Positions 1-64,000 of a stretch of 64,000 bases of DNA are shown here, piece after piece. This stretch comes from a virus. Made by a program: the position numbers and the translations under genes. Positions within the stretch are counted from its first letter, which is position 1. Every line of letters begins with the position of its first letter. Location of the stretch: positions 30,811-94,810 of IMG/VR virus record IMGVR_UViG_3300037882_002640; one strand, 5' to 3'. The notes beneath the pieces are model-generated. The model worked only from the letters and a program-made list of their open reading frames with translations. It was not told the DNA's origin and ran no database searches.

Positions 1-2
1 CG

Positions 3-3000
3 TCACTTAGTTATGATGCTTGGGTTAGAGGTGTAGTGGGGGAAAACTACAGTGATGCTAAGACTGCTTTTGATTTCTATGAGCAATCTAATTTTGTTAA
101 ATCACTAGTTGGCGCTGTGTCTTCTCTAAGAAGGAACAGACCCGCTGTTGGTGTGAGAACTTACGATGAAGGAGTCTACAAGACTAGTTACATAGGTGTA
201 AAAGAATCTGGAGCTCGTGCTGTACTTGAGAATGATATTATCAATGGTTTCATGAGGGCTAATGATAAGGCAGATAAGAAGATATTCAGTGACGAGATTC
301 TAAAAGAACTCGCTAATTTCAAGTTCAGTGAAGACTACGATACTACCTACAACCTTGCTAAAAGACTGCTCTTAACGTTTGGTATCAAGATTAAGAAGGG
401 AGATGCGTCTTCACTGGAACTTCAGAACTTCATAAAAAGATCTAAGACCGTTTTACCTAAGATAAACGAGAAGACTGACACCCCTTACAATGTTATTACC
501 AACGAATCTAGTTTAATTAGTTTGATTATTGAAGCTGCATCCACAACGGCTAATCTAGTCCAGCCTACCTCATTTATGCGGGGAGATGGTAAGAAAGCCT
601 TCTTGTGGGTTGATGCTTCGTATCAAACATCCATCCTCACATCTATTGTAAACTCGATAAACGGGTTGAAGGGTATGAGGACTAGGTACTTCAGTATCAA
701 CAAAGGAGAATTAAAGTCTACTTCCCCATTCCTTACGAACAATATATTCTTTAATGGCTTATCTAGGATATATTCATTTTTAGATCATGATTCTATAAAA
801 TGGAAGGGTAGAGAAGAGAACGCTAAGATTCTACATCGTGAGGGTCCAACAGAAGCCTTGATACGGGCATTTGATTTAGGTTTTATAAACAAGGCTGCTA
901 ATGGTGATACTTATATTCAATTCCTACCAATACCTTCTAATAGAAGAACTATTAATGGAGTTGAGGTAAGTAGGCTTTCACCTAAACAATTAGATTCTGC
1001 CTTAATGGGTTTAATCAAATCCCAAAAGAATCGACCTGAACCTACAGGTAAACTTGCTAACAATGATAACTACCTTAAGAATTACAAGAAATTTAATCTT
1101 CCTGGTCTAGATGGACTGGATGTCAACTCCCTTACTGAAGCAGAAGCTTTGAAGAAGTTGAAAGAAGCACTCGCAGAGATTAAGGAAGATTACAAGTCTA
1201 AAATACTTGAGTACCTTGTTCGGGAATCTACTGGAACTGAGGTTAGTGAATCTAATTTGCAGGTAGATGTTGACTCTTTACTAAGGACTTACACTAAGAT
1301 TAGTAGCAAGAAAGCTAACTTATCTAGAGCTGGTGAGTACCGTAAGAAATTAGCTGCATATAAAGCAGAGATTGATAAACTTAGTTTAGCTGGTGATACC
1401 GATGCAGCTTTAAAGATTACTGAAGAGGCTAATGAGTTTGTTAAGAGTAGAACCGCATCTCTAAATGATATTCTGGACACTGTGGTTGAGAATTTTGTAG
1501 CAAATCATGTTGTAAACTCTTATAACCTTTCTCAGATGCTTTATGGGGATGGCACCTTCTACAAATCAAAAGAAGATTTAACTAAACGTATTCAAGTATT
1601 TACTGCAACTGGTGATGTACCTATTGTAGACGAAGCGGATGGTTATCCACCAGTATCTAGGATTGGTGTAATTCAAGACATAGAATCTGCTTTGGAAGAG
1701 TTAGAAGATATGAGAGATGAGGCTGCTAGAGAAACAGTTAATGAAGCGGATGGGCAAGGATTCATGTTACCAGAGGCTTACGAACAGCTCGCAAAGGCTC
1801 GTGGTAGGCATACTGAAGATGACATTACTCTTAAGACAGTGTACTCATCAACTGATGAACTTGGCATACCAACCCTCCTCAAGTATTCCATCATTGTTCT
1901 TACTGACGAGCTTATTGGGTACAACGCTGGTAAACCTATTAATGTTGCCTTACACAACTTAAGGGAAGCAATGCGCAACCCTGCAGACGGTAAGGGGAGG
2001 TTAGACCAAGCTATATTTTCATCTGGTGTTAAATCAGGTGGTCCAAGCAATAAGAACCAGGCTAGGGTTAACATGGAGGACATGAGTATATCATTCCAAG
2101 ATTCTTCAATTATCAGTATTGACAATCGTCACTTTAGGTTCCAGTTGAATCCTGCGAGTGAAGTTGAGAAGACTGTGGCTAACCCGTCACAGATAACTGC
2201 CTTTATAGACAGCAATGGTATCAACCCAAACGAAGCTTATGAAGTACATAAGTTGAATGCAGGTATAATGGCTGTGGGTATGCGATTGATTTCACATAAG
2301 TTGGGTATATCAAGGAAAGGAAGACTTACCAAATCTTCAGAGAATGTAATGCGTAAAAGAGCAATACAAGCAAATGAAGGTATGACGGGTAAGGAATCTT
2401 TAGTGAATGCGTTAGCCGCTAAACGTAATGGTAAGTACTCCGTATCTCTTAACCTACCTATGATTGGAGATGGTCTGGTATCATCCTTAGCCTCTATTGT
2501 TTCTTCTTCTACAGTTGGATTTCGATTTCCAGGCTCTAAGCTTGTTCTTCAATCAGAATTCGGTACATATACCAATACTAAGGAGAAACTCAAGTTCAAA
2601 GATAAAGATGGCTTTACAGAAGTAATGCTTCCAGAAGTCTTCAGGGAGTTCCTGTCAGAAGGTGATGTAGTTGCTAATGATGCAATGGTTGGATTCCGTA
2701 TTCCATCCACAAACTACCACTCTGCTATTGCTCTAAGGGTAGTAGGATTCTATAAAGTTCCACCAGGTTCTGCAGGTAATATTGTGATTGCTCCTGCTGC
2801 ACTTGTGTTCTATCATGGTTCAGACTTTGACGTTGACTCTCTATTTCTTATTAAAAAGGATAAACTTAAAGAGGATATATCATTAGACACCATCATCTCC
2901 AAGTACACTAAAGACAAGACTTCCTTGAAGTTTAAGAAAGGGGATAGGATTGGCGCTGATAAGACTATAGATATGGTTGGAGGACTTAAGTTAACTGAGT

Positions 3001-6000
3001 ACTTAGAAAGACTCGTTGGTATAATCGACAATGCTATACAAAGTATTAGATCCTCAGATTCATCAGCAGCTGCTGCAATGGAAGATGATTTAAGGACAGT
3101 AGCCAGTATGTATAACATAGCTGCTCAAAACAGTATTGTGCATATACTCTCGTCTAACATTAGGAATATAAAGAACCGTAAGGATTTGCTAACTCCTATC
3201 TCTTTCGCTCGTGTGTCTAAAATGAAAGCAGATATTCTTAAGAATTTTATATCTGATTTTGATAACATTAAGAAAGATATACTATCCTCTGGGTTGGCTA
3301 CTAAAGAGGAATTGGAAGAGAAGAAGGAGTTGTTATTTACTGAAGGTATTGATGTTCTGGACAAGAAAGACTTAACACCTAAAGCGCAGGCATTAATAAA
3401 CAAGTACTCACTAAAGAGTGAGGATACTGTTATTGAAATGATTGCTAAGTTAGAAGCAACAAAAGAAGGTTTAGATGGAAGTAGGTTAAGTGGGACAGAG
3501 GCTGGAAGGTTAGTTAACCCTAAAGGAACCATGCACTCTCCAACTACCCAACTTCAAATACACTCTAATACTTACTCTGGTGTATCTCTAACGGGTGTAG
3601 CTGCCAATACAGGTAAGATTCTTTCTTATCTATTCTCTGCTGCCAGAATTCTTTCTATAAAGAAAGGAGATGTTATCCTAGAGTTTACTAGGGATGGTAA
3701 ATACTCATCAGAGCAGATGAGGGAGATGCTAAACTCACAAGACCTACCATCAATTAATTCTGCCTTAGCGTCTGGCTGGGAAATTGTTACAAGGGAAGAA
3801 CCTAAGTTGAAGGAAGGCTCACGGATTAAGTTCCTAAACCATACCTTTGACAGTTTATCTAGGAATGAAAAGAACTTGGATGGTACACCTAAGATGGCTT
3901 ACAAGTATGGGGATACTTTAATCAACATATTTGAAACTATTGATACGGTCATTAACTTAGCGATTGATAATGTTAAAGAGCAGAAATTATTCGTGCTCGG
4001 TATCACCAACTTTAACTCTAATGCTTTCCTCGCTGGAATATCTTTAGGTATCCCTCTTAACACAGTTGTGATGATGTTTAAGACTCCATTCATGGCGAAA
4101 GCTTCTTTATCCCCTCTAAATACCTCTAAGATGTCTAAAGACATGTTGAAAGAACTTTCAAACCTGGATATAAATGAAGTAATAAACATGGTTGAAGAGT
4201 ACTCACATTCACAGGTAGGGCAGTTTAAAACTGCTTTAGCTAATGGATTAGAAGCGGCTTTGAAGACTCTTAGTATAAATCCAGACTACTTAGAGCGCTC
4301 TTACTTGGGAGATTCTAATGTTGTAGGAGATTTCGTGTTAAATAGGTACGTAGGGAAGCTAAATGATTTAGGTACTGAGTTATATGATAACTCTGAATTG
4401 TTCTCTATACTACGAGGCATGCCTTCAACTAAAGAGGATATAGATACTGCTGTAGATGCAGGTCTAAAGTACCAAACTATTCAATCACTAGAGGCCACTA
4501 ATACAGACGACTCTATACGTGATCAGTTAAAGACACAAGTTATTAAGGAGAAGTTAGAAGCTATACGCTCATCTGATTTGTATAAAAATAGTTCACCTGT
4601 AAAACAATCTAGCCTAGAGGATTTATCTATAGTGGATAGTTTAATAGAAGCTGAGGTGGAGAGAAGGTACAATGCCACACTTGTAACTAAGATAGTTAGC
4701 AATAAAGTGGCTAAGAACTTCAGAACTAAACAAAACTCAGTATTTGAGGATCTCTCAGTATTTAATCTTCCCCATATGTTCCAAGCATGGAACATTGTTA
4801 AGAGATTGCAATATTTGATTGAGAACACATTTGCTTTGTACTCATCAGACTTGAAAGAATATGCAGATAAGATAGCAGATCATTTAGGTGTTACTTATGG
4901 GAAGGGCCCTCTACGCTACCTAGTAGCTAAAGAGTTCTTTAAGTTTATAACATCTGATATGAAAATTATTTTACCTTACGGGACAGTAGACTTTAAAGTA
5001 CCTAATAACATCACACAAGTTGTTATGAGTGAAAGAGGGGATACCACTCTATACGGCGCAGATGCTTGGGCTCATAACTTTACTAATAAGTTTGAGAACT
5101 TCAGAAAGCAGTATCCTGTTGAAAATGAGTTCCTAAAATCAGTTGAAGTAGTTTCAGACTTTAAAGGAAGAAAATCACTAAAGATTACTTCTGATAAGAC
5201 CACTAATCCTGAAACTATTCTTAAGATTAAGGAAGGAGTTCTTTCGTTACTACAAGAGGAGGAGATAACAGAACTAGGGGTAATTATAAGGCCTAGAGAA
5301 ATGGTACTTGATTTATTTAAGTATGCAGCTTTAAGTCAGGGTATGTTCTACTCTAGAACTGGCTTTGCTTTAGTATTCCCAGTAGTTTTCTCTGAGGCTT
5401 ACTCCAACCACTTAGATGACGCTTTAGATCGTGTGTTCTCACGAGACGAGAGAGGAAACATAAGTCCTCTTTACACTTCAGCTAATACCAGCAGACTGTT
5501 TAATACCTTTATGTACCAGTTAGTTAGAAATAATCCTGACATACTTCCTTACAGGAAAGGGGCTATAAAAACAGCTGGCTACACCAATGCTAAAGGGGAC
5601 TACAAGAGAATTTACACTGGAAACAAAGATGGAGTGTTTTTTGATTTGTCTTACCCTAATGCAGGTGATACCCCTCCTGTGTTTATAAGTGATTTTAATA
5701 AAGAAGTCTTTATGTTTGTCACTACTAAGAATGGTACGGACTATTATCGTAAGTTAACCTCAAAAAATAAACTCACCCTACACCAATTCCCCACTTATTA
5801 TGCTAAGAATGAGGAGCTTGATTTAAGTGTGTTCTCTGATCCAAACCTTGATGGACCTATGTTCGATGCTAAACTTCTACAGGGCAGAACAATTAACTAC
5901 CCTGTGGATAGGAAAGTAGTTTCAGAAGGAGATGTTGTTTATATACACGATTACTCTAATCCTAACCCAACTGAGATATCTACTAGCGTTGTAACCAATG

Positions 6001-6710
6001 TTGAGAAGACAGCAGGAGGGTACTCTATAACTATAGGTGAGAAGAAAAGTATGAGTTTATTGAAGGGAACATCAAAAGAAGTGTTATCTTTGTTACCTGT
6101 TTTAGCTTCGTCTAAGTTTATTGATACTCCCCTTAACATGGGGGCTAAGACCATTGGAGATACAAACTCTGATATTAACTTAGATTTAGCGAAGGGATTT
6201 GAGCATGTACTACAGGCTATTAAAGACCTTCCTGACGGCATATACAAAGCCTACAGAACACTATTTAATGGTTACTACGCTAACAACCCAACTGAGGCTA
6301 TAACTCTCGCTAAGGCCCTTTCTGCGAAGACTAGGACTAGGTTTGATATCTTAGATATTAGAGAAACTGTAACCCCGGAAGATGTTGTAAGCGATGAAGT
6401 TAGTTTCACACCAGAGATGTACAATGAAGATGGAATCTATTACTCTATTAAAAAATCAGAGTCTAAAAAGACTTCCACGCACACTAGAGAATACGCCTCT
6501 CTACAAGTAGGTAACATATACTTTGCTGGCATGTCAGATGGTAATCCTGTTTACTTCTTAGTAAGTTCCGAATCTACTAAGTCTAAGAAAGGGTTACTGT
6601 TAGATGGTGCAGTTGTACAGGCTCTTATTGATAATAACTATATAGTAGACTCACAATTCAATCCTGAAAACATAGAAAATGAACTGCAGAAATTAATTGA
6701 ATCTTGCTAA
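3..6710 (+). CDS. Giant virion-packaged RNA polymerase subunit, crAss-like (5'-truncated by the window)
   Basis: Frame is open from base 3. Double-psi-barrel catalytic motif GSDFDVDS near 2817-2840, preceded by GFRIPS; size and position match the crAss-like virion RNAP cluster. Confidence 0.85.
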   Translation, partial: SLSYDAWVRGVVGENYSDAKTAFDFYEQSNFVKSLVGAVSSLRRNRPAVGVRTYDEGVYKTSYIGVKESGARAVLENDIINGFMRANDKADKKIFSDEILKELANFKFSEDYDTTYNLAKRLLLTFGIKIKKGDASSLELQNFIKRSKTVLPKINEKTDTPYNVITNESSLISLIIEAASTTANLVQPTSFMRGDGKKAFLWVDASYQTSILTSIVNSINGLKGMRTRYFSINKGELKSTSPFLTNNIFFNGLSRIYSFLDHDSIKWKGREENAKILHREGPTEALIRAFDLGFINKAANGDTYIQFLPIPSNRRTINGVEVSRLSPKQLDSALMGLIKSQKNRPEPTGKLANNDNYLKNYKKFNLPGLDGLDVNSLTEAEALKKLKEALAEIKEDYKSKILEYLVRESTGTEVSESNLQVDVDSLLRTYTKISSKKANLSRAGEYRKKLAAYKAEIDKLSLAGDTDAALKITEEANEFVKSRTASLNDILDTVVENFVANHVVNSYNLSQMLYGDGTFYKSKEDLTKRIQVFTATGDVPIVDEADGYPPVSRIGVIQDIESALEELEDMRDEAARETVNEADGQGFMLPEAYEQLAKARGRHTEDDITLKTVYSSTDELGIPTLLKYSIIVLTDELIGYNAGKPINVALHNLREAMRNPADGKGRLDQAIFSSGVKSGGPSNKNQARVNMEDMSISFQDSSIISIDNRHFRFQLNPASEVEKTVANPSQITAFIDSNGINPNEAYEVHKLNAGIMAVGMRLISHKLGISRKGRLTKSSENVMRKRAIQANEGMTGKESLVNALAAKRNGKYSVSLNLPMIGDGLVSSLASIVSSSTVGFRFPGSKLVLQSEFGTYTNTKEKLKFKDKDGFTEVMLPEVFREFLSEGDVVANDAMVGFRIPSTNYHSAIALRVVGFYKVPPGSAGNIVIAPAALVFYHGSDFDVDSLFLIKKDKLKEDISLDTIISKYTKDKTSLKFKKGDRIGADKTIDMVGGLKLTEYLERLVGIIDNAIQSIRSSDSSAAAAMEDDLRTVASMYNIAAQNSIVHILSSNIRNIKNRKDLLTPISFARVSKMKADILKNFISDFDNIKKDILSSGLATKEELEEKKELLFTEGIDVLDKKDLTPKAQALINKYSLKSEDTVIEMIAKLEATKEGLDGSRLSGTEAGRLVNPKGTMHSPTTQLQIHSNTYSGVSLTGVAANTGKILSYLFSAARILSIKKGDVILEFTRDGKYSSEQMREMLNSQDLPSINSALASGWEIVTREEPKLKEGSRIKFLNHTFDSLSRNEKNLDGTPKMAYKYGDTLINIFETIDTVINLAIDNVKEQKLFVLGITNFNSNAFLAGISLGIPLNTVVMMFKTPFMAKASLSPLNTSKMSKDMLKELSNLDINEVINMVEEYSHSQVGQFKTALANGLEAALKTLSINPDYLERSYLGDSNVVGDFVLNRYVGKLNDLGTELYDNSELFSILRGMPSTKEDIDTAVDAGLKYQTIQSLEATNTDDSIRDQLKTQVIKEKLEAIRSSDLYKNSSPVKQSSLEDLSIVDSLIEAEVERRYNATLVTKIVSNKVAKNFRTKQNSVFEDLSVFNLPHMFQAWNIVKRLQYLIENTFALYSSDLKEYADKIADHLGVTYGKGPLRYLVAKEFFKFITSDMKIILPYGTVDFKVPNNITQVVMSERGDTTLYGADAWAHNFTNKFENFRKQYPVENEFLKSVEVVSDFKGRKSLKITSDKTTNPETILKIKEGVLSLLQEEEITELGVIIRPREMVLDLFKYAALSQGMFYSRTGFALVFPVVFSEAYSNHLDDALDRVFSRDERGNISPLYTSANTSRLFNTFMYQLVRNNPDILPYRKGAIKTAGYTNAKGDYKRIYTGNKDGVFFDLSYPNAGDTPPVFISDFNKEVFMFVTTKNGTDYYRKLTSKNKLTLHQFPTYYAKNEELDLSVFSDPNLDGPMFDAKLLQGRTINYPVDRKVVSEGDVVYIHDYSNPNPTEISTSVVTNVEKTAGGYSITIGEKKSMSLLKGTSKEVLSLLPVLASSKFIDTPLNMGAKTIGDTNSDINLDLAKGFEHVLQAIKDLPDGIYKAYRTLFNGYYANNPTEAITLAKALSAKTRTRFDILDIRETVTPEDVVSDEVSFTPEMYNEDGIYYSIKKSESKKTSTHTREYASLQVGNIYFAGMSDGNPVYFLVSSESTKSKKGLLLDGAVVQALIDNNYIVDSQFNPENIENELQKLIESC

Positions 6711-9700
6711 TGATTTGTCCAATAAATAAAAAAGTGGAGGGGCTTAAGGCTCCTCCACCTATTAAATCCCCATTAAGAGATTTAATAAAAGAACAACTCC
6801 TAACCTACAAAAAATATTTTAGGGAAAACTACCCAGAGCTTAAAGATGGTAATCTCACGAAGTCAATCAATTACTTCTATAACCCAGTAAAAGATTTGAG
6901 GGGCAGGGTAGCTGGTAATAATATTATTACCAACAATACGGTAGTTAGTATATTCCCTAAGGGAACTCCTGATACCAAACCTAACTCCAACTTAATTTTT
7001 GTTCTAGACATGATGAAGAGCAGGTTCAACTTCCCTTACATAATTGTCCATGAGCCTGAAAGTAATTTTAAAGGTAAGTACCTAAACATAGATGGGCAGA
7101 AGACTGTAGTAATAAACACAGCTCATGCAACTGATGATACTCCCTTCCATGAATACTTCCACCCATTTGTAAGGTTAATGAAGAATGAAAATCCTGAGTT
7201 GTTTAGCTTGATTGCTAAGGAAGCGTCCTTCTTAAAAATGGAAGAAGAGGAAGCGGTAACTGAATACTTAGGTAAGGTCGCAGCATCCACCTACCGTAAC
7301 AGTTTATTCCATAAGTTCATAGACTTTGTATCAAGAGTACTCTCTGAATATTTTGGGGTACCCTTTAGGTATAACCCATCTGATACTGTTAAGGAGCTTG
7401 TAGATAGATTGCTTGTTACTGGTGCTGATGTTAGTTCAGAGAACACACTCTCTGAAGCCTTCCAGCTTTTAAACACTATTGACAATACTACCGGTGTTTT
7501 ATCCAAAGAGGATAGACGTACTGATATCTTAGGTAAACTAAAATCCTTAACCAAAGACTTCACTACAGATGATACTACAGATTACTATACCTCACCCACT
7601 GGAACCTTTAGGCGCTTAACAAGTTTTGTATCTTCTAAAGAGAAAGGAGCATTTACAACTGTATTCGCTAACTTTAAGTCTTGGGATGCTAACCATAAAG
7701 CTGCTTTGAAGTATAAGGCAGAGAATCTAGATAAGTCCCAGAAGATAACAATCAATGGAACTGAACTTACATTTGATGAGCTTGTGCAAGCTTACGAATT
7801 AAATGAGAAGACCCCTATACTTATAGGTAAGCTCACACACGCCTATATAGAATACCTCTTAACTAAATCAAGAGAAGCTCTTGCTAAGACAGAATCTTAT
7901 GCTGCTGCCTTAGGTGTACCTTATATTGATTTAGATAAGCATCCTAATCTTCGTGAAATACATGATAACTTTGGAGAGATAGTTCGGCTATCTGGTATTA
8001 CAATAGGTGAAAAGCAAAGTAAGTTTGATGATAATATTGGTAGTGAAGTAACACTCAAGTCTGATATATTAAAGGATTCTGAAGGTTATAATCTTGCCTC
8101 CACAGCTGACTTGATAACTGAGAAGTTTAATGGTGATATAGGTCTTGTTGACTTCAAATCAGGTAATATCACATCTAACTACTCCACATCGATTTTTATG
8201 CCTCATGGAGCTAAATTTGGTGTTAGGGACACTAAACTTAATCACGCTTTCATGGAGTTAGCTCTCCGTGCTATAATGATTAAGGAGGCTAATCCTGACG
8301 CCAAATTCTCCTACCTACGAATTGTAAAGACTAGTAAATATGGCCATCATGAGATGTACGAGGGGGAATTAGAATTATTCCTAAACGTGATAGGCAACTA
8401 CTACAAGACTACTAATCCTTCAGTGTACGCCCAGTTAGAGGAGAAGGGATTACTTGATGTTAATAACTATCAAGGAACTTCAATGTCTTCCTTAAAGTAT
8501 TACTCTAAAATACAGGGTAAAAGCCGAGAAGAGTCAATAGCAATTATAAACTCTGAATTAGATAGATTACACTCTATACCATTTACTGGTAAGCAACCTG
8601 ACTATATTCGTGAAGGTATAAAGGAACTAACTGAAGTCCGTTTGGAACTAGAGGGTATAAAGGATATCAAAGCTGATTTGACTACTGATAAAGGTTTCAT
8701 GGCTAAAATCTCTACCTTATCCGATTTAGATAAGAAATCTATTAAGGGCTTGAATAAACTTTTAATAGAGGCAAGGGACAAAGAAACAAAAGAGGTTGGA
8801 ACTATTTTTAACCAGTGGGATAAACTTCTGGAAGATGTGTATGCAGAAAGACCTAACTATGGTAGTAAGAAACAAATGATAGGTAAAACTGCTGCTACTC
8901 TCTCAATACTTTTTGGTGTAGCTACTTTAAATCCTTTTATTCTAGGCATGGGCATAGCTGGGGCGTACGCAGTACGCAGGAGCATTCAGAATCCCAAAGA
9001 TGCTTTTGGATTTATGTATGTTAAATCAACCGATCCTGATAGGCCTGGATATTTCCTAAATAACACAGACTCCCATAATGGAGTCAAGTTAACTAAAGCT
9101 GAGAGATCTCTAAGAGATTACTACAAAGCAAAACTTGCTTCTCTTTACCAAGATAGTATGTCTGTCGTAGTGGATATGAAGGGTAGCATGGAGATAACTA
9201 AGGCGATGGCTATGAGAATGCCACCTACCTTACCTGACAACTTTATTGTTCGCCCTCCTAAGACATTGGATGAGTATAAAGCAGAATCAGAACTTCTCTC
9301 TTCCTTCTTTGGTGTAAAAGACTATCTCAAACACACAATGGCTGCTAATGTAGTTTCCCTGCTAGAGCGTGATGCAGGTATCTCCCAAAAAGATTCCCTC
9401 TACTATCCTGTAAAGAACTTCTATACTAGTGGTAAGGTAGTGGAATCAGAGATGCACTCATTTGATGCTGATCTAGGCTTTAAGATGATGGTTGGTAACT
9501 TAGTTCATAAGAAACACTTTGACACCCTTTACCCTGTGGCTCAAGGAGTTATTAATATAGTAGAGGATGCAACTACTCCAGATGGACGAAAAGCATTACC
9601 TAATATACTGGAGGCTTTGGATAGGCATGTAACCATGCAAGTACACAGTAAAACCTCTGAGGTTCGCTTTAGAAGCACTCCCATAACCATGAAGGTTGGT

Positions 9701-11068
9701 GATAAGCTATCCTCTATACTAGGCGTTCCTAAGGGAGAATATGAGGTTAACCAAGATAAGATTGCAAGAGCTTTAAAGACAGGTCTTGGCTTTACAACCA
9801 TGGCGTTCAAAACTGTAACTGCAACTAAGAACTTTGCGATTATATCCTTTACTAATGGTACTAAAATCCTCTCTCAATTCCTCTCTAAGAGATTTGGGGT
9901 AGAATCTAATGATGATGACTTTACTAAAGGAACTGCCTTAGCCTTAAAGGAGATGACTAATTATTGGAAGGATTGGATGTTAGGTAAACAGAAACAGAAT
10001 AAACTTTACCTCTTATCAGAACATTTAAATTGGATGCCAGATAACTTTGCTTATGGTAAGGCTAAGAATAACCTTCTTAGAGATATATCTAAACCAACTA
10101 TTGGGGGTACTGCCTATATGTTCCATAATTTCACTGAAACATATGGCGCTTTAACCCATCTTGCTGCTGCTCTTAACTCCTCTTTTGTGCTGGTGAATGG
10201 GAAGAAAACTTCTCTTTATGATGCTTATGATGTAGTTAATGGAGAAGTGGTTTGGAAAGGGGGTACTAGAGGTGTGAATACTCTAGGGCAAGAACTAACT
10301 GAGTTAGATGCTAATGAGGTTAAGTCCTTTAAGAGGATATACGAAAGAACCCAAGGTTCCTACCGAGCTGAGGAAAGAACTGCAATGGAATACCACATTT
10401 TAGGGCAGTTTGTGATGCAGTTTAAAAAGTACTTCTACACCTATGCTAAAAACCAGTTTCAATCTGAATTAGAAGATCCAACTATGGGCAGGTATGTAGC
10501 TAATAAGGATATTACCAGGCCTGATGGCCTAACTACTTTCGAGTGGGAGTCTGAGATAATGAAGGGAAGGTTAAACACTCTTGTTGGCTCTTTGATACTT
10601 GCAGGTAAGTCAGGTAAATTTATACGTGGCGGTAAGCAGGGAAAAGGCGATAAGAAAAGACTTGCTGAACTTCTCTCTACTGCTATATTCATGACCTTAC
10701 TCTACTGGCTGCTAGTAGGCTTTGATGACGATGAGGACGAATCTCCACGAGAAAGAATCTATCGCTCACTCATTTACGACATATCACAAGGTTTAAATGT
10801 TAGAGATTATTTGTCAACAGCTACTGAACCAGTAGTACTTTTTACCAGAGGTTCCCAACTTGTTAAAGCCACTCTTGATTTAATGACTGTGAGTGGGGAG
10901 ACTTCAAAAGGTAAATCAGACAGAAGGAAAGCGCGTAGAACCATTGAGAAGACAGTACCATTCTTATCTAATAAAGATATGATGACTGAACTTCTATCTA
11001 ATGCTAAAATAAAAAGCACAGAAAGTTTCTGGGATAAACTATTCACAGATTCAAGTACTAAGCGGTAA
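6710..11068 (+). CDS. Giant virion/ejected protein with HExxH zincin-like motif, PD-(D/E)xK-like motif and hydrophobic segments
   Basis: ATG at 6710 overlaps the RNAP stop (TAATG). Motifs PFHEYFH and ADLITEK...LVDFKSG; hydrophobic stretches ATLSILFGVATLNPFILGMGIAGAYAV and AIFMTLLYWLLVGF. Confidence 0.65.
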   Translation: MICPINKKVEGLKAPPPIKSPLRDLIKEQLLTYKKYFRENYPELKDGNLTKSINYFYNPVKDLRGRVAGNNIITNNTVVSIFPKGTPDTKPNSNLIFVLDMMKSRFNFPYIIVHEPESNFKGKYLNIDGQKTVVINTAHATDDTPFHEYFHPFVRLMKNENPELFSLIAKEASFLKMEEEEAVTEYLGKVAASTYRNSLFHKFIDFVSRVLSEYFGVPFRYNPSDTVKELVDRLLVTGADVSSENTLSEAFQLLNTIDNTTGVLSKEDRRTDILGKLKSLTKDFTTDDTTDYYTSPTGTFRRLTSFVSSKEKGAFTTVFANFKSWDANHKAALKYKAENLDKSQKITINGTELTFDELVQAYELNEKTPILIGKLTHAYIEYLLTKSREALAKTESYAAALGVPYIDLDKHPNLREIHDNFGEIVRLSGITIGEKQSKFDDNIGSEVTLKSDILKDSEGYNLASTADLITEKFNGDIGLVDFKSGNITSNYSTSIFMPHGAKFGVRDTKLNHAFMELALRAIMIKEANPDAKFSYLRIVKTSKYGHHEMYEGELELFLNVIGNYYKTTNPSVYAQLEEKGLLDVNNYQGTSMSSLKYYSKIQGKSREESIAIINSELDRLHSIPFTGKQPDYIREGIKELTEVRLELEGIKDIKADLTTDKGFMAKISTLSDLDKKSIKGLNKLLIEARDKETKEVGTIFNQWDKLLEDVYAERPNYGSKKQMIGKTAATLSILFGVATLNPFILGMGIAGAYAVRRSIQNPKDAFGFMYVKSTDPDRPGYFLNNTDSHNGVKLTKAERSLRDYYKAKLASLYQDSMSVVVDMKGSMEITKAMAMRMPPTLPDNFIVRPPKTLDEYKAESELLSSFFGVKDYLKHTMAANVVSLLERDAGISQKDSLYYPVKNFYTSGKVVESEMHSFDADLGFKMMVGNLVHKKHFDTLYPVAQGVINIVEDATTPDGRKALPNILEALDRHVTMQVHSKTSEVRFRSTPITMKVGDKLSSILGVPKGEYEVNQDKIARALKTGLGFTTMAFKTVTATKNFAIISFTNGTKILSQFLSKRFGVESNDDDFTKGTALALKEMTNYWKDWMLGKQKQNKLYLLSEHLNWMPDNFAYGKAKNNLLRDISKPTIGGTAYMFHNFTETYGALTHLAAALNSSFVLVNGKKTSLYDAYDVVNGEVVWKGGTRGVNTLGQELTELDANEVKSFKRIYERTQGSYRAEERTAMEYHILGQFVMQFKKYFYTYAKNQFQSELEDPTMGRYVANKDITRPDGLTTFEWESEIMKGRLNTLVGSLILAGKSGKFIRGGKQGKGDKKRLAELLSTAIFMTLLYWLLVGFDDDEDESPRERIYRSLIYDISQGLNVRDYLSTATEPVVLFTRGSQLVKATLDLMTVSGETSKGKSDRRKARRTIEKTVPFLSNKDMMTELLSNAKIKSTESFWDKLFTDSSTKR

Positions 11069-11084
11069 TCCCCTAGTAAAAAAT

Positions 11085-11120
11085 AAACCCCCATGACTAA
11101 TCAAAGTCATGGGGGTTTTG
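11085..11120. terminator. Bidirectional intrinsic terminator between convergent modules
   Basis: Inverted repeat AAACCCCCATGACT / AGTCATGGGGGTTT with A-rich left and T-rich right flanks. Confidence 0.85.
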
Positions 11121-11203
11121 TGTTTTGGGGGTGTAGTTAGTTGATTACACCTGATAAGCAGGCAACGCTGAAGAAGAATGCCCAGATTTGCTCAAATCCC
11201 GCA

Positions 11204-11455
11204 TTAACTATTCTCCACGCGATTTTGTGGACTCGGTCCATATATTCCGTTAGCTGTGGTTAGTAATAACAATACAAACGAGATGACTGTAAGGAATAGC
11301 AATACTCCTAAGTCTTCTTCGCAGTTGTATGTGGTACCGTAAAATGTAGAGGTTAGTCCACACTTACCTTTGGAACAGTCGTATAGATTGAGCGACAGGG
11401 ATACACATAATATAATCAGTGCTCCTGCCACTACTAATGCGAGTGCCCTTCTCAT
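11204..11455 (-). CDS. Small two-TM membrane protein
   Basis: Likely start MRRALAL at 11455 (ATGA overlap with the upstream stop); two hydrophobic helices. Confidence 0.6.
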   Translation of the reverse strand: MRRALALVVAGALIILCVSLSLNLYDCSKGKCGLTSTFYGTTYNCEEDLGVLLFLTVISFVLLLLTTANGIYGPSPQNRVENS

Positions 11456-11796
11456 AGTTTTCTTACTATTGTTTCGTATTCCTCTAGTTTTTTCAGTATC
11501 CACTCGTAAGTTCCAGCAAATACTTCAAACACAGGATAACCTTTTCTGTTAGTGTTAATTATCAGTATTGCTGGTAAGTTAGTGTAGGCGCTTGAAATGT
11601 TTAAACTTATGTTTATAGTGCGGGACTGTTCTGACTTATCATTGGTAATAGTTAACCTAGCAAGCTTTTTTTCTAAAGTCAGCCCCTTAATTTTCATGTC
11701 TTTGGCTAACTTTTCATAATCAATTTGGCGTATCCCCCCTGAAAAAATGACAACCCCAATGCCCACTTTAATCCACTTGTTACTATTTCTTTTCAT
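11452..11796 (-). CDS. Hypothetical protein, paralog of 11793-12143
   Basis: ATGA-coupled on both sides; shares the W.K.G, GL.LEK and LP.I.+I...RKG patterns with its neighbour. Confidence 0.7.
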   Translation of the reverse strand: MKRNSNKWIKVGIGVVIFSGGIRQIDYEKLAKDMKIKGLTLEKKLARLTITNDKSEQSRTINISLNISSAYTNLPAILIINTNRKGYPVFEVFAGTYEWILKKLEEYETIVRKL

Positions 11797-12143
11797 AATC
11801 TACGCAATTTTTGTTCAGTTAACTCCATGACATGTGCGACACTGCGCATAGTTCCATGCACTGCCTTGTATAATGATTGCCCTTTTCTAGTTACATCAAT
11901 AACTGCAATATCGGGCAACATGAAAGACCAGCCATTACTTCTAATTTTCATTACGCGAGGTTCGGCACCTTCCACCATCTTTTTCAGTTTTAGAGTATCC
12001 CCAATCTTTTCAAGAAGGAGCCCTCTTTTTTTAAGATCTTCGCAAAGTACAGCAAATTCAGCTTCACTTTCTATGGCTCCCCCCACTATGAGCAACCAAT
12101 TACCTATTTTGTACCATCTTTTGACTATAATTTTACCTTGCAT
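11793..12143 (-). CDS. Hypothetical protein, paralog of 11452-11796
   Basis: ORF in a tight operon, TGA stop in an ATGA overlap. Confidence 0.7.
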   Translation of the reverse strand: MQGKIIVKRWYKIGNWLLIVGGAIESEAEFAVLCEDLKKRGLLLEKIGDTLKLKKMVEGAEPRVMKIRSNGWSFMLPDIAVIDVTRKGQSLYKAVHGTMRSVAHVMELTEQKLRRL

Positions 12144-12516
12144 TATTAAGATGTTTTAAAATTAAGTTAACTAATTGTGTGTCTTTAGGCATACCATCAG
12201 GACTGAGGTTAGACTTAGGTAATTTCTTTCTAAGCCTACTAAGTATGATGTAATCTCTAAATTTCTTATCCCCCAATATGACTGAGCCTAAGGCATCTAA
12301 CTTCCCTTTCTCTTCCTCGTACACTACGATTTCCTCAGGAGATAATTCTATCTTACCAGCCTGATGTAGTATGAGGTACTTGGATGTTACTACTGGAGAT
12401 AGGTTTTGCTTCTCTAGTTCCTCTAAAAGTTTTCTATTGTTTGGATTAGACATTAGCCACACGTATGTGGCTAACAGTATAATGCACAAACTAAGTAAGG
12501 CTACTAGGGTTTTCAT
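12133..12516 (-). CDS. Hypothetical protein with N-terminal membrane anchor
   Basis: Hydrophobic N-terminus; overlapping operon arrangement. Confidence 0.65.
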   Translation of the reverse strand: MKTLVALLSLCIILLATYVWLMSNPNNRKLLEELEKQNLSPVVTSKYLILHQAGKIELSPEEIVVYEEEKGKLDALGSVILGDKKFRDYIILSRLRKKLPKSNLSPDGMPKDTQLVNLILKHLNNAR

Positions 12517-12743
12517 TAGAAGGGTAAAGGATTATCTGCCTCTTCATAATACTGAACGCCCCCACGAGTACCGCTGGGCAAAGATATAATGAAGTCTTGA
12601 TTTTTTGGAATCTCCATATCAGCAGCAGGTACAAGCGTTATCCGCTCATCTATGCTTTCTGGGTAGAATTCTTGGACTAACGCCCCTACAAATTTTCCAG
12701 TAAGGTCAAACAAATGACCTTCTTCGTTTAAATACAAATTCAT
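12516..12743 (-). CDS. Hypothetical protein
   Basis: Coupled to both neighbours; acidic C-terminus ending PLPF. Confidence 0.6.
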   Translation of the reverse strand: MNLYLNEEGHLFDLTGKFVGALVQEFYPESIDERITLVPAADMEIPKNQDFIISLPSGTRGGVQYYEEADNPLPF

Positions 12744-12940
12744 CTTTTTTTATCTTTGTTATGTATGGCGTGAAGGGCAGAATACCATACAAGTAGAACA
12801 AAAGTAACTACTAAAGTAAGGATTAACACCCCTGAACTTTTTATTAGTTTTATCACCCTTATAAACTCTTTTGAAGTTACAAAAGTTATAATCAAATTTA
12901 CAGTGATAAATATTAATATTAGTAGGACTAGCAGAATCAT
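12740..12940 (-). CDS. Small two-TM membrane protein
   Basis: Two hydrophobic helices and a basic tail. Confidence 0.6.
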   Translation of the reverse strand: MILLVLLILIFITVNLIITFVTSKEFIRVIKLIKSSGVLILTLVVTFVLLVWYSALHAIHNKDKKR

Positions 12941-12942
12941 AA

Positions 12943-13260
12943 TTAATATATATTTGATACTTCTTCTAGTAAATGGTTAATTAAATGCCTTCTAAAGACA
13001 AAGATGTTTTTAGAATCTAGGATTTCAGTAATCTCCTCAACGTGTAGCGCTATCCTCAGAGATACTGTATCGGGGCTACCATTAACTTTTATCGCCGTTA
13101 CATCAGCCATAAACTTGTTATGTAGGGATATAATTTGAGCGTTATAAGTTAATGCTCCTATGGCGGATAATTGTTTTTTTGGGGGTTTGCCTCTGTAGAA
13201 GGTCAAATAGCTCCAAACTATTATTAGCGCGAATATGATACTAATTATTGTTGTAATCAT
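12943..13260 (-). CDS. Membrane-anchored hypothetical protein, probable paralog of 13295-13591
   Basis: N-terminal TM; shared Y...I...H..FM..V...K..G pattern. Confidence 0.6.
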   Translation of the reverse strand: MITTIISIIFALIIVWSYLTFYRGKPPKKQLSAIGALTYNAQIISLHNKFMADVTAIKVNGSPDTVSLRIALHVEEITEILDSKNIFVFRRHLINHLLEEVSNIY

Positions 13261-13294
13261 TTTATTTCACTGATTAAATCCATTACGTAAATGG

Positions 13295-13591
13295 TTAGTT
13301 CTTTTTTTTTGATACCCAAGCGTTATTGATATATGTTTGTTCCCTAACATAATTAATATGGTAATCAGTAAGTGTAGGTATTTGATTACCATCACCACTA
13401 CGTTTGTATCTAGCCACACGGTTCATAAATATCCCATGTGCTTCTACTATAGAGGGGGTATACTTCAAAGCCTCTTCTGGGTCTAAAAATTTGCGCGACA
13501 TATTTATATCCAACGCCTTTACAAACTCATGTAGAAGGACTAATACTCCTAAGCCCATGAATGCAAGAAATACAATTTGTTTTGTGTCCAT
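13295..13591 (-). CDS. Membrane-anchored hypothetical protein
   Basis: N-terminal TM; similar to the downstream gene. Confidence 0.6.
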   Translation of the reverse strand: MDTKQIVFLAFMGLGVLVLLHEFVKALDINMSRKFLDPEEALKYTPSIVEAHGIFMNRVARYKRSGDGNQIPTLTDYHINYVREQTYINNAWVSKKKN

Positions 13592-13600
13592 AATTAAAAT

Positions 13601-13634
13601 AAAAAAGGGCCAGTACTTAAATGTACTGGCCCTA
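13601..13634 (-). terminator. Intrinsic terminator after the replication operon
   Basis: AGGGCCAGTAC / GTACTGGCCCT hairpin followed on the minus strand by a T run. Confidence 0.75.
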
Positions 13635-13643
13635 GGTTAGTGA

Positions 13644-14093
13644 TTAGGTTCTTCTTTTTACAATGAGACGCATAGCTAAAAATATTATTCCAGCTATATC
13701 CGCATTCCCTTTCGGGAAGTCTTCCTTTACGAGTTTAGACATTTTCATTCTAATCTCTCCCTCAGTTAGGATGTTGATTGATCCAATCTTGTCCTTGTGC
13801 TTATTATATAACTCTTTGAGGAGTTTAAGGTGTGAGGTGTAGACTTCATCTGTTGTTTCAGTCTTGCCTTCAGGTTTAACTGAGGCATTTTTTCGTAATT
13901 CCGCAAGTTGCTCTGTAGTGATTGCTAATTTATCACAGCAGAACTTTTTAAGCCCTTTATCGTTCACTTCTTTTAGTAGTGCTAGTGCTCTAGTGGTTTG
14001 GGCATCCGTTGGAACTTCAACTTTTTTAGCCTCTGGTTTAGGCTCTGGTTTAGGTGCTGGTTTGCGTCCAAGCAGTGAATCCATTAAACTCAT
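13644..14093 (-). CDS. Hypothetical protein
   Basis: 149-aa ORF in the operon with a Pro/Lys-rich N-terminal linker. Confidence 0.65.
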   Translation of the reverse strand: MSLMDSLLGRKPAPKPEPKPEAKKVEVPTDAQTTRALALLKEVNDKGLKKFCCDKLAITTEQLAELRKNASVKPEGKTETTDEVYTSHLKLLKELYNKHKDKIGSINILTEGEIRMKMSKLVKEDFPKGNADIAGIIFLAMRLIVKRRT

Positions 14094-14547
14094 ATTTTTC
14101 TACTGTTAAATCAGGTATGCTCCAGACTTCTCCTGAAGGATTTAGTGTAATATCAACTCCCTTTAAAGCCCAGTACTCGACCATCGCAGGGTCTGCATCA
14201 AATATCAGCCTATTAGAGTATAGAGGATGGGTGGGGTTCCTAGGAAAGTGTTTGTCCACATAAGTCCTGTCGACTTGTGTGTATTTACCCTTAATAAAGG
14301 GTTCGACAACCTTCTTATAGTCACCCTCGCTTATAGTGAACGTATAAACGGCTTTTTCCCCGTCTCTCTGCATGTTGACGAATGTGGGGGCAGTAGAGAG
14401 TTTGTTATGTGTTTGTTCATCGAAAGTACTATATACTACCTGTAAGGTGTTACCCTCACCAATATAAGTATTTTCAAATGTTTCTGTGGTTAATCCACTA
14501 ACTCCAATGAGTGGAGTCAGGAAAGCTGATGTTTTATTGTACGCCAT
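14050..14547 (-). CDS. Hypothetical protein of the replication module
   Basis: 165-aa ORF overlapping both neighbours. Confidence 0.7.
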   Translation of the reverse strand: MAYNKTSAFLTPLIGVSGLTTETFENTYIGEGNTLQVVYSTFDEQTHNKLSTAPTFVNMQRDGEKAVYTFTISEGDYKKVVEPFIKGKYTQVDRTYVDKHFPRNPTHPLYSNRLIFDADPAMVEYWALKGVDITLNPSGEVWSIPDLTVEKYEFNGFTAWTQTST

Positions 14548-15547
14548 CGAACACGTCTAGTTTTATTACCCCTCCTGAATCGAAGAGATACTTGGGCATA
14601 TCCCAGTAGTCGTTACTGCTATGCCATAGGTAGTCGTCTAATAAGCCCTCTATACCTGGGTATGTCCTGGTGCCTATCTTTCCCCCCTTCAGACCAGCTA
14701 AACGATCGTTGGGGGAAGTGACGAATATTATTGCAGATCTTGTCGATTTCACATTTGTTTCTGCGACTATGAAAACAAAGTCGAGAAGTTTATATCCTTC
14801 CTCTAGTAAGTGCTTTATTGGGGACTGCCCACTGAGCAGCGCTTGCTCATAGAATGCACATTGTCTATAATATCCAAAGGAAAGGAAGGAATCTGGAAAA
14901 TCAAGCACAGATTTGCCTGTTGTCTTTAAATCAAAGGGCTGAATGGTTTTATCAATGTGATTAATTCTAATCCCATCTAATAAAGCTTTACATTCAACAC
15001 CTTTGAAGTCAAAATAAATATCCACCTGGTGCATTAATTCATCCCCATACTCTGACAGTTGAAAGTAACCAATTGTGGGGGGGTTTGATAGTAGTAGTTC
15101 TTTAGCTTTACTTACTGAAGCCATCATATCCTTGGTTAGGAGGATACGCTCATCCTTACTACGCACCTCGTTATAGTACGCTACAGCACTATGATCATTT
15201 CAGAACATCCCAATAACCCTTGTTAAGGAAATTTTATATCCCGATTTATTGTAGGCTTCTTCATAGTCTTCTTTTTGAGACATCGGGGATATACCTTCGG
15301 GTAAGGCGTTAACAAAATTAGCCATGAAGCTAGTCGGCTTTTCTATATCCACTACCCTAAAATCTTCCTCTCAACGCTCTGGTGAGGTTAGAAGACAATC
15401 CACTGCTGCGCCTACACTAAAGAAGGATTTCTCCTCTTCCACTATTACCCCATCCATCTGAAGTTTCATGTAGCGGGGATTTTGTAGCGCTGAGAGCAGG
15501 GAGTTTGATACCCTCTTGGTTTGGAAGTATTGTTTTATCTTGTCCAC
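14534..15547 (-). CDS. PD-(D/E)xK exonuclease-like protein (RecE/Cas4-like), with two in-frame TGA
   Basis: GTG start at 15547; in-frame TGA at 15371-15373 and 15200-15202. Motifs VSNSLL, GAAVDCLLT, CKALLD, FDLKTT, YYRQCAFY. Confidence 0.8.
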
Positions 15548-15914
15548 CTAGTTCTTTTATGATTTCTATACATTCGTCTAATTGTTTATTGTTCCTAGGC
15601 ATTAATAATGTATAAGGAGCACCTAAGGTGTGGAGCATATGTTTAAACAATTTCCACCTCAAATCGAAATCAGGGCGTCTATGCCCCTTTACCTCCATTA
15701 TCCAGTTACTACCCACAAAGTCTGGTTTATAGGTTATTGGCAAGACCAATTTCCTTTTCTTTACCAATTGCCTACCTCTTCCTTCGTAAACATCTCCTTC
15801 AAAACTGAACTGAGGCGAAAGAATTATACTCACAGGTTCGTAAGTAAAACTTATATTCGCCTCAGTCAGTTTGTCTCATGCCCTATCTTCCAAGGGGGAT
15901 CTCAATTTTTGCAT
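15417..15914 (-). CDS. Endonuclease I-like / Holliday junction resolvase (PD-(D/E)xK), with one in-frame TGA
   Basis: ATG at 15914; LRSPLEDRA*DKL...FTYEP, then YKPDF...MEVKG; TGA at 15876-15878. Confidence 0.75.
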
Positions 15915-16603
15915 TACTTTAATGACACTGGACCTCTTAGTGCCCCAGTATTTTCAATCTGCTCTACTGCTTCTTCTACCGCGTCCTCGACAATTACTTC
16001 TGCTATAGCCCCCACTATTCTATCTTCCATGGCGTTTTTTACAATGTATGGAATCAACTCTTTAGGCACTTCGCCTATTTCCAGAGTATTGGCATCCACC
16101 ACTGAGTACCCTCCATTCGGGGCTTTAGCAAGTACAACCACCGCTATTGCTAGGTCTAAAGCCCTGGCCACGCCCATAGCTGTTTTTGCAGCGTGCGGAT
16201 TCACTTGTTCGTGATTCACTACCCCATGTTTAACGTAGTTCGTAGGGTCGCCCAAGTACACTTTTCCTTGGGAAGCTGCTGCAGGACATACTGTGACAGA
16301 GGTTACGGTTTTAGGATTAACATTCGCCTGAATGATTGACCCTGGGGTTTCAGCGTGTTTACCAATGGAGGTTAACTTCTGTATGAAACCGCCTCCCATT
16401 TCGCCGATTTGACCACCTGCCATGATACGTGTACCATACCCACAATCAAGTGAATCTAATTCTCTCTCAGAGAAGGAGTTCCCGACAGGTAGATAACTTG
16501 GCACGTTGAAGCCAGTCTTCTTGGCCAACTCCATCAGCATCAATTTATCTTGTGTCAGTGCTTGGTCCTCTTCGAGGATGTTTAATAGATTTTGCATATG
16601 CAT
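15914..16603 (-). CDS. Hypothetical protein
   Basis: 229-aa ORF, TAATG-coupled to the endonuclease. Confidence 0.7.
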   Translation of the reverse strand: MHMQNLLNILEEDQALTQDKLMLMELAKKTGFNVPSYLPVGNSFSERELDSLDCGYGTRIMAGGQIGEMGGGFIQKLTSIGKHAETPGSIIQANVNPKTVTSVTVCPAAASQGKVYLGDPTNYVKHGVVNHEQVNPHAAKTAMGVARALDLAIAVVVLAKAPNGGYSVVDANTLEIGEVPKELIPYIVKNAMEDRIVGAIAEVIVEDAVEEAVEQIENTGALRGPVSLK

Positions 16604-16611
16604 ATTAACAG

Positions 16612-16905
16612 TTAAAATTTTAAAATTTCAAAATAAATCGTGTCCGCTATGGATTCTCCTTGGTCGTACCTGTAGTACTGCATGGAGTCCTGCATAATTT
16701 CTTGCACTACTATACGCCTATCGAAACGAGTGACCCCGAATTCTACCAGCGTATCCCTCACCACCTCTTCTCCCCTGTCAGAATGCTCTGTGTAAACTAT
16801 TGTTGTTTTTTGAGTGTACGTTGTGGGGTTAACAGCATGTACTAAAAGTGCAGTTAAAAAAGCAGTCACGATAATCACGATGATTGCGCTAATATGGGAC
16901 TTCAT
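16612..16905 (-). CDS. Exported or membrane-anchored hypothetical protein
   Basis: Hydrophobic N-terminus. Confidence 0.55.
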   Translation of the reverse strand: MKSHISAIIVIIVTAFLTALLVHAVNPTTYTQKTTIVYTEHSDRGEEVVRDTLVEFGVTRFDRRIVVQEIMQDSMQYYRYDQGESIADTIYFEILKF

Positions 16906-17893
16906 AGTTTGAATTTGTTGTTTTTAGCACTTTGGACAAGCGCTTTTTTAAGTAGCGAAATGAAAAGTGGCTTTTCCGCAATTTCACTAAATCTGATATG
17001 TCCTTCGCTGCATATAAGAACATTAGTTTTAAACGATATTCTCCGCTCAATCTGTGTCCATGCTTAAGACCGCTCTCATCGTTATCATACAACACTACGA
17101 TATGTTCAAACCTTTCTTTCAAATTGTTGAATAAATCCTCAAAAATCCCATCTCGATAGCCCATACCCTCTCCATTAAACGAAATCGCAGGAATCCCCAT
17201 TTCATAGAGAACCATCACATCCTTCATAGACTTTGTAACTATTAGAAGTTTGCCCTTTTTAGGGAGTTGCTGTAAACCAGCTATGTCGTCTATAGACGAA
17301 TTGCCTCTTCATTTCTTAGTCTTATCTGGACTCAATGGCCTATATAATTTGATTCTTCCTGATGGAAAGTAATAAGCAAAAATTGGATTGTCGGTAGTCG
17401 CTCGAAATTGTATTTTCTTATTTCTGTACACGCTCTGGACGCCATGTACATTAAACTTCTTTAGAGTCTCTGGCGTGATCCCAAACAGGGAAAAGTATGG
17501 GTGTAATTTTTCGGAAACTACTACATCAAGCTCCACATCCTCTTCCTCCAACTTGCTTACATTTACAGCCTTAATCAAGTTTCGATCTTCTCTTATTTTC
17601 TCCAACGCATGTGCATAAGTGAGGTTGTACTTGCACCGAACTATTGATGCCCACGAGTAGTGCACTCCAGTCGCAAAGTCATGAAAGAACAAGGTATCAT
17701 TTTTACTGTAGTAAAAACCGCAACTAGGATTATTATCTTTCCTTAGTGGATTGCGGAAAAGCACACCCAATTTTATCTCTAGACCTAAATAGAAGCTAAG
17801 AATTTGCTCCTGAGTTAAGTCCAGGTAGGTTTTGGTTGTTATTATTCAGTCTTTAGCTCTGAATTGTAGTGATTGGTTCGTATGGTTCGACAC
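16889..17893 (-). CDS. DNA primase (Zn-finger plus TOPRIM), with two in-frame TGA
   Basis: ORF-track pieces 17309-17770 and 16889-17227 share a frame and join through KK*RGN (TGA 17309-17311). A second TGA at 17846-17848 (AKD*II) follows a GTG at 17893, so the start is less certain. Motifs NPLRKDNNPSC, TKSMKDVM, YDNDESG. Confidence 0.85.
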
Positions 17894-18128
17894 TTGATTT
17901 TGTTATTTCTACTGTATTTAATCTCTTTGTTTCCATAAGATAACACTCAATTTGCCATATTGGGCAGATGTACGGGGACACTACTCGTATCCCCGTACCA
18001 CCTACTTTTTTGTTTAGACTGTTAACTCCTGAATAGGAGAACCTTACGACTACAAATTCATTGATTTGCTCTTGAACTACTTGTATTATCTCCTCGCTGT
18101 TCTTCTTTAAGAAATCTGATACTTTCAT
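17853..18128 (-). CDS. Hypothetical protein
   Basis: 91-aa ATG ORF in the operon. Confidence 0.55.
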   Translation of the reverse strand: MKVSDFLKKNSEEIIQVVQEQINEFVVVRFSYSGVNSLNKKVGGTGIRVVSPYICPIWQIECYLMETKRLNTVEITKSSVEPYEPITTIQS

Positions 18129-18283
18129 ATAGCGTGGCTATTGGTGGGTAGAATTTGCGGACATAAACATCCTTTCTATTCACCCTAGTGGAATGATGCA
18201 TTTTTAATACTAGAAACAGGAAAATTCCAGCTTCTCGTGTACTCAGCCCCAGACTTCTCATAGTTTCATTCCACACCTCAAGG

Positions 18284-18871
18284 TTAGAATGGGTGGTCAG
18301 GGGCTTCTTCTTTTTTACCGTCTGAGTTGCTACTTGCAATGTCTTTGAGTTCTTTTTGTGAAAAATTTAAAGTTGAGGGGACCCCTTCTGTGTACAATTC
18401 CATATACCCATTGTATGCTGGTATGTTAGCATACACAGTGGTTCCACCCTCTTTCTTTTTGGTTACTTTAGGTACAACCTTTAGATTTACCTTTGTCCCT
18501 TTAAAGCCGTTGGTTATAGTGATTGCTTTTTCTGCAAATTCCGTGTACGTTTTCGCGGTTAATTTGTCTATGCTCGCTTCGTCCCCTACTACACTTAGTA
18601 CGTAGGTCAGTGCGACCACATTTCTGTGTTGTTCCCGTTCAAGCGCTTCGGCGGGAGTTTCCATCACTTTATCAGCCTTCTCGAAAGGCATTGCGCCAGT
18701 TGGTTTGAACAACCGTTTACGCGCAAACCGTTTTTCTGTATCTATAAATGTGATATCTATGGAGTCTCCATCCTTTACCAGTCCGCTAAAGGTTACACCT
18801 TCGTGTATCCCTACTGGTATACTACCTACCGACGCTAGGTCGCTCTCGAAAATTAATTTTGCTTGAAACAT
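18284..18871 (-). CDS. Putative single-stranded DNA-binding protein
   Basis: Follows the Sak4-like ATPase; acidic tail ending EEAPDHPF. Function is inferred from context. Confidence 0.55.
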   Translation of the reverse strand: MFQAKLIFESDLASVGSIPVGIHEGVTFSGLVKDGDSIDITFIDTEKRFARKRLFKPTGAMPFEKADKVMETPAEALEREQHRNVVALTYVLSVVGDEASIDKLTAKTYTEFAEKAITITNGFKGTKVNLKVVPKVTKKKEGGTTVYANIPAYNGYMELYTEGVPSTLNFSQKELKDIASSNSDGKKEEAPDHPF

Positions 18872-18875
18872 TGTT

Positions 18876-19535
18876 TTATCCTTCTTTTTCTATAATTGTG
18901 TCCACAACGAACTTCAAGTCGTTGGGAATTCTTGGTGGGAATACTCCCATCACAGACCTAGCCTCATTTATTCCGTTAGAATTGGTCTGTAATTCATAAA
19001 GTGGCTCTCCAGCGTCAAAAGTTAGATCTGTATAGAGATTGTATGTGAGAAATGAATTCAGGTTAATCTTAGTGAGCTTCTTGCCATTAGTTTTTATCCT
19101 TAAGCATTGCGCACCATTCATCTCGTAAGCCTCTACATGAGACATTACGATTACTGTAAAATCTTCCCGACTCAAGTCTCTAATTGCTTTAAACAGATCA
19201 TAGACCTCGCTTGCTAAGTCAGCCCATTGGTCTCTTGATGGGTTCTTGAGTATCTCCATCTCTGCATTTGTCATTAAAGTAGAGATGGTGTCAATAACTA
19301 CTACCTTAACTTCTGGCACCTTATCATGGATACTCTTTACAAAAGTCTCAGCTTGCTTTGCAGTGCTGACCTTAAAGTAATTTTTATTTGCAGTATTGTA
19401 ATCTTTCTTTCACCCCACCCAAGCCATTCCTTTGCCATCGCCATCTAGGAATACTGTGCTTTTAGGATCTAACGTCATTACTCCTGTGGTCTTCCCTGTT
19501 GATGGGAATCCCGAAATCATTATTAATCTACTCAT
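18876..19535 (-). CDS. AAA_24/Sak4-like P-loop ATPase, with one in-frame TGA
   Basis: ATG at 19535; Walker A GFPSTGKT lies upstream of the TGA at 19410-19412 (MAWVG*KKDYN); Walker B VVVIDT lies downstream. Confidence 0.85.
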
Positions 19536-20526
19536 TTGGGTTTCTCTCGCTTATTTGGTTCTTATTGAATTGCTCTATACATGCTATCACTACTGGAGTT
19601 CCAAACCGCTCCTTAATAACATGCAGATATATCATGGATTTATTTAGAGTGGGGTGTATTACTGGAAGTCCATGTGGAAACCCATCTCTTGGGGGCCCAT
19701 AGTATGCACCCATTCCTGAAACCACCACAGGCCTATGAAGTATCACAACATAATCAGAGCATTGATACGCTGAAGATGATGCGAATAAGTCATTCTGGGT
19801 GGGGTAGTGTAATTTAGGGTTTGATACCCTCTCGTTACTTTGTATATCACGATTAAGTTGAGACAAAAGTACGAACATTATTTTGATATTTTCGTGTGAA
19901 AAATGTTTTTTTAATTCCACGAGTGATAAATAAAGTTCGTCCACCCTTTGCTTTTCAGCCTCTCCTTTATTGTTTTTAGTTAGGAGGGTGTGATCAATAG
20001 TCACTACTAATCCTTTGTTTTCACTTTGGAGATTTCTAACCTCAGCAAAATTAAGTATTGTCTGAGTAATATCTCTCGCTGTACCAACCTTATCTACATA
20101 GAATATAGGCAGCAAAGCAATATTCTCAACTTCATTCTCAATTTTGTTGTATAAATCCTGTGATATTGGAGTTTCAGAGGAATATATTTCCTTTAGGCCT
20201 ACACCTAAACTGCTAGATAAATCTCTAGCAATTTGGTCTTCCATGCGCATCTCGAACTCAAACGAAAGTATTTCAAAATTCTGGTCTTTGTTCAACGCAA
20301 TGAAATCTCTTCGCAACTCTGATAAGAATGTGGACTTACCACTTCCTGGCAAGCCCGCAACTGTTGTTATCCTTCACCAATCAAGGCCATTCAAGAAAGT
20401 CTTGTTAAACTTACTTTTAGAGGTCTTAAGTGACTTTATCTCCCCTGTTCGTAGAGAATGGATAAATTTCTTGGAAGAGGTAGCTGCATGAGATATGTGT
20501 CTTACATTAAGCGAGATCTGTTCCAT
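19528..20526 (-). CDS. dnaB: DnaB-like replicative helicase, with one in-frame TGA
   Basis: ATG at 20526; GLDW*RITTVAGLPGSGKS (TGA 20374-20376); motifs FEFEM, IDHTLL, LSQLNR, KERFG. Confidence 0.88.
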
Positions 20527-21046
20527 AGGTTACCGTTCTTGCTGGGGCTGCCACTTCGTAATCTAGAAACGTTTTAGACTTCAGAAAACTACTAGGCCCC
20601 TTCATATATGTAACTTTGTTTTCAGTATAGGAAGTTTTCTTTAGATATTCATAGTAGGCTTTAAGCCCTTCTATTATCACATCGAGGTCATACCTTAACC
20701 TCGCTTTAGTAAACTCTAGTTTAGATTCATCTCGATTTGTCCGTATGACTCTAGTTGACTCAAATCTGCCAAAACTATTGTCAAGAGGGTATGCCTTTCA
20801 GAACTTCTCGAACTCATCCTCATCAGATTCTACCCCACCTTCTAATTCTGTTACTAAAACATAGAAAGTGTTGGTGAGGTTACCAGCCCTATCTAAAAAC
20901 CCTAAAGTTTTCATTTTATTCATACTCTCTGTTGTTGGGTAGTTACCCCAATCCTCGTCTAAATACAGAGAGTAAAGATACGCAAATTCTTCTAAATCAA
21001 GAAGTAATTTCGTAACCGTTTTGTATAATTTATTAGTAAAATACAT
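20507..21046 (-). CDS. Putative replication initiator / replisome organizer, with one in-frame TGA
   Basis: FEKF*KAYP (TGA 20798-20800) restores the F..FW..YP motif of phage initiator C-terminal domains; open to TAA at 20507 with YMKGPSSFL; lies directly upstream of dnaB. Confidence 0.7.
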
Positions 21047-21299
21047 ATTCTTTTATGCCTTCTCGACCATTCGTTATATGGTCGAGTTCCGCTCTTTTTA
21101 GATCATCTATTGCTTTACCCCACGTTTCCCACAAATCTTTAGTCTGTTGGGAACCGTTGCTGGAGACCAGTACTTTCCGTTTACCTCCCTTCAAATAGTA
21201 ATATATCTGAACATTCCATAAACCCTCATTTCTGTAGACATGTATTTTGTAATCCTTGTAGTTGAACTTTATGTTATCTTTGATATTTTTTTTTGCCAT
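21033..21299 (-). CDS. Hypothetical protein
   Basis: 88-aa ORF in the operon. Confidence 0.6.
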   Translation of the reverse strand: MAKKNIKDNIKFNYKDYKIHVYRNEGLWNVQIYYYLKGGKRKVLVSSNGSQQTKDLWETWGKAIDDLKRAELDHITNGREGIKEYVFY

Positions 21300-21301
21300 A
21301 C

Positions 21302-21529
21302 CTAGTAACGAAATAATATTTTTTCCAGGGATTCACATTCATCCTGTATATTGTAGTACAGAGAGAAATTTATGTCATACTCCCTAATAGATTTAGCTTC
21401 ATCCTTTTTTCCTGGGTAGGAGCCTACAAAAAAGTAACATATCACAGTGTTTGTATTGTTACTTGGCCTGTACTGGCTAGTTACCTGCACGCAAAACCTA
21501 CCAATATGGATAACTTTTATCTCCTCCAT
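21302..21529 (-). CDS. Hypothetical protein
   Basis: 75-aa ORF coupled to the upstream gene. Confidence 0.55.
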   Translation of the reverse strand: MEEIKVIHIGRFCVQVTSQYRPSNNTNTVICYFFVGSYPGKKDEAKSIREYDINFSLYYNIQDECESLEKILFRY

Positions 21530-22578
21530 TAGAAAGGGTAATCCAAATCAAAATCAATTTTTCTTTGTAAATTGAAATCAGGTTTAATAGTTTCAAGTTT
21601 TAGCACTTTGGTTACATTATGGTTATGAAATACCATCTTGTAGATGTAGTCTCTTTTGTTGTTAAAGACATAAACCACTTTGTCTGCGCTTCTTTTTACT
21701 ATGATGGGGGCCTTACCTTCGTGATTGCAGATCTTGCAAAGGTATGACTGGCCTTTTAAGTCCCAGTCTAGTTGTTCCCTGCTAAGCATCAAGTCAATTT
21801 CTTGTACTATATCACATTCACAGGTGAAGTGATTATACCTTTGAGTAACTCCTATACCTATAGTGTATGGGCTCATTCTTGAGTCGTGTGCTCTTTGGAT
21901 CGCTGTACATTCACCACAAAGATATGTATAATCTGCGATGACTGCAAATTTTCTCCAACTTTTTTCAGAGTTATCAATGAGATAATCTTCGTTGCAGTGT
22001 GCGCACACTCTGCTGTAACTCCTAAAGGAAAAGAGGTTCTCTCTTTTCCTACCGCTTGTATTTTTGATAAATGTTTCACAACTATCACAAACTTTAACTC
22101 TGCCTCCTGTAGTTTCGTTGTTCAAGTTAGAGTATTCCCTAGATACTGGTATATTTACTATTATCGAAAACATAGGCATGGCAGTTTCACAGAGGATACA
22201 GTACTCACTAAGGTCCATACCATCATAATATTTAGCATGTGAGTAGTAGTTACCTAATCGTGGAAGACCATAATTATGTATCATAGTATACCTGTCCAAG
22301 ATTTTATGATTCTTTCTTTCCATGACTTTCTTTTTTTCTGTTTTGATGCTATTTTGACATTCTTCGCAGGCAAATATGTGAAGGTTAAGTTCATTATACT
22401 CACTTGTAGACATAGAGTGTGTTGTCCTCACTTCATTTACGTGGAAGTAACACTCTCCCATTCTCGCCCCTGCCGTGACATTAGGCAACCATGTGTCATC
22501 AACAAACCTAAAGTCATGTTCAATGTACCGTCTTAGCCTCCAAGGGTATCTGGGGAGGTCGGAATTGATTTCAACCAT
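21529..22578 (-). CDS. Multi-CxxC (zinc-finger-like) hypothetical protein
   Basis: CEEC, CILC, CDSC, CAHC, CGEC and CKIC motifs. Confidence 0.65.
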   Translation of the reverse strand: MVEINSDLPRYPWRLRRYIEHDFRFVDDTWLPNVTAGARMGECYFHVNEVRTTHSMSTSEYNELNLHIFACEECQNSIKTEKKKVMERKNHKILDRYTMIHNYGLPRLGNYYSHAKYYDGMDLSEYCILCETAMPMFSIIVNIPVSREYSNLNNETTGGRVKVCDSCETFIKNTSGRKRENLFSFRSYSRVCAHCNEDYLIDNSEKSWRKFAVIADYTYLCGECTAIQRAHDSRMSPYTIGIGVTQRYNHFTCECDIVQEIDLMLSREQLDWDLKGQSYLCKICNHEGKAPIIVKRSADKVVYVFNNKRDYIYKMVFHNHNVTKVLKLETIKPDFNLQRKIDFDLDYPF

Positions 22579-23690
22579 ATAGGTTTAATTTTTAAAGTTT
22601 TAGTTTTTACCCATTTTTCTTCCCTTGTTCCTTCAGTGTAAAGATTAAAGAATAAGGCTTTCTTATCCTTACCTAACCTCACTGTACGCCCAAGAGCTTG
22701 GGTAAATACCAGTAACGATGAGTCTCCTGACACTGAAATGCCAGCATCTAGACTAGGAATGTCTAACCCTTCATTTAGAGCATCAACACCTATTAACCTA
22801 CTTACTTTACCAGTTTCCATCCTTTCAAGGACCTCTGCTTTTGCTTTCTTGCTCATCTTAGAATGGTAAACTGCTGAATTAGGTAGTAGTTTTCCGCAAA
22901 TTTCAGCTTCTTTAATACTTTTGAAGAAGATTATCCATCTTCTCCCTGGGTATTGATTAACCAACTTTATAACGGCGTCCATCTTGTTACCGTTACTTCA
23001 TACCGCTTGCTTCCGCATAGTCATTGCCCCCCAAAATTCCTTACTAGCACTACTAACCTCCTTATCAGGATGATTTCTATAGTGTTTAGCGTTCTCGAAG
23101 GGGGATGAATATTCCAGGTTTTTTTCTTTGGCTAATCTCGCTAAATTCTTAGACGCTTGAATTAATTTAGCGTTGAACACTGAGTACCTCTTCCCATTCG
23201 ACTTATCGTTGGGTAAGGCTATGTTGTATACCGTGAAATCACTTATTGCCCCATCTTCTAGGGCTTCATCAACTGTTTTCTCCTTTGCTATTGGCGCAAT
23301 GCTCACCATAAAATCCAGGTACTCTAGATTAGATGGGGCTGTTGCTGTTAACAGTAAGGTGTAGTTTCTGCTTATGTTGGAGTATAAACTCCTGTAGGCT
23401 GGGGAAAGGCTTCGGTGCGCCTCATCAACTATGAGTAGATTAACGCTTTTCTTCTGCTTGTACGCTGAATTAATTGTTGTAACCTCAGCCTTTCCCCCCA
23501 CCACTTTTTTTCATGCCTCAACTAAATTTACTCTAGATGAGACGATCAGTACTTCTCCTCCAATAAGCTCTACTGCCATTTGACCGACCCTGGTCTTACC
23601 ATATCCTGTCGGGAGAAGCACTGTGACGTGTTTATGTTCTACTAATTTATTTACCGAATCCAATTGCTCGGCATCTCTGATGGTTTTCAT
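22533..23690 (-). CDS. Superfamily 2 (DExH) helicase, with two in-frame TGA
   Basis: ATG at 23690; LPTGYGKT, TGA 23511-23513 (LVEA*KK), DEAH, TAT, TGA 22998-23000, NEGLDIP, QALGRTVR, all in one frame. Confidence 0.88.
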
Positions 23691-24547
23691 TAGTTATGGG
23701 CATTACATATTTTATATTTAGCCGATATTTGGGTATTACACCCAGACACCTGGCATTCGTGTGTAGTTAACTTACAGCCTCTGCATATTTCGCCTCCTGA
23801 AGATACCCGACTTGTTGCGCACCTAGCACAATAATGTATTTTTCTGCTGTCGCAATTGTCACATAAACCTTCACGAGTCAAGTCATATCCTCCAGGTAGC
23901 CTAACATATGCGCCACATCTCAAGCAGTTATCTGCTGAATCCTTTTCACATGTATTGCAGAGAGTCTTGGTGTAGTCATTACTCTCGAATCTGCACTTAC
24001 AATTAGAGCAAACATTTGAATGCTCTAGACAGAACTTAGATCCATTTATGGTGTGTTCACTGCATATTAAGCAGTAATTTGGGAAAATACTCCCACAATG
24101 ATCGCATTCTCTGTCTTTACCTAAGTATACGTCACACTTTGGGCATTTCCTGTTACAAGACTTGCATGTAGTATCGGCCAATAAATCATCCCCACAACCG
24201 GGGCATATACCAAAGGTACAACCTCTGCATATATTATCCGAATTTATTTTCTTAAACAAATTACACTTAAAACATTTACCTAGTTTAGGGCCGTTATCAA
24301 CGCTTACACAATCATGGACAGTCGTAGAAGGGTATACTTCCGCACAAGTTTTGCACGTTACATGATGCTCTTTTAAGCAGTCAATACACATTGCTTTTGC
24401 AACTGCTCTGTCTTCTGCAGGGCTTACCCATACACCCACTGTTAAATTGGCCGTCTTACCACACTCTTGGCAAGGACTGTGTATACACATGTCGCATAGT
24501 TCTTTAGTGGAACTAATAAGTGTATCACATTTAAAGCATGTGTTCAT
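23690..24547 (-). CDS. Cysteine-rich protein built of tandem CxxC knuckles
   Basis: About 20 CxxC motifs in 285 aa. Confidence 0.7.
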   Translation of the reverse strand: MNTCFKCDTLISSTKELCDMCIHSPCQECGKTANLTVGVWVSPAEDRAVAKAMCIDCLKEHHVTCKTCAEVYPSTTVHDCVSVDNGPKLGKCFKCNLFKKINSDNICRGCTFGICPGCGDDLLADTTCKSCNRKCPKCDVYLGKDRECDHCGSIFPNYCLICSEHTINGSKFCLEHSNVCSNCKCRFESNDYTKTLCNTCEKDSADNCLRCGAYVRLPGGYDLTREGLCDNCDSRKIHYCARCATSRVSSGGEICRGCKLTTHECQVSGCNTQISAKYKICNAHN

Positions 24548-24636
24548 ACAAACACACTGCGCACCTAAGGTGCACTTCTTTACCTTCCTGCCAAAGTGTG
24601 GCGACGACCTATTTATACATGTGAATGTACGGGTAA

Positions 24637-25647
24637 CTAGTTTGGGAGTACTATACCTAGGCCACCATCAAGGATGGAATCCTCAAAGAGAGCTCTAACA
24701 GCGTCGACTTCGGGTTTTTTACCCTCGTTAATCCTGTTGCTGATTTCAGCAAATGTTAGCATTAGTTTGATTGCAGATTCTTTTTCTGCTTCATCATCAG
24801 ATGACGAGTATCTATCCTTTGCTTCCACCACCTCTGCGTATATCTTGTCTGTTTTGGTCTTATCAGTTATACCGATATACTTAAGCAAATTAAGCACAAC
24901 AGATTTATCCTTGTCTGGATTCTTGGGCTTATCATCTCCGCTACTAGCAGGGGTTGTACTTTGCTGCCCTTTATCATCCTTCATGTAGTTCTCGCTATTA
25001 GTTCCTAGTGAGTAGAATATCTCCACCACTAAGATTAAATAGTGTACTACTATAGTGGCGATCATTAAGATTATTGGAGCAGCTAGTATTGCCCAAGGAG
25101 AGGTGTAGACCCTTAATCCCATTTGCAAGCACTCTTGCACATACTCCTGTTTATTAGTGAACGGGGATATCCATGAGTAAAACAATCCTAGGTGTGGAAT
25201 TTCTCCCAAACCCGCAGCCATTATGGTCAAGTTGAAGTAGGGCGGTAGAAACAGCCCCAAAAAAGAAACCCCCATGATAATGACGTTTATCAACATTGTC
25301 CCGAATTTCGACTTAATAAAACTGTCATAGATTGCTGCCATGGTGGAGGCAATAATCATACCAGATACAAACTGGTAAAATCCTAGGATTATATGAGTCA
25401 TAATCCTAGCTATAGGATTAATTTCCACCTTAGCCCCCGCTAAATGGGTAGTGGCCGCAACAAGACATTCCCCCACTGTGGCTATCAGTAGGATGACTAG
25501 CAACCACCCCGAAAAATCATTTCGGAATTGGTTCAGAATTAAATCTGTCAGTTTTTCATCCGGGTTTGAGTTTTTTAGGCGGATGAGTACTATGGCCACG
25601 CCAATAATCCCGCAGACAGCGAGAATTGAAATTAATAGATCCGACAT
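24637..25647 (-). CDS. Polytopic membrane protein
   Basis: At least five hydrophobic segments plus a soluble C-terminal domain. Confidence 0.7.
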   Translation of the reverse strand: MSDLLISILAVCGIIGVAIVLIRLKNSNPDEKLTDLILNQFRNDFSGWLLVILLIATVGECLVAATTHLAGAKVEINPIARIMTHIILGFYQFVSGMIIASTMAAIYDSFIKSKFGTMLINVIIMGVSFLGLFLPPYFNLTIMAAGLGEIPHLGLFYSWISPFTNKQEYVQECLQMGLRVYTSPWAILAAPIILMIATIVVHYLILVVEIFYSLGTNSENYMKDDKGQQSTTPASSGDDKPKNPDKDKSVVLNLLKYIGITDKTKTDKIYAEVVEAKDRYSSSDDEAEKESAIKLMLTFAEISNRINEGKKPEVDAVRALFEDSILDGGLGIVLPN

Positions 25648-27495
25648 TTATTTTGTCCATATTGTAGAGTGAGAAGTGTCACTCTTTGGTGAGCAATTTT
25701 TTAGTAAGAGTTTCCCAGCCTGCATCATGGCGGAGCTAACTACTTGCTTTACTTTTTCCACATCTTCATCCCTGCACCTAATAACCCATTCATCATGGAT
25801 TAAGATACATATCTCGAAATTGTGGATACTGCTTAATTTTCTTAAGAGATTACCAGCTAGTTTAATCATATCCGCTCCAGTTGACTGAATTGGGTAATTA
25901 AATGCTTTTCTCCTTACTTGGGATTCAAACTTATTAATCCATTCCTTCATCGCTTGGTTCTCGTAGCCCCTTGCAATTAAGTCCGAATAAATTTTCTTAG
26001 CTTTTAGGTACTCGTCATGCCCTTCAAATAGTATTCTCCTTTTAGAGTAATTGTTGGTTATTACGTAACCATCTATTAGGGCCTGTGCGGCCTTCTTTTC
26101 CAATCCCTCTATCAGAGTAGGGTACAACGCTTTAACGTCCTCTACGGCCTTTCTAGCCACCTTCATAGGCAATCCGAATTGACTTGCAATCTTTCCTGGA
26201 CCACCACCATACAGAATTGTAAATACGATGGTTTTCGCAATCTGCCTATGTAGTGATGGAATCATATTCTCACCCCAGACTACACTTGCAGTTTTCAAAT
26301 GCAAATCAACTCCTTCCTTAAACCAGTCAAGAATTTTAGTCTCCCCATATAAATCCGCAGCTATTAACACCTCTTGTGAGGAGTAGTCAGCAGTTACAAA
26401 GGAATAACCTTCTCCTGCTTCAAAACAGTTGCGGTACTCATTCATCCTAGGAATTTGCTGCATATTAGGATTAGACGATGAAGTTCGTCCCGTGTCCACC
26501 ATTTGCATGTAACTACTATGGATTTTGCCAGTAAGTGGGCTAATCTTTGATAGAAATTTCTCACCATATGATGTCTTAAGTTTCATTAACTTCTTATACT
26601 CCAAATACAAATGTACAAGTTCATTATCAATCTTAGACAGGACAGTGGAGTTTACCCCCTCTTTTATTTCACCTGTTTTCTTATCTATAAACGAAACTGA
26701 TACACCAGTATTTTTCATCAAATCTAGAACTTGCTTTGGCGAGTTCCAGTTGATATCCCCATACACCGAAAGTTTTTCCAGAGACTTTTCAATTTCATTT
26801 TCCTGGTGCTTAATTAAAGCATTTCATTTATCGCGGTTAACATCCACACCATTAAGTTCCATGTCCGCTAAAACCAAAATAAATTCCTTTTCGACTAGGT
26901 TGTAGACATCCAGTAACCCGTCTTTTTCCATTTTAGCATGTAGGACTTCATATAGTGTGTACGTGTATTCTGTGTCTTTTGCAGCATATGCTGCTTGCTG
27001 TGGGGTTAGCTTCCCACCAAATGTTCGTCGGATGTCCTTAGTTACAGTGTAATCAAATAAGTCAGTCTGTAGCGTATACGCATACTTGTCAACATATTCC
27101 CTAGCCATACTTTCTAATGAAAAAGTACCTTTAGGGTTTGTTAAACCTAACTTAATTAACTGCCCCATAACCATGGTATCATCTACATCATTATGTACGT
27201 ATCCTGTGTGTCTTTTTATCACAGAATAATCGAATTTGCCATTATGGCAAATCCACCCTATCTTTTTTAACTTCCCTAGGAGCATCTTAGAAAATCCTTC
27301 CTGAACATCCACTAGTATAGTATAATCTTTACCTGTTATCTGTACAGTAAGAATCTCTTTGGCCTCATCCCAAGTAGTTTCCGTGTCCAGGGCTACCTTA
27401 TCTTTTATTTTACTACAAGCCTCAACTAAACTAATATTAATAAAGCCGTCAATCTTATAGTCCCCTACGAAATACCTAGTAAATTTCTTTGCCAT
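25648..27495 (-). CDS. polA: Family A DNA polymerase (3'-5' exonuclease plus polymerase), with one in-frame TGA
   Basis: Exonuclease motifs LDTET, HNGKFD, YAAKD; GVDVNRDK*NAL (TGA 26824-26826); then TGRTSS, ADYSSQE, RQIAKTIVFTILYG, IHDE in the same frame. Confidence 0.9.
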
Positions 27496-27781
27496 CGATT
27501 TCTAAAAATCTGTCTATTTTGTAAGATGAGCTCGTAAACTCATCCATATTCCTTACCACTCCCTTACTAGATACCACCCTACGTATCTTCCTAATGCAGG
27601 TGAAATTATTTAACTTCACCTTTCACTTATCGTGTTGATAGGTAACTTGGTATTTGTCAGGCACCTCATCTAGGATGAAGGGAAGGCCCTTACCCATGTA
27701 TTCCACAAGTTCAGCCTCCCCTTCGTAACCTAAATTTTGATAAGGGTCAAGGTACACTGGTACCATCTGCCCTACCTTCAT
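27476..27781 (-). CDS. Hypothetical protein with one in-frame TGA (missing from the ORF track)
   Basis: ATG 27781, TGA 27623-27625 (HDK*KVK), TAG 27476; fills the gap between its neighbours. Confidence 0.65.
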
Positions 27782-27783
27782 AC

Positions 27784-28374
27784 TTACATTTCTATATGTA
27801 TGTGACTTCCTGTAGCGCTGGGGTTGTAAAATATATAAGGCTTACATTCCTCGCGTGTAGCGTAAGTTTCCACCTCTTTACATCCTGGCTTGCCTTCGAT
27901 GTACATAGTTAGCCCATGTTCTTGTAGCCATTTCTTACCAGATTCTGATACTAAATAATCTACAAGGTCTTGAGACAAATCTAAGTCGCAGGCTTTGCCA
28001 TGTTCATGTTCTGACTTTGTCCCCCAATTCCTACGAAGTGAGGTTATCATTGCCTTGGGACCACTGTACTCCCCCAGTGCTGTTTTTAAGGCACTACAAA
28101 TATCCGTGTTTACACCTCTATACAGTACAAACCCTAGAAAGTTAGCTTTGCAGCTACCGAATTTTTTACTTTTCGGATTCTTTCATGGGTGTATTTTCAG
28201 TAGTGTATCTAGTTGTAGTTTAATGGAGTCTGTTACTCCACCATACTCTAAAACCTCCATTTTAAGGTGTTCAAGAGCATCACGTTGGTCGTCGATAATC
28301 CTATTTTGTTTTATTTGAAAACTAATAAGTGCTGCGACCATTATACCCTGTAGTGCCAATCGTATGTCATTCAT
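27784..28374 (-). CDS. Peptidase M15-like cell-wall peptidase with N-terminal anchor, with one in-frame TGA
   Basis: 28183-28374 and 27784-28050 join in frame through HP*KNP; motifs ITSLRR, SEHEHGKACD, HIHIE. Confidence 0.75.
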
Positions 28375-28419
28375 ATGTTTGCTGTCTTGTATTTACTAGT
28401 GCTCTAGTTCCAAGCACTT

Positions 28420-28707
28420 CTAGTTAGCGGGGTATAAAAGCTTGTAAGCTTTGTTTACTACAAAGAACTCCGCCACTTGGGCACCTGTATTTGGATGGTT
28501 ACGAGGAACAAACTTTTCGACTATTACGCCGTCTGATTTATTTCCGTTCCTATCGTAATACAAGTTAACGCCCCTTTTATCAGTAGTTCATGTCAGTCCC
28601 ACCTCGCTGTATGACACATTTAGCGCCATTCCAGTCCTGGCGGACCTCAAAACTACCAATCCACTGTTACTTAAGTAAGTAACAGCTCGCTCATCAATAT
28701 TGTTCAT
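28420..28707 (-). CDS. Hypothetical protein with one in-frame TGA (missing from the ORF track)
   Basis: ATG 28707 directly after the upstream stop, TGA 28588-28590 (GLT*TTD), TAG 28420. Confidence 0.65.
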
Positions 28708-28708
28708 T

Positions 28709-29269
28709 TTAACTTAGAATTGAAACAGGCCTTGGTCCATCCAAGTCCTCTCTTGGCAGTAGTAATTTCTGGAACTCTAAGTCCCATGAAATATACTCCC
28801 CACCTATCAACATGGCGTTGTTAGCCACGAAGCATCTCTTTTTATCATCGAATTGGATAGGATCGCGATAATCGCTTATCTTCACTATCCCCCCTTCGAT
28901 AATTAGTTTTACTGTCAACTCGTTCGCAACCTGCCACATGCAGGCCATCATAATAAAGGAGTTCCCTTCACATATTATCCTTACACTACGGTCATATAAA
29001 TATCTGTAATGCTTGTCACGTACAAACCCTTCTATGTGGTTTGGCCAATTACCAATTGGGGGTTTCCCATGTGGGTAATTGAAGAAGTGTGGGATATTGG
29101 TAGAGAACCCCTCAAAGTGGGGAATGTACAGGTAGTCCATTTTACTGGTACTGTCCCCAGGTAAAATTAACTTAACACTGTATCCCAACTCTAGGAGTTT
29201 GGATATATCGGGCAACTTTAATGGGTCCACCAAGACCCCTATTGTTACCTGTGAATTATTTTTGATCAT
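28709..29269 (-). CDS. Hypothetical protein, possibly a degenerate class I glutamine amidotransferase-like fold
   Basis: Strand/helix pattern IGVLV...GYSVKLI...MDYLYIP, but no intact nucleophile motif. Confidence 0.45.
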   Translation of the reverse strand: MIKNNSQVTIGVLVDPLKLPDISKLLELGYSVKLILPGDSTSKMDYLYIPHFEGFSTNIPHFFNYPHGKPPIGNWPNHIEGFVRDKHYRYLYDRSVRIICEGNSFIMMACMWQVANELTVKLIIEGGIVKISDYRDPIQFDDKKRCFVANNAMLIGGEYISWDLEFQKLLLPREDLDGPRPVSILS

Positions 29270-29436
29270 TAGCCAGTTTCTTTAGGCGAGTCAATAACTC
29301 ATACAAAAGTATGGATTTATTTTGACTGCACAAATTTATTTCCTTAAAGAAATTTTTTTTTGTGTGTTGAGGAGCAAATACTCTATGCATGCCCTCTTCT
29401 TCTGCTATAAATATACCTAGGCGGTTCATTGCCAAT

Positions 29437-29754
29437 TCAAGCTCCCCGTAGGTACGCTGCCTGCACTTGAATCTCTTGCCTAAGCTCTTCGATTTTGCGG
29501 GTGTATACAGTGATTTGTTTTTTGGCCCTGCCATACTTGATTTTTCTTTTATTATTGTACACTGCAATATCTTGGTACTTACGAACAACCCTACGTGCTT
29601 CTACAATGATTCCATGGAACCTGTTGTGTGCTGTGTTTACTTTTTCGTAGAGAAAAACTTCTTCCTTTTCATCAGGGGTGGGGAAATCGGGGAGTGGGTC
29701 AATACCGAGGTCTTCAAACCCCTCCCCTTTCAACCATCTTCTTTTTGCGTCCAT
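29437..29754 (-). CDS. Hypothetical protein
   Basis: Probable start MDAKRRW after the upstream TAA. Confidence 0.5.
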   Translation of the reverse strand: MDAKRRWLKGEGFEDLGIDPLPDFPTPDEKEEVFLYEKVNTAHNRFHGIIVEARRVVRKYQDIAVYNNKRKIKYGRAKKQITVYTRKIEELRQEIQVQAAYLRGA

Positions 29755-29764
29755 GGTTAGTGAA

Positions 29765-30307
29765 TTAATAGTTAATGATTTGCCCCACTTTTGGGATTTT
29801 TGGAATGGCTTCACTAGGAATCCCTAATGCCTGTAAGACTTTTCGGGTTTCTCCAGGCCTTACTACATGCGTCTTAGTAACCTTCCTTGAATTGGATGGT
29901 AAAACGGCTGTGTACGCTATGTTACCTAGGTAAATTACTTGATTTGTTGTGTCAACCCGAACCGAATATATTTCCACCACTTTTCGTGGGAAATGATTTA
30001 TTCGATATCCAACAGCCCCATCCCCTAGTGAAAATATATCCCCTTGTGATATATGAACCGTATCTAAATCGACAACAATATTCTCTGGGGTAATAAGGAA
30101 CTTCTTAGGTTCCTCCACTATGGATTGATTTTCTAATATGAACTTGGTGAAGACTTCCACCTCACACTCTTCGCAGAACCCTGTAAGTTCTGGATTAGTT
30201 TGAGGAGTTGTAAACTCCTGTGGCAGGGCTTCGTTGCCACCGCATCTGGTGAGCAGTATAAGTAGTAATACCAGAATTGTTCTGGCGTAATAAACAATTG
30301 GTTGCAT
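29765..30307 (-). CDS. Putative lipoprotein with C-terminal LysM-like motif
   Basis: Signal peptide ending LLTRC; C-terminal THVVRPGET...PKVGQII. Confidence 0.6.
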   Translation of the reverse strand: MQPIVYYARTILVLLLILLTRCGGNEALPQEFTTPQTNPELTGFCEECEVEVFTKFILENQSIVEEPKKFLITPENIVVDLDTVHISQGDIFSLGDGAVGYRINHFPRKVVEIYSVRVDTTNQVIYLGNIAYTAVLPSNSRKVTKTHVVRPGETRKVLQALGIPSEAIPKIPKVGQIINY

Positions 30308-30753
30308 AAATTTTTAGGTGATGCCAAGAGAGCGGCGATTTGTATATGGTCGCTCCCTTGAAGGTTATCGAAATTTATTTTTAGTAGGTCTGAGGATGCA
30401 AAGTTAGGGTTTTCTTCCATGGCTCGCTTTATTGCTACTGGAAAATAATTATTCAGTTTTTCCCTGCAAAGCAACTCGTTTGCCAATTCCTGTTCCATCC
30501 TAGGCATCCGTGTACACCATAATGGGCAATATTTATCCCGTAACAGGGAAGTGTATGCTACTTCTCTACTAAAAATAGTAGTGCAGCGGATTTCCCACAT
30601 CTTTTTACCCTTATTGAGGACCATAATCGATGGGCCATAGGAACTCCCGTCTTCATACTTAAATTCAGGGGTAGCGTGCACAAAGTATCGGCTAGACCCT
30701 GTGTTAGATTGTAGTTCTACTTTATATGTAGGACCTGTATCGGTATTCTCCAT
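30133..30753 (-). CDS. Hypothetical protein
   Basis: 206-aa ORF whose 3' part overlaps the next gene. Confidence 0.55.
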   Translation of the reverse strand: MENTDTGPTYKVELQSNTGSSRYFVHATPEFKYEDGSSYGPSIMVLNKGKKMWEIRCTTIFSREVAYTSLLRDKYCPLWCTRMPRMEQELANELLCREKLNNYFPVAIKRAMEENPNFASSDLLKINFDNLQGSDHIQIAALLASPKNLCNQLFITPEQFWYYYLYCSPDAVATKPCHRSLQLLKLIQNLQGSAKSVRWKSSPSSY

Positions 30754-31328
30754 AGCGTTCCGTTTACTTCACACATGATTACTCGGTTTATGTGGGAAGG
30801 TAAGCCAATTAGGGGCTCTTGGGCATTTCTGCTTATATGCTCATGTAGCCACATTTTCTTACCCCTTCTTGTCAGCTGATAACGTACAATGATTTCAAAC
30901 ATAGACACCGCGTATTGCGGAGCCAGAAAATCCATCATTCTACCTACATCAGCCTCGAAGTACTTGATTTCGTCGTCTACCTCTATTTGTTCTTTATCTC
31001 CCACCATTTGGTGATGGTATCTGTTATTCCACTTATATATGATTAAATCACACTTTGACTCCTCATCTCTGAAGACGTTAGGGCCAAATAGTGGTTTTAA
31101 CATGTAATCTTCTGCATAGTCTTTATGGTACAACGCGTAGTACATTGGATGTAGATGGTTCCAATATATGCAGAATGGGAAGATAAAACAGGGAAGTGTA
31201 AACTTAATACCATTAACAGCAACCTCAAGTATTTGAGTCTTTTCGTTTTTTGATATTATTTCTACACTTCCCTTGAATGTGGCTTCTCTAGGCAGTTGGA
31301 CCGCTGCCTTTTGCTTGTGCCTGGTCAT
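30717..31328 (-). CDS. Hypothetical protein
   Basis: 203-aa ORF in the operon. Confidence 0.6.
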   Translation of the reverse strand: MTRHKQKAAVQLPREATFKGSVEIISKNEKTQILEVAVNGIKFTLPCFIFPFCIYWNHLHPMYYALYHKDYAEDYMLKPLFGPNVFRDEESKCDLIIYKWNNRYHHQMVGDKEQIEVDDEIKYFEADVGRMMDFLAPQYAVSMFEIIVRYQLTRRGKKMWLHEHISRNAQEPLIGLPSHINRVIMCEVNGTLWRIPIQVLHIK

Positions 31329-32595
31329 AGATTTCTGACAATGAGAAGGACGATACTCCTTCTGGTAAAGTTGTTACTTTACCTCCAGATATGAGGTTAA
31401 CCACTTGCTTCGCGGCTTCCACCTTAAATTTGGTTATCTCGACTACTAGGCTTCTTCCAGGGCGATAGAAGGCTGGGCATGCCTTCTTTGCCACAGCTAC
31501 ATCTGTATTTGTCACAAATACATAGGATATAGAAGGAGAGGCTAATCCGTCAAGAAATTTGCACATATCCCTAATTACAGCAGACTCCATGTTGAAGTCA
31601 TCCATAATGAGTATAACTTTCTTCCCCAATCCTGCTACAAAAGCCACAAATTCGGTGTAATTTTCCGATACAGCGGTGAGTATCAACTCACTTGCGAACA
31701 CAGCTACAGTTTGATCTAGAGATCTTGCAATTGTTTTAGCAATTGTAGTTTTTCCAGTGCCAGGATGCCCAAAAAGAGTTAGGGATCGTCCCCCTCCTTG
31801 GTTCAGGTATTTAATGGCCTGATCCGTAAACACTTGGGGGTCCATCTCTGTACCTCCCATTAGAATGGGGGCATAGTACTCCATTCGTGTCTCTGTATTA
31901 ATTACAGATAGTGGGTTGAGCTTGAAGCCCCCCGTATAACTTAGCGCATATAAAGGAGCAGAAGTGCCATACTGACGTTGTACTTTGAATTTATCGAATT
32001 CCTTGAAATGAACACGCATTACGTCGATACACTCGTCGTTGCAATTCACCAGACTAAAGGCCACTTGAACTTTACAAACGGATGGGACGGAAACTCCGTC
32101 TTTAACGAATATATTTGGAGCACTTTGGTCTTCGGTAACCTCTAAGATTACTTGCTGCCCGTTCACCTCCCAAGAATAATAAGAAACTGCCCCCCTATCC
32201 GTTTCGCTACGGTGGTGCATTGTTTTTGGCTGAGCATTGACCCATGCCATCACATCAGATGTTGAGAGGAAATCATCCCCTATCTGCTTAAAAAATACAG
32301 ACGTGTTGGGGAATAGTACCCCAGCATACCCCTTAAGGCCGTTGGCAACTACTGAGACCATTAGTTCGTTTGTTAACGACCTCTGGGCCAAGGCTTTTAA
32401 GCCATTGGTTACTGTGCGTAGGGCACTTGTAGCCACAGCTACTTCTTCAACAGCAGCGGTTACCTCTGCAACCGCCTCTACCTTTGCTTGGCTGGCCGCT
32501 TTATGGTTAAGGTTCATGTTGACAACCACAACCACCAAAACGATGAGAAGGGATGCCATCAGCCATAGCGCACCAGTGATGGATAGTAATATCAT
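31288..32595 (-). CDS. Membrane-anchored AAA+ ATPase
   Basis: N-terminal TM; Walker A GHPGTGKT, Walker B LIMDD, VTN sensor and RPGR arginine finger. Confidence 0.8.
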   Translation of the reverse strand: MILLSITGALWLMASLLIVLVVVVVNMNLNHKAASQAKVEAVAEVTAAVEEVAVATSALRTVTNGLKALAQRSLTNELMVSVVANGLKGYAGVLFPNTSVFFKQIGDDFLSTSDVMAWVNAQPKTMHHRSETDRGAVSYYSWEVNGQQVILEVTEDQSAPNIFVKDGVSVPSVCKVQVAFSLVNCNDECIDVMRVHFKEFDKFKVQRQYGTSAPLYALSYTGGFKLNPLSVINTETRMEYYAPILMGGTEMDPQVFTDQAIKYLNQGGGRSLTLFGHPGTGKTTIAKTIARSLDQTVAVFASELILTAVSENYTEFVAFVAGLGKKVILIMDDFNMESAVIRDMCKFLDGLASPSISYVFVTNTDVAVAKKACPAFYRPGRSLVVEITKFKVEAAKQVVNLISGGKVTTLPEGVSSFSLSEIYDQAQAKGSGPTA

Positions 32596-32848
32596 AATTA
32601 AAATTTTATTGTCTCAGCAATCTTACTGAGCTTTTGAATGTTTTGTTGAAAAGTCTCGTCGTGCTCTTCTATCGGGTGCATAACACCTTCTATAACGAAC
32701 ACTTTGAAATCGAAATATACTGTTCCTCCTGCCAAGTATCTAAAGCGGACTATTGTCCTGTCCATCAAGTCTATGTCGACTTCGTACTCTAGTAGGGTTA
32801 CCCCTACGAAAATGGTGGTGGCAGGTACCGCTATATAGTTTGCAAGCC

Positions 32849-33517
32849 TCACAGTATAGAGACTGCTCTGCGTGGTGAACTTACAGGCAGCACAGGCTTT
32901 GGGGCTTTCTCGTAGCCCACCTTCCACAGGTAGTCTTCTACTACGTATTGCAAAAGGACTCTTTGAGGGATGTCTTTAGGCGCTGGTTTGGCCTGGGTTC
33001 CACCCATCATCAGGCTGGTAAATTGGCTGTATACGTCTTTAGGTTGTACTGCCATACTCTCGTTGTAGTACCGTAATACTACAACTTCTCCAGCAAACAC
33101 TGCGCTGCCGATTTCCCTGCCCGCCTTTACTATTACAAGACTAGTCAGGCCGCTGTCTATTACAGTAGATCCCCTTGTTGTCAGTATGTTGGTTTCTTTT
33201 ATCTCGAAAATAGGTCGCATTTTAATACTGTAGACTGCAGGCATCTGAGCCACAGCATACCCCGTGTCTCTATACACTACATCTAGTGTCATGTGTTCGA
33301 CAAAAACACTAACCATACTTACATTTTTTAGCGTAAATGGTATTCCGTACTGCTCCTGTATAGCAGTCATGACCATTTTAGCACTTGCGGGCACTTTCGG
33401 CAGGTTGATCTTGACCTTTATATGCTCTCCGTCACGGTTCACTGTGATTAGGATTGCTGGGCCCTGCCCTTTGTCTGGAACCATTATTCCAGATGTATTT
33501 TTTACTTTTAGTTGCAT
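32849..33517 (-). CDS. Hypothetical protein
   Basis: 222-aa ATG ORF. Confidence 0.6.
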   Translation of the reverse strand: MQLKVKNTSGIMVPDKGQGPAILITVNRDGEHIKVKINLPKVPASAKMVMTAIQEQYGIPFTLKNVSMVSVFVEHMTLDVVYRDTGYAVAQMPAVYSIKMRPIFEIKETNILTTRGSTVIDSGLTSLVIVKAGREIGSAVFAGEVVVLRYYNESMAVQPKDVYSQFTSLMMGGTQAKPAPKDIPQRVLLQYVVEDYLWKVGYEKAPKPVLPVSSPRRAVSIL

Positions 33518-33531
33518 TGTGATTAACTTTG

Positions 33532-33556
33532 AAGGGGGAAGGTTTCCCTTCCCCCA
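33532..33556 (-). terminator. Putative terminator or processing hairpin
   Basis: GGGGGAAGG / CCTTCCCCC inverted repeat. Confidence 0.55.
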
Positions 33557-33578
33557 ATGATGAATGATAAATTGTTCC

Positions 33579-34445
33579 TTAGACTTCAGTGGCCGCAGGT
33601 ACTGCGGCAGACTCTACTACCGCGTCTTCTACTGTAGCCGTTTTTTGACTGCCTGCACTGTTTTTTACCATCAATTCAAGCGTTCGGGCTTGAACCAGAT
33701 TGGTTTGTGCAGCATCCCCCACTGCTTGTGTGAGTTTAGCGACTGTCTGCAGGGCGAGATCCACCTGTGCTTCACGCAATTCAATACCGGATGTCGTTGT
33801 TGCTGTGACCAAGCCATTCTCAGACTCGGTAGTAGGAGCTTCTTCGGCAGGCGTTTCAACAGCCTCTTCCTCAACAGGTACTTCTGAGGTAGGAGTCTCG
33901 GCAGGAGTTTCATTGGGTGCTTCGGCAGGAGTTTGATCAATGAGCACTTCTTCTTCAGTGTTACCAGGAGCCTGCTCTTCTTCAGACGCTACCGCATCCA
34001 CTGCTTCCGCCACATCTTCAGGAGCCGCTGCATAGAGCATAGTGGGGTCAGTGTCGAGCACCAGTGCCGAGTAGAACTCTTTTGCTTCTGGAGGTGTGGC
34101 GAGTGTCGCACCTCCAGGGATTTCTCCATTTTCGAGGAAGAATTCCTGCAATTCTTCAACGAAAGCTGTTGTGTTTTGTGTCGTGAGCGGTATTGTGCCG
34201 TCTAGGATGGCCTCTGCCACCCGTGCACGGTAATCTACGCTCAAGCCCTCTACAGCCTGCTGCATATCCTTGTCGCCTAACTTCGCCTCTATAAGAGGAA
34301 CGGCTACGGCGAATGACGCGACATCCCCCAAGTGTTTGTCTGTTCCATCGTCGTTCTTATTCGCTAATGTGAAGAACGCATCTTCTGTGTCGAAAACTTT
34401 CGCGATAATGGCGAGTGTGTGGAGATTTTTCTGTGTCTGTGACAT
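33579..34445 (-). CDS. Acidic protein with an E/A/P/T-rich low-complexity linker
   Basis: Repeats TPAEAP / TPAETP / TPAEEAP. Confidence 0.75.
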   Translation of the reverse strand: MSQTQKNLHTLAIIAKVFDTEDAFFTLANKNDDGTDKHLGDVASFAVAVPLIEAKLGDKDMQQAVEGLSVDYRARVAEAILDGTIPLTTQNTTAFVEELQEFFLENGEIPGGATLATPPEAKEFYSALVLDTDPTMLYAAAPEDVAEAVDAVASEEEQAPGNTEEEVLIDQTPAEAPNETPAETPTSEVPVEEEAVETPAEEAPTTESENGLVTATTTSGIELREAQVDLALQTVAKLTQAVGDAAQTNLVQARTLELMVKNSAGSQKTATVEDAVVESAAVPAATEV

Positions 34446-34524
34446 AGAGTAAAAAATAAATTAGTGATTTTAACTGTGTTAGGTTTTTTGGTAGGACTTT
34501 TCCTACCAATTACCTATACAGCCG

Positions 34525-34824
34525 TTAAGTTGTTGGGATTAAATCAAATATATACTCGTCACAATCTACAATGGACTGTAGTTTGTGCAAATCTTCGTCT
34601 CTTATTTTCAGTACCCCGATATCTCCTTGAGTATATCTTTTTAGTTTATGGGGTAGTGGTGCTTCTTTTAGATGCACTTTCTGATCGTTGTATTCAGCTT
34701 CTAGTATTGTTTGAGATTTGTTCGTAGACGAAACTACGAAAATTCTCTCACCTATACAGAAGCCTGGTCTTATCTTCCGATCATTATAGACGTTATTGTA
34801 GCGGTATAGGTATATACCCTTCAT
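34525..34824 (-). CDS. Hypothetical protein
   Basis: 99-aa ATG ORF. Confidence 0.55.
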   Translation of the reverse strand: MKGIYLYRYNNVYNDRKIRPGFCIGERIFVVSSTNKSQTILEAEYNDQKVHLKEAPLPHKLKRYTQGDIGVLKIRDEDLHKLQSIVDCDEYIFDLIPTT

Positions 34825-34832
34825 TATATTTT

Positions 34833-35963
34833 TTACGCTTTTACATAGTTAAATGTCCCACCCGATTTCAAGCAGAACTCCTGCAAGCCTTCGTTCTTAA
34901 GGCCTTCATAATGTTGGAACATTAAAGCGTGGGTAGTGATTTCTGGAACACCACTTACATGGTCTTGACCGTCATTTACAATGACAATCTCAACGCTGGC
35001 TCCGATGTCATTGATGGGGTGCTTACCCCACATTCCCTTACTTATCATGTCAGCCACTTCTTTGACGCAGTCTCCCACTTCTGTTCCTCCCCCACTTCCA
35101 GCAGGGAACTTAGCGAACATCTTGTCAAAAGATTCAATGTCCGTTATCTTCTTGAATTTATGGCACTCCTCTAGAAACCGGCATAAATATAGCTCGGTTT
35201 CTCCTTTGAGTATTCCTGGTCTTACTGCAGCTAGAACTGCCTTTACATAGGAAAACATGCCATGCATAGATCCAGAGTCGTCGATCATCATGTAGATCTG
35301 CTGCTTCTGTATGATATACTTGTATTTCTGAGCCACTCTAAACTGCTTGCCTACGAGCTTCAGCTTGAATGTGGGGTCCATAAATTCCGATGGATCCACC
35401 GAAGCCAAATCCGAGTAATCAGTCATCCTGACCATACGGTTTTTACCTTTTGGGGATTGGACTTTTTTCTTTTTTCCACCTACTTTGAATGTGGGCATAT
35501 TTTCAAAGAGATTTAAATAGTTAATCCACTCTAAATCTATGTCGTCCAGTTCCAATTCCTCGGCGTCTATAGGATCACCTTCTCCTTTCCCGCCCTTCAA
35601 CCCGCCTGGGATTTTACCTTCTTTTAAGGCTTCCCTGGCTTTTTCAAGAGACTCTATGGCCTCCCCTAAATTCCCACCATTAGGATCTAGGTAATTTTTT
35701 ATAAATTTAGCGTAATTCACCGCTTTTTGGGTGGGGGTAATTCCGCTTAAGTGAGTGTCAACTCCTCTAACTGCCTTTAACGCCTCTAGCGATTCCTGGT
35801 TATGAGAAATCAATGCATCCCTACCGTCTAGACCTCTGTCTGTGTACGATGTGATGTCTTGATACGCCTTCGCATCATAAGGATGGTCAGTCAACGCTTC
35901 AAACTCACTCACACCCATCCCAATGTAATTAGAATGGGTGTGAGTCACTTGTTGATTTAACAT
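34833..35963 (-). CDS. vWA (MIDAS) domain protein, ViaA-like
   Basis: IDDSGSM, GGGT and VNDG motifs; adjacent to a MoxR-type ATPase. Confidence 0.8.
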   Translation of the reverse strand: MLNQQVTHTHSNYIGMGVSEFEALTDHPYDAKAYQDITSYTDRGLDGRDALISHNQESLEALKAVRGVDTHLSGITPTQKAVNYAKFIKNYLDPNGGNLGEAIESLEKAREALKEGKIPGGLKGGKGEGDPIDAEELELDDIDLEWINYLNLFENMPTFKVGGKKKKVQSPKGKNRMVRMTDYSDLASVDPSEFMDPTFKLKLVGKQFRVAQKYKYIIQKQQIYMMIDDSGSMHGMFSYVKAVLAAVRPGILKGETELYLCRFLEECHKFKKITDIESFDKMFAKFPAGSGGGTEVGDCVKEVADMISKGMWGKHPINDIGASVEIVIVNDGQDHVSGVPEITTHALMFQHYEGLKNEGLQEFCLKSGGTFNYVKA

Positions 35964-37063
35964 AACCCGGCAAGTAAGTTATCGACGTTTATAGTTGGTG
36001 TATACGTATTCGCTTTGGCGGTGAAGTCGGATAGCTCCTTCTTAATCACCACATATTTGCTGTAGAGCTCGGTATTACTATGTGACAACCGAGCGTTTTC
36101 CAACTCAGATTTTAGCGAAGCTGCTACCGTAAGTAACTGCGAAATCTTTCCAGCCACATTTACTTTAGATAGGTCTACACCCATCAATTTCTTTGCATTA
36201 TCTAATAGTATCCTTACTTGCGCAGTATCCTCAATTCCCATGAGTGACTTTCTCACTGTTCCCACACCCGCTTCTGGCAGCGTGGTAATCATTGTGAAGG
36301 CTGCTTGTTTTTGCGATGGGGTGGTCGCATCGTTATACATGGGTATAACAGCGTTCAGGAAAACGCGGGGAGACAACTTGATGTTATTTGCTGCTAATTC
36401 CGCAGCCACACTTGCCACTTCACTAAGTATCTTCTGGTTGTGGTTTGGATATCTCAATATTGCTGTCTTGTAGTAAGCGTCATATGAGTAGTCTTCCCAG
36501 ACTACTTTCATCTTGAACATATAGCGCTCCAAGAACGCCATGCTGTCATCAGGGTTTTCACATGTCTTTGCCCACTCTAGTGGGTCATAGTTCGTGCCTA
36601 TAAAGTAGATTCCTTGTAGTGGTATACAAATATCTCCTTCGCACATAAATCCGCTAGTCATAACGTACTTGAGTGCGTTCAGTACGTCGGGTTGGGCTTG
36701 CAGCCCTTCCTCGAACACACCTACTTCCCCGCTGAATATTGACTGCTCGATATTCTTGCGTAGTTCATTCTCAGTTATGAGCTTCTTCAGATCGTAACCC
36801 CCAAATAATTCAGGGACGGTAGTGCTGCTCGATAGCGCCATCACTTTGGGCATCTTCGCGAAGAAATACTTTGAGAACAGTTCCATTATCTGTGTCTTAC
36901 CATACCCCCCAGGGCCATAAAGCACAACGTGGGGTACTCCCCCTGATTGGTGTTGGCGATATGCTTGAAATAACATTTCAGCAAATTTATCCATCTGGGT
37001 AAATTTACTGTTAACCAATTTTAGCCACTCCTTAAGAGTGACTTCTTTTTTTACAGGTGTCAT
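35957..37063 (-). CDS. MoxR/RavA-like AAA+ ATPase
   Basis: GPGGYGKT, ELFGG, VFEE, LNAL, GTN, AFLERY and SPR motifs. Confidence 0.8.
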   Translation of the reverse strand: MTPVKKEVTLKEWLKLVNSKFTQMDKFAEMLFQAYRQHQSGGVPHVVLYGPGGYGKTQIMELFSKYFFAKMPKVMALSSSTTVPELFGGYDLKKLITENELRKNIEQSIFSGEVGVFEEGLQAQPDVLNALKYVMTSGFMCEGDICIPLQGIYFIGTNYDPLEWAKTCENPDDSMAFLERYMFKMKVVWEDYSYDAYYKTAILRYPNHNQKILSEVASVAAELAANNIKLSPRVFLNAVIPMYNDATTPSQKQAAFTMITTLPEAGVGTVRKSLMGIEDTAQVRILLDNAKKLMGVDLSKVNVAGKISQLLTVAASLKSELENARLSHSNTELYSKYVVIKKELSDFTAKANTYTPTINVDNLLAGLC

Positions 37064-37219
37064 AGTTTTTCAGCTGTTGTTTAACCAGCTCATAATAAAT
37101 TCCTGTAAAAACTCATCCTTTATCCAGTTATTCTTGGCCGGAGAATCGGTCCGAATATCAGATGAGTGCTATGCCTCCACCACTCTTTAGTGATGAAGGG
37201 AGGTATATGTTGGCCAGTA

Positions 37220-37612
37220 TTAAATTCTGTTTTCTTTAAACACCTGTGTGATTTGGCGGCTTATTAGCCGGATGGTGTTTTTATGGATAAGAGAATAAAA
37301 TCCCTGATACTCTGCCTCAATCCTTACTTTACCGTAATTCTTACCATGGGGAGTCCCAAAATGGGACACGATTCTTATGTTAAGGTAAGAGGTTGTGAAC
37401 CTTTGGGCGAGGGAGTTTAAATGCCCCCTTATTTCCTCTGTCCTGGCGACCTTCTTCATGAAATCTGGATCCCCTCGTAGGGTGTTCACTGATTTTGGAA
37501 TTAGTCTGCGATAGACGCATTTTGTGCCAAACACCACAGCATTATCATTGTCCAGATAACACTTTTGGGTGATTTCCATCCCGTCTTTGTAGAAACTCTG
37601 TTCTTGAGTCAT
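37220..37612 (-). CDS. Hypothetical protein
   Basis: 130-aa ATG ORF. Confidence 0.6.
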   Translation of the reverse strand: MTQEQSFYKDGMEITQKCYLDNDNAVVFGTKCVYRRLIPKSVNTLRGDPDFMKKVARTEEIRGHLNSLAQRFTTSYLNIRIVSHFGTPHGKNYGKVRIEAEYQGFYSLIHKNTIRLISRQITQVFKENRI

Positions 37613-37697
37613 AATTAAATTAAGATTTAAAACCCCATTCCCCCTTTAACAGGCTTGAGTTTGGACCCCAAGGGTACGTCCGTGGAATGGGGCATAT

Positions 37698-38078
37698 TTA
37701 ATAATCTGTTGGATTTGATTCCCAGTCAGTACGTGGATTCTTGTTTCTAGCACGTCTCTGGGCTTTTGCGTTACCCTTTAAGGGTAACTCTTCTTCTAGG
37801 GCTTCGATAACTATTTCGTTACCGATGGCCGTTATGTTACACGCCCTCGAGTAACATGTTTGTATGAAGAAGAGCAATCTGATGGGGTTACCAGTAAATT
37901 CAAATTTAATAGCAACCTCATCATATACTAGTGGTGCACCAAATCGATTAGCACCCCGATTGCGGTTTTTATACTTTTGGTACGCTTCTGGCCCTATCAC
38001 TGACCTAAGTTCCCTTAATATGATAGCCTTACCTGCGTAAGCCCGACGCATCCATACTAACTTAATGAAGATTTTCAT
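37698..38078 (-). CDS. Hypothetical protein
   Basis: 126-aa ORF in the operon. Confidence 0.6.
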   Translation of the reverse strand: MKIFIKLVWMRRAYAGKAIILRELRSVIGPEAYQKYKNRNRGANRFGAPLVYDEVAIKFEFTGNPIRLLFFIQTCYSRACNITAIGNEIVIEALEEELPLKGNAKAQRRARNKNPRTDWESNPTDY

Positions 38079-38352
38079 AGTTTTTAACTATGTCCATAGC
38101 TAACAGTTCAGAATCTAGGTCTTCTAGCGTAAATTTCCACTTTCCCACTTCTCTGCACCCTTCCCTACTCCTAAAGTGGGTGATTAAACTGTTATAGTTA
38201 ACGAAGGACACACCTCCATCATCTATCAGTAATTCCTCCAGCACTCCCTCAAGGAATTGGAACTTAGTAACAGCCCCAAGCAGTTCGCCATCATATTCTA
38301 TGGTAATTTGCTTAGTGCATTCCTCTGCATCGCCATTAAATATGTTTTTCAT
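38062..38352 (-). CDS. Hypothetical protein
   Basis: ATGA-coupled ORF. Confidence 0.6.
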   Translation of the reverse strand: MKNIFNGDAEECTKQITIEYDGELLGAVTKFQFLEGVLEELLIDDGGVSFVNYNSLITHFRSREGCREVGKWKFTLEDLDSELLAMDIVKNYENLH

Positions 38353-38591
38353 AATAAAAAAAGTACTAGTAGTGATACAAAGCCTAACAAAGCAACTGCC
38401 AGCAGTCTTTGCAGGTGAGAAATTTTGTTTGACTCCTGATACGCTTGGTTCAGAGGTTCAAACATTGATAAGGCGTCTTCAGCCCTCTTCAATCTGTCTT
38501 TGGTTCTCTCCTTGTTACTAGTTATCCTAGACACAAAGATTAGGAAAGAGACAAAAATAAAGAGGCCGAGCATAACTGGTAAATCATTCAT
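38349..38591 (-). CDS. Small two-TM membrane protein
   Basis: Hydrophobic ends; TGA stop in an ATGA overlap. Confidence 0.55.
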   Translation of the reverse strand: MNDLPVMLGLFIFVSFLIFVSRITSNKERTKDRLKRAEDALSMFEPLNQAYQESNKISHLQRLLAVALLGFVSLLVLFLL

Positions 38592-39075
38592 GTCTTCCAC
38601 CCTCCTTGTCCATAAGATATAAGTTGTAGACTACACCGTCCTTTCGGTGCGCAACCAGCATCAGACCTTTTCTAGGTAAATCAAAACCTAAGGTATGGAA
38701 AGGTGTGGTGCTTTCCATACCCTTTTCGGTGAACGTTATTCTACACCAGTTAAGGTGGATGTGCCCTCCTACTTTACGCACTCTGTATTCCATTGGACTT
38801 GCCCACGGTACATCAGTCCTATTCTTAGGTGGGTAAAACAATATAAAAAAGTACCCAAAGGGCATAAGCCCCATACTTAAAAATAAGGCCCTAAAGAAGG
38901 GGTAATTCTCCCTCACGTATGAGGGGTGGTAGTAGGCTAAGTGCTCGTTTACCAGTAGGAGGTTGATTACCCCCTCTACTACAATAAGGCACGCTAGTTT
39001 TGAGTTGGTGACATAATATACTACACAACCAAGCAGTATTTTAAAAAATAAAACAAAAAAGAAACGTTTCTTCAT
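38584..39075 (-). CDS. Membrane protein
   Basis: Two to three hydrophobic segments. Confidence 0.6.
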   Translation of the reverse strand: MKKRFFFVLFFKILLGCVVYYVTNSKLACLIVVEGVINLLLVNEHLAYYHPSYVRENYPFFRALFLSMGLMPFGYFFILFYPPKNRTDVPWASPMEYRVRKVGGHIHLNWCRITFTEKGMESTTPFHTLGFDLPRKGLMLVAHRKDGVVYNLYLMDKEGGRHE

Positions 39076-39086
39076 AATAAAATTTG

Positions 39087-39094
39087 TATCTTTG
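39087..39094 (+). promoter_or_regulatory. Bacteroidota-type -7 promoter element TATCTTTG, pointing into a non-coding gap
   Basis: Exact match to TAnnTTTG; no clear -33 TTTG at the usual spacing. Confidence 0.5.
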
Positions 39095-39488
39095 TGTCAC
39101 GTCCAGGGAAGTTGGAACTCCTTGAACACCCTATAGGCAGGCTGATAACCTAACGCTGATTGGGATAGACGTCGGATTTGACTAAGAAATTAGTATTTTT
39201 CTCCGATAGACGTGAAAATGAATGGAATATAATAGATAGTTGATAGTTGTAGGCCCTGTGGACAGGGATAAGCCAATACATTACGTAACCAATCGTGTCG
39301 TTTCTAAGTTTACGATAAAACTTATTGCAACAACTAAGGGATTAAACGCACTGGCTATAAAGAAGTTTTCATTTAATAATATAAAAAAGAGGGGTGTAAG
39401 ACCCTAGGGACATCTTATGGAGTTTTGTAAAGAGTAATTATATTACCACGTACTTCAACTACTTTACTCATAATTAATAAAAAATTTA

Positions 39489-39511
39489 AGGGGGAGTATT
39501 TCATCCCCCTT
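39489..39511 (-). terminator. Intrinsic terminator after the lysozyme gene, possibly bidirectional
   Basis: AAGGGGGA / TCCCCCTT hairpin with AT-rich flanks. Confidence 0.65.
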
Positions 39512-39521
39512 CATAATAAAT

Positions 39522-40367
39522 TCATTTTTTGATTCCATAGTCTCGCTTAAGCACCAATTCACGATACCGCTTACCATGCTTGAACAGGTAGGCAGTGTCT
39601 CCTTCAAACGCAGCGATTTCCATCTTACGGGCAGCTACAAGTGCAGGTGAACTAACCATCTTACCAGTCTTGGTACTGCGGTATTTTGTACCGAATTTAA
39701 GGTTTTTAATGGCTGGAGGTAACTTACCCTTTATCAGGTAAGCATCGAGGGATGTTATCCCTCGTTTCCTGTCTCCTTTATTATATCGTAGACCCATTGT
39801 TCCCCCTCTAATGTTGTAGCCAAGTGAAGCCATGGCTAGCACTTGATGTGGATTTAGTTTGGGATACATATGCTTTACTTCTATGCAAGCCTGCTCAATA
39901 TCCCTCTTGAGTTGCGCTGACGCCTCGTTGATATCCATCTTACCATCCTTCATAGCGGGGGTTTTACCCCTACTTTCATGATTGTACCCATAACCAATAG
40001 TTTGATAACCGGCAGGGCAATCATAAGAGGTGGGTACAAATCCTTCCTTATACTTAATCATGTGCATCATCGCAGCGTAGACTCCATAGGTTTTTACCTC
40101 TGCCTTTTCTATCTCCACACTGGTTGTATCGACAACCTCAATGGAGCTCTCTTCACATTCCATTTCTGCATACTTTTCAGCATACAGAAATGATAGTTGG
40201 TACAACCCACATACTCCTATCACTAGAAGCATTAAATGGGTTTGGAAATTTGATGGGCCGTTCCTACACCACCTAAAATAGGTGAATTTCAGACCCTCAT
40301 AGAACAGTAGTATGGAAGCAATAAAGTATTTATTCGCCCCCTCGTCTTTTCTTGGTAGCATACTCAT
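39522..40367 (-). CDS. GH24 (T4-type) lysozyme with N-terminal hydrophobic segments
   Basis: KEGFVPTSYDCPAGYQTIGYG catalytic E..D..T pattern, SLGYNI, LVAARKME. Confidence 0.8.
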   Translation of the reverse strand: MSMLPRKDEGANKYFIASILLFYEGLKFTYFRWCRNGPSNFQTHLMLLVIGVCGLYQLSFLYAEKYAEMECEESSIEVVDTTSVEIEKAEVKTYGVYAAMMHMIKYKEGFVPTSYDCPAGYQTIGYGYNHESRGKTPAMKDGKMDINEASAQLKRDIEQACIEVKHMYPKLNPHQVLAMASLGYNIRGGTMGLRYNKGDRKRGITSLDAYLIKGKLPPAIKNLKFGTKYRSTKTGKMVSSPALVAARKMEIAAFEGDTAYLFKHGKRYRELVLKRDYGIKK

Positions 40368-40396
40368 AGTATATTTAAAATGTTAACGTAAAGGAT

Positions 40397-40984
40397 TTAA
40401 TCACATCTAACATACTTGAACTCAGGTTTTACCCCTCCCAAGTATTTAAAATAAACGACATTACTATCAATACTAACATGATAGTTTTTGAATTGGTAAT
40501 TAATAGATGGTTCAGCAGAAGCATGGAAAGTACCAACTCCAAACGCGCCGCCAAACTCGACAAGCGCATATGGGAATAGATACACTAGATTCATATTCAT
40601 CCTCCGACACGGGTGGATTCCCTTATCATCTACGTAATTGTATTCGTATTGAAATTCTTTCGCAATAACATCCAAATTTGTGTATGCAGTTGGCATATCG
40701 TCATCATGATAGTTGAATATGACTGTTTCTCCATCCACAATAACTGTAGCTCCACTTTTTAGTTGGAACATATTGTCCGCTACCTCTGTAACCTGAAGAG
40801 CGTTACCATCCATTGATATCCCCTTCTTACTGACTACCCAATCGTGTACTGGTATGAATGTTCCAGTGGTGTCCCACTTACCCCCTGGAATGTACCACTT
40901 ATCAGTGGTGAAGTGGCGGGTGTCGGTGGTTTTGCAGTTTGACAGTAATACTGTCAACAATGCAATGAAAAATACTTTGTGCAT
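40397..40984 (-). CDS. Putative lipoprotein
   Basis: Likely start MHKVFFIALLTVLLSNC, a signal peptide with a lipobox Cys. Confidence 0.6.
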   Translation of the reverse strand: MHKVFFIALLTVLLSNCKTTDTRHFTTDKWYIPGGKWDTTGTFIPVHDWVVSKKGISMDGNALQVTEVADNMFQLKSGATVIVDGETVIFNYHDDDMPTAYTNLDVIAKEFQYEYNYVDDKGIHPCRRMNMNLVYLFPYALVEFGGAFGVGTFHASAEPSINYQFKNYHVSIDSNVVYFKYLGGVKPEFKYVRCD

Positions 40985-41203
40985 ATAAAAATAATTTTTA
41001 AATGTGAAATGATTTAAATTCTGTGTGATATTTGTTTTCGCTTGCGAAACAGACATTTGATGTCTGTGTCTTCCATAACTCCATCTAGTGAGTACTCTCT
41101 GAGGATTTGCCTTTTGAATTTCACCATTAGGCTTTGGCTAGGAAGGCCACCAGTAACGTGGTGAAGAATATCCCTGATAACCTTTTTGATGTTATAACTA
41201 TTC

Positions 41204-41752
41204 TCATATTTTATACAATACTTTAGGCCAACCTTTGTGATATCGGCCATCTGGTGTGAATAATTGCACCCCATCCCGGAATTGTACCTCTAGGTTGTGC
41301 TTGGTTACCATAGTTATCACTCCTTCACCCGCCTCCCTAAGACATCCCACCAAGTCTCCAAGTTGTGGATTTACTAGTGCACGTTTTACAAGATATGGGT
41401 TCTGACTTAGCGGAAAGCATTGATCTGGTTCAACCCAGATTCTTCTGTCCTTGTGAGTATCAATTGCGTGTTTGCAGTAGAAATCACTTTGTACATTGTA
41501 GCGCCCAACAATGAAGGTGTTAACCCATCTGTTATATGCGCAAACGATTTCCCCATGTTTGAACTTGGTTCTTACATGTTCAATCCTATAAAATGGATGC
41601 AGAGAGAACTTCAACCCATCTATCTGTCCTTGGATGTGTTTTTCACCATTGAAGTGCTTTTGATATTTCAATGGTATTTCAACTTTTACAGCATCCTCAG
41701 TAAGAGATATTACTGGGCACTTGCCAAATAAATAGTGGTATACGTATCTCAT
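41204..41752 (-). CDS. Hypothetical protein
   Basis: 182-aa ATGA-coupled ORF. Confidence 0.6.
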   Translation of the reverse strand: MRYVYHYLFGKCPVISLTEDAVKVEIPLKYQKHFNGEKHIQGQIDGLKFSLHPFYRIEHVRTKFKHGEIVCAYNRWVNTFIVGRYNVQSDFYCKHAIDTHKDRRIWVEPDQCFPLSQNPYLVKRALVNPQLGDLVGCLREAGEGVITMVTKHNLEVQFRDGVQLFTPDGRYHKGWPKVLYKI

Positions 41753-42072
41753 ACTTTTTTGCGTCTTGATTTTGAGATCTGCGCTATGAGCTTGAGGATG
41801 ATTTTCTGCTCACTAGGAGTTAATTCAAGGTACAACAGCAGGAACTGCGCCCTACGGTTTAGGTCATAACCACTCTGAGAATAGGTAGGTATCACCTCAA
41901 GAAATGAGGATAGTTTACCTACACTAAACATCTTGTGCGCTAGCCTCAAGGCGTGGGCATCACGTATATTATGCTTTTTAAGATAGTCCGAGTAGTCTAT
42001 CTTATTACGGCACATACTTATGAGTCGGTTGTGTTCTTCCAGACTAATCATTTTTTGTGTACTTTGTCCCAC
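41749..42072 (-). CDS. Hypothetical protein, paralog of 42048-42407
   Basis: Shared KM...HN.L...C and FL.V.P...GYD.N patterns. Confidence 0.6.
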   Translation of the reverse strand: MGQSTQKMISLEEHNRLISMCRNKIDYSDYLKKHNIRDAHALRLAHKMFSVGKLSSFLEVIPTYSQSGYDLNRRAQFLLLYLELTPSEQKIILKLIAQISKSRRKKV

Positions 42073-42407
42073 CTTGCTTTATCTGCAATAATGATTTTCG
42101 CAGAAGCCGGGCTAGGTGGGTTGGTTAGAAACTGAATCTCTTTCTTTTTGACATGGTAACACTCCAATACCAAATCAGTTATTGGGTTGTAATCATATCC
42201 TTCTGTTCTTTCTAAAGGCATAACTTGAAGAAAGGTGTGTATAACACCTGCTTCAAACATTACTTTAGATACTTTTTCCCTCACGTAAGGAGGCCTACCC
42301 TCTAAAAATAGAGCATATTCTTCCGCAAATTGGCATTCAACTACCAAGTCATTGTGTTGCTTGATAGTCATTTTCTTGGTGACGGTTACAGATATTTTAT
42401 TTTCCAT
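42048..42407 (-). CDS. Hypothetical protein, paralog of 41749-42072
   Basis: Same shared patterns as its neighbour. Confidence 0.6.
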   Translation of the reverse strand: MENKISVTVTKKMTIKQHNDLVVECQFAEEYALFLEGRPPYVREKVSKVMFEAGVIHTFLQVMPLERTEGYDYNPITDLVLECYHVKKKEIQFLTNPPSPASAKIIIADKARWDKVHKK

Positions 42408-42706
42408 TTACCTTCTTTGTAGACGATTACGCCCATTTTATAATACACGACTTTGTCCGTGCCAGTGAATTTCTTGACCCACACTACCCTACCTTCGTAG
42501 GTGTATTGAGAGCCATCTACCTTGCAGTAGGGCTCCAGTTTGTACTTCTGGATGAGGTCTACGGAGTCAACACGGGTCGTGATTTCGCCTCCAGATATTT
42601 TTGCGGATTTTGTGCGAATGACGCTTCCCTGATGAGGGATAGTGTTCTGAGCACAGGATTGTAGACTCGCTACAATCATAATGATGAAAACAAATACTTT
42701 GTTCAT
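42386..42706 (-). CDS. Putative lipoprotein
   Basis: Signal peptide ending SLQSC. Confidence 0.6.
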   Translation of the reverse strand: MNKVFVFIIMIVASLQSCAQNTIPHQGSVIRTKSAKISGGEITTRVDSVDLIQKYKLEPYCKVDGSQYTYEGRVVWVKKFTGTDKVVYYKMGVIVYKEGKWKIKYL

Positions 42707-42952
42707 AAAAGTTTAAAATAATTTGACTGTGAGAAATACCCACTTAGCGATGAAAAATATCACTAATAGGGCAATACATAAGTTTTGGAAGGGGGAGTGC
42801 CCCTCTTTAATTCTTTTTAGTGATGGTTTCATAGTGTGAGTTAAAAATTAAGAGAAAAATGAGCACCCACCATTACGGCTGGCACTCACGTGTACTTTGG
42901 GACTAGCAAAAACCATTAGCGAAACCTAGCCCCTATTATTCACCTTGCTCTG

Positions 42953-43036
42953 TACCACTGTTGGGACTCGAACCCAAACTCCGATTAAGGAAGGAGACAA
43001 AAAATCTCCCGCGTCCACCAATTGCGCCACAGTGAC
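42953..43036 (-). tRNA. Type II (Leu-like body) tRNA with anticodon loop TTTTTTG, nominally UUU; atypical or pseudo
   Basis: GTCACTG TG GCGCAATTGGTGGACGC G GGAGA TTTTTTG TCTCC, long variable arm, TTGGG TTCGAGT CCCAA CAGTGGT A. Confidence 0.65.
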
Positions 43037-43419
43037 CATTTGAAAGTGCGAGGGGGCATATTACTACGCCACCCTCACGTCAACACATTCTGTCTGGTTC
43101 AATCACTATTATCTTTAGGTGAATGCCCACCCCCACTATAGAGCAGAGATGGGCTCCAAACATTCACCAATTCAAAGCTGGGGGAGGTGTGTCTCCCTGG
43201 GAGATTTGGAAAAATCAACCCTCAACCCACCCACATGGGCCAGCAAATTCTTTAGTAGGAATAAAATTCCCCACACTGTATTACTACAGGCAGGGAGTCA
43301 CAAAGGGTATTTATTCACTTAGAGGATTGCAGGGTAACGAACCCTAATAAACACAAATGCCACACCCACCCTCTTTTGGGCAGATGCAGCAGGTTTCCAA
43401 TCCGTAATATCTTATGATG

Positions 43420-43493
43420 TGCGCCATCAGGGATTTGAACCCCGGACCTACTGATTATGAGTCAGTTGCTCTAACCTGCTGAGCTAATGGCGC
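43420..43493 (-). tRNA. tRNA with CAT anticodon (Met or Ile2)
   Basis: Canonical cloverleaf GCGCCAT/ATGGCGC, ACTGA CTCATAA TCAGT, TTCAAAT T-loop. Confidence 0.92.
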
Positions 43494-43577
43494 GAGAATG
43501 CCCTACAATCAATTATTATTTAATTCTGATATACTGATACCAAAAATAAAAGATAATTGATTGTGGGTAGGTTTAAA

Positions 43578-43868
43578 TTAGTTTGAAGCCCGTTGTGGAG
43601 CGTAGGCAGGGCTTACAAATGACGCAATACGTGTCAGGTGCACATACTTGGCATCACCAAAGGCCACTAATTTATTATTGTGATAGTAGTGGCGATTGTG
43701 TACCCTGCACGTTAGTGTTACAGGATTTTGGCCCTGTAGTTGGACTGTGAGGTTATTCCCTTTTACACTGAACGTGTAAGGGATTATTTCCTGCGCATGC
43801 GATTTCCCGCTCTGCCCCCACATGATGAATGGGAGAATAGTGAGGATAATGATGATGAGTTTTTTCAT
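43578..43868 (-). CDS. Exported hypothetical protein
   Basis: Signal-peptide-like N-terminus. Confidence 0.6.
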   Translation of the reverse strand: MKKLIIIILTILPFIMWGQSGKSHAQEIIPYTFSVKGNNLTVQLQGQNPVTLTCRVHNRHYYHNNKLVAFGDAKYVHLTRIASFVSPAYAPQRASN

Positions 43869-43913
43869 TATGCTGCTTATTTTAGTGTATAGATTATAAT
43901 GGACAATACTATG

Positions 43914-44210
43914 CTAGCCTCGATTTTCCCAAGCCGCGTTAACAGCTTTGAGTTTTGCATCTTTCTGGTTCTTACCATCCCCATAGAAATTTCCATGTGA
44001 TGTAGACAGGTTTACTTTAATAGTAAGTTTTCCAGTTTTATCAGTAGTTTGACGCACATTAAAGCTGGCGGAGCGGCCATAAGCTTGTTGGTGCCATAAC
44101 ATGTACTGTGATACTGTTATGGCAGGAGCCATAAGATGGCTAATCTTATTGAATGTGCTCGCTTTCTCTTCTGCAGAGAGTTTAACGAATAATACAATGA
44201 TTTCTTCCAT
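43914..44210 (-). CDS. Stand-alone dsRNA-binding-domain-like protein
   Basis: C-terminal TIKVNL...FYGDGKNQKDAKLKAVNAAW resembles the dsRBD G.G.SKK.A...AA signature. Confidence 0.55.
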   Translation of the reverse strand: MEEIIVLFVKLSAEEKASTFNKISHLMAPAITVSQYMLWHQQAYGRSASFNVRQTTDKTGKLTIKVNLSTSHGNFYGDGKNQKDAKLKAVNAAWENRG

Positions 44211-44271
44211 GATTATGTTAGTTTTTTATTTGCTCTTGTAGCATAGCTGTTAAAAATTAATAAATAGTTAG

Positions 44272-44350
44272 TGCCCCGTGCTGGACTCGAACCAGCTACC
44301 TACTGACTCCAAATTGAAGGCAGTTGCTCTATCCTCTGAGCTAACAGGGC
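44272..44350 (-). tRNA. tRNA-like gene with UCA (opal) anticodon and enlarged 13-nt anticodon loop
   Basis: GCCCTGT TA GCTC AGAGGATA GAGC A ACTGC CTTCAATTTGGAG TCAGT AGGTA GCTGG TTCGAGT CCAGC ACGGGGC A. Confidence 0.7.
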
Positions 44351-44721
44351 GTTTAAAAACCAGGGGACACTTTACAGCATCCCCCAGAAATTATGGGTGT
44401 CAATCATATTGGGAATTTCACCCTTGACCTCATCCACCTCTACGCGGGTGGGACAAGCAGTATACCAACTTACTTGTTTAAAACGCGACCCCAAGAGACT
44501 GAGGGATTTGTGGTTTGCACTGCGGTCTTGCTTTGGGAAAGCACAGTGCTGGGTATAGTGGTTTAGGAGGAGTTATATGCCCCACATGCTTGTCTACATT
44601 ATTAACGTCTCTTGGAGTTACATAATGTACTCTAGAAAACTAGAGAAGGATTCTCACCTTAAAGATGGTTCTACGCTTATACTCTCTTATCTCCTATGAA
44701 CCAAAAACAGTCTCGCGCTTC

Positions 44722-44979
44722 TTAAGGATCAAACTCCACCGCAATCTTATAATGCGGTATTTTTGTCCCAAGAATTTTTATATACTCTTTTACTGCACTA
44801 TCCGCACCAAATGCTGGGTGTGCTGTTTTGAAGAGTACCTCATCCTTAACACGTACCCTCCAGTAGCCTGCGAGGTTACACTCAAGGTGGACTTGCTCCT
44901 GTGAGTAACATGTTTTCCAACTGGCGTACTGCCAATCGAACAAGTCACTGTAAGTGACTTTTACTTTCTCTTGTGTCAT
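44722..44979 (-). CDS. Hypothetical protein
   Basis: 85-aa ATG ORF with an AT-rich leader. Confidence 0.6.
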   Translation of the reverse strand: MTQEKVKVTYSDLFDWQYASWKTCYSQEQVHLECNLAGYWRVRVKDEVLFKTAHPAFGADSAVKEYIKILGTKIPHYKIAVEFDP

Positions 44980-45192
44980 GATTTTTTTAATTTATGTTAG
45001 TATCCATGTCCTTACCAATGAATGCTTTAGAGATTGAATACCCCCTCCCTTTGGGTCGTGGTGTCGGCTGCTGGCTCGTATAGCAGGGCAATCTTTTCGC
45101 CGTACTGGTGCGGGCCTTGACAACTGTATAGGAGCGCGAAGGCGGTAATGATGGTTGCGAGTTTTGTTTTTTGCATGGTGTGTTATTTTTAT

Positions 45193-45438
45193 TTAATTAA
45201 ATACCTTTTTTCGTAGTTTTTTGGCAATTTCACTTGCACGAGCAATTTCATCGCCAAAATCTATAACAGTTTGGTATTTATACTTTGCATCTAACTGCTT
45301 GAATTCTTGAGATTCTTTTTGCCCTTGTTTTGCCAGTAACGCCATTCGCCGCAAGTCGGCAGTTTTTTGCTTCAACAGCGCGTCCTTTCGCTCGATGGCA
45401 AAAGCGATTTCTACTAACTCTTTGAAGTAATCTTTCAT
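45193..45438 (-). CDS. Hypothetical helical protein
   Basis: 81-aa ATG ORF. Confidence 0.6.
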   Translation of the reverse strand: MKDYFKELVEIAFAIERKDALLKQKTADLRRMALLAKQGQKESQEFKQLDAKYKYQTVIDFGDEIARASEIAKKLRKKVFN

Positions 45439-45453
45439 TTCATGTTGTTTTTA

Positions 45454-45486
45454 AAAACCCCCAATCGCGTTAACGATTGGGGGTTT
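45454..45486 (-). terminator. Intrinsic terminator
   Basis: AAACCCCCAATCG / CGATTGGGGGTTT inverted repeat with a T run. Confidence 0.75.
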
Positions 45487-45718
45487 GATTGGTTTGGCTG
45501 TGCTAATTATGCGTTATATTCCTCCCACGCTTCCTGCAACTCGCCTTGGAATTGCTGGAAAGTAGCGTAACATAACGAAGCGGCATGTTGCATCGCGTCA
45601 CTGTCAGACGTGTCGAGGTTCGGGAACAGGTCTGTGTGTTCCAATATGAACTCACCGTACTGACGGCTTTCGTGGTCAATTTGACTGCCGTCATTTATGA
45701 GTTCAAAAAACGCATCCT

Positions 45719-45955
45719 TTACCGCGTTTTGGTCGAATAGTTCGGCGGCAGTGTATAGTCTATCAAATCTACGAAGAGAGTCCCGTAAGACTCTTGTACA
45801 AGTCTTAGCACTTCCGCATCCTCAATGCGGTCTAAATATTTTTCTTCTAAAAGTATAGAAGCCTCTTCTGGCTCCCCTAATGGTTTCTCTTCCTCATCAG
45901 GGGAGATTCTTTGGACTATTACTTTTACTTTTACGACTGCGTTGTGTTCGGTCAT
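45719..45955 (-). CDS. Hypothetical protein
   Basis: 78-aa ATG ORF. Confidence 0.6.
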   Translation of the reverse strand: MTEHNAVVKVKVIVQRISPDEEEKPLGEPEEASILLEEKYLDRIEDAEVLRLVQESYGTLFVDLIDYTLPPNYSTKTR

Positions 45956-45986
45956 GATTTTTTAATTTATTCTTGTTTAATGTTTT

Positions 45987-46030
45987 TACTGTTTCGATCC
46001 TCAATTAGATCATCATCAGGTTGAACAGTA
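45987..46030 (-). ncRNA. Hammerhead-like RNA (type III arrangement) lacking a normal stem I
   Basis: TACTG TT CAAC CTGATGA T GATC TAATTGAG GATC GAAA CAGTA. Confidence 0.55.
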
Positions 46031-46116
46031 GTCCAACGACAGTTAAGCATCTCATTTTGCAACAAGATGCTTAATTTATTATATTATTTGAGTTATTTCC
46101 CACTTTTCTAACTTAG

Positions 46117-46152
46117 TACCCCGTACAGGACTCGAACCTGTGACCATACGTT
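46117..46152 (-). pseudogene. Isolated tRNA 3' half
   Basis: AACGTAT GGTC ACAGG TTCGAGT CCTGT ACGGGGT A; no matching 5' half was seen upstream. Confidence 0.6.
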
Positions 46153-46343
46153 AGTCTTTCTCATTCTTTACGAAAGAACAACTCTCTATTTTCAAGAGTT
46201 GATAAGAAAAAAAATAAATCAGTTGCATAGCCCTTGAATTTAATCACCGGGCCAGTTCCTTTGAGCGAGAGACTCTTTTATTGAGTTGCGCTGCTGGACA
46301 ATTTTGTTAAGGCACTTTATCTCTTGCCCCAACTGATTTAAAT

Positions 46344-46378
46344 AAGCCCACACAGTCATTATGACTGTGTGGGCTTTT
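46344..46378. terminator. Long perfect hairpin, terminator-like
   Basis: AAGCCCACACAGTCAT / ATGACTGTGTGGGCTT. Confidence 0.65.
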
Positions 46379-46744
46379 CACTTACCTTCATTTTTTGATT
46401 GAGTAAACGGGTTGCCTATAGAAAAATTTCTTCAAGTTCTTTAAGAACCTGTTTCAGGGTAGACCGCCAAACTGGCGTGTCGAATTTTTTCTGGAGTAGT
46501 CCTTTGACTTCCTCCAAAATCTGAGACTCTTCGATTTTTAGTTCTTCTAACCCGGCTATTGCTCCTTCCGCGTAAGAAAAAATTATACTGTATCTCTATT
46601 CTGTCATAATATTTTGAGTGAAATTAAGTTAAAAATCCCCGATTCCAGACTACACTGCTTTAAGTTTAATGCGCGGGTTTACGAGCCCTCATAGGCAGTG
46701 CGCGGTAGCCGTGTGTTGGAATCGGGGTTAAATGTGAAACTGGA

Positions 46745-47581
46745 TTAGCAGTCTAAGTTAATGATTGTAGAGTCCTCTGCTTGTGCAGTGGTTTTACGGT
46801 CACCACCACCTCTGCGGGGTTGAGGAGGGTTGATTATCTCGTCTATTACCTTGCGAAACTCCCAAGGGAAGTCGAACTCGGCACATTTCATAGTGCCATT
46901 CACGTTCAAAACTCCATACTTGCAACCCTCGAAAGAAAGGCTGCCGCGTCCAGCCCATTCAGATGGGTTTTGAACTACAGTGAAGAATTCACTTCTTTCG
47001 ATTCTACTTTCTGGTACTGGAACGTAATAGTTCCACCCCTTGAGTCGATAAATCTCTTTGTTTTTTAGGTACACAAACCCACGAGAATGTGCAAGGACGG
47101 ATTCAACAACAGTCTCTCTTTCTGCCCGAATATCAGGTAGAAGAGAGTACAACACTCCACGGCAGAATGCGGGGATTAAGAAAGTCTGGAGGACATAGGA
47201 GTCCTCCACCTCTAAAATAGTGCTCACTCTGGTGTTTAGAACCTCAGCCCCAACGCCTTCCAAATATTCCCCCAAAGTAGTGATGAAACATCCTTGGAAG
47301 GATACCTCCTTCCAATTTAGCGATTCGTTGAAGAAACCTTCTTGTGCGAAGGAAGTTTTGGTGAAATAGATGAATTCACAGCCCCCCTCAAAGAAAGGCA
47401 CTATGAATTGTATGTACTCATTGTCATCTGTTGTGACCAGTCCCGATATCGGCACTTGGCAGGATTCACCTGCCGCGTACTCGGATTTTAACTGATTACC
47501 CAACCGCGTTGGGAGAGTGGCATCGAAGAGTATTTTCATACCCGTGTATCCACCCTGTGTTTTATTGAGTGTAATTTTCAT
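46745..47581 (-). CDS. Hypothetical protein
   Basis: True start is probably MKITLNK at 47581; the ORF-track start lies inside a tRNA-like gene. Confidence 0.7.
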   Translation of the reverse strand: MKITLNKTQGGYTGMKILFDATLPTRLGNQLKSEYAAGESCQVPISGLVTTDDNEYIQFIVPFFEGGCEFIYFTKTSFAQEGFFNESLNWKEVSFQGCFITTLGEYLEGVGAEVLNTRVSTILEVEDSYVLQTFLIPAFCRGVLYSLLPDIRAERETVVESVLAHSRGFVYLKNKEIYRLKGWNYYVPVPESRIERSEFFTVVQNPSEWAGRGSLSFEGCKYGVLNVNGTMKCAEFDFPWEFRKVIDEIINPPQPRRGGGDRKTTAQAEDSTIINLDC

Positions 47582-47613
47582 AATAAAGATGAATAATAAA
47601 GATGAATAAATAG

Positions 47614-47692
47614 TGACCCAAACAGGACTCGAACCTGCATACTCCAATTACTCAGTTAACGACCGCTTAGAAGGCGGTTGAGATATTGGGCC
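47614..47692 (-). tRNA. Non-canonical tRNA-Arg(TCT)-like RNA with no standard D-arm and a long variable region
   Basis: GGCCCAA TATCTCA ACCGC CTTCTAA GCGGT CGTTAACTGAGTAATTGGAGTAT GCAGG TTCGAGT CCTGT TTGGGTC A. Confidence 0.65.
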
Positions 47693-48109
47693 AATTTCCT
47701 GCGTCGTAGGCTGTTGCTATGCAGGGTGAGTATGTGTTTCTACCAATAGATTTCTTCGGCGGCTAATCACCTGTGTATCTATCATACTCTTTGTGCTTTG
47801 GGATGTTATCCCTTTTCGAGAGCACCAGTCTCTATCCCAACCACTTATCGTATGGTCCTAAGACATACTGGGGTTGAGAACATTAAGCAGTTTATCGGGA
47901 TGCTTAGCCTAATTCTTAATCTTGATTGCTCAAACCTTCACATTAAGATTATTTGTGAAGTACTAGTACCTTTCGGGTAATTCATTTGTTAGTAATCATC
48001 TAACAAATATACCATAAACTACTCACCTTATCTCACGACTTAGGCTTCCTTGTGACAATTACATAACAATCCTTATGGCGAGTGTTATAACTAAAGTACT
48101 GTTGTTCCC

Positions 48110-48376
48110 TTAGGTTGTCATTTTGAGAATCTCGATAACATAACTTAATTCTACATCTTTGGTGATGTAGTTTGTTGTGCTAAAGGTTTCCTTCAGTGCG
48201 GACGCTATATTCCCCCTGTTCAGGTTGAAATATATCCACTCATGTTTTGTAGAAACAGGTTTGAACCCAACTTCGAGTATTGCTACTACTTGATGGGTTG
48301 TTGTTTCCTTACATGCTTGAAGGAATCCTAACTCTTGTTTATACGTACCTATGACGTATAGTTCTACAGTCTTCAT
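48110..48376 (-). CDS. Hypothetical protein
   Basis: Likely start MKTVELY in an ATGA overlap with the upstream stop. Confidence 0.55.
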   Translation of the reverse strand: MKTVELYVIGTYKQELGFLQACKETTTHQVVAILEVGFKPVSTKHEWIYFNLNRGNIASALKETFSTTNYITKDVELSYVIEILKMTT

Positions 48377-48567
48377 ATCTGAATCTTGTAGAATAAAGAG
48401 TCGAGGCTCTCTGTGCAGTATTGATCCCACACCAATAGTCCTTCCTGTAGAAGAAAGCACTCTGATTTATAACCTTGAGATTTAGCCCAAGGTGTCGGTA
48501 CCAATACCACAACATCTTTTGTTACGCCCAGTTTGATTCTGGCGTAACGTTGTAATGTTGTTAACAT
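48373..48567 (-). CDS. Small hypothetical protein whose ATG lies in stem I of a hammerhead ribozyme
   Basis: 64-aa ORF, ATGA-coupled to the downstream gene. Confidence 0.6.
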   Translation of the reverse strand: MLTTLQRYARIKLGVTKDVVVLVPTPWAKSQGYKSECFLLQEGLLVWDQYCTESLDSLFYKIQI

Positions 48568-48630
48568 GACTTATAAATAAGTTTCGGCACTTATATTTAT
48601 ACTCCTGTGCCATCATCAGATGTTTGGAGT
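48563..48630 (-). ncRNA. Type I hammerhead ribozyme
   Basis: AACAT CTGATGA T GGCAC loop GTGCC GAAA CTTAT TT ATAAG TC^ATGTT; loop II GGAGT can pair with upstream ACTCC. Confidence 0.85.
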
Positions 48631-48923
48631 TGGTAAGTACAAACTTACCTTTCACCTGTGAATTTTAAATAAACACCCAAGCATTGCAACCCAGAGGTTT
48701 CAGTGCATTATACTATGATTTCTCATAGTCAAGTCTTGCTTGGGTGTTCTATTCGCTGTTACTCAAGATGAGACATACTCGCCAGAATAGTTCACTGGCT
48801 TTTATCAGACCATCCTTGGTGGATTCTGACTTTCTTGTTATTTCACTTACAACCCCGAAAGGTAGAAATATACAAACGCCAGATTTCACCGCAGAAATCT
48901 GGGAAATGGCAGCAAATAGTGTT

Positions 48924-48995
48924 ACCACGATATAATTTCGCCTGTACCTCATCAGGTGGTTTTATCATTTATTTATACTCCCTGAATAGTACAGG
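48924..48995 (-). ncRNA. Minimal type I hammerhead ribozyme
   Basis: ACCAC CTGATGA GGTACAGGC GAAA TTATA TC^GTGGT; GTACAGG has a perfect upstream complement CCTGTAC at 48989-48995. Confidence 0.7.
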
Positions 48996-49060
48996 TTAGG
49001 AGTTAAAGAATTACTGCTATCATAGTTGAGAAAGCAGTAATTCTTTGCATATGGAAGAGT

Positions 49061-49249
49061 TCAGATAAACTCTTCCGTCGACCAGGTGAAGAATACTATC
49101 AACCCTACACATATGTGTAGGAATATGTAGAAACCATGAGTGATAGTTTCTACATAGCTAAGTGGCGTAACTACTGATAGTCCGAAGACTATTAATAGTG
49201 GCAAAAAGACTACCACTAATAGTTTGGCGGTAATTTTAAGAGCTTTCAT
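49061..49249 (-). CDS. Small two-TM membrane protein
   Basis: Two hydrophobic helices. Confidence 0.6.
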   Translation of the reverse strand: MKALKITAKLLVVVFLPLLIVFGLSVVTPLSYVETITHGFYIFLHICVGLIVFFTWSTEEFI

Positions 49250-49337
49250 AAATTACTATAAAGAGATAAAGAGGTGAATAAATTAAAAGGGATGGTAACA
49301 ATGGGGTGGGGAGTGTGTAGTAGGATTGTTTATTGGT

Positions 49338-49865
49338 TTAGGCTGCCTTAACCCATGCGTTATGAGTATAGCGCGGTGAATTTGAAGGTGCGCAAAAGAT
49401 GTTGATATTGGTTTTACCACCGTTTGCCGCTGCATTGATAGCAATCTTAGCGGGTAACGAAAATGTAAACGTTTGGCCATTCATGTTAAAAGTTGTGTTA
49501 ACAACTAATTCCTGAATTGCTTTTCCCGTTTCGTCCGTTTTTACCTGTGCCAACCGTTCTACTCGTCCATTTGGACGGCCTTCGCCGTCCTTACCTTCGT
49601 AAATTACGTTGTTTACACGGTTTTTAATGGTTGATTCACCAGTGGCCAAAACCGTAATTTCAACCGTTTTTTGTGTCTGCTGTGTTGTACACATATCCAA
49701 TGCAGCCAAAGTCTGCATAAATGCAGCATCTTTGGTGGCCGTTGGTAGTGTATTGATTGATGCACCATCGAATTGGGTTGTTAGACCGTTTTCTTGTGCA
49801 AAGATAGCAAGTGTTGACGCGCTGGCTTTGAGGATTTCAGCGGGTGTCAGTGTGGATACTGCCAT
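49338..49865 (-). CDS. Hypothetical protein, first gene of the leftward unit
   Basis: 175-aa ATG ORF next to the divergence point. Confidence 0.75.
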   Translation of the reverse strand: MAVSTLTPAEILKASASTLAIFAQENGLTTQFDGASINTLPTATKDAAFMQTLAALDMCTTQQTQKTVEITVLATGESTIKNRVNNVIYEGKDGEGRPNGRVERLAQVKTDETGKAIQELVVNTTFNMNGQTFTFSLPAKIAINAAANGGKTNINIFCAPSNSPRYTHNAWVKAA

Positions 49866-49947
49866 AATAAAAATTATTTAGTATATTAAAAAATGAAATA
49901 AAATGATACCCCCACCCCATTTGTTACTACAATTACGATGGGGGGTG

Positions 49948-50042
49948 TTTAGTTGGGGACCATACTAACGTTTAGAAATATAAAAAATTTTTAGTTGGGG
50001 ACAATATCAAAAGATAAAAACATAAAAAAATTTTTGAGTTGG
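49948..50042. repeat. Direct repeats at the divergence point
   Basis: TTTAGTTGGGGAC at 49948 and 49990, with a degenerate third copy near 50033; spacing about 42 nt. Confidence 0.7.
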
Positions 50043-50066
50043 TTTCACTTTTTATTCGTATCTTTA
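50033..50066 (+). promoter_or_regulatory. Bacteroidota-type promoter variant (TTTG ... TATCTTTA)
   Basis: One mismatch to TAnnTTTG, a few bases before the ATG at 50071. Confidence 0.55.
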
Positions 50067-50070
50067 CACC

Positions 50071-50337
50071 ATGAATAACTTAAGTAATGTCTATGGGTTT
50101 TACCACGCTAGGTATAATCTTAAAAAACAAAAAGAAGAAATAAAGGTTTACAAGGAAGCTTTAAATTCTCTTAATAAGGTTATACTTCTACATAAAGGAA
50201 GACGAGTAGTACATATACCAGACTATTTAACTCAAGCTAGGAAACACCTAAAGGATAGAGTAGTCTCTAAAACTAAATCCCTAAGAAAGATGCGTAGAGA
50301 TTTATACCAGCTTTATAAAGAACACAATGAAAAATAA
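50071..50337 (+). CDS. Basic hypothetical protein
   Basis: First rightward ORF; K/R/Y-rich. Confidence 0.6.
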   Translation: MNNLSNVYGFYHARYNLKKQKEEIKVYKEALNSLNKVILLHKGRRVVHIPDYLTQARKHLKDRVVSKTKSLRKMRRDLYQLYKEHNEK

Positions 50338-50584
50338 TTTAGGAAAATATTATTCGGAAGAGGTTAATAGGGCTGTAATGTTTGACTCGATTCCTCTTAC
50401 TGAAGAGCAAGAGAGTGATATAGATTATATTAAAGATTTAACAGCCAGGCTGTACCAGTTTATACTCTCAAGAACGAATGAGAGTAATACTAAATCCTCT
50501 ACCGTAGCACTTTTTAATCTAGAAAATACTGTGATGTACGCAGTTAAAGCAATAGTACAATCTAACTTACAATCAAATGACTAG
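50327..50584 (+). CDS. Putative Acb2/Tad1-like nucleotide-sponge family protein
   Basis: Two-helix pattern PLTEEQ...IK...LY...VALFNLENTVMYAVKAI, matched by eye. Confidence 0.45.
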   Translation: MKNNLGKYYSEEVNRAVMFDSIPLTEEQESDIDYIKDLTARLYQFILSRTNESNTKSSTVALFNLENTVMYAVKAIVQSNLQSND

Positions 50585-50927
50585 AGAAGAACACATCGAA
50601 ACACTAAGCAACATTATTGCTGCATACGCCACACCAGTAGAGAAGTACCTAGAGGTATTTAAATACATACATTCCCCAGCACAAGAGTCTGCCATAACTC
50701 TAGAACTATTACTGGATTGCAGGAAAGAGTATTTTGAGTTGAGCTTAACTCAGATAATTCATTTTGAGCATTTAGGGGATCCTACTTTAGGATCTGAGAA
50801 AGAGGTTATTAATAGGCGTATAAAAGTTGATAGTGAGAATATATACACTATTCTAAAGGCTATACTCCCCTCTTACCCTAATAAGTATGTGCACACAGGC
50901 TCGTTAAATCCTTACAGTGGAAAGTAA
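50577..50927 (+). CDS. Hypothetical protein
   Basis: Overlapping operon. Confidence 0.6.
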   Translation: MTREEHIETLSNIIAAYATPVEKYLEVFKYIHSPAQESAITLELLLDCRKEYFELSLTQIIHFEHLGDPTLGSEKEVINRRIKVDSENIYTILKAILPSYPNKYVHTGSLNPYSGK

Positions 50928-51186
50928 AGAAGAAATCAAGCTAGACCCTACCTCTTATCTACACCAAAGAATATGGGAATTATCAGAATCTCTCTCTAAA
51001 CTAGAGGGTAAGGTTAAGGAGTTAGAGTTTGAATTAAATTGTTTTAAAGCAAGGTTAGTTCCTTCTTACCCTTATTATAATCCCCAACCTTTTTATCCCT
51101 CTTATCCTGTGCATGTAGAATGCAGCCCATATGTATCTAATTTAACATACTCTCCAACTGCTACAGATGAAAATAATACGCCATAA
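50917..51186 (+). CDS. Hypothetical coiled-coil protein with a Pro/Tyr-rich tail
   Basis: Heptad pattern followed by PSYPYYNPQPFYPSYP. Confidence 0.55.
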   Translation: MESKEEIKLDPTSYLHQRIWELSESLSKLEGKVKELEFELNCFKARLVPSYPYYNPQPFYPSYPVHVECSPYVSNLTYSPTATDENNTP

Positions 51187-51643
51187 AGAGACGTTTGAAT
51201 ACTTCTCTCGCATTATAAAAAAGCATAAGAAACTTATATCTAGATATAAGTATAAAATTAAGGTACTAGAATTAACTATCAGGGGTACTACAGATATAGA
51301 TGCTTGGCATTATTACACTAGAGAGGCAAGCATTTACTTAGAGAAGATTTCCTCTTTACAGGAGCGTATAAGGTATTATAGGAAGAGGAATAAATACTGC
51401 TATCTCTACGGTTTTGATGTGTTTAAGAATGGGAATTCTATGAGTTTCCAAACTTCAGAAGGTTATATAAGGGTGCATAAAATAGAGGATATATCTACAA
51501 GGATAGAAATCGTTAAGTCTCTTATAACACAAGTTAAACGACATCCTATCCGCTACCTCATCTACACTATAATGCCCACTCTTAACAAGTCACTCAGACT
51601 TTATAGAAATATTAATAAGATATATTATGAATCAACAAAATAA
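51167..51643 (+). CDS. Basic hypothetical protein
   Basis: K/R/Y/I-rich 158-aa ORF. Confidence 0.6.
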   Translation: MKIIRHKETFEYFSRIIKKHKKLISRYKYKIKVLELTIRGTTDIDAWHYYTREASIYLEKISSLQERIRYYRKRNKYCYLYGFDVFKNGNSMSFQTSEGYIRVHKIEDISTRIEIVKSLITQVKRHPIRYLIYTIMPTLNKSLRLYRNINKIYYESTK

Positions 51644-52052
51644 AGTAATTGTTGCAGGCTCAAGAACCTTTACTAATTACGCAATATTAAGTGAAGTACT
51701 TGATAAATACTTACCAGTAAATGCCAGTATAATATCTGGAACTGCTAGAGGTGCTGATAAGTTAGGTGAGCGATACGCTGAAGAGAATAACATAACCCTT
51801 ACTAAGTTCCCAGCCGATTGGAATAAATATGGTAAATCAGCTGGGCCTCTACGTAATAGAGAGATGGCAGATATTGCACACACAGCCATCATATTTTGGG
51901 ATGGACATTCCAAAGGTACTCTAGATATGATTGAAGTTTCTAAGTCTAAAAACTTAGATTTGATTGTTATTCGGTATAGAGAATATGAAGGCTCAACCTA
52001 TTATATTGTAGAAACAAAAACTTCGATACAGCATCAAACATTAAAACAATAA
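51627..52052 (+). CDS. SLOG-family (DUF2493/YspA-like) protein
   Basis: VIVAGSRTF, IISGTARGAD, ADW.KYGKSAGP.RN.EM, FWDG.SKGT motifs. Confidence 0.85.
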   Translation: MNQQNKVIVAGSRTFTNYAILSEVLDKYLPVNASIISGTARGADKLGERYAEENNITLTKFPADWNKYGKSAGPLRNREMADIAHTAIIFWDGHSKGTLDMIEVSKSKNLDLIVIRYREYEGSTYYIVETKTSIQHQTLKQ

Positions 52053-52160
52053 ATTTATGGAAAAGATAGATAATGATGGACAAAGTTAGACAAGAAGAAA
52101 TTGAAAAAATAGAAACTATAATGGAGGCAATAATTCCAAAACCTGAAGATATCATTTTGT

Positions 52161-52406
52161 ATGAAGACTAGTATTATTATAAAGGAAGATGATATAGTAA
52201 CTATCATTGGTATTTCTAGCCCCCAGAAATACTCTGAAGCCAAGAGAACTATACTGTATCTAAAGCAAACACATAAAAGACCAATAGATTTTATCAATGC
52301 TCTTAACGCTCATTTTACTATTACTTCTATTGATGAATCGCCCAAAGTACCAAAAATAGATAATTCGATACGAATAACTTATGAAACTACTTACCCTAAT
52401 AATTAG
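52161..52406 (+). CDS. Hypothetical protein
   Basis: 81-aa ORF. Confidence 0.5.
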   Translation: MKTSIIIKEDDIVTIIGISSPQKYSEAKRTILYLKQTHKRPIDFINALNAHFTITSIDESPKVPKIDNSIRITYETTYPNN

Positions 52407-52710
52407 CTTATTCCCACTAGTATCGTATGCACAGTCATACGATACTACTAAAGTGGAGTATATACACTTTAATATGCGTGTGCGAGACTCTACTCTTATA
52501 GAGGGGGACTTTACTCTCTTTCACGATCATTCTCATTTTAGAATGACTTATAAGAATAACTTAATACATAACTTTCATGCTCGTCTTTACGCTAAGTCTG
52601 ATGACACTTTAGTCTACATGATTAACCCTAACTCTTTCCTATATCTCTCTAAAGACTATTTAAAGATTTCTACAGAAGAGGGAACTATCTACTATTTAAA
52701 AAATGATTAA
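52381..52710 (+). CDS. Exported hypothetical protein
   Basis: Signal peptide ending SYA-Q, typical of Bacteroidota. Confidence 0.6.
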   Translation: MKLLTLIISLFPLVSYAQSYDTTKVEYIHFNMRVRDSTLIEGDFTLFHDHSHFRMTYKNNLIHNFHARLYAKSDDTLVYMINPNSFLYLSKDYLKISTEEGTIYYLKND

Positions 52711-53035
52711 TATTAAAGAAATACTAATAGACAATACAAGAATATATGTTGATATAGAACACGATAAACTTCTATACCCGCATAGAGTAATTGGTATGAG
52801 GCACTCTAATGGTCTAATACTATTAGATTCAGATAAAATTGCAAAATACAAGGCTTTACTTAAGAGGTATAAGAGTTATCTACGTGGTTTTGTTTCTAAA
52901 AGAGGAAGATTTAAGGATAAGATATGTAGGGATTATTATACCTACCTAAGAAAAGTTAAAGAGATTAAGCGGTACTTTAGGTTGCTTAAAGCAGTACGTT
53001 CTATACTTGCTGCTAGAGGTGTAGTAATTATTTAA
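52703..53035 (+). CDS. Basic hypothetical protein
   Basis: K/R/Y-rich C-terminal half. Confidence 0.6.
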   Translation: MINIKEILIDNTRIYVDIEHDKLLYPHRVIGMRHSNGLILLDSDKIAKYKALLKRYKSYLRGFVSKRGRFKDKICRDYYTYLRKVKEIKRYFRLLKAVRSILAARGVVII

Positions 53036-53052
53036 AAATAAACAGCAAAAAA

Positions 53053-53084
53053 TTCGTAGTTTCACTAAACTATTATTACCTTTG
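53053..53084 (+). promoter_or_regulatory. Bacteroidota-type promoter (TTCG-N20-TACCTTTG)
   Basis: Exact -7 match; the spacer shares GTTTCACT with the 50033 promoter. Confidence 0.65.
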
Positions 53085-53702
53085 CATAAAACCAGCAGTT
53101 TCCCCTAAGAAGGAATAAAAAACAAAGCTTACCACCGGAGAGTTGACCGGTGCCACCACCCTAGTCTAGGGGTAGGATGGGTTAGACAAGGTTCTAACTC
53201 TTAGGGTAAAAGGGAATACCTATGAAAGGATAGGATAAAAGCTAGGACCAGGTTGACAACCTATCCGCTAAGATGGCCCCAAAGGGTAGTTATTAGTGTA
53301 GAAGTCGGTAAATAATTCTTGAAAATCATCCTTGGATAAGATGAATGGCGAATGAAGTAGATAAGTAAGGTAATGGCTCCCCAGGTATCTCCAGTAGAAT
53401 AATGATTCACCGATAGGTCCGATAAAGATATACATAGTAAATAATTTATGGTGCGTGACATTTGTCATAAAAAAAGTCAATTAAAGGGGAGAGCGCTTTC
53501 TCGCTCTCGTCACGAGGTAAGTTCCAACGAACAGCACTGCCATAATAAGATGAAAAGTCTAATACCCCCAAGAGGTATATAAATTGTATATTGTTTCCAC
53601 TATTACGAGAAATTGACAGTATTAAATACTGGTCCTAGAGAAATCGAAGTTTGCAATTTTTAGTAAGGGCCTTGCCATGCTTATTTTTAAGGTTTTTAAG
53701 AT

Positions 53703-54176
53703 ATGTTAGTAAAATTTGATACTAAACTTGAGGCACTAACAAAGTTTCTCTGCCTCATATCAATCTCCAGAAATGATACAGTATCCCCTATAGAGTGCCT
53801 CACACTCGCCTCGATTATACTCTTACCTCCAAAGTATAAGTATTCTCCCCTCTCTACCAGAGCTAGACAATATCTACAGTCTACCCTACAGATGTCTCCT
53901 CAACTACTTAACAATCACATATACAAACTTACTAAAGCTAAGTATCTATATCGTGATGAGGATTCCCTCTTACAGATTACACCCTACTTTCGTAGACTAC
54001 ACTCTCAACCTCTCACCTTAAATGTCACGTTTACTTCCAACACAGACTCTCCTCCAGATAACATCCAAGATCTCAGAGTCAACCTCGGTTCCACTCTCAA
54101 CCGTGGAAAAAATAGTATCCCAACATTACAAGTGGATTCAGAGTCACCTGAACTCTCCAACAGTGACCAAGATTAA
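53703..54176 (+). CDS. Putative winged-HTH DNA-binding protein
   Basis: LQMSPQLLNNHIYKLTKAKYL followed by a wing-like segment. Confidence 0.55.
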   Translation: MLVKFDTKLEALTKFLCLISISRNDTVSPIECLTLASIILLPPKYKYSPLSTRARQYLQSTLQMSPQLLNNHIYKLTKAKYLYRDEDSLLQITPYFRRLHSQPLTLNVTFTSNTDSPPDNIQDLRVNLGSTLNRGKNSIPTLQVDSESPELSNSDQD

Positions 54177-54390
54177 CTTACCCTACTTTGGTAGACTCAC
54201 ACTTAATCCCGCCTCACTTAAGAAGATAATATCCCAAAAACTTCTACTCTACAAGTCCACTAGATCTCCCATCCTAAGAGATGAGATTCTACATCTAATA
54301 CAACTATACAAACAATCCACTTCTTACAAGAAATCTAAAAAATTCAAACTAAGATTTGGTAACTGGCACAATGGAAAAATACAAGAATAA
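54022..54390 (+). CDS. IHF/HU-like DNA-binding protein
   Basis: ISESTSVPLSTVEKIV...INLPYFGRL pattern; usual position in the crAss-like capsid module. Confidence 0.6.
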   Translation: MSRLLPTQTLLQITSKISESTSVPLSTVEKIVSQHYKWIQSHLNSPTVTKINLPYFGRLTLNPASLKKIISQKLLLYKSTRSPILRDEILHLIQLYKQSTSYKKSKKFKLRFGNWHNGKIQE

Positions 54391-54554
54391 ACCTAATTTA
54401 GACCTCCAAGCAGAGGCTATGCGTCATGAACTTCACTTACGCACTATACAAGTACTTGGCTCACTGATTACTCCCAATGCTCCACCCAAACTACTTAATA
54501 CTGTAGAGAGTACACTTCTATCCCTAATCCAACCATTTAATCAGCCTATACCCA

Positions 54555-54905
54555 ATGCTACTGAACTCTAATGTTCTTGTTCTCTTAGACAAAAAAGAAA
54601 CACACGATGAATCAAATATCATCGTACCACTCTACGAGGCTTTCACCACTGATGGTGGTAGACCTTCTGCAGAGATATCTAACAAGCAGTATCTACTTAA
54701 AGGAGTAGTTGTAGACTTTTCTCTCTCTGCTTTAAATAAACTTGAAGAAGATGGTATTACCCTCTCTAAAGGAGATAAAGTATTTGTACACCCATCTGCT
54801 ATATCTCAGCACTTCTTCTACTACCCCAATCGTGATAACTTGGTTATAGACTTTGATGGCCATGTTCTTATTCCATATACACTAATACAAAATGTTAATC
54901 CCTAA
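54555..54905 (+). CDS. GroES-like co-chaperonin
   Basis: NVLV...SNIIVP...KGVVV...LSKGDKVFV pattern; close to groEL. Confidence 0.55.
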   Translation: MLLNSNVLVLLDKKETHDESNIIVPLYEAFTTDGGRPSAEISNKQYLLKGVVVDFSLSALNKLEEDGITLSKGDKVFVHPSAISQHFFYYPNRDNLVIDFDGHVLIPYTLIQNVNP

Positions 54906-54906
54906 T

Positions 54907-55167
54907 ATGTCTGCTCAAAAAATTGAAACTCTAGAAGCTACTATAGCATCACAAACATCGCTCCTTATGCAGCGTGAAATCCAAGTTGATAAGCTCGCTA
55001 ATCTTGTCGCATCAATTGCTGTAAAGATTGATGAAACTAACCTTCCTAATAAGTTTACATTCTCTTATGTAGTATCTAATTGGAGGAAACTATCAGGATT
55101 GATTGCTGATATAGTTAAACTTATCAAGAATTACAAAGCGCAATTAAGTGTTCGATCTGACATCTAA
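54907..55167 (+). CDS. Hypothetical coiled-coil protein
   Basis: Likely start MSAQKIE. Confidence 0.55.
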   Translation: MSAQKIETLEATIASQTSLLMQREIQVDKLANLVASIAVKIDETNLPNKFTFSYVVSNWRKLSGLIADIVKLIKNYKAQLSVRSDI

Positions 55168-55618
55168 TTTCTTTGATAACTCTCAATACAGAGTTATATT
55201 TAAGGATGATATTAACACTCCATCAGAGGTAATGTGGGCTTTGATGTTGATATATCACCCTAAATCCGAGTATTACGAGATGCCTCTCTCCTCTAGGATT
55301 AACCTAGTTTTGAAGGATCAAGGAATATCAGGTTATGACATCACCACACACCAGTCAACAATAGATAAGATTCAGTTAATCTACCTTACTAAGACTCAGA
55401 TGTCCCTCTTTAACTGGGAGAAGAAGTTAGAGGAGAGAGATGCTTTCATAGCATCACATCCTTATGATGCTAATACATATGAGATGTTAGATAAACTTAT
55501 GTCTTCCACCCCTAAACTGTGGGATCAATTCTTTTCCTTACAGAAACAATTAGAGAAGGAAGAAGGTAAGACAAGAGGAGATATAGAAGAATCTTTAACT
55601 GATAAAAATATAATATAA
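55148..55618 (+). CDS. Hypothetical protein of the packaging module
   Basis: 156-aa ORF upstream of groEL and the terminase gene. Confidence 0.65.
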   Translation: MFDLTSNFFDNSQYRVIFKDDINTPSEVMWALMLIYHPKSEYYEMPLSSRINLVLKDQGISGYDITTHQSTIDKIQLIYLTKTQMSLFNWEKKLEERDAFIASHPYDANTYEMLDKLMSSTPKLWDQFFSLQKQLEKEEGKTRGDIEESLTDKNII

Positions 55619-55818
55619 TGGAATATAACGTAAATTTTGATTTTAACATCTCACTAAAGAGTGAAGAGGCAGTAACAGAGGTTCGTACTAAGATAGCACA
55701 AATTTTAGCAGACTATAACTGCGATAACTATCGCTACTCACAGTACACACGTAAAGAGGAAAAGTATTGTGGTGGCTGTCCTGCACAAGGCATAGAGCTT
55801 ACCGAAAAGAGTATCTAG
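55618..55818 (+). CDS. Small hypothetical protein
   Basis: TAATG-coupled; one CGGC motif. Confidence 0.55.
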   Translation: MEYNVNFDFNISLKSEEAVTEVRTKIAQILADYNCDNYRYSQYTRKEEKYCGGCPAQGIELTEKSI

Positions 55819-55858
55819 AAATAATGGGGGATGAAAGTCCCCCTTAACACATTATTAA

Positions 55859-57427
55859 ATGAAAAAAGTAATATTTAATCCCACTACAAGGGAACAACTC
55901 TTAGAAGGAGTTAAAACACTATCCGATGCTGTAGGCACAACCCTCGGACCTAAAGGCAATAATGTGGTTATCCAGAACTCTTTTGGCACTACTCTCGTCA
56001 CTAAAGATGGTGTGACTGTGGCTAAGAATATCGTGCTTGAAGATCCACTACAGAATATGGGTTGCGACATTATCAAACAAGCAGCTTCTAAGACCGCAGA
56101 CATCGCAGGTGACGGAACTACCACTGCAACTGTTTTAGCATATCATCTAGCTAAGAATGGTATGTATTTAGCTAAGAATGGGATATCTCCAATCAATATT
56201 AAACGGCAGTATGAACTCCTCTTACAAGAGGCTTTACTGTACCTACAGAAGGAGTCCAAAGCTGTAACACCTACAGATGTAATCAACATTGCTACCATCT
56301 CTGCAAATAACGATCCTGAACTTGGAAAGTTAATTGCTGAAGCTGTCTCTTATGCAAGCTCTTCTGGTTTAGTATCTGTAGAAGAATCCAAGACAGGTGA
56401 GACATACATTGATACTGTAGAGGGCTCAATCTTCGATAGAGGATTTGTTTCCCCCCTCTTTATTAATAACAATAAGAATACTGTAGTATTAGAAAACCCC
56501 ATCTTCCTTATTACTGATAAGAAGATTCGCACAGCTAATGAGATTGTCCCAGCAATGGAAATTGCATCTAAAGAAGGACGACCTTTGGTAGTTATTGCAG
56601 ATGAGATTGAAGCTCAAGCTCTCCAGTTACTTCTTATTAATAAGGTAAATGGACGTCTAAATTCAGTTGCCATTAAAGCTCCTGCATTTGGTAATCGTAG
56701 GCAAGAGATTCTAGAAGATTTATGTTCCCTAACATCCTCTACCTTAATTACTGAAAACCGAGGACTTAAACTTGAAGGAGTTACTGCTGAACATTTAGGT
56801 GAGGCTGGAAAGATTGTAGTTACCTCTGATGAGACTACCATTACTAAACCAGTGCATGCTTCCGATGTAGTTGACCGTATAGAAGGAATTAAGAGCAAAC
56901 TTAATGATAATCCTTCCTCTTACGATTTCGATAAGTTAACCGCTAGACTATCCCTACTACAAGGACAGGCTGCTGTTATACATGTTGGTGCTTTCACTGA
57001 GACTGAGATGTCTGAGAAAAAAGACAGAATTGATGATGCTCTTCGCGCTACAAGAGCAGCTTTAGAGAAAGGTTATGTAACTGGTGGTGGTTATACTCTT
57101 GTAAAGATTGCTAAACTACTTGGCCCAACTGACCCAGTTTCAGAAGCATTTATTGAAGCTTTGATTGCTCCAGCTTTACTGATACGATCTAATGCAGGTC
57201 AGACAGTTAGAGATATAATTGAGGAATACACTTTTAAAGGTGAATTTAATTCTCACACTATGGAGTTTAGTAATCTGCTGGAAGATGGAGTTATTGACCC
57301 CACACTTGTAACTGAGCAAGTGCTTAAAAATGCAGTATCTGCAGCTTGTATGATTCTTCTTTCAACAACAGCTGTTTACCCAATTGAGAAACCATACTCA
57401 CCTGGGAACTTAGAAGATTACCAATAA
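55859..57427 (+). CDS. groEL: Chaperonin GroEL
   Basis: TLGPKG, TKDGVTVA, AGDGTTTATVLA, KAPAFG, EKKDRIDDAL, GVIDP motifs. Confidence 0.95.
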   Translation: MKKVIFNPTTREQLLEGVKTLSDAVGTTLGPKGNNVVIQNSFGTTLVTKDGVTVAKNIVLEDPLQNMGCDIIKQAASKTADIAGDGTTTATVLAYHLAKNGMYLAKNGISPINIKRQYELLLQEALLYLQKESKAVTPTDVINIATISANNDPELGKLIAEAVSYASSSGLVSVEESKTGETYIDTVEGSIFDRGFVSPLFINNNKNTVVLENPIFLITDKKIRTANEIVPAMEIASKEGRPLVVIADEIEAQALQLLLINKVNGRLNSVAIKAPAFGNRRQEILEDLCSLTSSTLITENRGLKLEGVTAEHLGEAGKIVVTSDETTITKPVHASDVVDRIEGIKSKLNDNPSSYDFDKLTARLSLLQGQAAVIHVGAFTETEMSEKKDRIDDALRATRAALEKGYVTGGGYTLVKIAKLLGPTDPVSEAFIEALIAPALLIRSNAGQTVRDIIEEYTFKGEFNSHTMEFSNLLEDGVIDPTLVTEQVLKNAVSAACMILLSTTAVYPIEKPYSPGNLEDYQ

Positions 57428-59670
57428 TGATAATTAATCCAAAAAATTTTATACAGGAAATACCCTTGATACATCCACTTTCAAGGGAGTATATAGATTT
57501 TTGGAGAGAAGAAAAGAGGAAGTGTATAGAAGGTACCTGGGTTGGGGGCTATTATATGCCACCAGCCCTTTACTTTTATACAAACTATGCTACCATCAAA
57601 CTAAATAAATCTAGATTTGACTCTAGAAAAGTTTACTCAAGGCCCTACTTGCGTGACCTGGAATGGGATTTATTCCAAGCCTGGACTGCTTGTCAGGGCT
57701 TTTCTGGTTTCATGGATGACCCTGAGTACACCTCTCTAATCTATATTGATGATCCCTCTGAAGATTTAGAGGCGTTAAGGGTCTCCCTTCCCTATGTGTT
57801 TAAGGAAGATGGGACACCAAAGAGATACATCCCTGCTTTAGACTATTTAAAACTAAGGCATGATAAGCACTACAAATACCCACTATATCAAAACCCTTCA
57901 TATAATTTACTTATTGCTGGATCTCGTGATAGTGGAAAAAGTTACGCTGTTGGATGTGGATTCGTACTACACCAGTGGTTATTTGATGGTGCTTTGAAGT
58001 ATGATAGGAACACATTAGAAGATCCAAAGCAAGTTGATATAACTGTAGGAGCTGAAGGAGCTGAGAAATCAAAACTTATCATGGATAAGATTAAGGTTTC
58101 TTTAGAGATGTTACCTGGAAGCCAGGAGATAAACGGTAAGCACTACAAATCCCCCTTTAGTAAGCAGTATACTGGCTCATGGGCATTGGGTAAAGAGATA
58201 AAAGCGGAGTACCAAAAGAAGGTGGGTGGAGACTGGAAACCTCATGGTTCTCGCTCTATGCTAAAGCACCGCTCCTTCCGCGATAATCCCTTCGCTGACC
58301 AAGGCTCCCGTCCCACTACTATTGTTTTAGAAGAAGCAGGTCTATTCTCCAATTTAAAGGAAGTGTACCATAATACTAAGGACAACTTAGCTGATGGTTT
58401 AAAGAAGATTGGCTCGCTAGTAATGATGGGAACTGGAGGCGATATGGATAAAGGCACTATTGATATGGCAGATATGTTCTATAATCCTGCTGCATACTCC
58501 ATATTACCCTTCGAGGATAAGTGGGAGAATAAAGGGAAAATAGGGTATTTCATCCATACTGCCATGGTTCTTAATGAGTATTTAGATGATGACGGTCATA
58601 CAAGATGGGATATCGCTTTAAAGCATATACAAAAACAAAGAGAAGAAGCTAAGAAAAAATCCTCCTACGAGCTTAATAAGATAATGCAATATCGTCCTAT
58701 TAAGCCTTCTGAGATGTTCTTAGCTAAGACTGCTAACATATTCCCATCCCCTGAATTAAGGAGGAGATTATCCGAGATTACAACTGATAAGTTCTACGAA
58801 TCAAGTAGGTTAGTAGTTGATTTAATGTTTGACCCTAATTCCTACAATGGGGTTAAGTATGAAGTAAACCACTCTTTAGAGCCTATTGATACTTACCCTA
58901 CAAAAGATAATGCGGACCGTGAAGGAGCTGTTGTACTATACGAAGTTCCTAACTATGTAGATGGAAGGGTTCCAGAAGGAGCTTATATTATAGGATGTGA
59001 CCCATTTAAGGATGATTCTAGCACTGGAGGTTCGTTAGCCTCTATTTATGTAGTTAAGACTAATAAGTACCCACATATGGGTTATTCACAGATAGTAGCT
59101 TCCTATGTTGGCAGACCATATACTGGTAAGGCTGCAGTCAATGAGATACTACTAAAACTCTCCTTACTCTATGGTAATGCAAAGATTTACTTTGAGAATA
59201 ATGTGGGTAACGTGAAAGATTATTTCGAGAAAATTAGACGATTAGATTTACTTGCTTTACAGCCTACCACAGTCTTTAATAAGAAAGCAGCCTATAACAC
59301 CACTACACCTAATATATATGGTTACGCAATATCTAACGATAAAGTTAAGTGGGAAGCTCTTCAGTATCTACGTATGTGGCTATTGGAAGATAGGGAAAGT
59401 ACTGAAGATAATGTTACTCGTAACTTAGATTTGATTCCAGACCCTGGACTGCTCCAAGAGTTAATGAACTTTACTCTTGAGGGTAACTTCGATAGGGTCA
59501 TGTCATGTGTAGGATTTGTGTTGGGATTAGAGGAGCTGTATAACACCTCTAAAAGACGACAAGACTACGAGTCTAGCATATCTGAGATGGACAAAGAATT
59601 TGAAAAAGTGTTTACAAACAACAAAAAAATATTTAATGTGGGATTTACCAAAACAGAGACTCTCTTTTAA
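57427..59670 (+). CDS. terL: Terminase large subunit
   Basis: Walker A GSRDSGKS, Walker B IVLEEAG, GTGGDM, RNase H-like IGCDP, NFDRVM. Confidence 0.9.
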   Translation: MIINPKNFIQEIPLIHPLSREYIDFWREEKRKCIEGTWVGGYYMPPALYFYTNYATIKLNKSRFDSRKVYSRPYLRDLEWDLFQAWTACQGFSGFMDDPEYTSLIYIDDPSEDLEALRVSLPYVFKEDGTPKRYIPALDYLKLRHDKHYKYPLYQNPSYNLLIAGSRDSGKSYAVGCGFVLHQWLFDGALKYDRNTLEDPKQVDITVGAEGAEKSKLIMDKIKVSLEMLPGSQEINGKHYKSPFSKQYTGSWALGKEIKAEYQKKVGGDWKPHGSRSMLKHRSFRDNPFADQGSRPTTIVLEEAGLFSNLKEVYHNTKDNLADGLKKIGSLVMMGTGGDMDKGTIDMADMFYNPAAYSILPFEDKWENKGKIGYFIHTAMVLNEYLDDDGHTRWDIALKHIQKQREEAKKKSSYELNKIMQYRPIKPSEMFLAKTANIFPSPELRRRLSEITTDKFYESSRLVVDLMFDPNSYNGVKYEVNHSLEPIDTYPTKDNADREGAVVLYEVPNYVDGRVPEGAYIIGCDPFKDDSSTGGSLASIYVVKTNKYPHMGYSQIVASYVGRPYTGKAAVNEILLKLSLLYGNAKIYFENNVGNVKDYFEKIRRLDLLALQPTTVFNKKAAYNTTTPNIYGYAISNDKVKWEALQYLRMWLLEDRESTEDNVTRNLDLIPDPGLLQELMNFTLEGNFDRVMSCVGFVLGLEELYNTSKRRQDYESSISEMDKEFEKVFTNNKKIFNVGFTKTETLF

Positions 59671-61927
59671 AGAGAAGTCAAAAAACGATTTTGAGTGGGC
59701 TAAGAAGACAATTGACGCTATCATAGCCACATCTCCAGATCAAAACAAGGACATTCATAGAATGAAGTCCAACTACCAGCTGTATAACAATCAACTTAAC
59801 CAACAAGATTTCGAGAGGGAATGTAATCCTTTAAATATTGATGTTGGCCAGTTTAAAGATACAATACAGCCTTACAATAAGACATACAATAAGATTCAGG
59901 TACTACTATCTGAAGAACTATCTCGTCCCTTCGTGTTTAAGACTCTACTAGTTAACGCTGATGGGGTTAAATCTAAACTGATGTATCGGGACAATCTCCT
60001 AAAGACTTATATACAAAATAAGGTATCTAATACTATTAGGGGATTGTATGGAGAGCAGGCAGAGGAAGAGGGTATGATGCCTGAAGAAATTAATAAGTAC
60101 ATGAAGTATACTTTCCTGGATGCTAAGGAAGTTACTGCAAACAGGATAATGGAATACTTATGGAAGAAATTAAGTATAGATGGATTAAAGAATGAGTCCT
60201 TTAAACATGGACTAATCTCAGGAGTTGAGTTATGCTATGTAGGCAGAAAGGATGATGATCCTTATGTGTCTATATTAAATCCCTTAAACACCTTCTACTA
60301 TAAATCTGAGGAGACTCGTTATGTGCAGGATGGATTATATGCTGGGTATAGAACTACCTTATCTAACTATGAAATACTAGATAGGTATGGAATGTATCTT
60401 AGTGACGAGGATAAGAGGAGTTTAGAGGATAAATTCCCGACAGGTAACTATATTGGTAACGAGATGAAGTACCCTGAAGGGGTAAGACTGTATGATTACA
60501 ATACCTACCAGACATACACTGATGGTAACGATGAGGTAAGCTCCCAAACTGTTGTGCATGTAGAGTGGAGATCAGCTCGAAAGGTAGGATTCCTATCATG
60601 GGAAAATGAGTTTGGTGACCCTGAGCAAATGATAGTTTCAGAAGACACTGCTATACCCCCACATGCTGAGACTAAGATGGTGACTAAGAAATATGGTAGG
60701 AAATGTAAGTACTACTACTTTGATGGTTATTCCCTCTACTTTGACTATGTTCCAGAGATATGGACTGGTATAAAAATAGGTAGCGAGATTTATTGTAAGA
60801 TTGGACCAAAAGAGGATCAATTCAGATCTATGGACAACCCTTACGACGTTAAGTTAGGATACCATGGTATTGCTTATTCCTCTTTGAACGCACCTAACAT
60901 ATCCCTTATGGATAGAATGAAGCCATTCCAGTATCTATACTTCATTGTTATGCACAAACTTAAGAAGTTAATTGCTAGAGATGAAGGTATGGTATATAAG
61001 TTTGATTACTCAATGGTTGATCCTAAACTAGGTATTGAGAAGACACTATATTACATCAAAGAAATGGGTATAGATATCTATAACTCTTTACAGAACGCAG
61101 ACCAACCTGGAAGTGGCCAACGAGGAGTAGTAACTCAAGCAGTTAATATGTCTAATATGCAATATATTATGTCATATGTTAATCTACTTGCATCTATTGA
61201 CCAGCAGATTTCAGATGTAGCTGGTGTATCTCGACAGAAAGAAGGGCAAATGGTTGCTAATGAAGCAGTTGGCAATAACCAAGCAGCAATCCAGATGTCA
61301 TCTTTAGTAACTGAGATATACTTCCATATTCATTACTCTATGTGGGGTGAGGTACTGACCTCCCTATTGAATACAGCCTCATCTTGCTACCAAGGAAAGC
61401 ATGTTGTAAAGCAGTTTATATTGGACGATTTAAGCATTGGGAGTCTGGAAGTAAGCCCAGGCGATTTGATTAATTCTGATTTTGGAATATTTGTATCTTC
61501 CTCTATTAAGGATAACAATATGTTTAAGTCCTTACAAGGAATAGCAGCTGACTTGATTCGCTCAACAAGAGCATCATTCTCAGACTTGATTTCTCTGTAT
61601 ACTTCTACGTCTTCTGAGGAACTTAAGAATACTATAATTGCATCTGAAGAGAAAACTAATGCTCAAGCACAGCAATCTCAACAAGCACAGATTCAAGCTC
61701 AATTACAAGTAGAAGAATCCAAAAAACAAACTCAGCTGGAACTTGCCAATATCGCTGCTGAAACTAAAATTAAGGTTGCAGAAATTGGAAGTTTTGCTCG
61801 ACAGATGGACCAAGATGTGAACGATAATAATGTGCCAGACCAGCTAGAGTTGGAGAAATTAAGGGTCAATACTAGGCTAAAAGAAAGAGAGCTTGATATC
61901 AAAGAGAAAGCTTTAAATAAAAAATAG
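59636..61927 (+). CDS. Portal protein
   Basis: Start MWDLPKQR; about 760 aa between terminase and scaffold/capsid genes; SLMDRMKPFQYLY and AGVSRQKEG segments typical of crAss-like portals. Confidence 0.85.
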   Translation: MWDLPKQRLSFKEKSKNDFEWAKKTIDAIIATSPDQNKDIHRMKSNYQLYNNQLNQQDFERECNPLNIDVGQFKDTIQPYNKTYNKIQVLLSEELSRPFVFKTLLVNADGVKSKLMYRDNLLKTYIQNKVSNTIRGLYGEQAEEEGMMPEEINKYMKYTFLDAKEVTANRIMEYLWKKLSIDGLKNESFKHGLISGVELCYVGRKDDDPYVSILNPLNTFYYKSEETRYVQDGLYAGYRTTLSNYEILDRYGMYLSDEDKRSLEDKFPTGNYIGNEMKYPEGVRLYDYNTYQTYTDGNDEVSSQTVVHVEWRSARKVGFLSWENEFGDPEQMIVSEDTAIPPHAETKMVTKKYGRKCKYYYFDGYSLYFDYVPEIWTGIKIGSEIYCKIGPKEDQFRSMDNPYDVKLGYHGIAYSSLNAPNISLMDRMKPFQYLYFIVMHKLKKLIARDEGMVYKFDYSMVDPKLGIEKTLYYIKEMGIDIYNSLQNADQPGSGQRGVVTQAVNMSNMQYIMSYVNLLASIDQQISDVAGVSRQKEGQMVANEAVGNNQAAIQMSSLVTEIYFHIHYSMWGEVLTSLLNTASSCYQGKHVVKQFILDDLSIGSLEVSPGDLINSDFGIFVSSSIKDNNMFKSLQGIAADLIRSTRASFSDLISLYTSTSSEELKNTIIASEEKTNAQAQQSQQAQIQAQLQVEESKKQTQLELANIAAETKIKVAEIGSFARQMDQDVNDNNVPDQLELEKLRVNTRLKERELDIKEKALNKK

Positions 61928-61980
61928 GCTATACCCCATTTAGGTATAGTTAGATATAACAATTCATTAACAATAAATTT

Positions 61981-62925
61981 ATGGAAGAATTAGAAGATCT
62001 GTTCTCTACAGAGGTAGATAACGAAGATATTGATGGCGAGGGTACGGACCCTATTATAACAGATCCACCTGCTGAAGGTGGTGAGGGTACTGGTAAGGAA
62101 GAAGACCCAGTCGCTAAATATTTAGTAGAATTAGGCATATTAGATGAGGACGAAGACCTGTCTGATTTAGAGGTAGCTATAAAATCATCGAAAGATAAAG
62201 CAGATAACAAAGCTGTAGAGGCGCTACTCTCGAGATTACCAGAAGACTTTAAGCCTCTATTGGAATATGGTTTAAATGGTGGTGCTTCGCTTCAAGAATA
62301 CCTTCAAGCAAACGCACCAATTGATTACGATAAGTTAGACTTAGACGATGAGAATGTTCAGAACTCAGTCATGTTCAACTACTATAAGCAAACATCAAAA
62401 TACTCTGACGAGAAGATTGAAAAACTTATAGCAAGGTTGAAAGACGCAGATGCTCTAAAAGAGACTGCTGAGGAGACTGTAGCTGAACTCAAACAGATTC
62501 GTGAGGAAGCTAAAAGTAAGCTAATTGATGACCAGAAAAAACAACACGCTGATTATCTAAAGGAAGTAGCTAAAGAAACTGAAAGGTTTGAAAAATCTTT
62601 TGAGGAGTACAAAGCTCCTGCAGATAGGAAAGAGAAAATACAAAAAATGTTTACGGTAGGAAAAGATAACAAAGTTCCATTCAATGATACCATGAACACT
62701 ATACGCTCTAACTACGATCACCTCTTACAATTATCTGATTTACTTTTAGATTATGACCCTAAGAAAGGTTTCAACATGGATCGCTTTATAAAAAAAGCAC
62801 AAACAGAAAAGGTTAGTAATCTAAGAAATATTCTGGAAGAGAGGATTCAAAATTCAAAACCTGGTGGAGAGGGTCGACCCACCAAAGAAAATAACTTCGA
62901 CTTTGAAAAATTCATATCCCTATAA
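61981..62925 (+). CDS. Acidic scaffold-like protein upstream of the capsid gene
   Basis: Very acidic N-terminus and helical body; conserved position. Confidence 0.65.
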   Translation: MEELEDLFSTEVDNEDIDGEGTDPIITDPPAEGGEGTGKEEDPVAKYLVELGILDEDEDLSDLEVAIKSSKDKADNKAVEALLSRLPEDFKPLLEYGLNGGASLQEYLQANAPIDYDKLDLDDENVQNSVMFNYYKQTSKYSDEKIEKLIARLKDADALKETAEETVAELKQIREEAKSKLIDDQKKQHADYLKEVAKETERFEKSFEEYKAPADRKEKIQKMFTVGKDNKVPFNDTMNTIRSNYDHLLQLSDLLLDYDPKKGFNMDRFIKKAQTEKVSNLRNILEERIQNSKPGGEGRPTKENNFDFEKFISL

Positions 62926-62927
62926 AA

Positions 62928-64000
62928 ATGGCAACTCCACAAAGTTCACTTATAATTAAAAGATGGGAAGGTTTTGGCGGTAATTTCGTTGATGCTGACT
63001 ACTTAGGTCACTCATACGAAGCTTCCAAACCTTATGTGTTCGAGAACACACTCATGAAACTGTACTCATCTAAATCACGTTTCTTCACAGGCGGCAAACT
63101 TCTCCAGCAAATGCTTGGTAGTACTTCTGCTGGTATGAAGGAAATTGATACTGATATATTCCGTTGGAAACTTCAAGGCGCTGAGCACAAGTCTGCTCGT
63201 GTAGTAGAAGTGGTAGAAACATCTACAGCTCCAGGTCTTGGCTTGACTACATTCCGTATTAAGCTTGACCTTAACTACTTCGCTCGTCCTGACGTTCTTA
63301 TGGGCGAAGACAATGAATATCCTTTGGAGATCGTAAATGGTCCAATCCCTGATGGTACTGGTTATGTTTATGAAGTACGCATCCAAGGCGATAGCCCATC
63401 TGTATTCCTTCCTGTTTCTGAAATTCAACTTGGTCGTCGTTTCGATAAAGTTTGGACTTCAGTATCTAGCGAGCATAACGAAGAGTATGGTACCCAACAG
63501 GCTCCTGCATCCTTAATGCTTGAGAACCAACTTGGCTACTTCGCTCAAAAACTTAGTGTAACTGACAAAGCCCTCCGTACTGATGGCCGCTTGGGTCTTG
63601 ATTTCATCATGACTGACGGCGCTGGCAAGCAAACTAAAATCAGCAAGTTCATCCCTTATTACGAGGCTCGTATGCAAGAAGAACTTTACAATTCTGTAGA
63701 GGCTCAACTTGTTTATGGTAAAAAGCAAACTCGTCCAGGTTCACAAGGTTATGTACTCCGCACAGGTATGGGTCTTCGCGAGCAGTTGAAAGACTCTTGG
63801 ACTTCTTACTACTCTGGCGCACTTACTGTTAATCTTCTTCGTGACTACCTCATGGATATCTTCTTCACACGTGAGAACGAATCTAATCGTGTAGTTCGCA
63901 TGATGACTGGTACACTTGGTTCACTCCTGTTCCACCAAGCACTTTCTAACTTGGCTAATGGTTTCTTGACTGTAGATACACATCACATCAAGTCTATTGG
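62928..64000 (+). CDS. Major capsid protein (3'-truncated; missing from the ORF track)
   Basis: ATG 62928, MATPQSSLIIKRWEGFGG..., open to the window end; TGMGLREQL motif; strong CGT/GGT/GCT codon bias of a highly expressed gene. Confidence 0.85.
   Translation, partial: MATPQSSLIIKRWEGFGGNFVDADYLGHSYEASKPYVFENTLMKLYSSKSRFFTGGKLLQQMLGSTSAGMKEIDTDIFRWKLQGAEHKSARVVEVVETSTAPGLGLTTFRIKLDLNYFARPDVLMGEDNEYPLEIVNGPIPDGTGYVYEVRIQGDSPSVFLPVSEIQLGRRFDKVWTSVSSEHNEEYGTQQAPASLMLENQLGYFAQKLSVTDKALRTDGRLGLDFIMTDGAGKQTKISKFIPYYEARMQEELYNSVEAQLVYGKKQTRPGSQGYVLRTGMGLREQLKDSWTSYYSGALTVNLLRDYLMDIFFTRENESNRVVRMMTGTLGSLLFHQALSNLANGFLTVDTHHIKSI

Follow-up and report, generated by a model that had tools for sequence, protein, structure and literature searches.

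TGA is read as tryptophan in the replication genes of a divergent crAss-like phage, ends genes on either side of them and is absent in frame from the genes of the opposite strand

Introduction

Phages that read TGA as tryptophan (Trp) in blocks of their genomes while infecting standard-code hosts have been described among the crAss-like beta, delta and zeta groups and as the Agate and Jade phages (PMC7886860; 10.1101/2021.08.26.457843; 10.1101/2022.06.29.495998). In published recoded phages, structural and lysis genes bear the recoded codon, and replication is encoded by standard or dual-coded genes (same sources). The leading idea is that recoded stops delay virion and lysis genes until late infection. 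In the crAss-like phage Lera, the TGA-bearing genes are mostly structural, TerL, the holin and three lysin genes carry TGA, and canonical Sup-TCA and Sup-CTA tRNAs are present (PMC12386605). Sequence context also matters for UGA decoding: UGA followed by A is reported to favor tRNA-Trp over release factor (PMC5289835, citing Engelberg-Kulka 1981). Phage TGA-to-Trp recoding is known; the pattern described here reverses that of the published code-changing phages.

Results

The window analyzed here is a stretch of 64,000 nucleotides from IMG/VR record IMGVR_UViG_3300037882_002640 that covers two thirds of a 94.8-kb genome. The genome belongs to a divergent crAss-like phage, with TerL (PHROG 6681) and portal (PHROG 6547) genes, a size close to the ~95-100 kb of such phages, two blocks of opposite orientation and giant virion proteins (plus-strand ORFs of 5264 and 1454 aa). 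The best TerL match was Cellulophaga phage phi14:2 (33% identity over 96%), and the TerL relatives are phages of Bacteroidota. The host presumably uses the standard code and, from the kinship with Crassvirales, is a member of Bacteroidota; the phage's own TGA stops argue that it would possess RF2. The window is laid out as follows.

1 to 11068, plus strand: end of the plus-strand block, with the tail of the 5264-aa ORF and the 1454-aa ORF; TGA neither sense nor stop
11085 to 11118, either strand: bidirectional terminator-like hairpin where the converging blocks meet
11204 to 13591, minus strand: small genes at the distal end; the TGA stops 12740, 11793 and 11452 are each part of an ATGA overlap, and TGA is absent inside the genes
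13606 to 13633, minus strand: strong terminator-like hairpin of 11 pairs with a TTTTTATTTT tail
14534 to 28707, minus strand: replication module of about 18-20 genes; TGA a sense codon (Trp), stops all TAA or TAG
28709 to 49865, minus strand: upstream block of small genes, ATPases, lysozyme and tRNAs; 0 internal TGA versus 47 TGG
50071 to 64000, plus strand: first part of the plus-strand block, with small genes, GroEL, TerL, portal and more; stops only TAA or TAG, no in-frame TGA

An initial annotation, made from the letters alone, had proposed that TGA is a sense codon at 15.2-28.6 kb, a stop in flanking minus-strand genes and avoided on the plus strand. All three uses were found where it had placed them, and the distribution is far from chance (P = 1.4e-13 for the stops; Fisher p = 5.6e-4 for avoidance). 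In-frame TGAs number 12-16 in the genome and are confined to the minus-strand replication module (14.5-28.7 kb). Twelve are confident sense sites (28588, 28183, 27623, 26824, 23511, 22998, 20798, 20374, 19410, 17309, 15371 and 15200), each in a minus-strand frame that is otherwise open and coding; four weaker cases lie close to gene starts (17846, 15876, 21333 and 16628). TGA makes up 14 of the 46 Trp codons in the module (~30%; the other 32 are TGG), as against 0/47 upstream, 0/12 in the distal genes and 0/120 on the plus strand. By Pfam and PHROG annotation of the module, all six recognizable replication enzymes carry one or two in-frame TGAs.

25648 to 27495, minus strand: family A DNA polymerase (PolA) with 3'-5' exonuclease domain (Pfam PF00476, PF01612); TGA at 26824-26826, residue 224
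22533 to 23690, minus strand: SNF2/DEAD-type helicase (Pfam Helicase_C, ResIII, DEAD); TGAs at 23511-23513 and 22998-23000
19528 to 20526, minus strand: DnaB-like helicase (Pfam DnaB_C); TGA at 20374-20376, immediately 3' of a TGG
18876 to 19535, minus strand: AAA_24 ATPase (Pfam PF13479); TGA at 19410-19412
16889 to 17893, minus strand: DNA primase (PHROG 12622); TGAs at 17309-17311 and 17846-17848, the latter possibly upstream of the true start
14534 to 15547, minus strand: exonuclease VIII-like protein (PHROG 412); TGAs at 15371-15373 and 15200-15202

Alignment with related metagenomic phages indicates that these TGAs specify Trp. Among 20 sequences, the column of PolA residue 224 is W in 90% or more, and the codon is TGG in relatives L094, L097 and L098. 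Primase site 195 is W in 32/45 relatives and TGG in the same three. Site 60 of the SNF2/DEAD helicase is TGG in L094-L097, and site 231 is Tyr in relatives; at the AAA_24 ATPase site, L094 and L098 have TGG whereas L095 and L097 have TGA; in the DnaB-like helicase, L002, L003 and L098 have TGA at the adjacent W column. Site 59 of the exonuclease VIII-like protein is F or V in relatives. Overall, 7 of 10 comparable sites have TGG or TGA in relatives, and in 21/33 cases a TGA of the relatives is matched in our phage by W or by TGA. Recoding to selenocysteine was considered and rejected: the sites align with W, F and Y and not with C, and neither tRNA-Sec nor an Rfam SECIS match was present.

Eleven TGAs in the flanking minus-strand genes behave as stops (42048, 41749, 41204, 39522, 38584, 38349, 32849, 29437, 12740, 11793 and 11452). 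The next TAA or TAG follows each within 28 codons, with a product probability under uniform placement of 1.4e-13. Ten of the 11 lie in ATGA start/stop overlaps; 42048, 41204 and 38584 add to those pointed out in the initial annotation. The eleventh ends the lysozyme gene and is followed, as had been noted, by a terminator.

39522 to 40367, minus strand: phage lysozyme (endolysin-like) gene ending in TGA (Pfam PF00959, 42.8 bits; PHROG 7, endolysin)
39488 to 39511, minus strand: intrinsic-terminator-like hairpin and T-run (39511-39488), directly 3' of TGA 39522, with a second TGA in the loop

TGA accounts for 11/41 stops in flanking minus-strand genes but for 0/18 of those in the module and 0/36 of those in plus-strand genes, and the placements show that it is read as a stop in the flanks. 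Of two TGA ends previously left ambiguous, 29437 behaves as a stop; the ORF that ends at 18058 shows little coding signal and probably does not represent a gene. In relative L087, TerL (78% identical) ends in TGA at the very position of our TAA, and a TAA follows four codons later, which indicates that TGA still serves as a stop within the clade. Back-up stops were not significantly closer after TGA-ending genes than after other genes (p = 0.08).

On the plus strand, TGA is absent from genes altogether, a pattern first noticed in the window and extending to all 36 plus-strand genes of the genome. Their stops are TAA (27) and TAG (9), and the deficit of TGA stops relative to the flanking minus-strand genes (0/36 versus 11/41) is significant (Fisher p = 5.6e-4). 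Their Trp codons, in about 17,900 codons, are 120 TGG and no TGA. The trinucleotide itself is not depleted, since 14 large plus-strand genes contain 193 and 663 TGAs in the two other frames. Avoidance both as sense and as stop suits an ambiguous codon; it would be expected neither of a codon read purely as stop nor of one read purely as sense.

Sense TGAs are marked by context and position. The +4 base is A at 11/12 confident sense TGAs versus 9/32 after TGG (p = 3e-4), and a similar bias was found in relatives (21/33 versus 30/104; p = 7.5e-4). Across three genomes, +4 A follows 21/25 sense TGAs and 9/23 stop TGAs (p = 0.002), and a +4 pyrimidine follows 1/25 and 8/23, respectively. Because 5/11 stop TGAs in this genome also have +4 A, context alone is insufficient to separate the two meanings. 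Every sense TGA sits in the first 60% of its gene and none in the last 40%, where 14/32 TGG codons lie (p = 0.008).

No boundary was visible where stop gives way to sense. From the last TGA-stop gene (29437-29814) it is about 850 nt downstream to the first sense TGA, in the gene at 28420-28707; the intervening genes are tightly packed, and neither a terminator nor a gap was found between the two. Nor did any terminator, gap or promoter signal set the module apart from the TGA-stop genes at 29-39 kb. At the other end, the hairpin at 13633-13606 stands between the module with its two TAA-ending followers and the distal genes. This partly resolves why genes at 11-13 kb use TGA stops downstream of the recoded module: they probably form a separate transcription unit.

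Recoding of replication genes is common to at least five related metagenomic phages. TGA-stop genes lie on both sides of the recoded module on the same strand, a layout that recurs in G001, L095 and L097; along one strand of L095 and L097, stop-like TGAs are interspersed with sense TGAs. Relatives that share no more than about 36% PolA identity keep the order in which genes using TGA as stop lie upstream and the recoded module comes after them. Among relatives, TGA and TGG readily replace each other; this swapping looks nearly neutral and points to suppression that is efficient, not weak, at the replication stage.

A canonical suppressor tRNA was not found in the genome. A search for release-factor and TrpRS genes also found none: there was no PF00472 or PF00579 match, such as an RF1 or TrpRS gene of the kind seen in Jade phages would give, and PF03462 gave only sub-threshold matches inside large virion ORFs. 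The tRNA cluster (42.9-47.7 kb) lies upstream of the TGA-stop genes as well as of the recoded module and contains one unusual member.

44271 to 44350, minus strand: non-canonical tRNA, candidate UGA decoder (Infernal 52.2 bits; 8-for-2 loop insertion)
43419 to 43493, minus strand: canonical tRNA-Met(CAU), with the same D arm and anticodon stem as the candidate decoder

In the normal register, Infernal reads the candidate as C-U-UCA-A followed by six extra bases, and ARAGORN calls it Leu-CAA by using two mismatched stem pairs. In the minimum free energy fold, the arm can form a 10-pair helix in which the anticodon is paired and hidden. The tRNA was also put through an in-silico deletion test, and a search for a homologue found none. 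In the sister record G001 (35 kb), the only tRNA is tRNA-Met. We infer that the decoder is either this odd phage tRNA or host tRNA-Trp; the former could be one of the "extremely divergent suppressors" suspected, and not found, in earlier surveys.

Discussion

We give about even chances to the explanation that UGA suppression in the infected cell is incomplete, with a tRNA reading UGA as Trp in competition with host RF2 and codon use adapted gene by gene. Infection would make UGA ambiguous, decoded as Trp by the tRNA or terminated by RF2, without full reassignment. Replication enzymes, needed in small amounts, could tolerate one or two UGA-Trp codons or exploit them as a gate, and these sites would be placed for the best suppression (UGA-A) and the cheapest failed read (the first 60% of the gene). 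The small accessory genes and the lysozyme gene could keep UGA as stop because read-through would cost only 1-28 residues before TAA or TAG. Abundant or giant virion proteins of the plus strand could afford neither truncation nor read-through, and their genes would shun UGA. Against this account stand the lack of a canonical suppressor tRNA, RF1 gene or TrpRS gene in the genome, the nearly neutral exchange of TGA and TGG, the +4 A at 5/11 stop TGAs and the back-up stops, which are not significantly closer after TGA-ending genes. That RF2 competes, that expression level drives the selection and which tRNA is the decoder are deductions, and expression levels and timing are suggested solely by the crAss-like gene layout.

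A bolder form of this account, which we think less likely than not, is that UGA is simultaneously Trp (UGA-A, early in replication genes) and stop elsewhere in the same infected cell, that the decoder is a self-masking phage tRNA, that the replisome and not lysis is throttled or timed, and that the trait is conserved in an environmental crAss-like clade. On the self-masking reading, the UCA anticodon would be paired to an internal UGG-like segment until unmasked or processed.

The initial annotation had read the partition as a time order, with UGA a stop early, suppressed from the middle phase and avoided late. The partition and the Trp meaning stand; the time order is not readable from the sequence. 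We regard a clean temporal switch, in strict early/middle/late order, as a minority prospect. UGA would be a stop for the upstream and distal genes, a phage decoder would turn it into Trp for replication, and late genes would avoid it in an uncertain or mixed cell state. Such a switch fits the location of the tRNA cluster upstream of both gene sets, the distal TGA-stop genes behind a terminator, the nearly neutral TGA/TGG turnover, which suggests efficient suppression at the replication stage, and the temporal models published for recoded phages (Borges preprint, 10.1101/2021.08.26.457843; Mgcod preprint, 10.1101/2022.06.29.495998). Against it, no terminator, gap or promoter signal separates the 29-39 kb TGA-stop genes from the module, both TGA meanings interleave in L095 and L097, and +4 A occurs at 5/11 stops. 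The +4 A and 5'-position biases are unexpected without RF2 competition. Efficient late suppression predicts that sense TGAs drift into late genes (observed, 0/120), and loss of suppression late predicts that TGA stops return (observed, 0/36). What agrees best with the data is partial or context-dependent suppression, a possibility that the initial annotation had raised as a caveat.

Could the phage have no decoder of its own? Host tRNA-Trp(CCA) misreads UGA, as in the Qbeta read-through (A1) protein, and low-rate misreading of UGA-A could deliberately throttle the replication genes. UGA-A and Trp by alignment are features of programmed read-through by host tRNA-Trp, and both are present: the residue is Trp, and 11/12 sense sites have the misreading context reported in PMC5289835. 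The genome also lacks a canonical suppressor, release-factor or TrpRS gene, and G001 has tRNA-Met only. We nevertheless think this unlikely. With two TGAs in one gene (helicase, exonuclease), a yield of a few per cent per site would be squared, a 30% TGA share among Trp codons and turnover of sites are hard to square with a 20- to 100-fold cost per site, and avoidance of TGA stops in late genes is left unexplained.

Rather unlikely, too, is a historical mosaic that has no present function, in which the module arose in, or was taken over from, a lineage with complete TGA-to-Trp reassignment, the rest of the genome keeps older habits and the pattern reflects drift under a suppressor. CrAss-like phages often exchange replication modules and polymerases (Yutin et al. 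2021, PMC7886860), and TGA positions vary among relatives as silent sites do. But a layout kept at about 36% PolA identity is old and maintained, and the 0/36 plus-strand TGA stops and the context and position biases point to ongoing selection. That the host uses code 4 or 25, or that the contig is an assembly chimera, so that the apparent TGA stops are not stops, accounts for the sense TGAs and nothing further and is very hard to credit given 11 TGAs restricted to ORF ends (P = 1.4e-13), 10 of them in ATGA overlaps and one before a terminator, 0/120 TGA among late Trp codons, TerL relatives that are phages of Bacteroidota, and TGA-stop genes that flank the module on the same strand here and in G001, L095 and L097.

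In this phage and at least five relatives, the recoded codons are found only in replication machinery, and recoding is not tied to lysis timing. Incomplete suppression would make this phage a natural case of an ambiguously decoded codon, marked in sequence by +4 context, in-gene position and avoidance in abundant proteins. Such phages will be misannotated by gene callers that settle on a single code for a genome or for a strand.

Like the published recoded phages, this one is crAss-like and recoded in part; its TGAs align with Trp, one block fits both codes, the partition runs largely by coding strand, and a recognizable suppressor tRNA is, as commonly, missing. Unlike them, it has recoded replication genes, a dual-compatible virion block and a TGA-ending lysozyme gene, and two codes share one strand without a visible boundary. 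TGA as Trp in DNA-processing genes (helicase, RNAP, PolB) has parallels in the zeta-group phage Lera (PMC12386605) and in the PolB of OLWB01000021 (Yutin 2021). In contrast with Lera, the virion and lysis genes here have no sense TGA, and the sole candidate tRNA is non-canonical. As in natural UGA-A read-through by tRNA-Trp (Engelberg-Kulka 1981, as cited in PMC5289835), Trp would be inserted, A is strongly preferred as the next base and RF2 would compete. Natural UGA read-through involves single sites and a minor extended isoform, whereas here 12-16 sites lie inside essential enzymes, so that the main product depends on read-through. Position-dependent stop/sense codons occur genome-wide in some ciliates and trypanosomatids (Condylostoma, Blastocrithidia), with termination tied to 3'-end proximity. 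There, as here, one codon in the same genome is sense inside genes and stop at gene ends; unlike in those eukaryotes, the dual use here is split by gene module, and a third gene class avoids the codon. Finally, as in Streptomyces, where bldA, a dedicated tRNA, gates genes through the rare codon TTA, a small gene set may rely on one special tRNA and the codon could be a translational gate; TTA, however, is an ordinary sense codon that faces no release-factor competition.

Phage identity and genome layout

The phage is represented by a single IMG/VR virus record of 94,810 bp, classed as linear and approximately 95% complete; the window covers its positions 30811-94810. A search for near-identical phage records found none, and a scan of GTDB genomes for P0001, the closest homologue of its family A DNA polymerase (PolA), returned no locus. 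The nearest PolA relatives shared 54-56% identity with the phage enzyme. TerL and portal matched crAss-type PHROGs. Among cultured phages, the best TerL match was Cellulophaga phage phi14:2 (33% identical, with 96% of the protein aligned), followed by Flavobacterium and Bacteroides crAss-like phages. The genes fall into two blocks, the layout that is usual for the crAss-like order:

50.0 kb, across the contig ends, to 11.07 kb, plus strand: GroEL, TerL, portal, and 5264-aa and 1454-aa open reading frames (ORFs)
49.9 to 11.2 kb, minus strand: small genes, tRNAs, lysozyme and replication genes

The 5264-aa product is encoded by a single ORF (genome positions 21726-37520, +; in the window up to 6710), with the 1454-aa ORF next. 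CrAss-like phages typically carry giant virion proteins, and both ORFs presumably encode them, given their position. The phage also encodes a GroEL-type chaperonin (55859-57427, +; PHROG 5725, E=6e-131), with TerL directly downstream.

TGA as a tryptophan codon in the replication module

The minus-strand gene run at 28.7-14.5 kb was whole when only TAA and TAG were read as stops:

28707-14534, minus strand: PolA, SNF2-type helicase, DnaB-like helicase, AAA_24 ATPase, primase, exonuclease VIII-like protein and several unknowns

Twelve TGAs lay well within frames that were coding-like on both sides, and 4 more lay near gene starts. The TGA at PolA residue 224 (gene 25648-27495, -) sits within the conserved polymerase domain, in an alignment column of 20 homologues where at least 90% have W. 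Several other TGA sites, aligned against 81 IMG/VR loci, matched mainly W, or F or Y. At the codon level, five closer metagenomic relatives had TGG or TGA at 7 of 10 comparable sites. Related loci L002, L003, L095, L097 and L098 carried in-frame TGAs of their own, and 21 of 33 of the relatives' TGAs aligned with a W or TGA of the phage. Because of these alignments and the relatives' own TGAs, TGA is read as Trp in the module, a trait of a clade and not of one contig; relatives L094 and L004 look standard-coded. TGA made up 14 of the 46 module Trp codons, and all module genes ended in TAA or TAG. An ORF ending at TGA 18058, which the initial annotation had called ambiguous, was left out of the gene count because its coding signal was weak and it overlapped both neighbours.

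Split genes or pseudogenes were ruled out, since the interruptions were all TGA, in frame and W-aligned. Selenocysteine was ruled out by the lack of Cys alignment, tRNA-Sec and SECIS.

Between conserved replication genes lies a 285-aa ORF (23690-24547, -) whose codon statistics (-0.016 per codon) resemble those of non-coding sequence; it matched no family, and the relative G001 lacks a counterpart. A shorter ORF of 85 codons in a different frame (23767-24024), with two TGAs, scored better. The 285-aa ORF may represent an insertion or an element in decay.

TGA as a stop codon in flanking minus-strand genes

On either side of the module, no minus-strand gene contained an internal TGA: the upstream genes (49.9-28.7 kb) had 47 TGG codons and the downstream genes (14.5-11.2 kb) had 12. 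TGA ended 11 of 41 flanking genes, a proportion that is ordinary for the genome's G+C content. The next TAA or TAG lay 1-28 codons past each of these 11 stops (product probability, 1.4e-13 under uniform placement). Ten of the 11 were in ATGA, the usual stop/start overlap, and the TGA that ends the lysozyme (PF00959) was immediately followed by a hairpin and T-run. In the closest relative found, the fragment L087 (IMGVR_UViG_3300042455_000388, positions 1-1847), TerL was 78% identical and ended in TGA exactly at the position of the phage's TAA, followed after four codons by a TAA. The remaining five late genes of L087 had no TGA. Given this TerL end, TGA still acts as a stop signal in the lineage.

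Confinement of these TGAs to ORF ends (P=1.4e-13) ruled out both a host using code 4 or 25 and a chimeric assembly. The TGA/TGG partition, and the layout shared by G001, L095 and L097, also opposed these readings. Back-up stops were not significantly nearer after TGA stops than after other stops (p=0.08). One weakly coding small ORF ends in tandem TGA-TAA (48965-48970, -), with the back-up stop directly after the TGA.

TGA avoidance in plus-strand genes

Plus-strand genes ended in TAA (27/36) or TAG (9/36) and never in TGA, a stop use that differed from that of the flanking minus-strand genes (p=5.6e-4). Taken by themselves, the 16 small genes at 50-55.8 kb already gave P=0.007 for the lack of TGA stops. 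All 120 plus-strand Trp codons were TGG, for which the chance is near 1e-19 at the module's TGA share. Off-frame TGAs were plentiful in 14 large plus-strand genes (193 and 663); the TGA gap is therefore specific to the reading frame.

Transcription units

The initial annotation, which proposed that TGA is sense, stop and avoided in one genome, was left with the puzzle of TGA-stop genes distal to the recoded module. These genes are set apart from the module, and from the two TAA-ending genes that follow it, by a strong hairpin and T-run (13633-13606), and the puzzle is thereby eased. No separator was found between the last TGA-stop gene (29437-29814) and the first TGA-sense gene (28420-28707). 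Along the strand in L095 and L097, sense TGAs alternate with stop-like ones. The near-twin of L098, G001 (35 kb), has its genes in the same order as the phage: recoded replication genes come after upstream genes whose TGAs are all terminal. A search of minus-strand intergenic regions found no shared promoter words.

Two long hairpins resemble each other, both reading AAACCCCC...GGGGGTTT: one at 11085-11118, a bidirectional terminator-like element where the blocks converge, and one at 45455-45486, among small upstream genes. Two hammerhead ribozymes annotated initially (48563-48630 and 48924-48995) had no Rfam match with E up to 1 and permissive filters.

A candidate decoder and other tRNA-like genes

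Four tRNA-like genes lie at 42.9-47.7 kb, and only tRNA-Met is canonical. The others are as follows:

44271-44350, minus strand: non-canonical tRNA, candidate decoder
47614-47692 (possibly to 47705), minus strand: tRNA-like gene, Rfam tRNA 34.5 bits
42952-43036, minus strand: tRNA-like gene, 85 nt, 38.8 bits

The candidate decoder has its D arm and anticodon stem in common with tRNA-Met. Infernal placed C-U-UCA-A in normal register, with six extra bases after it; the ARAGORN reading, CAA, needs two mismatched stem pairs. The predicted lowest-energy fold pairs CUUCA with UGGAG and would hide the anticodon. Deleting six bases in silico 3′ of the anticodon gave a canonical 74-nt tRNA(UCA), and deleting six 5′ of it gave tRNA(UGG). 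No homologues of this unusual tRNA's arm were found in IMG/VR. A search for release-factor and TrpRS genes, as the initial annotation had advised, found no RF1, RF2 or TrpRS gene in the phage.

A group I intron interrupting a suppressor tRNA was ruled out (no intron matches; ARAGORN intron modes gave noise). Scanning the whole genome for another hidden anticodon hairpin (UCA or CCA) gave only chance-like matches. The tRNA-like gene at 47614-47692 has a perfect acceptor stem and T arm, an anticodon loop CUUCUAA (UCU, Arg), no D arm and a 22-nt variable region; ARAGORN reported a 93-nt form of it, and only once the threshold was lowered. That at 42952-43036 has a long variable arm and an unusual anticodon loop, UUUUUUG (Lys-UUU by ARAGORN), and its folding energy was no better than that of shuffles (z = -1.4). 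Opposite the distal genes, the other strand carries a perfect hairpin, AATAG-CTCCAAA-CTATT (13206-13222, +), that mimics the anticodon arm of tRNA-Trp and may be due to chance.

Context of sense TGA and mechanism

The base after a sense TGA was A in 11 of 12 confident cases, compared with 9 of 32 TGG codons (p=3e-4); in the called gene set it was A in 13 of 14 (p=6e-5 against the same TGG codons). Relatives had the same bias (21/33 versus 30/104; p=7.5e-4). Across three genomes, A came next in 21/25 sense TGAs versus 9/23 stop TGAs (p=0.002), and a pyrimidine in 1/25 versus 8/23. All 12 sense TGAs lay within the first 60% of their gene, a point beyond which 14 of 32 TGGs were found (p=0.008). 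Both biases are expected if Trp insertion competes with release, and neither is expected under clean reassignment.

We favor, at about an even chance, a mechanism in which UGA suppression would be incomplete and codon use would be selected gene by gene. It is preferred because neither an "on" nor an "off" state accounts for plus-strand genes that use TGA neither for sense nor for stop, and because the context and position biases agree with it. Less likely, though possible, is a clean temporal switch of UGA meaning. Low-level misreading of UGA by host tRNA-Trp alone agrees with the UGA-A context, which is reported (PMC5289835) to favor such misreading over termination, but it is hard to square with genes that hold two TGAs and with the free exchange of TGA and TGG among relatives; we consider it improbable. 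A purely historical mosaic is slightly less probable still, given a layout conserved at ~36% PolA identity.

Comparison with known recoded phages

Surveys of recoded phages find the recoded codons in late genes for structure and lysis, with replication genes standard, variably recoded or dual-coded (PMC7886860; 10.1101/2021.08.26.457843; 10.1101/2022.06.29.495998; PMC12386605). A full-text literature search found no account of recoding confined to replication genes. Stop-codon recoding in phages is thus already known; going by this search, its confinement to replication genes appears to be new.

Follow-up and report, generated by a model that had tools for sequence, protein, structure and literature searches.

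The replication genes of an environmental crAss-like phage of 95 kb write about one third of their tryptophan codons as UGA, and TGA has three uses in this genome: it is a sense codon in the replication block, a stop codon in the genes that flank the block on the same strand, and it is absent from the late arm. The window analyzed here is a stretch of 64,000 nucleotides from this phage (G000). On balance, the sequence patterns favor a real but partial suppression of UGA by tryptophan, in competition with the host RF2; low-copy replication proteins would tolerate it, and selection would act against it in other genes.

Phage identity and genome layout

The window derives from a Crassvirales phage of the phi14:2-like (Steigviridae-like) type. 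The crAss-type profiles for TerL, portal and MCP were matched (phrog_6681, phrog_6547 and phrog_11589, respectively), and the two-arm Crassvirales layout is present, with a gene order, GroEL included, as in phi14:2. TerL is 33% identical to the phi14:2 protein, and its next matches are to Flavobacterium and Bacteroides crAss-like phages. The hosts of the closest cultured relatives are Cellulophaga and Flavobacterium, which use the standard code. The host of the window phage is presumably also a standard-code Bacteroidota, a code that we infer from the TGA stops of the flanking genes and from the hosts of the cultured related phages.

The plus strand carries the end of the late arm (1–11068), where two ORFs of 5264 and 1454 amino acids occupy the position expected for the giant virion RNA polymerase, and a second region (50071–64000) with small genes followed by GroEL, TerL, portal and MCP. 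TGA is absent from the former, both as sense and as stop codon, and the latter has no in-frame TGA and terminates its genes exclusively on TAA or TAG. The replication block (28707–14534) lies on the minus strand, as do the accessory arm (28709–49865), which includes a lysozyme gene, two AAA ATPases and tRNA genes, and a set of small genes (11204–13591).

The nearest named relative by TerL, phi14:2 (NC_021806; 10.1101/2020.03.07.982082), likewise has small genes followed by the replication module on one strand, and the RNAP module, tail genes, MCP, portal, TerL and GroEL on the other. Unlike the window phage, it follows the standard code, TGA terminating 9 of 58 early and 2 of 44 late ORFs, and it encodes a family B rather than a family A polymerase. 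In phi14:2, which is also the nearest cultured relative, the replication module falls in the early class, and the entire early arm forms a single temporal class (10.1101/2020.03.07.982082). That single class does not itself explain the difference in code between accessory and replication genes.

In-frame TGA codons in the replication block

The initial annotation had listed 14 in-frame TGA codons in 11 genes, and every one of these positions reads TGA on the minus strand. There is no frameshift and no internal TAA or TAG, as had also been described, and each TGA lies in an ORF bounded solely by TAA or TAG. When genes were re-called with translation table 4, the coding density of the block increased from 0.84 (code 11) to 0.99 (code 4), while the other modules were unchanged.

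Matches to PHROG profiles cross the TGA codons, and homologs also span the TGA-carrying genes, in agreement with the claim that read-through restores the major replication proteins. The genes, all on the minus strand, encode a family A DNA polymerase, PolA (25648–27495, TGA at 26824; phrog_17, 1.8e-93), an SF2 helicase (22533–23690, TGA at 22998 and 23511; phrog_16, 1.7e-39), a Sak4-like ATPase (18876–19535, TGA at 19410; phrog_2872, 5.9e-39), a DNA primase (16889–17893, TGA at 17309 and 17846; phrog_12622, 4e-32), a DnaB-like helicase (19528–20526, TGA at 20374; phrog_19, 2e-15) and an exoVIII-like nuclease (14534–15547), in which the match to phrog_412 (5e-17) extends across both TGA codons (15200 and 15371). 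The suggested initiator-like protein (20507–21046, TGA at 20798; phrog_270, 8.7e-7) and the second nuclease, which is DUF1064/resolvase-like (15417–15914, TGA at 15876; phrog_190, 7e-5, and PF06356), were also matched, albeit more weakly. By contrast, no M15 peptidase could be recovered: the three remaining genes (27476–27781, 27784–28374 and 28420–28707, with TGA at 27623, 28183 and 28588, respectively) had no match in searches of Pfam, PHROGs and PDB sequences, and they are unassigned genes with homologs in relatives.

We compared the residues of related proteins at each of the 14 columns. The expectation that the TGA codons occupy tryptophan positions held for most of them, with Trp as the top residue at nine sites and F, Y or W at three, so that 12 of the 14 columns contain Trp or another aromatic residue. 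The PolA site at 26824 is W in 79 of 81 loci and in 48 of 60 database homologs, and alignment A1 shows no variation there. Trp is also found in 33 of 41 sequences at 17309 in the primase, in 7 of 7 at 20798 in the initiator-like protein, and in 6 of 6 close relatives at 19410 in the Sak4-like ATPase, three of which have a TGA there as well. Both columns in the exoVIII-like nuclease are W in close relatives, with F in distant ones at 15371, and the DUF1064/resolvase-like site at 15876 is W in the relatives G001 and G002, and distant loci have Y. In the SF2 helicase, the column at 23511 is W or F, and close relatives have Y at 22998, where distant ones have D. The columns in the three unassigned genes are W (2/2) at 27623, Y (6/6) at 28183 and W (8/8) at 28588. 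The second primase site, 17846, has no alignable column in close relatives. As a whole, the columns support TGA as being best read as Trp. The single clear exception is 20374 in the DnaB-like helicase, where relatives have G or N rather than W, and this column counts against the Trp reading.

The block probably forms part of one transcription unit that spans approximately 29.3 to 13.6 kb, within which UGA accounts for about 28–35% of the Trp codons. A strong intrinsic terminator on the minus strand (13606–13633; 11-bp stem and T run) closes the unit. At the upstream edge of the TGA-sense block, 35 nt upstream of the gene at 28709–29269, a minus-strand motif (29304–29334) fits the Bacteroidota promoter consensus (TTTG, 19 nt, TAnnTTTG) and is the sole full match in the non-coding DNA of the window; being a single match with no conservation in relatives, it is only suggestive.

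TGA in the flanking genes and in the late arm

The claim that recoding is confined to the replication block was borne out: the ratio of TGA to TGG is 14:36 in the block as compared to 0:71 in homology-covered late genes (Fisher p = 1.2e-6). Within the block TGA is used as sense only and terminates none of the 19 genes, as compared to 12 of 42 genes in the same-strand flanks (p = 0.012). In the accessory arm, TGA is the stop codon of 9 of 32 genes (e.g., 29437, 38349, 38584, 39522, 41204, 41749, 42048), including the lysozyme gene, which contains no sense TGA. Beyond the terminator TGA is a stop codon again, in 3 of the 10 genes counted between 11204 and 14547 (11452, 11793, 12740). As many as three TGAs at the N-terminal ends of accessory-arm genes (30769/30841, 37070 and 39097) may be sense codons.

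The late arm of the window phage has no TGA, as compared to about 119 TGG, a more extreme pattern than the 5–10% in relatives, and a model based purely on expression cost may therefore be insufficient. The lack of TGA stops in late genes is uninformative, since the standard-code phi14:2 has just two among its 44 late ORFs. TGAs near TerL (57385) and MCP (62904) were considered as sense codons and rejected, as both are located upstream of the real start codons.

TGA in related phages

In-frame TGA codons in replication genes were also identified in other IMG/VR relatives (G001, G002, L002–L004 and L006). Four related lineages are loaded with TGA in these genes, in the cleanest case at least six-fold over the late genes; in G002, there are 27 TGAs in 4927 covered replication codons as compared to at most 13 in 15237 late codons. 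The relatives have no TGA in MCP, portal or GroEL and carry a small number in late proteins of low copy, among them TerL with one to four. Nested inside the same clade is G003, which uses the standard code.

At conserved Trp columns, the choice between TGA and TGG is independent between lineages (10/22 vs. 18/48, p = 0.6), and all 22 such columns are TGG in G003. The base that follows a sense TGA is A in 12 cases and G in 2 in the window phage, A in 13 and G in 7 in G001, and A in 13, G in 7 and T in 2 in G002. Pooled over these three genomes, the ratio of purines to pyrimidines at +4 is 54:2 after sense TGA, as compared to 88:48 after TGG (p = 1.1e-6). In bacteria, tRNA-Trp misreads UGA especially when followed by A, and suppression is poorest with U at +4 (PMC5289835).

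Models for UGA decoding

We infer partial suppression, together with its timing and its decoder, along the following lines. UGA would be a working Trp codon within the stretch from about 29.3 to 13.6 kb of the early-strand arm, decoded by partial suppression against the host release factor 2 rather than by clean reassignment, and such competition would account for the observed placement of sense UGA almost only before a purine, mostly A. Read-through would cost yield at each UGA, so that UGA and UGG could drift freely in low-copy replication proteins while UGA would be selected against in high-output virion genes. The accessory genes are probably translated outside the suppressing state; they still terminate on UGA, which would thus be unusable there as a sense codon. 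Every recognizable replication enzyme would then depend on the UGA-reading capacity of the cell.

It had been proposed that the need for read-through acts as a translational gate on the start of replication. A purpose-built gate, in which the UGAs are kept so that replication awaits a UGA-decoding state made by the phage, as a timer or a host-compatibility checkpoint, is a tentative alternative. It would account for the presence of TGA in 8 of 8 recognizable replication enzymes as compared to 3 of 11 unknowns in the block (p = 0.003, uncorrected for length or Trp content), and for the match of the block edges to a Bacteroidota promoter consensus and a strong terminator. The TGA stops and tRNA-like genes of the upstream accessory arm and the late arm wholly without TGA also fit such a gate, as does the location of all 14 TGAs of the window phage within the first 60% of the genes (p = 0.02 vs. 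TGG). This 5′ bias was, however, not seen in G001 or G002, and TGA positions are unconserved, toggling with TGG like near-neutral synonymous codons. Given this toggling and the TGAs that relatives carry in TerL and other low-copy late proteins, tolerance by expression level is no worse a fit than a dedicated switch.

Two decoders are candidates for the partial suppression favored here: the host tRNA-Trp(CCA), by near-cognate reading, and an aberrant tRNA of the phage itself. No canonical tRNA(UCA) was found in G000, G001 or G002 with ARAGORN and Rfam, and no RF1 or TrpRS gene with Pfam among 20 accessory-arm proteins. A suppressor tRNA(UCA) is not strictly defining, because most code-4 phages have no detectable one (Mgcod, 10.1101/2022.06.29.495998; Borges et al., 10.1101/2021.08.26.457843). 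The aberrant tRNA (44272–44350, minus strand), an unconventional candidate UGA reader, bears CUUCA at the anticodon register and then an insertion of 6 nt. We consider it doubtful that this tRNA is a UCA suppressor once the insertion has been processed or remodeled, which would make the switch phage-encoded. Its acceptor, D and T arms are intact (Rfam tRNA, 52 bits; typed by ARAGORN as Leu(caa)), its body resembles the phage tRNA-Arg(UCU) of L099–L101, whose anticodon becomes UCA by a single base change, with a compensatory change in the anticodon stem, and in the zeta-group phage Lera, tRNAscan typed a SUP-TCA tRNA as Trp or Arg (PMC12386605). Against this, UCA is hidden in a 9-bp hairpin with a 3-nt loop in the predicted minimum-energy fold, an Arg-type body gives no reason to expect charging with Trp, and the recoded G001 and G002 have no homolog, with only a different aberrant tRNA in G002. 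Nor is a bacterial route known for the processing of a 6-nt tRNA insert, which further counts against this decoder.

In G002, PolA and a helicase contain three TGAs each. Unaided near-cognate read-through of such genes would give hardly any full-length protein, so some enhancer of UGA decoding must exist, although none was found.

A code that is specific to the transcription unit seems unlikely. Here, UGA reading would be on only for the replication unit between the promoter at about 29.3 kb and the terminator at about 13.6 kb, switched by the non-canonical phage tRNA, whose 6-nt insertion would mask UCA until processed or remodeled. If true, replication would pass a code-change checkpoint that is reclosed or irrelevant for the virion genes, the reverse of the “late-gene lysis timer” that has been suggested in other recoded phages.

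It is highly improbable that code 4 applies throughout the genome and in its host, with the flanking TGA “stops” being Trp codons near the true TAA or TAG. Read-through past these stops adds just 2–29 residues, and the late arm has no TGA stops, as this model would have it. But the 12 flank genes have their only TGA in the last 2–20% of the ORF, none of them internal with homology support as compared to about 49 TGG, and four of the flanking TGAs (38349, 41749, 11793, 12740) are ATGA stop/start overlaps. The +4 purine bias, which implies release-factor competition, and the standard code of Cellulophaga and Flavobacterium also argue against it.

The reading of these genes as disrupted or split, whether as pseudogenes or through errors of assembly or sequencing, or of UGA as selenocysteine or glycine, hardly seems credible and, apart from the Gly/Asn column at 20374, is already contradicted by fourteen TGAs with no TAA, TAG or frameshift across 11 conserved genes, by the same habit in four independent related lineages, by the nearly invariant Trp at 26824 in PolA, by columns with Trp or aromatic residues from which Cys is essentially missing, and by the absence of extra RNA structure, such as a SECIS hairpin would give, in the 60 nt downstream (mean MFE −10.6 vs. 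−9.8 kcal/mol after TGG, p = 0.63).

Comparison with known recoded systems

The polarity is opposite to that published for recoded phages (Yutin et al., 2021, PMC7886860; Mgcod, 10.1101/2022.06.29.495998; Borges et al., 10.1101/2021.08.26.457843), as the initial annotation had proposed: the reported concentration of recoded codons in late structural and lysis genes is not matched by 0 late TGAs versus 14 in the replication block. In the crAss-like phages of the Yutin and Mgcod studies, one block likewise uses TGA as Trp and another is standard, with the change tracking gene blocks, and a suppressor tRNA is often undetectable (3/17 code-4 genomes; Mgcod). Those phages, of the gut beta, delta and zeta groups, have recoded late virion genes and standard or dual-coded replication and transcription genes, whereas the window phage, from an environmental phi14:2-like lineage, has a recoded replication module, a TGA-free (“dual-coded”) late arm and a third, same-strand gene set that stops at TGA.

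The gut phages described by Borges et al. (Agate, Jade, Sapphire, Topaz and Lak; 10.1101/2021.08.26.457843) also read TGA as Trp in standard-code hosts and have close standard-code relatives. Their replication genes are “variably” recoded, mostly so in Lak phages, so that the recoding of replication genes is by itself no novelty. Every clade shown uses the alternative code heavily in structural and lysis genes; in contrast, the structural genes of the window phage have no sense TGA, and its single lysozyme gene stops at TGA. Lera (PMC12386605) similarly reads TGA as Trp, also in a helicase gene, but its recoded genes are mostly structural, and a canonical tRNA(UCA) is present.

Read-through of UGA by bacterial tRNA-Trp (PMC5289835), including a tRNA-Trp with a 4-bp anticodon stem (PMC13092985), resembles the present case in that UGA-A is favored and RF2 competes. 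Such read-through is known at single sites with low efficiency, or as a property of host tRNAs, whereas 14 sites in 11 essential genes imply an efficiency well above ordinary leakiness. What is new here is the purine, mostly A, after sense TGA and the free swapping of TGA and TGG between lineages.

Implications

Stop-codon recoding in phages is usually explained as a delay on late structural and lysis genes that lasts until a suppressor is present. In these phages, UGA stands for Trp in the replication module and is kept out of the abundant virion proteins, so a timer acting on late genes cannot account for recoding in general. Both the free toggling and the purine, mostly A, that almost always follows a sense UGA point to incomplete suppression against the host release factor. 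For genome annotation, gene callers that use the standard code break every replication enzyme of these phages, and a single pass with code 4 wrongly extends a dozen accessory genes. The placement of recoded codons may reflect the loss of yield that a gene tolerates, a view that would be applicable to all recoded phages.

UGA in the replication genes

The initial annotation had listed 14 in-frame TGA codons in the replication block (14534-28707, minus strand), and all 14 positions (15200, 15371, 15876, 17309, 17846, 19410, 20374, 20798, 22998, 23511, 26824, 27623, 28183 and 28588) indeed read TGA on the minus strand, each within an open reading frame bounded by TAA or TAG. Profile matches extend across the TGA codons in PolA, the SF2 helicase, the Sak4-like ATPase, the primase, the exoVIII-like nuclease and DnaB, and weaker matches do so in the initiator-like protein and a resolvase/DUF1064-like protein. 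The remaining three TGA-bearing genes have homologs in related phages and no assigned family; an M15 peptidase, which had been proposed, was not found in Pfam, PHROG and PDB sequence searches of these three. When genes were called again with code 4 instead of code 11, the coding density of the block rose from 0.84 to 0.99, while that of the other modules was unchanged. At 15417-15547 (minus strand), the nuclease gene, which starts at 15547, shares 131 nt with the upstream DUF1064-like gene, which ends at 15417; the two are read in different frames, and homologs support both. Another TGA, at 15954, was rejected as a sense codon, as it lies upstream of a TAATG-coupled start.

We compared the residues at the TGA positions of the 11 proteins to those in 81 IMG/VR loci gathered by PolA alignment and in the whole records of three relatives. 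The loci were collected by an alignment-based search; searching IMG/VR for exact PolA peptides recovered one distant locus only. The TGA at 26824 in PolA aligns with Trp in 79 of the 81 loci and in 48 of 60 database homologs. Trp was also found in 33 of 41 sequences at 17309, in all sequences at 20798 (7/7), 28588 (8/8) and 27623 (2/2), and predominates at 19410 and, among close relatives, at 15200, 15371 and 15876. The column at 23511 contains Trp or Phe, and no alignment was obtained for 17846. The expectation of Trp at these sites holds in so far as no other single residue accounts for the columns nearly as well as Trp, but close relatives have Tyr at 28183 and 22998, and the column at 20374 is Gly/Asn. 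The aligned columns exclude Gly as a general reading of TGA. They also exclude selenocysteine, for which no SECIS-like structure was identified 3' of the TGA codons. Comparative evidence of this kind indicates that the replication block genuinely uses UGA to encode Trp.

Partition of TGA along the genome

Within the block, TGA accounts for 14 of the 50 Trp codons and terminates none of the 19 genes. In the accessory arm (28709-49865), which is located upstream on the same strand, TGA is the stop codon in 9 of 32 genes, as it is in 3 of 10 genes beyond the terminator at 13606-13633, with four ATGA stop/start overlaps over both flanks (TGA stops in flanks vs. block, p = 0.012). No homology-supported sense TGA was found in either flank, with at most three ambiguous N-terminal cases. 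The late arm, which encodes the virion proteins on the plus strand, has no TGA as compared to 71 TGG in about 12,800 homology-covered codons (p = 1.2e-6). Sense TGA is thus confined to the replication module, as had been suggested from the sequence. Two apparent late-gene sense TGAs, at 57385 and 62904, are both 5' of the true start codons. The late arm is also devoid of TGA stops, which might be taken to mean that suppression persists late, but these missing stops carry no weight because the late genes of phi14:2, a phage with the standard code, have only 2 in 44.

The lysozyme gene (39522-40367, minus strand; PF00959, 7.8e-11) is located apart from the virion genes, in the accessory arm on the early strand. 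It lacks in-frame TGA codons and has TGA as its stop codon, with a further TGA and also a TAA occurring within 12 codons.

The sole full match to the Bacteroidota-type promoter consensus in the non-coding DNA of the window (29304-29334, minus strand) is placed in the 167 nt that separate the first gene of the block from the last gene ending in TGA, and the strong terminator closes the block at its other end. These signals suggest that the TGA-sense region would be a single transcription unit, although the promoter is a single match and is not present at the equivalent boundary in the three relatives G001-G003. The replication module of phi14:2 is early and transcribed by the virion RNA polymerase (10.1101/2020.03.07.982082). 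The two arms converge on a hairpin (11085-11118), a perfect palindrome of 14 bp with T runs on either strand, which is likely to be a bidirectional terminator.

Phage identity and related lineages

The window corresponds to bases 30811-94810 of one 94,810-bp contig, which has no terminal repeat and an open reading frame interrupted at the contig end. PHROG profiles identified GroEL, TerL, the portal protein and the major capsid protein (MCP) on the plus strand. The best match to TerL is from Cellulophaga phage phi14:2 (33% identity), followed by Flavobacterium and Bacteroides crAss-like phages, and the gene order is as in phi14:2, including GroEL upstream of TerL. The GroEL gene (55859-57427, plus strand; phrog_5725, 6e-131) lies directly 5' of TerL, as it does in phi14:2, and its stop codon overlaps the TerL start. 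PolA is at most ~27% identical to that of any INPHARED phage, and megablast gave no nucleotide-level match in INPHARED. The likeness to phi14:2 combined with this divergence identifies the phage, as judged from its sequence, as a distant, Steigviridae-like member of the Crassvirales, which is probably of environmental origin.

The closest PolA proteins, P0001 and P0003, are 54-56% identical. The PolA proteins of the closest IMG/VR loci are 34-37% identical, and these loci are syntenic and likewise contain TGA in replication genes, with 1-3 in-frame TGAs per replication gene in G001, G002, L002-L004 and L006. In G002, 27 TGA codons were counted in 4927 covered codons of replication genes, and at most 13 in 15237 codons of late genes. 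The MCP, portal and GroEL genes of the relatives are free of TGA, and TerL contains 1-4. G003, in contrast, follows the standard code, and genes ending in TGA are found throughout. The PolA tree has the topology (this phage, (G003, ((G001, G002), (L002, L003)))), with support values of 100/99 for the clade and 91/88 for the G003 fork. The nested position of G003 implies either one loss or two gains of recoding. It is unlikely that the module was acquired horizontally from a code-4 source because the GC content is uniform and the syntenic relatives are recoded too.

Codon context and exchange of TGA and TGG

The base 3' of the sense TGA is A at 12 and G at 2 of the 14 sites in this phage (background A, 34%; p = 1e-4), as compared to A after 11 of 36 TGG codons. 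The corresponding numbers are A 13, G 7 and T 2 in G002, and A 13 and G 7 in G001. Pooled, the purine:pyrimidine ratio is 54:2 after sense TGA versus 88:48 after TGG (p = 1.1e-6). It has been reported that +4A makes UGA especially liable to misreading by tRNA-Trp and that +4U gives the least efficient suppression (PMC5289835). A +4 purine bias would not be expected unless decoding were in competition with a release factor, and the observed bias thus argues for such competition.

At conserved Trp columns, a relative has TGA at 10 of 22 positions where this phage has TGA and at 18 of 48 where it has TGG (p = 0.6), while the standard-code G003 has TGG at all 22 of the TGA columns. That the choice is independent between lineages points to TGA and TGG being near-neutral synonyms inside the replication genes. 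The individual sites were rejected as conserved signals, as their positions are not kept across lineages. No downstream RNA structure, whether read-through-stimulating or SECIS-like, distinguished TGA from TGG sites. A bias of TGA towards the 5' end of genes was significant in this genome, but in neither G001 nor G002, and was dismissed as a general feature.

Candidate decoders

No canonical tRNA(UCA) was identified with ARAGORN and Rfam in this genome, G001 or G002. A tRNA gene at 44272-44350 is normal in its acceptor, D and T arms, and its body is close to those of phage tRNA-Arg(UCU) genes; its anticodon arm contains CUUCA followed by six extra bases, and the predicted fold locks UCA in a 9-bp hairpin. 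This tRNA may act as a suppressor that is masked or needs processing, or it may be dead. Another tRNA in G002 (L085:2433-2509) has an anticodon region that is 5 nt too long and is unlike the former; aberrant tRNAs therefore recur in the clade. A Pistol ribozyme is located at the start of the accessory arm of G002 (L085:88-148; 63 bits, E = 3e-9), the arm that contains this tRNA. In an Rfam scan of 11000-56000, which includes 48500-49000, none of the hammerhead families reached E <= 1. Of 20 accessory-arm proteins searched with Pfam, none matched a release factor, a TrpRS or an enzyme that modifies tRNA. The host tRNA-Trp is a candidate decoder, possibly of the type with a 4-bp anticodon stem that has been described (PMC13092985).

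Other RNA genes are unusual as well. A fourth tRNA-like gene (47614-47692, minus strand), missed by ARAGORN and scoring over the gathering threshold in Rfam (tRNA, 34.5 bits), is well formed in its acceptor and T arms, and its anticodon arm, with the loop CUUCUAA (UCU), is perfect, while the D arm is almost missing and the variable region is 22 nt. Two features of the gene called Lys(UUU) at 42953-43036 (minus strand) are odd for a tRNA-Lys: the variable arm is long and of class-II type, and the anticodon loop (UUUUUUG) is all-U. A TAnnTTTG box (43541-43548, minus strand) is located 48 nt upstream of tRNA-Met (43419-43493), and comparable boxes are found ahead of further RNA genes of the ORF-poor 42.7-49.3 kb region; they may be host-type promoters for RNA genes.

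Implications for replication and decoding

In published recoded phages, recoded codons occur mainly in late genes, with replication genes standard or dual-coded (PMC7886860; 10.1101/2022.06.29.495998; 10.1101/2021.08.26.457843). Replication genes are variably recoded, and mostly so in Lak (10.1101/2021.08.26.457843), and Lera has a recoded helicase (PMC12386605). The polarity is reversed here, as had been proposed, and a limited literature search revealed no case of recoding restricted to replication genes in combination with a TGA-free virion arm. Nor did it reveal a +4 purine bias at recoded TGAs; the context bias and the toggling between TGA and TGG are new observations that bear on the mechanism.

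We suggest that UGA in the block would be read as Trp by partial suppression in competition with RF2. UGA would then drift freely where the loss in yield is bearable and be removed from virion proteins that are abundant. The genes of the accessory arm stop on UGA and avoid it as a sense codon, and so are probably translated outside the suppressing state. The timing of this state, like the candidate decoders, is inferred. The cost model fits incompletely: 5-10% of the late Trp codons are TGA in the relatives versus none in the late arm of this genome, which would leave room for a time-limited or unit-limited decoding state. The initial annotation had proposed that read-through could act as a translational gate on replication. 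A designed gate is the less likely reading, as the TGA positions are unconserved and toggle with TGG, but the central point of that proposal holds: with UGA serving as a Trp codon in the replication block, replication itself would depend on UGA being read.

Follow-up and report, generated by a model that had tools for sequence, protein, structure and literature searches.

Introduction

Can a tRNA gene that holds UCA in the anticodon register, within an anticodon arm that is six nucleotides too long, supply the UGA decoder of a phage that reads TGA as tryptophan? The gene lies in a 64-kb stretch of DNA (39% G+C), hereafter the window, which forms the last 64 kb of a 94.8-kb IMG/VR virus record that CheckV rates 95% complete. 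The virus is a tailed phage infecting a bacterium: it has a tailed-phage gene set of large terminase, portal and GroEL-like chaperonin, its lysozyme (PF00959) and DnaB are indicative of a bacterial host, and its PolA carries a 3'-5' exonuclease domain. Fragments of the phage, amounting to small shares of its sequence, are present in 16 freshwater or algal DNA sequencing runs; none of the runs listed with such fragments is an RNA run.

In the TGA-recoded phages of Borges et al. the late genes are recoded, and a suppressor tRNA is detectable in only 35% of such phages, non-canonical ones being predicted (bioRxiv 10.1101/2021.08.26.457843). As most TGA-recoded phages are without a detectable suppressor, every odd UCA-bearing tRNA becomes a candidate answer. 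The present case indicates that UCA in register is insufficient: the loop is predicted to be closed, the body is of the arginine type and the codons to be read are tryptophan codons.

Anatomy of the tRNA gene

The gene is a full-length match to the Rfam tRNA family RF00005 (52.2 bits, E 2.4e-8; cut-off 29), in an alignment that needs an 8-nt insert in the anticodon loop (Table 1). The acceptor stem (GCCCUGU/ACGGGGC) forms seven pairs, one of them G.U, and is followed by A73; the D arm reads GCUC-AGAGGAUA-GAGC and contains G18 and G19, the variable loop is the 5-nt AGGUA, and the T arm has the GUUCRA loop of the family. The anticodon arm, ACUGC-CUUCAAUUUGGAG-UCAGU, measures 23 nt instead of the usual 17, and no placement of a 5-bp anticodon stem with a 7-nt loop and U33 is possible within it. 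C32-U33-U34-C35-A36-A37 nevertheless stands in the canonical register. The six extra bases, UUGGAG, form an inverted repeat with the neighbouring CUUCAA (five Watson-Crick pairs, one G.U), and the equivalent of the C31-39 pair is a C.U mismatch. Deviation is confined to this arm; the conserved tertiary nucleotides are intact, and the multi-arm defects expected of a tRNA pseudogene are absent. An Rfam search with the gene gave no intron match, the insert being 6 nt. Direct reading and the Rfam score agree with the preliminary description of the locus, which had reported intact acceptor, D and T arms around an over-long anticodon arm, with CT-TCA-A in register and six extra bases. In four DNA runs, whose reads over the gene (depth 1-5) are too few to carry weight, there is no listed difference or indel.

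Table 1. Features of the tRNA gene, of its surroundings and of a related phage. Coordinates are those of the window unless another record is named; positions are counted along the tRNA.
Feature	Coordinates	Strand	Basis or remark
tRNA-Arg-derived gene, 79 nt; CCA not encoded; discriminator A at 44272	44272-44350	-	Rfam RF00005, cloverleaf fold, BLAST
5' half of acceptor stem, positions 1-7; partner strand at 44273-44279	44344-44350	-	7/7 pairs; sequence and fold
D arm, positions 10-25; 4-bp stem, loop AGAGGAUA with G18, G19, A20	44326-44341	-	same D arm in bacterial tRNA-Arg(CCG/CCU)
Anticodon arm, 23 nt, positions 27-49; ACUG/CAGU, C.U mismatch, CUUCA/UGGAG, triloop AUU	44302-44324	-	sequence and fold
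UCA in canonical anticodon register, positions 34-36; predicted base-paired	44315-44317	-	pairing probabilities
Extra hexamer UUGGAG, positions 39-44	44307-44312	-	6-column gap in seven other aligned tRNAs
T arm GCUGG-UUCGAGU-CCAGC, positions 55-71	44280-44296	-	sequence and fold; identical in bacterial tRNA-Arg
Terminator-like hairpin with run of U, 9 nt 5' of tRNA position 1	44360-44387	-	consensus scan only
Orphan ORF, 98 aa, 61 nt downstream of the tRNA	43914-44210	-	possible stand-alone dsRNA-binding domain
Canonical tRNA-Met(CAU), apparent own transcription unit	43358-43543	-	promoter-like 43543-43515, terminator-like hairpin 43391-43358
Type II, Leu-like tRNA	42953-43036	-	only phage BLAST match is a tRNA-Leu
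tRNA-Arg(UCU)-like gene without normal D arm	47614-47692	-	3.3 kb upstream of the tRNA
Replication module, 13-14 in-frame TGAs at Trp positions	14534-28713	-	alignment to relatives
GroEL-like chaperonin	55859-57424	+	phrog_5725, E 6e-131; directly upstream of large terminase
tRNA-shaped gene of relative G002; 6-bp D stem, 36-nt anticodon arm, ~13 pairs	L085:1501-1591 = G002:38241-38331	-

Predicted fold of the anticodon arm

The best fold of the whole RNA in RNAfold is a cloverleaf with an extended anticodon rod, at -32.7 kcal/mol (fold z -3.4; 0 of 200 shuffles as good). The anticodon U34, C35 and A36 is predicted to pair with the internal UGG, the five pairs of CUUCA/UGGAG being C-G, U-A, U.G, C-G and A-U, and the arm would form a continuous rod of 4 bp, the C.U mismatch, 5 bp and a triloop. 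Predicted pairing probabilities at 37 °C are 0.98 for U34, 0.99 for C35 and 0.64 for A36; the first two lend weight to the fold-back of CTTCA on TGGAG over the anticodon that had been proposed from inspection of the sequence. At 37 °C, closure of the arm is predicted to gain 7.0 kcal/mol over an open 15-nt loop, and the advantage is larger still at 10-20 °C. When positions 36-45 were replaced by random 10-mers, U34 and C35 were sealed in 1.8% of 4000 trials, and the fold-back is therefore not a chance property. We refer to the gene product below as the sealed tRNA.

An ordinary decoder might still be obtained by placing the anticodon in another register. ARAGORN returns tRNA-Leu(CAA), and a tRNA-Pro(UGG) with a UUUGGAG loop can also be drawn, in which UU-UGG-AG offers U33 and a purine at 37. 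Both are very improbable. The leucine register leaves a stem of three pairs and two mismatches with a 10-nt unpaired variable region, folds at -24.2 against -32.7 kcal/mol, and would place a leucine anticodon outside the type II architecture of bacterial tRNA-Leu; in the proline register CUUCAA would remain as a 5' insert without pairs, on a body that is Arg-type and not Pro-type. Run with its intron option, ARAGORN again gave Leu(caa), which we reject on energy: with its 3-pair stem and a fold 8.5 kcal/mol worse than the best, we treat the label as an artefact.

Arginine origin of the sealed tRNA

A BLAST search of the sealed tRNA against 50,697 phage records gave 277 hits, and the best listed matches are annotated as tRNA-Arg, with the anticodon TCT wherever one is given. 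The tRNA-Arg(UCU) genes of Klebsiella phages RaK2, VLCpiS13b and LPKP23 and of Streptomyces phage LuckySocke are 74-78% identical to the whole gene and share with it the A20 D loop, the ACUGC 5' strand of the anticodon stem, the CUUC start of the loop, the AGGU variable loop, the T arm and A73. In an alignment of the sealed tRNA with seven other tRNAs (A3), the arm ACUGC-CUUCUAA-GCAGU of the tRNA-Arg(UCU) relatives stands opposite the long arm, which differs from it in having A instead of U at 36, six additional columns and, at 39, U instead of G; the relatives have a 7-nt CUUCUAA loop closed by C31-G39, whereas here a helix replaces the loop. When 185,579 prokaryote genomes were scanned for this D arm combined with this T arm, ten genes were found, all of them tRNA-Arg (CCG or CCU). 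The identity set of arginyl-tRNA synthetase (ArgRS) comprises A20, C35 and A73. Because BLAST, the alignment and the D and T arms shared with bacterial tRNA-Arg all point the same way, the body of the sealed tRNA is, as judged from its sequence, that of an ordinary phage or bacterial tRNA-Arg, and the Arg-like features that the preliminary description had recognised in the D loop and A73 are confirmed. Of the hallmarks of tRNA-Arg(UCU), the gene retains kinship, A20 and A/G73 and lacks the open UCU anticodon.

DNA pattern scans for the same anticodon arm found nothing, and the sealed design is a singleton so far. A looser arm scan gave 118 matches, which we dismiss as chance since a simple stem-pairing screen shows no tRNA frame around them. 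As to its origin, the gene is best explained as paralogous to the tRNA-Arg(UCU) commonly found in phages, its loop having been rebuilt by a 6-nt inverted repeat together with U36-to-A and G39-to-U changes.

The hairpin could be the recent product of one template switch, in which case the gene would be a pseudogene instead of a selected mimic. An Arg(UCU) copy, or an Arg-derived UCA suppressor, would have been hit by one templated inverted-repeat insertion and would now be functionless and not yet decayed elsewhere. We regard this as possible though doubtful. The hexamer repeats CUUCAA almost exactly in inverted form, just as a single template switch would yield, yet two or more additional changes (U36A or A38U, plus G39U) fall on the same spot, the 16 other pairs and the tertiary bases are intact, and one position of the arm is a G.U pair instead of a pairing-breaking copy error.

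TGA recoding in the replication module

The replication module accounts for every one of the 13 in-frame TGAs seen across the 34 genes that are conserved with relatives, and all 13 are on the minus strand. For PolA, an SF2 helicase, the primase and an exonuclease, an unbroken reading frame is obtained only when TGA is read through. Aligned to relatives, 11 of the 13 TGAs correspond to tryptophan and none to arginine, and the one in PolA is W226, which is nearly invariant in 16 homologues; the TGA-recoded replication module of the preliminary description is thereby upheld. The conserved plus-strand late genes contain no TGA, and approximately 13 other minus-strand genes terminate in TGA with short tails. 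This is an unusual form of recoding, with TGA a sense codon only in replication genes, whereas members of the same clade also recode late genes. A restriction to replication genes is the reverse of the late-gene recoding known from gut phages, including those of Borges et al.

The phage needs a UGA decoder for its replication genes and has no canonical tRNA(UCA); apart from the sealed gene, there is no UCA-bearing tRNA in the 95%-complete genome. Of the 13 sense TGAs, 11 have A as the next base; after TGG the figure is 33 of 103 (p = 4e-4). Normal tRNA-Trp classically reads through UGA in this UGA-A context. UGA would most simply be read as tryptophan by the host tRNA-Trp on UGA-A contexts, and in line with this the preference for A is stronger here than in the suppressor-owning relatives.

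Related recoded phages

The closest PolA homologues in NCBI, Logan and ENA sources are 54-56% identical, and the search of viral, genome and metagenome contigs found no closer relative above 37% PolA identity. Nine IMG/VR contigs (~35% PolA identity) also have an in-frame TGA in PolA, which is absent from the next 71. Three of the relatives (G001, G002 and G004, full records) are colinear with the phage genome, and these use TGA for tryptophan in late genes too.

G001 and G002 each have a tRNA with an open C-U-UCA-A-A loop (L082 and L084, respectively) at the same late site, between the homologue of window 55148-55615 and the GroEL-like gene. The G001 suppressor is Trp-like, with G73; that of G002 combines the open loop with an 8-bp acceptor stem. 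Like the sealed tRNA, the suppressor tRNA(UCA) species of TGA-to-Trp recoded phages (Borges et al.), with L082 and L084 counted among them here, occur alongside in-frame TGA at tryptophan positions and have UCA flanked by C-U and A; their loops are open and of 7 nt, whereas that of the sealed tRNA is closed. The late-operon site beside the GroEL-like gene that is conserved for L082 and L084 is empty in this phage, where a 243-nt gap (55616-55858) is tRNA-free and contains only a hairpin and a 66-codon ORF. As no other UCA tRNA is encoded and this site is empty, the sealed gene is the only phage-encoded candidate decoder.

The sealed tRNA may accordingly be considered as a conditional opal suppressor, with its UCA shut by the UGG codon mimic and opened by a factor, for example a dsRBD-like protein, or by excision of the hexamer and religation. 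The need is real, with 13 TGAs in PolA, the helicases, primase and exonuclease and one of them at a nearly invariant tryptophan; the gene lies upstream of, and co-oriented with, the recoded module, and its C32-U33-UCA-A37 context is perfect. Even so, we consider this reading unlikely. Decoding of the phage TGAs by the sealed tRNA is disfavoured because the codons mean tryptophan, while A20, C35 and A73 mean arginine. Bacterial tryptophanyl-tRNA synthetase (TrpRS) recognises the anticodon and G73, and the sequence, with A73 and an Arg-type body, does not suggest that the RNA could be charged with tryptophan. TGA is indeed found at tryptophan positions in this genome, as a TGA-to-Trp suppressor would require, but in place of an open 7-nt UCA loop there is a sealed one of 13 nt, whose closed state is predicted to be favoured by 7 kcal/mol. 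Removal of the hexamer leaves the C31.U39 mismatch, and neither a bulge-helix-bulge nor a group I intron could be accommodated in 6 nt. The host, moreover, is bacterial, and searches of the phage genome for an Rnl2-type RNA ligase and RtcB, and for TrpRS/TyrRS and a release factor, gave no match. Approximately 13 same-strand genes end in TGA, which also argues against suppression.

Comparison with the relatives points in the same direction. No homologue of the sealed tRNA is found in G001, G002, G004 or the partial G003 and G005, all distant at 35% PolA identity, and the suppressors of G001 and G002 are not homologous to it. Absence from related recoded genomes had been named in the preliminary description as a refuting outcome, and G001, G002 and G004 lack the gene. 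The proposal of the preliminary description that a masked suppressor provides the switch for the recoded module is thus weakened by the arginine identity, the 7 kcal/mol mask, the missing ligase and the lack of a homologue in relatives; its fallback, a decayed tRNA or a decoy, is where the sealed loop, the arginine body and the same lack of homologues point.

Genomic neighbourhood

The sealed tRNA lies in a genome region (68-84.5 kb) of fast turnover that has no genes in common with relatives, a location that suits a pseudogene, as does the absence of a homologue in G001, G002 and G004. A sigma-70 scan found no promoter for the gene. Two further observations in the cluster also favour a disabled copy. 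The type II gene at 42953-43036 likewise has an abnormal loop (U-rich UUUUUUG, without a purine at position 37; labelled Lys(ttt) by ARAGORN), and a second Arg(UCU) gene, 3.3 kb upstream, makes the sealed one redundant.

That second gene (47614-47692) argues in the other direction as well. A 4-bp helix, CUCA/UGAG, encloses its whole anticodon arm, and the D-loop-like UAAUUGGAGUAU comes after it. Homologues with 83% identity occur in the Streptomyces phages Francob, Genie2, Enygma and Yaboi, that of Yaboi being annotated as 'tRNA-Val(aac)', and compensatory changes among them affect the enclosing helix, the anticodon stem and the acceptor stem. By this comparison of sequences the gene is a member of a conserved, rewired tRNA family, and because the family is conserved with compensatory changes, the odd tRNAs of the cluster are not simply decaying. 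The string AAUU(U)GGAGU is common to the sealed tRNA and to this gene, in which it is the conserved D-loop substitute; it was not found as a repeated motif of the genome. The tRNA-Met(CAU) and the sealed tRNA have the same 3' anticodon-stem strand and variable loop, UCAGUAGGU. Two candidate hammerhead ribozymes at 48563-48995 gave no Rfam match at E values up to 1 (42000-49000 searched).

Over-long anticodon arms also occur at an equivalent place in the relatives. The tRNA-shaped gene of G002 (Table 1) has the tip loop GUUCAA and a fold z of -4.7, and G004 has two aberrant tRNA-shaped genes in the variable region upstream of its replication module. As the odd arms of G002, G004 and this phage all lie upstream of, and co-oriented with, the replication module, over-long anticodon arms recur there in the clade, which speaks against a pseudogene.

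The 98-aa ORF next to the sealed tRNA has no Pfam, PHROG or PDB-sequence match and no homologue among 5.8e9 proteins. Its look-alikes in the ESM Atlas are all dsrm domains or RNase III C-termini (score 0.88, TM 0.6-0.73), and its C-terminus contains a G-x-G...K-x-A-K...A-A signature; a single-sequence AF2 model was poor (pLDDT 43). No homologue of the ORF was found beside the odd tRNAs of G002 and G004. From these structural look-alikes, its product is a possible partner of the long helix of the sealed tRNA, and we treat it as a lead.

Discussion

A tRNA look-alike or a disabled copy is more likely than the stop-codon reader of this phage. The explanation that we favour, tentatively, is that the sealed tRNA is a non-decoding tRNA-shaped RNA, derived from tRNA-Arg(UCU) and retained for its body. 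The RNA would still be excised and CCA-tailed in the manner of a tRNA. Its anticodon, paired as predicted, would be available neither to a codon nor to ArgRS or TrpRS; since it could not be presented to either a codon or a synthetase, the RNA as transcribed probably reads no codon. The confinement of the changes to about 10 nt of the loop, with the 16 other pairs perfect, argues for retained selection on the body, which may serve as a punctuation mark for RNase P and 3' processing in an early transcript, or as a tRNA mimic or decoy. The dsRBD-like neighbour protein may bind along the long helix. AGA would be left to the conserved, rewired tRNA-Arg(UCU) upstream, and UGA would be read as tryptophan by something else, most simply the host tRNA-Trp. 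Against this explanation, C-U-UCA-A is the textbook loop context, and essential genes carry one or two in-frame TGAs, for which the sealed gene is the sole phage-encoded candidate decoder.

T4 species 1 and 2 RNAs are non-decoding tRNA-shaped RNAs in a phage tRNA cluster. The sealed tRNA resembles them in its canonical acceptor and T arm, its off-standard anticodon arm and its location in such a cluster. If the sealed RNA is stable and selected, it would constitute a compact, datable case of a decoder tRNA turned tRNA mimic. In a clade that otherwise recodes late genes too and has a canonical suppressor at one constant position, the replication-only pattern makes the present phage a good test of partial recoding on host tRNA-Trp read-through.

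Known suppressors also speak for a conditional decoder. A UGA suppressor of T4 is associated with tRNA-Arg (Kao and McClain 1977, J Biol Chem 252:8254), as listed in PMC12807605, and is a precedent for one derived from an Arg tRNA. In IMG/VR, the tRNA L260 is Arg-like with a canonical CUUCAAA loop, and the low share of TGA-recoded phages with a detectable suppressor likewise leaves room for non-canonical ones. The T4 suppressor is said to be of the Arg(UCU) type, with the anticodon UCA, one base from UCU, in a normal 7-nt loop, and to insert arginine. Both it and the sealed tRNA would thus be Arg(UCU)-type tRNAs with UCA, but the loop is sealed here and the TGAs of the phage stand for tryptophan. 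A more specific form of the suppressor reading, in which a self-masked Arg-derived tRNA(UCA) is locked by an internal Trp codon UGG and opened by the dsRBD-like or another early factor, gating the TGA-containing replication genes, we hold to be slightly less probable again. If true, it would parallel anticodon-intron pairing in a virus of bacteria, and would exemplify the 'undetectable' suppressors that are missing from most TGA-recoded phages.

Such pairing is seen in three giant-virus tRNA-Arg(UCU) genes of IMG/VR (L274, L277 and L279), on contigs that are NCLDV (Rpb2, NCLDV capsid). Their eukaryote-type introns of 10-11 nt follow A37 and pair with the anticodon and, as in the sealed tRNA, which is derived from the same tRNA species, extra bases directly 3' of A37 fold onto the anticodon; this likeness speaks for a conditional suppressor. 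Eukaryotic and archaeal hosts have a splicing endonuclease for pre-tRNA introns after position 37. Every Arg(UCU) gene found with such an insert belongs to a giant virus of eukaryotes, which weighs against the suppressor reading. In contrast to the 10-11 nt and eukaryotic hosts of the giant-virus genes, the insert of the sealed tRNA is 6 nt and its host bacterial; removal of the giant-virus inserts restores CUUCUAA and a perfect 5-bp stem, whereas the sealed tRNA keeps its C.U mismatch. ARAGORN without its intron option mislabels one of these three giant-virus genes as '???(acac)'.

Follow-up and report, generated by a model that had tools for sequence, protein, structure and literature searches.

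A candidate type I hammerhead ribozyme predicted to cut directly before the start codon of a small gene in a viral genome

Hammerhead ribozymes flanking genes have been described in phages (Perreault et al., 2011; PMC3088659), and the usual guess for the role of bacterial and phage hammerheads, reviewed in PMC6765202, is the processing of polycistronic messages. The closest precedent for an mRNA 5' end defined by a hammerhead is HHphage of the haloviruses HF1/HF2 (PMC3088659). This viral hammerhead immediately precedes an early polycistronic unit, with 13 nt separating it from the start codon of the first gene, and the mapped 5' end of the transcript falls no more than 3 nt from the cut. HHphage is salt-dependent and carries an insertion in its core near C3, whereas in the locus described here the core is canonical and the predicted cut abuts an AUG.

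Two other kinds of system deserve comparison. Self-cleavage of type I hammerheads in the 5'-UTR is needed for translation initiation in fungal and plant RNA viruses, according to Lopez-Galiano et al. (2026; PMC13725137); those systems are eukaryotic and cap-independent, with RNA genomes and ribozymes lying within UTRs, unlike a cut that abuts the AUG. Engineered leaderless mRNAs (Giliberti et al., 2012, RNA 18:508) and RiboJ-type insulators follow the same principle as the present locus would, with a hammerhead cut that strips the leader and leaves a 5'-OH message. Both are synthetic. With RiboJ, the message retains a hairpin and a ribosome-binding site, and we know of no natural leaderless mRNA made by a hammerhead.

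The stretch of DNA analyzed, hereafter the window, is 64,000 nt long and corresponds to positions 30811-94810 of a 94,810-bp IMG/VR virus record (IMGVR_UViG_3300037882_002640), hereafter the genome. Coordinates are those of the window. The candidate hammerhead shares with the type I hammerheads of phages and prophages that have a stem I/loop II pseudoknot (PMC3088659) the same core, the same topology and the same intergenic place on the coding strand before a gene. It differs from the phage type I class in its loop II of 16 nt (4-9 nt in the class), in a candidate pseudoknot partner located in the 5' flank (3' flank in the class), in its A-U stems and in a leader of 0 nt.

The hammerhead motif and its class

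Three helices of 5 bp each surround a hammerhead core on the minus strand, with stem I open. The elements are as follows.

48630-48563, minus strand: type I hammerhead, whole motif (read from sequence)
48626..48630, minus strand: 5' flank ACUCC, candidate pseudoknot strand for GGAGU of loop II (sequence; helix in MFE folds)
48625, minus strand: A between the 5' flank and stem I (sequence)
48620..48624, minus strand: stem I 5' strand AACAU, positions 2.5-2.1 (sequence, descriptor, covariance model)
48619-48613, minus strand: catalytic core C3-A9, CUGAUGA (sequence)
48612, minus strand: extra U between A9 and G10.1 (sequence)
48611-48607 with 48590-48586, minus strand: stem II, GGCAC/GUGCC (sequence, descriptor, covariance model)
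48606-48591, minus strand: loop II, 16 nt, AGGAGUAUAAAUAUAA (sequence)
48585-48583, minus strand: G12-A13-A14, GAA (sequence)
48582-48578 with 48573-48569, minus strand: stem III hairpin ACUUA-UUUA-UAAGU (sequence, descriptor, covariance model)
48568, minus strand: C17 (hammerhead numbering on the sequence)
Between 48568 and 48567, 5' of A48567, minus strand: predicted scissile bond (hammerhead numbering on the sequence)
48563..48567, minus strand: stem I 3' strand AUGUU, start codon and first two bases of codon 2 (sequence, ORF list, descriptor)

A first-pass annotation had read in these letters a complete hammerhead that would cut at GUC^AUG between 48568 and 48567, with the AUG placed in the 3' strand of stem I. 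All of this is borne out: both core strands, the extra U and three 5-bp stems are present, the position of the predicted cut agrees with hammerhead numbering, and the AUG at 48567 opens the AUGUU strand (48567-48563). CUGAUGA corresponds to the core strand C3-U4-G5-A6-N7-G8-A9 and the GAA to G12-A13-A14; A48582-U48569 is the pair A15.1-U16.1 and C48568 is H17. The pairs flanking the core are A1.1-U2.1, G10.1-C11.1 and C15.2-G16.2, with GUC before the cut, and the invariant core positions and preferred flanking pairs are all intact. Stems I and III are made almost only of A-U pairs, unlike those of almost all class members. An extra nucleotide between A9 and G10.1 is also found in the CChMVd (+) hammerhead, which retains activity (De la Pena and Flores, 2001, as related in PMC1636495); there the extra residue is A10 and the molecule a viroid, whereas here it is a U.

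Viral loci were retrieved with the pattern CTGATGATGG..CCGAAAC..GTC, which constrains neither stem I nor the interior of stems II and III. At least 118 viral loci matched and, among these matches listed, all three stems were present at 107 sites in 104 loci, so that the type I hammerhead with an extra U after A9 constitutes an abundant phage class. The extra U, the G10.1-C11.1 and C15.2-G16.2 pairs and the GUC of the present site are common to more than 100 viral hammerheads. The 107 three-stem sites among the pattern matches are the unbiased figure for this class; alignment A2, from which covariation was assessed, had been pre-filtered for pairing, and its 96.7% of paired cells (64% when shuffled) should be read accordingly. 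The covariance model R1, built from the 23 non-redundant viral members of A2, matched the present hammerhead over its full length with 43.3 bits (E about 2e-12), part of this score arising by construction because the retrieval pattern was taken from this site's own core. The runners-up in the window scored 17.9 and 15 bits, and the maximum in 50 kb of Cellulophaga phage phi14:2, the nearest cultured relative and our control, was 14.5 bits. Just as here, 66 of the 75 non-redundant class members closely precede a same-strand ORF.

When a type I descriptor was run on the whole 94.8-kb genome, it recovered the site at 48630-48563 and one marginal match inside a gene (41700-41589), about 110 nt long, with the variant core CUGAGGA and a stem III of 3 bp; with the exact CUGAUGA core required, 48630-48563 was the sole match in the genome. 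Random genomes generated by a Markov-1 model (n = 400) gave 0.01 descriptor matches per genome at the loosest setting and zero when minimum stem lengths of 4/4/4 or 5/5/5 bp were imposed, and a rough analytic estimate places the chance rate at about 1e-4 per genome.

A search with the hammerhead families of Rfam (clan CL00010, among them Hammerhead_II, RF02276), a check of the kind that the first-pass annotation had put forward, gave no hammerhead match at the gathering threshold on the window, nor any on 401 nt even at E ≤ 10. The same models also missed our control L003, a viral contig with a GC-rich textbook type I hammerhead and the same U-GGCAC/GUGCC stem II, whose best score was 13 bits, obtained solely against the permuted type II model Hammerhead_II. 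The Rfam miss thus reflects a gap in coverage and is not evidence against the ribozyme.

The loop II pseudoknot suggested initially stood up in part. ACUCC, which lies 1 nt from stem I, is complementary to GGAGU (48605-48601) over five Watson-Crick pairs (-5.4 kcal/mol), but the match is weakly significant, since it is reached by 8% of loop shuffles (2% with adjacency required, 25% when either flank is accepted). Loop II of class members forms its pairs with the 3' flank, about 1 nt past stem I: 40 of 75 have a run of at least 4 bp there, where shuffles predict about 12. The 5' flank shows no such enrichment (5 of 75, with about 7 expected); no 3'-flank partner for loop II was found at this site. 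The nested hammerhead fold has an energy of -8.5 kcal/mol against -13.8 kcal/mol for the MFE fold and, because the latter itself contains the ACUCC/GGAGU helix, the hammerhead with its pseudoknot is energetically competitive. A loop II of 16 nt could also fit the need for a long 3' return segment when the strand to be paired lies upstream. As pairing with the 5' flank departs from the 3'-flank pairing of the class, we consider the ACUCC/GGAGU pseudoknot as only plausible. The hammerhead as a whole is very likely to self-cleave in vitro.

The gene at the predicted cut and its surroundings

The ORF 48373-48567 opens with its ATG directly 3' of the predicted cut, the A being nucleotide 48567. The neighboring features are listed below.

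48373..48567, minus strand: gene for a 64-aa protein, small alpha/beta fold (homologues, AlphaFold2, upstream TAA)
48510..48560, minus strand: very stable stem-loop in the first 58 nt of the 64-aa ORF (folding vs shuffles)
48110..48376, minus strand: putative second ORF, 88 aa (ATGA overlap with the first ORF)
48632..48649, minus strand: hairpin GGUAAGU-UUGU-ACUUACC directly 5' of the ribozyme, containing TAAGTTTG (sequence, folding)

An exhaustive phmmer search of 1.8 billion representatives retrieved P0004 (146 aa), P0005 (86 aa) and P0006 (67 aa) as homologues of the 64-aa protein, with 37-48% identity; a word-indexed search returned one 98%-identical copy only. The alignment of the protein with its homologues exhibited 13 invariant columns, a common C-terminus and a conserved N-terminal motif, [LM][ST]xx[QE][RKQ]xA, corresponding to residues 2-9 of the 64-aa protein. 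The AlphaFold2 model, computed from five sequences only, had a mean pLDDT of 93 and placed a helix at residues 4-13 within a compact alpha/beta fold. Homology and fold prediction were given precedence over the codon-usage score, which was ambiguous, as it fell at the 6th percentile of true genes and was exceeded by 35% of spurious ORFs. Based on the distant homologues, the shared N-terminal motif and C-terminus and the AlphaFold2 model, the 64-aa ORF is a real gene, and the attribution of the AUG to a gene in the first-pass annotation was correct. No match indicating a function was obtained in Pfam, PHROGs or the protein Atlas, and searches for fold relatives gave only E ≥ 2 with Foldseek against the PDB and only Z ≤ 3.9 with VIA-align.

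An in-frame TAA (48573-48571) is located two codons 5' of the ATG at 48567, and initiation at either of the next in-frame starts (codon 20 or 22) would cost the protein its conserved N-terminus. In view of this TAA and of the N-terminal motif, no start other than the AUG at 48567 preserves the conserved protein, and this AUG is with high probability the start codon. The stem-loop that follows has an MFE of -17.7 kcal/mol (z -5.4), a stability reached by 0 of 200 shuffles. It starts at +8 of the predicted cleaved RNA, where AUGUUAA alone is unpaired at the 5' end.

The idea of a two-gene unit, also present in the first-pass annotation, was partly retained: a second ORF does follow with an ATGA overlap, but the database search for this 88-aa ORF returned no homologue besides itself, there called as a 116-aa protein from an upstream GTG. 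Relatives of the locus were looked for by several routes. Nothing was found by blastn against GenBank phages, by searching the 64-aa, 88-aa and 175-aa proteins in viral contigs, by searching contigs of metagenomes, viruses and genomes with the 64-aa protein and with alignment A3, or by tblastn of the 64-aa protein and two homologues against phages. Candidate relative loci based on GroEL were only 36-40% identical.

The genome belongs to a crAss-like phage: its large terminase shares 33% identity with the counterpart in Cellulophaga phage phi14:2, and the other terminase matches are crAss-like phages of Flavobacterium and Bacteroides. A Shine-Dalgarno core was found upstream of 3 of 59 long genes, the leaders being A/U-rich and G-poor. 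Taken together, the crAss-like terminase and the scarcity of Shine-Dalgarno cores make a Bacteroidota host with Shine-Dalgarno-independent initiation likely. No RtcB or RNA ligase encoded by the phage was found, and a search for the AAA_33 kinase family gave weak P-loop matches only.

The ribozyme ends a stretch of about 490 nt with no convincing ORFs, made of highly structured non-coding sequence, and the surrounding minus-strand region is rich in tRNAs and in unexplained structured RNAs. Within the hairpin located directly 5' of the ribozyme, TAAGTTTG resembles a Bacteroidota -7 promoter element and is a candidate promoter sequence; enrichment of the motif, TAnnTTTG, was not supported genome-wide (121 found against about 96 expected). 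The TATAAATA / GGAGTATAAATA of loop II was rejected as a general promoter motif, the 12-mer being present just twice in the genome. A weak second hammerhead-like core, located 360 nt upstream, accounts for the 17.9 bits obtained with R1, which is at noise level compared with the 14.5 bits of the control genome.

Register of cut and start codon across the class

In the 75 non-redundant class members, the distance from the cut to the earliest plausible start of an ORF is mostly 20-45 nt, with a mode of about 25-35 nt, and the few apparent leaders of 0-7 nt are explained by a Shine-Dalgarno sequence and an ATG further downstream. A targeted scan of viral contigs for CAU...GUC^AUG recovered 38 unique hammerheads. 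Those with a long ORF starting from that AUG have an in-frame Shine-Dalgarno and ATG 24-51 nt downstream; as these explain the long ORFs, we rejected the notion of a recurring "leaderless hammerhead" design. One of the 38, L167, was the single ambiguous case. A short leader is the norm after cleavage by phage type I hammerheads, and the 0-nt leader predicted here is a singular outlier. We also considered a hairpin AUGUU/AACAU forming at the 5' end after cleavage, which was modestly enriched in the class and not significant at this site, and did not retain it.

Possible outcomes of cleavage for translation

Stem I would be completed only once AUGUU, the first five nucleotides of the downstream gene, has been transcribed. 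Self-cleavage of the folded RNA would separate C48568 from A48567; the ribozyme, about 66 nt long, would leave together with the upstream RNA, carrying a 2',3'-cyclic phosphate, and the downstream RNA would begin with 5'-HO-AUG, the start codon of the 64-aa protein, followed by the second small ORF. The likely role of the ribozyme would thus be to set the 5' end of the message, detaching the gene pair from the upstream structured non-coding RNA, and its product would be a leaderless mRNA for ribosomes that do not use Shine-Dalgarno pairing. We regard a predicted active ribozyme that defines the 5' end and yields a leaderless mRNA as the best explanation of the locus, and the whole of this proposition, i.e., a genuine type I hammerhead, a 5' end made by its cut and a leaderless message, as probable.

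Whether the cleaved form would be the one that is translated is a separate issue, and here we lean slightly toward doubt. The Shine-Dalgarno-independent type of the likely host is consistent with a translated leaderless product, as is the fact that a conserved gene must be expressed somehow. The HF1/HF2 hammerhead, with a transcript 5' end mapped close to its cut, and the eukaryotic RNA viruses whose translation requires hammerhead self-cleavage are consistent with it as well. The lack of a detectable RtcB or RNA ligase, the weak P-loop kinase matches and the stem-loop at +8 count against it. In E. coli, leaderless mRNAs reportedly need a 5' phosphate, which would also count against translation of a 5'-OH product, and the hammerhead-made 5'-OH leaderless mRNA engineered by Giliberti and colleagues is said to have bound ribosomes poorly and to have been poorly translated in this bacterium. 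The start codon being a strand of stem I, ribozyme folding and ribosome loading would be mutually exclusive, which could make the locus a kinetic switch in which cleavage turns a structured transcript with a leader into the 5'-OH leaderless message and so sets translation in a Shine-Dalgarno-independent Bacteroidota host; on the sequence evidence at hand, this particular mechanism appears unlikely.

In the most serious alternative, which is nevertheless somewhat unlikely, the active ribozyme would work as an off-switch or insulator, the cleaved 5'-OH RNA being dead and the protein being made from uncleaved RNA. The weak A-U stems III and I would melt into an A/U-rich leader, with ribosome and ribozyme competing for AUGUU. 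The layout of the site is in line with such a competition, the AUG lying within stem I and positions -1 to -14 in stem III; stems I and III are nearly all A-U, and the 3' half of the ribozyme resembles the A/U-rich, G-poor leaders of this phage's genes. The stable structure from +8 of the cleaved RNA, the 5' phosphate reportedly required in E. coli, and the lack of RtcB or RNA ligase in a phage with weak P-loop matches only would likewise agree with a dead cleaved product. However, natural hammerheads with tertiary contacts usually cut before ribosomes load, which would leave little uncleaved RNA, and a conserved gene that is nearly always silenced is difficult to explain.

It is more improbable that the client of the ribozyme is the upstream RNA, i.e., that the ribozyme trims the 3' end of a structured non-coding RNA (48650-48930) or of a longer transcript, the AUG being incidental as a result of genome compaction. 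The trimmed RNA would keep the ribozyme and the cyclic phosphate, in agreement with the fact that a type I hammerhead remains on the upstream fragment, and the roughly 490 nt of highly structured sequence upstream, as well as the weak second core 360 nt away, could be understood in this way. Yet that second core is at noise level, class members typically sit just before ORFs, and an incidental placement would leave the use of the start codon as a stem I strand unexplained.

Finally, a chance match or a decayed, inactive hammerhead relic with no function is highly improbable: although there is no Rfam match, the stems are A-U-rich, the nested fold is marginally stable and the very many windows screened at the first stage let rare chance motifs surface, the rough expectation is about 1e-4 per genome with 0 of 400 simulated genomes matching, the independent class model R1 gives E about 2e-12, the invariant core, the preferred flanking pairs and the class-specific extra U are all in place, and the position and strand relative to the gene are typical of the class.

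Under the favored explanation, a ribozyme sets the 5' end of a leaderless message. Taken by itself, this ribozyme is nothing out of the ordinary within a common phage class (type I; Perreault et al., 2011). It stands out by the candidate pairing of loop II with the 5' flank, by the size of that loop, by its A-U stems and, most of all, by a predicted cut at the start codon. The value of the locus thus lies in this register and in its direct testability rather than in the ribozyme. With the predicted cut falling exactly at the start codon, ribozyme control over translation can be tested here in a natural setting, which can show whether cleavage turns translation on or off and whether Shine-Dalgarno-independent ribosomes accept a 5'-OH leaderless message. 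If the kinetic switch were true, it would be the first defined biological role of a phage hammerhead in translation control.

The extra-U hammerhead class and further hammerhead-like cores in the window

Type I hammerheads carrying an extra U after A9 were abundant in IMG/VR, being found in at least 118 contigs, and form a class that the Rfam models appear to miss. Among the matches listed, an ORF started within 120 nt of the cut in 66 of the 75 non-redundant class members, with a mode at about 25–35 nt, and in about half of the members loop II was joined to the 3′ flank by a pseudoknot. In the window, two further sequences resembled the hammerhead core:

48923-48961 and 48990-48996, minus strand: second hammerhead-like core, 360 nt upstream of the main hammerhead
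45987-46030, minus strand: sequence resembling a hammerhead core, in which the extra U recurs (CUGAUGA-U-GAUC...GAUC-GAAAC) and stem III has 6 bp

The second core (48961-48923) comprised a stem I (ACCAC/GUGGU), CUGAUGA, GAAA, a 2-bp stem III and AUC. Its stem II was reduced to 1 bp closing GUACAGG, whose 7-nt complement, CCUGUAC, lay about 29 nt further upstream, and the MFE fold contained the CCUGUAC/GUACAGG helix instead of a hammerhead. With R1, the covariance model built from 23 viral extra-U type I hammerheads, this core reached 17.9 bits, hardly more than the noise level of 14.5 bits in the control genome. The core at 45987-46030, located about 30 nt in front of gene 45719-45955, had just 4 nt (CAAC) in the place of stem I, and its R1 score of 15 bits was at noise level.

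The 12-mer GGAGTATAAATA occurred exactly twice in the 94.8-kb genome, at 48594-48605 (minus strand), inside loop II of the main hammerhead, and at 48970-48981 (minus strand), about 9 nt upstream of the second-core match. With two copies in the whole genome, a general promoter motif was ruled out; the pair may represent a duplicated ribozyme module or a common binding site.

Neighbouring non-coding stretches

A long-range helix between ACACCCAAGCA and UGCUUGGGUGU (48671-48748, minus strand) lay about 40 nt 5′ of the ribozyme, enclosing the hairpin ACUAUGA-GAAA-UCAUAGU and followed by UUUAUUU. It could represent either a small structured RNA or a terminator of an unusual kind. A further stretch of about 400 nt (47700-48110, minus strand) was devoid of ORFs and structured in appearance, and was followed by a tRNA-like element:

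47614-47692, minus strand: tRNA-like element (Rfam tRNA, 34.5 bits)

The D arm of this element was nearly absent and its variable region was 20 nt long; ARAGORN made no tRNA call for it. In the nearest cultured relative, Cellulophaga phage phi14:2, about 3 kb near the left end (1300-4600) lost every annotated ORF in a 2020 revision of the annotation; this stretch may correspond in kind to the non-coding RNA region of the window. No hammerhead was found by R1 in the first 50 kb of this phage.

RNA structure and a possible promoter around the ribozyme

Over its first 58 nt (48510-48567, minus strand), the 64-aa ORF folded very stably, with an MFE of -17.7 kcal/mol (z = -5.4), and none of 200 shuffled sequences was equally stable. 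A closing helix, CAACAUU (48560-48554) with GAUGUUG (48516-48510), surrounded a 10-bp hairpin, GUUACGCCAG/CUGGGCGUAAC. AACAU and AUGUU were both present twice, as the stem I strands of the ribozyme and in this closing helix, making alternative pairings possible around the start codon. On the other side, the ribozyme was directly preceded by a hairpin:

48632-48649, minus strand: hairpin GGUAAGU-UUGU-ACUUACC

Within it, TAAGTTTG fits the Bacteroidota -7 promoter element TAnnTTTG, a motif showing no genome-wide enrichment (121 occurrences versus about 96 expected). If TAAGTTTG served as a promoter, transcription would start 2–4 nt before the candidate pseudoknot strand.
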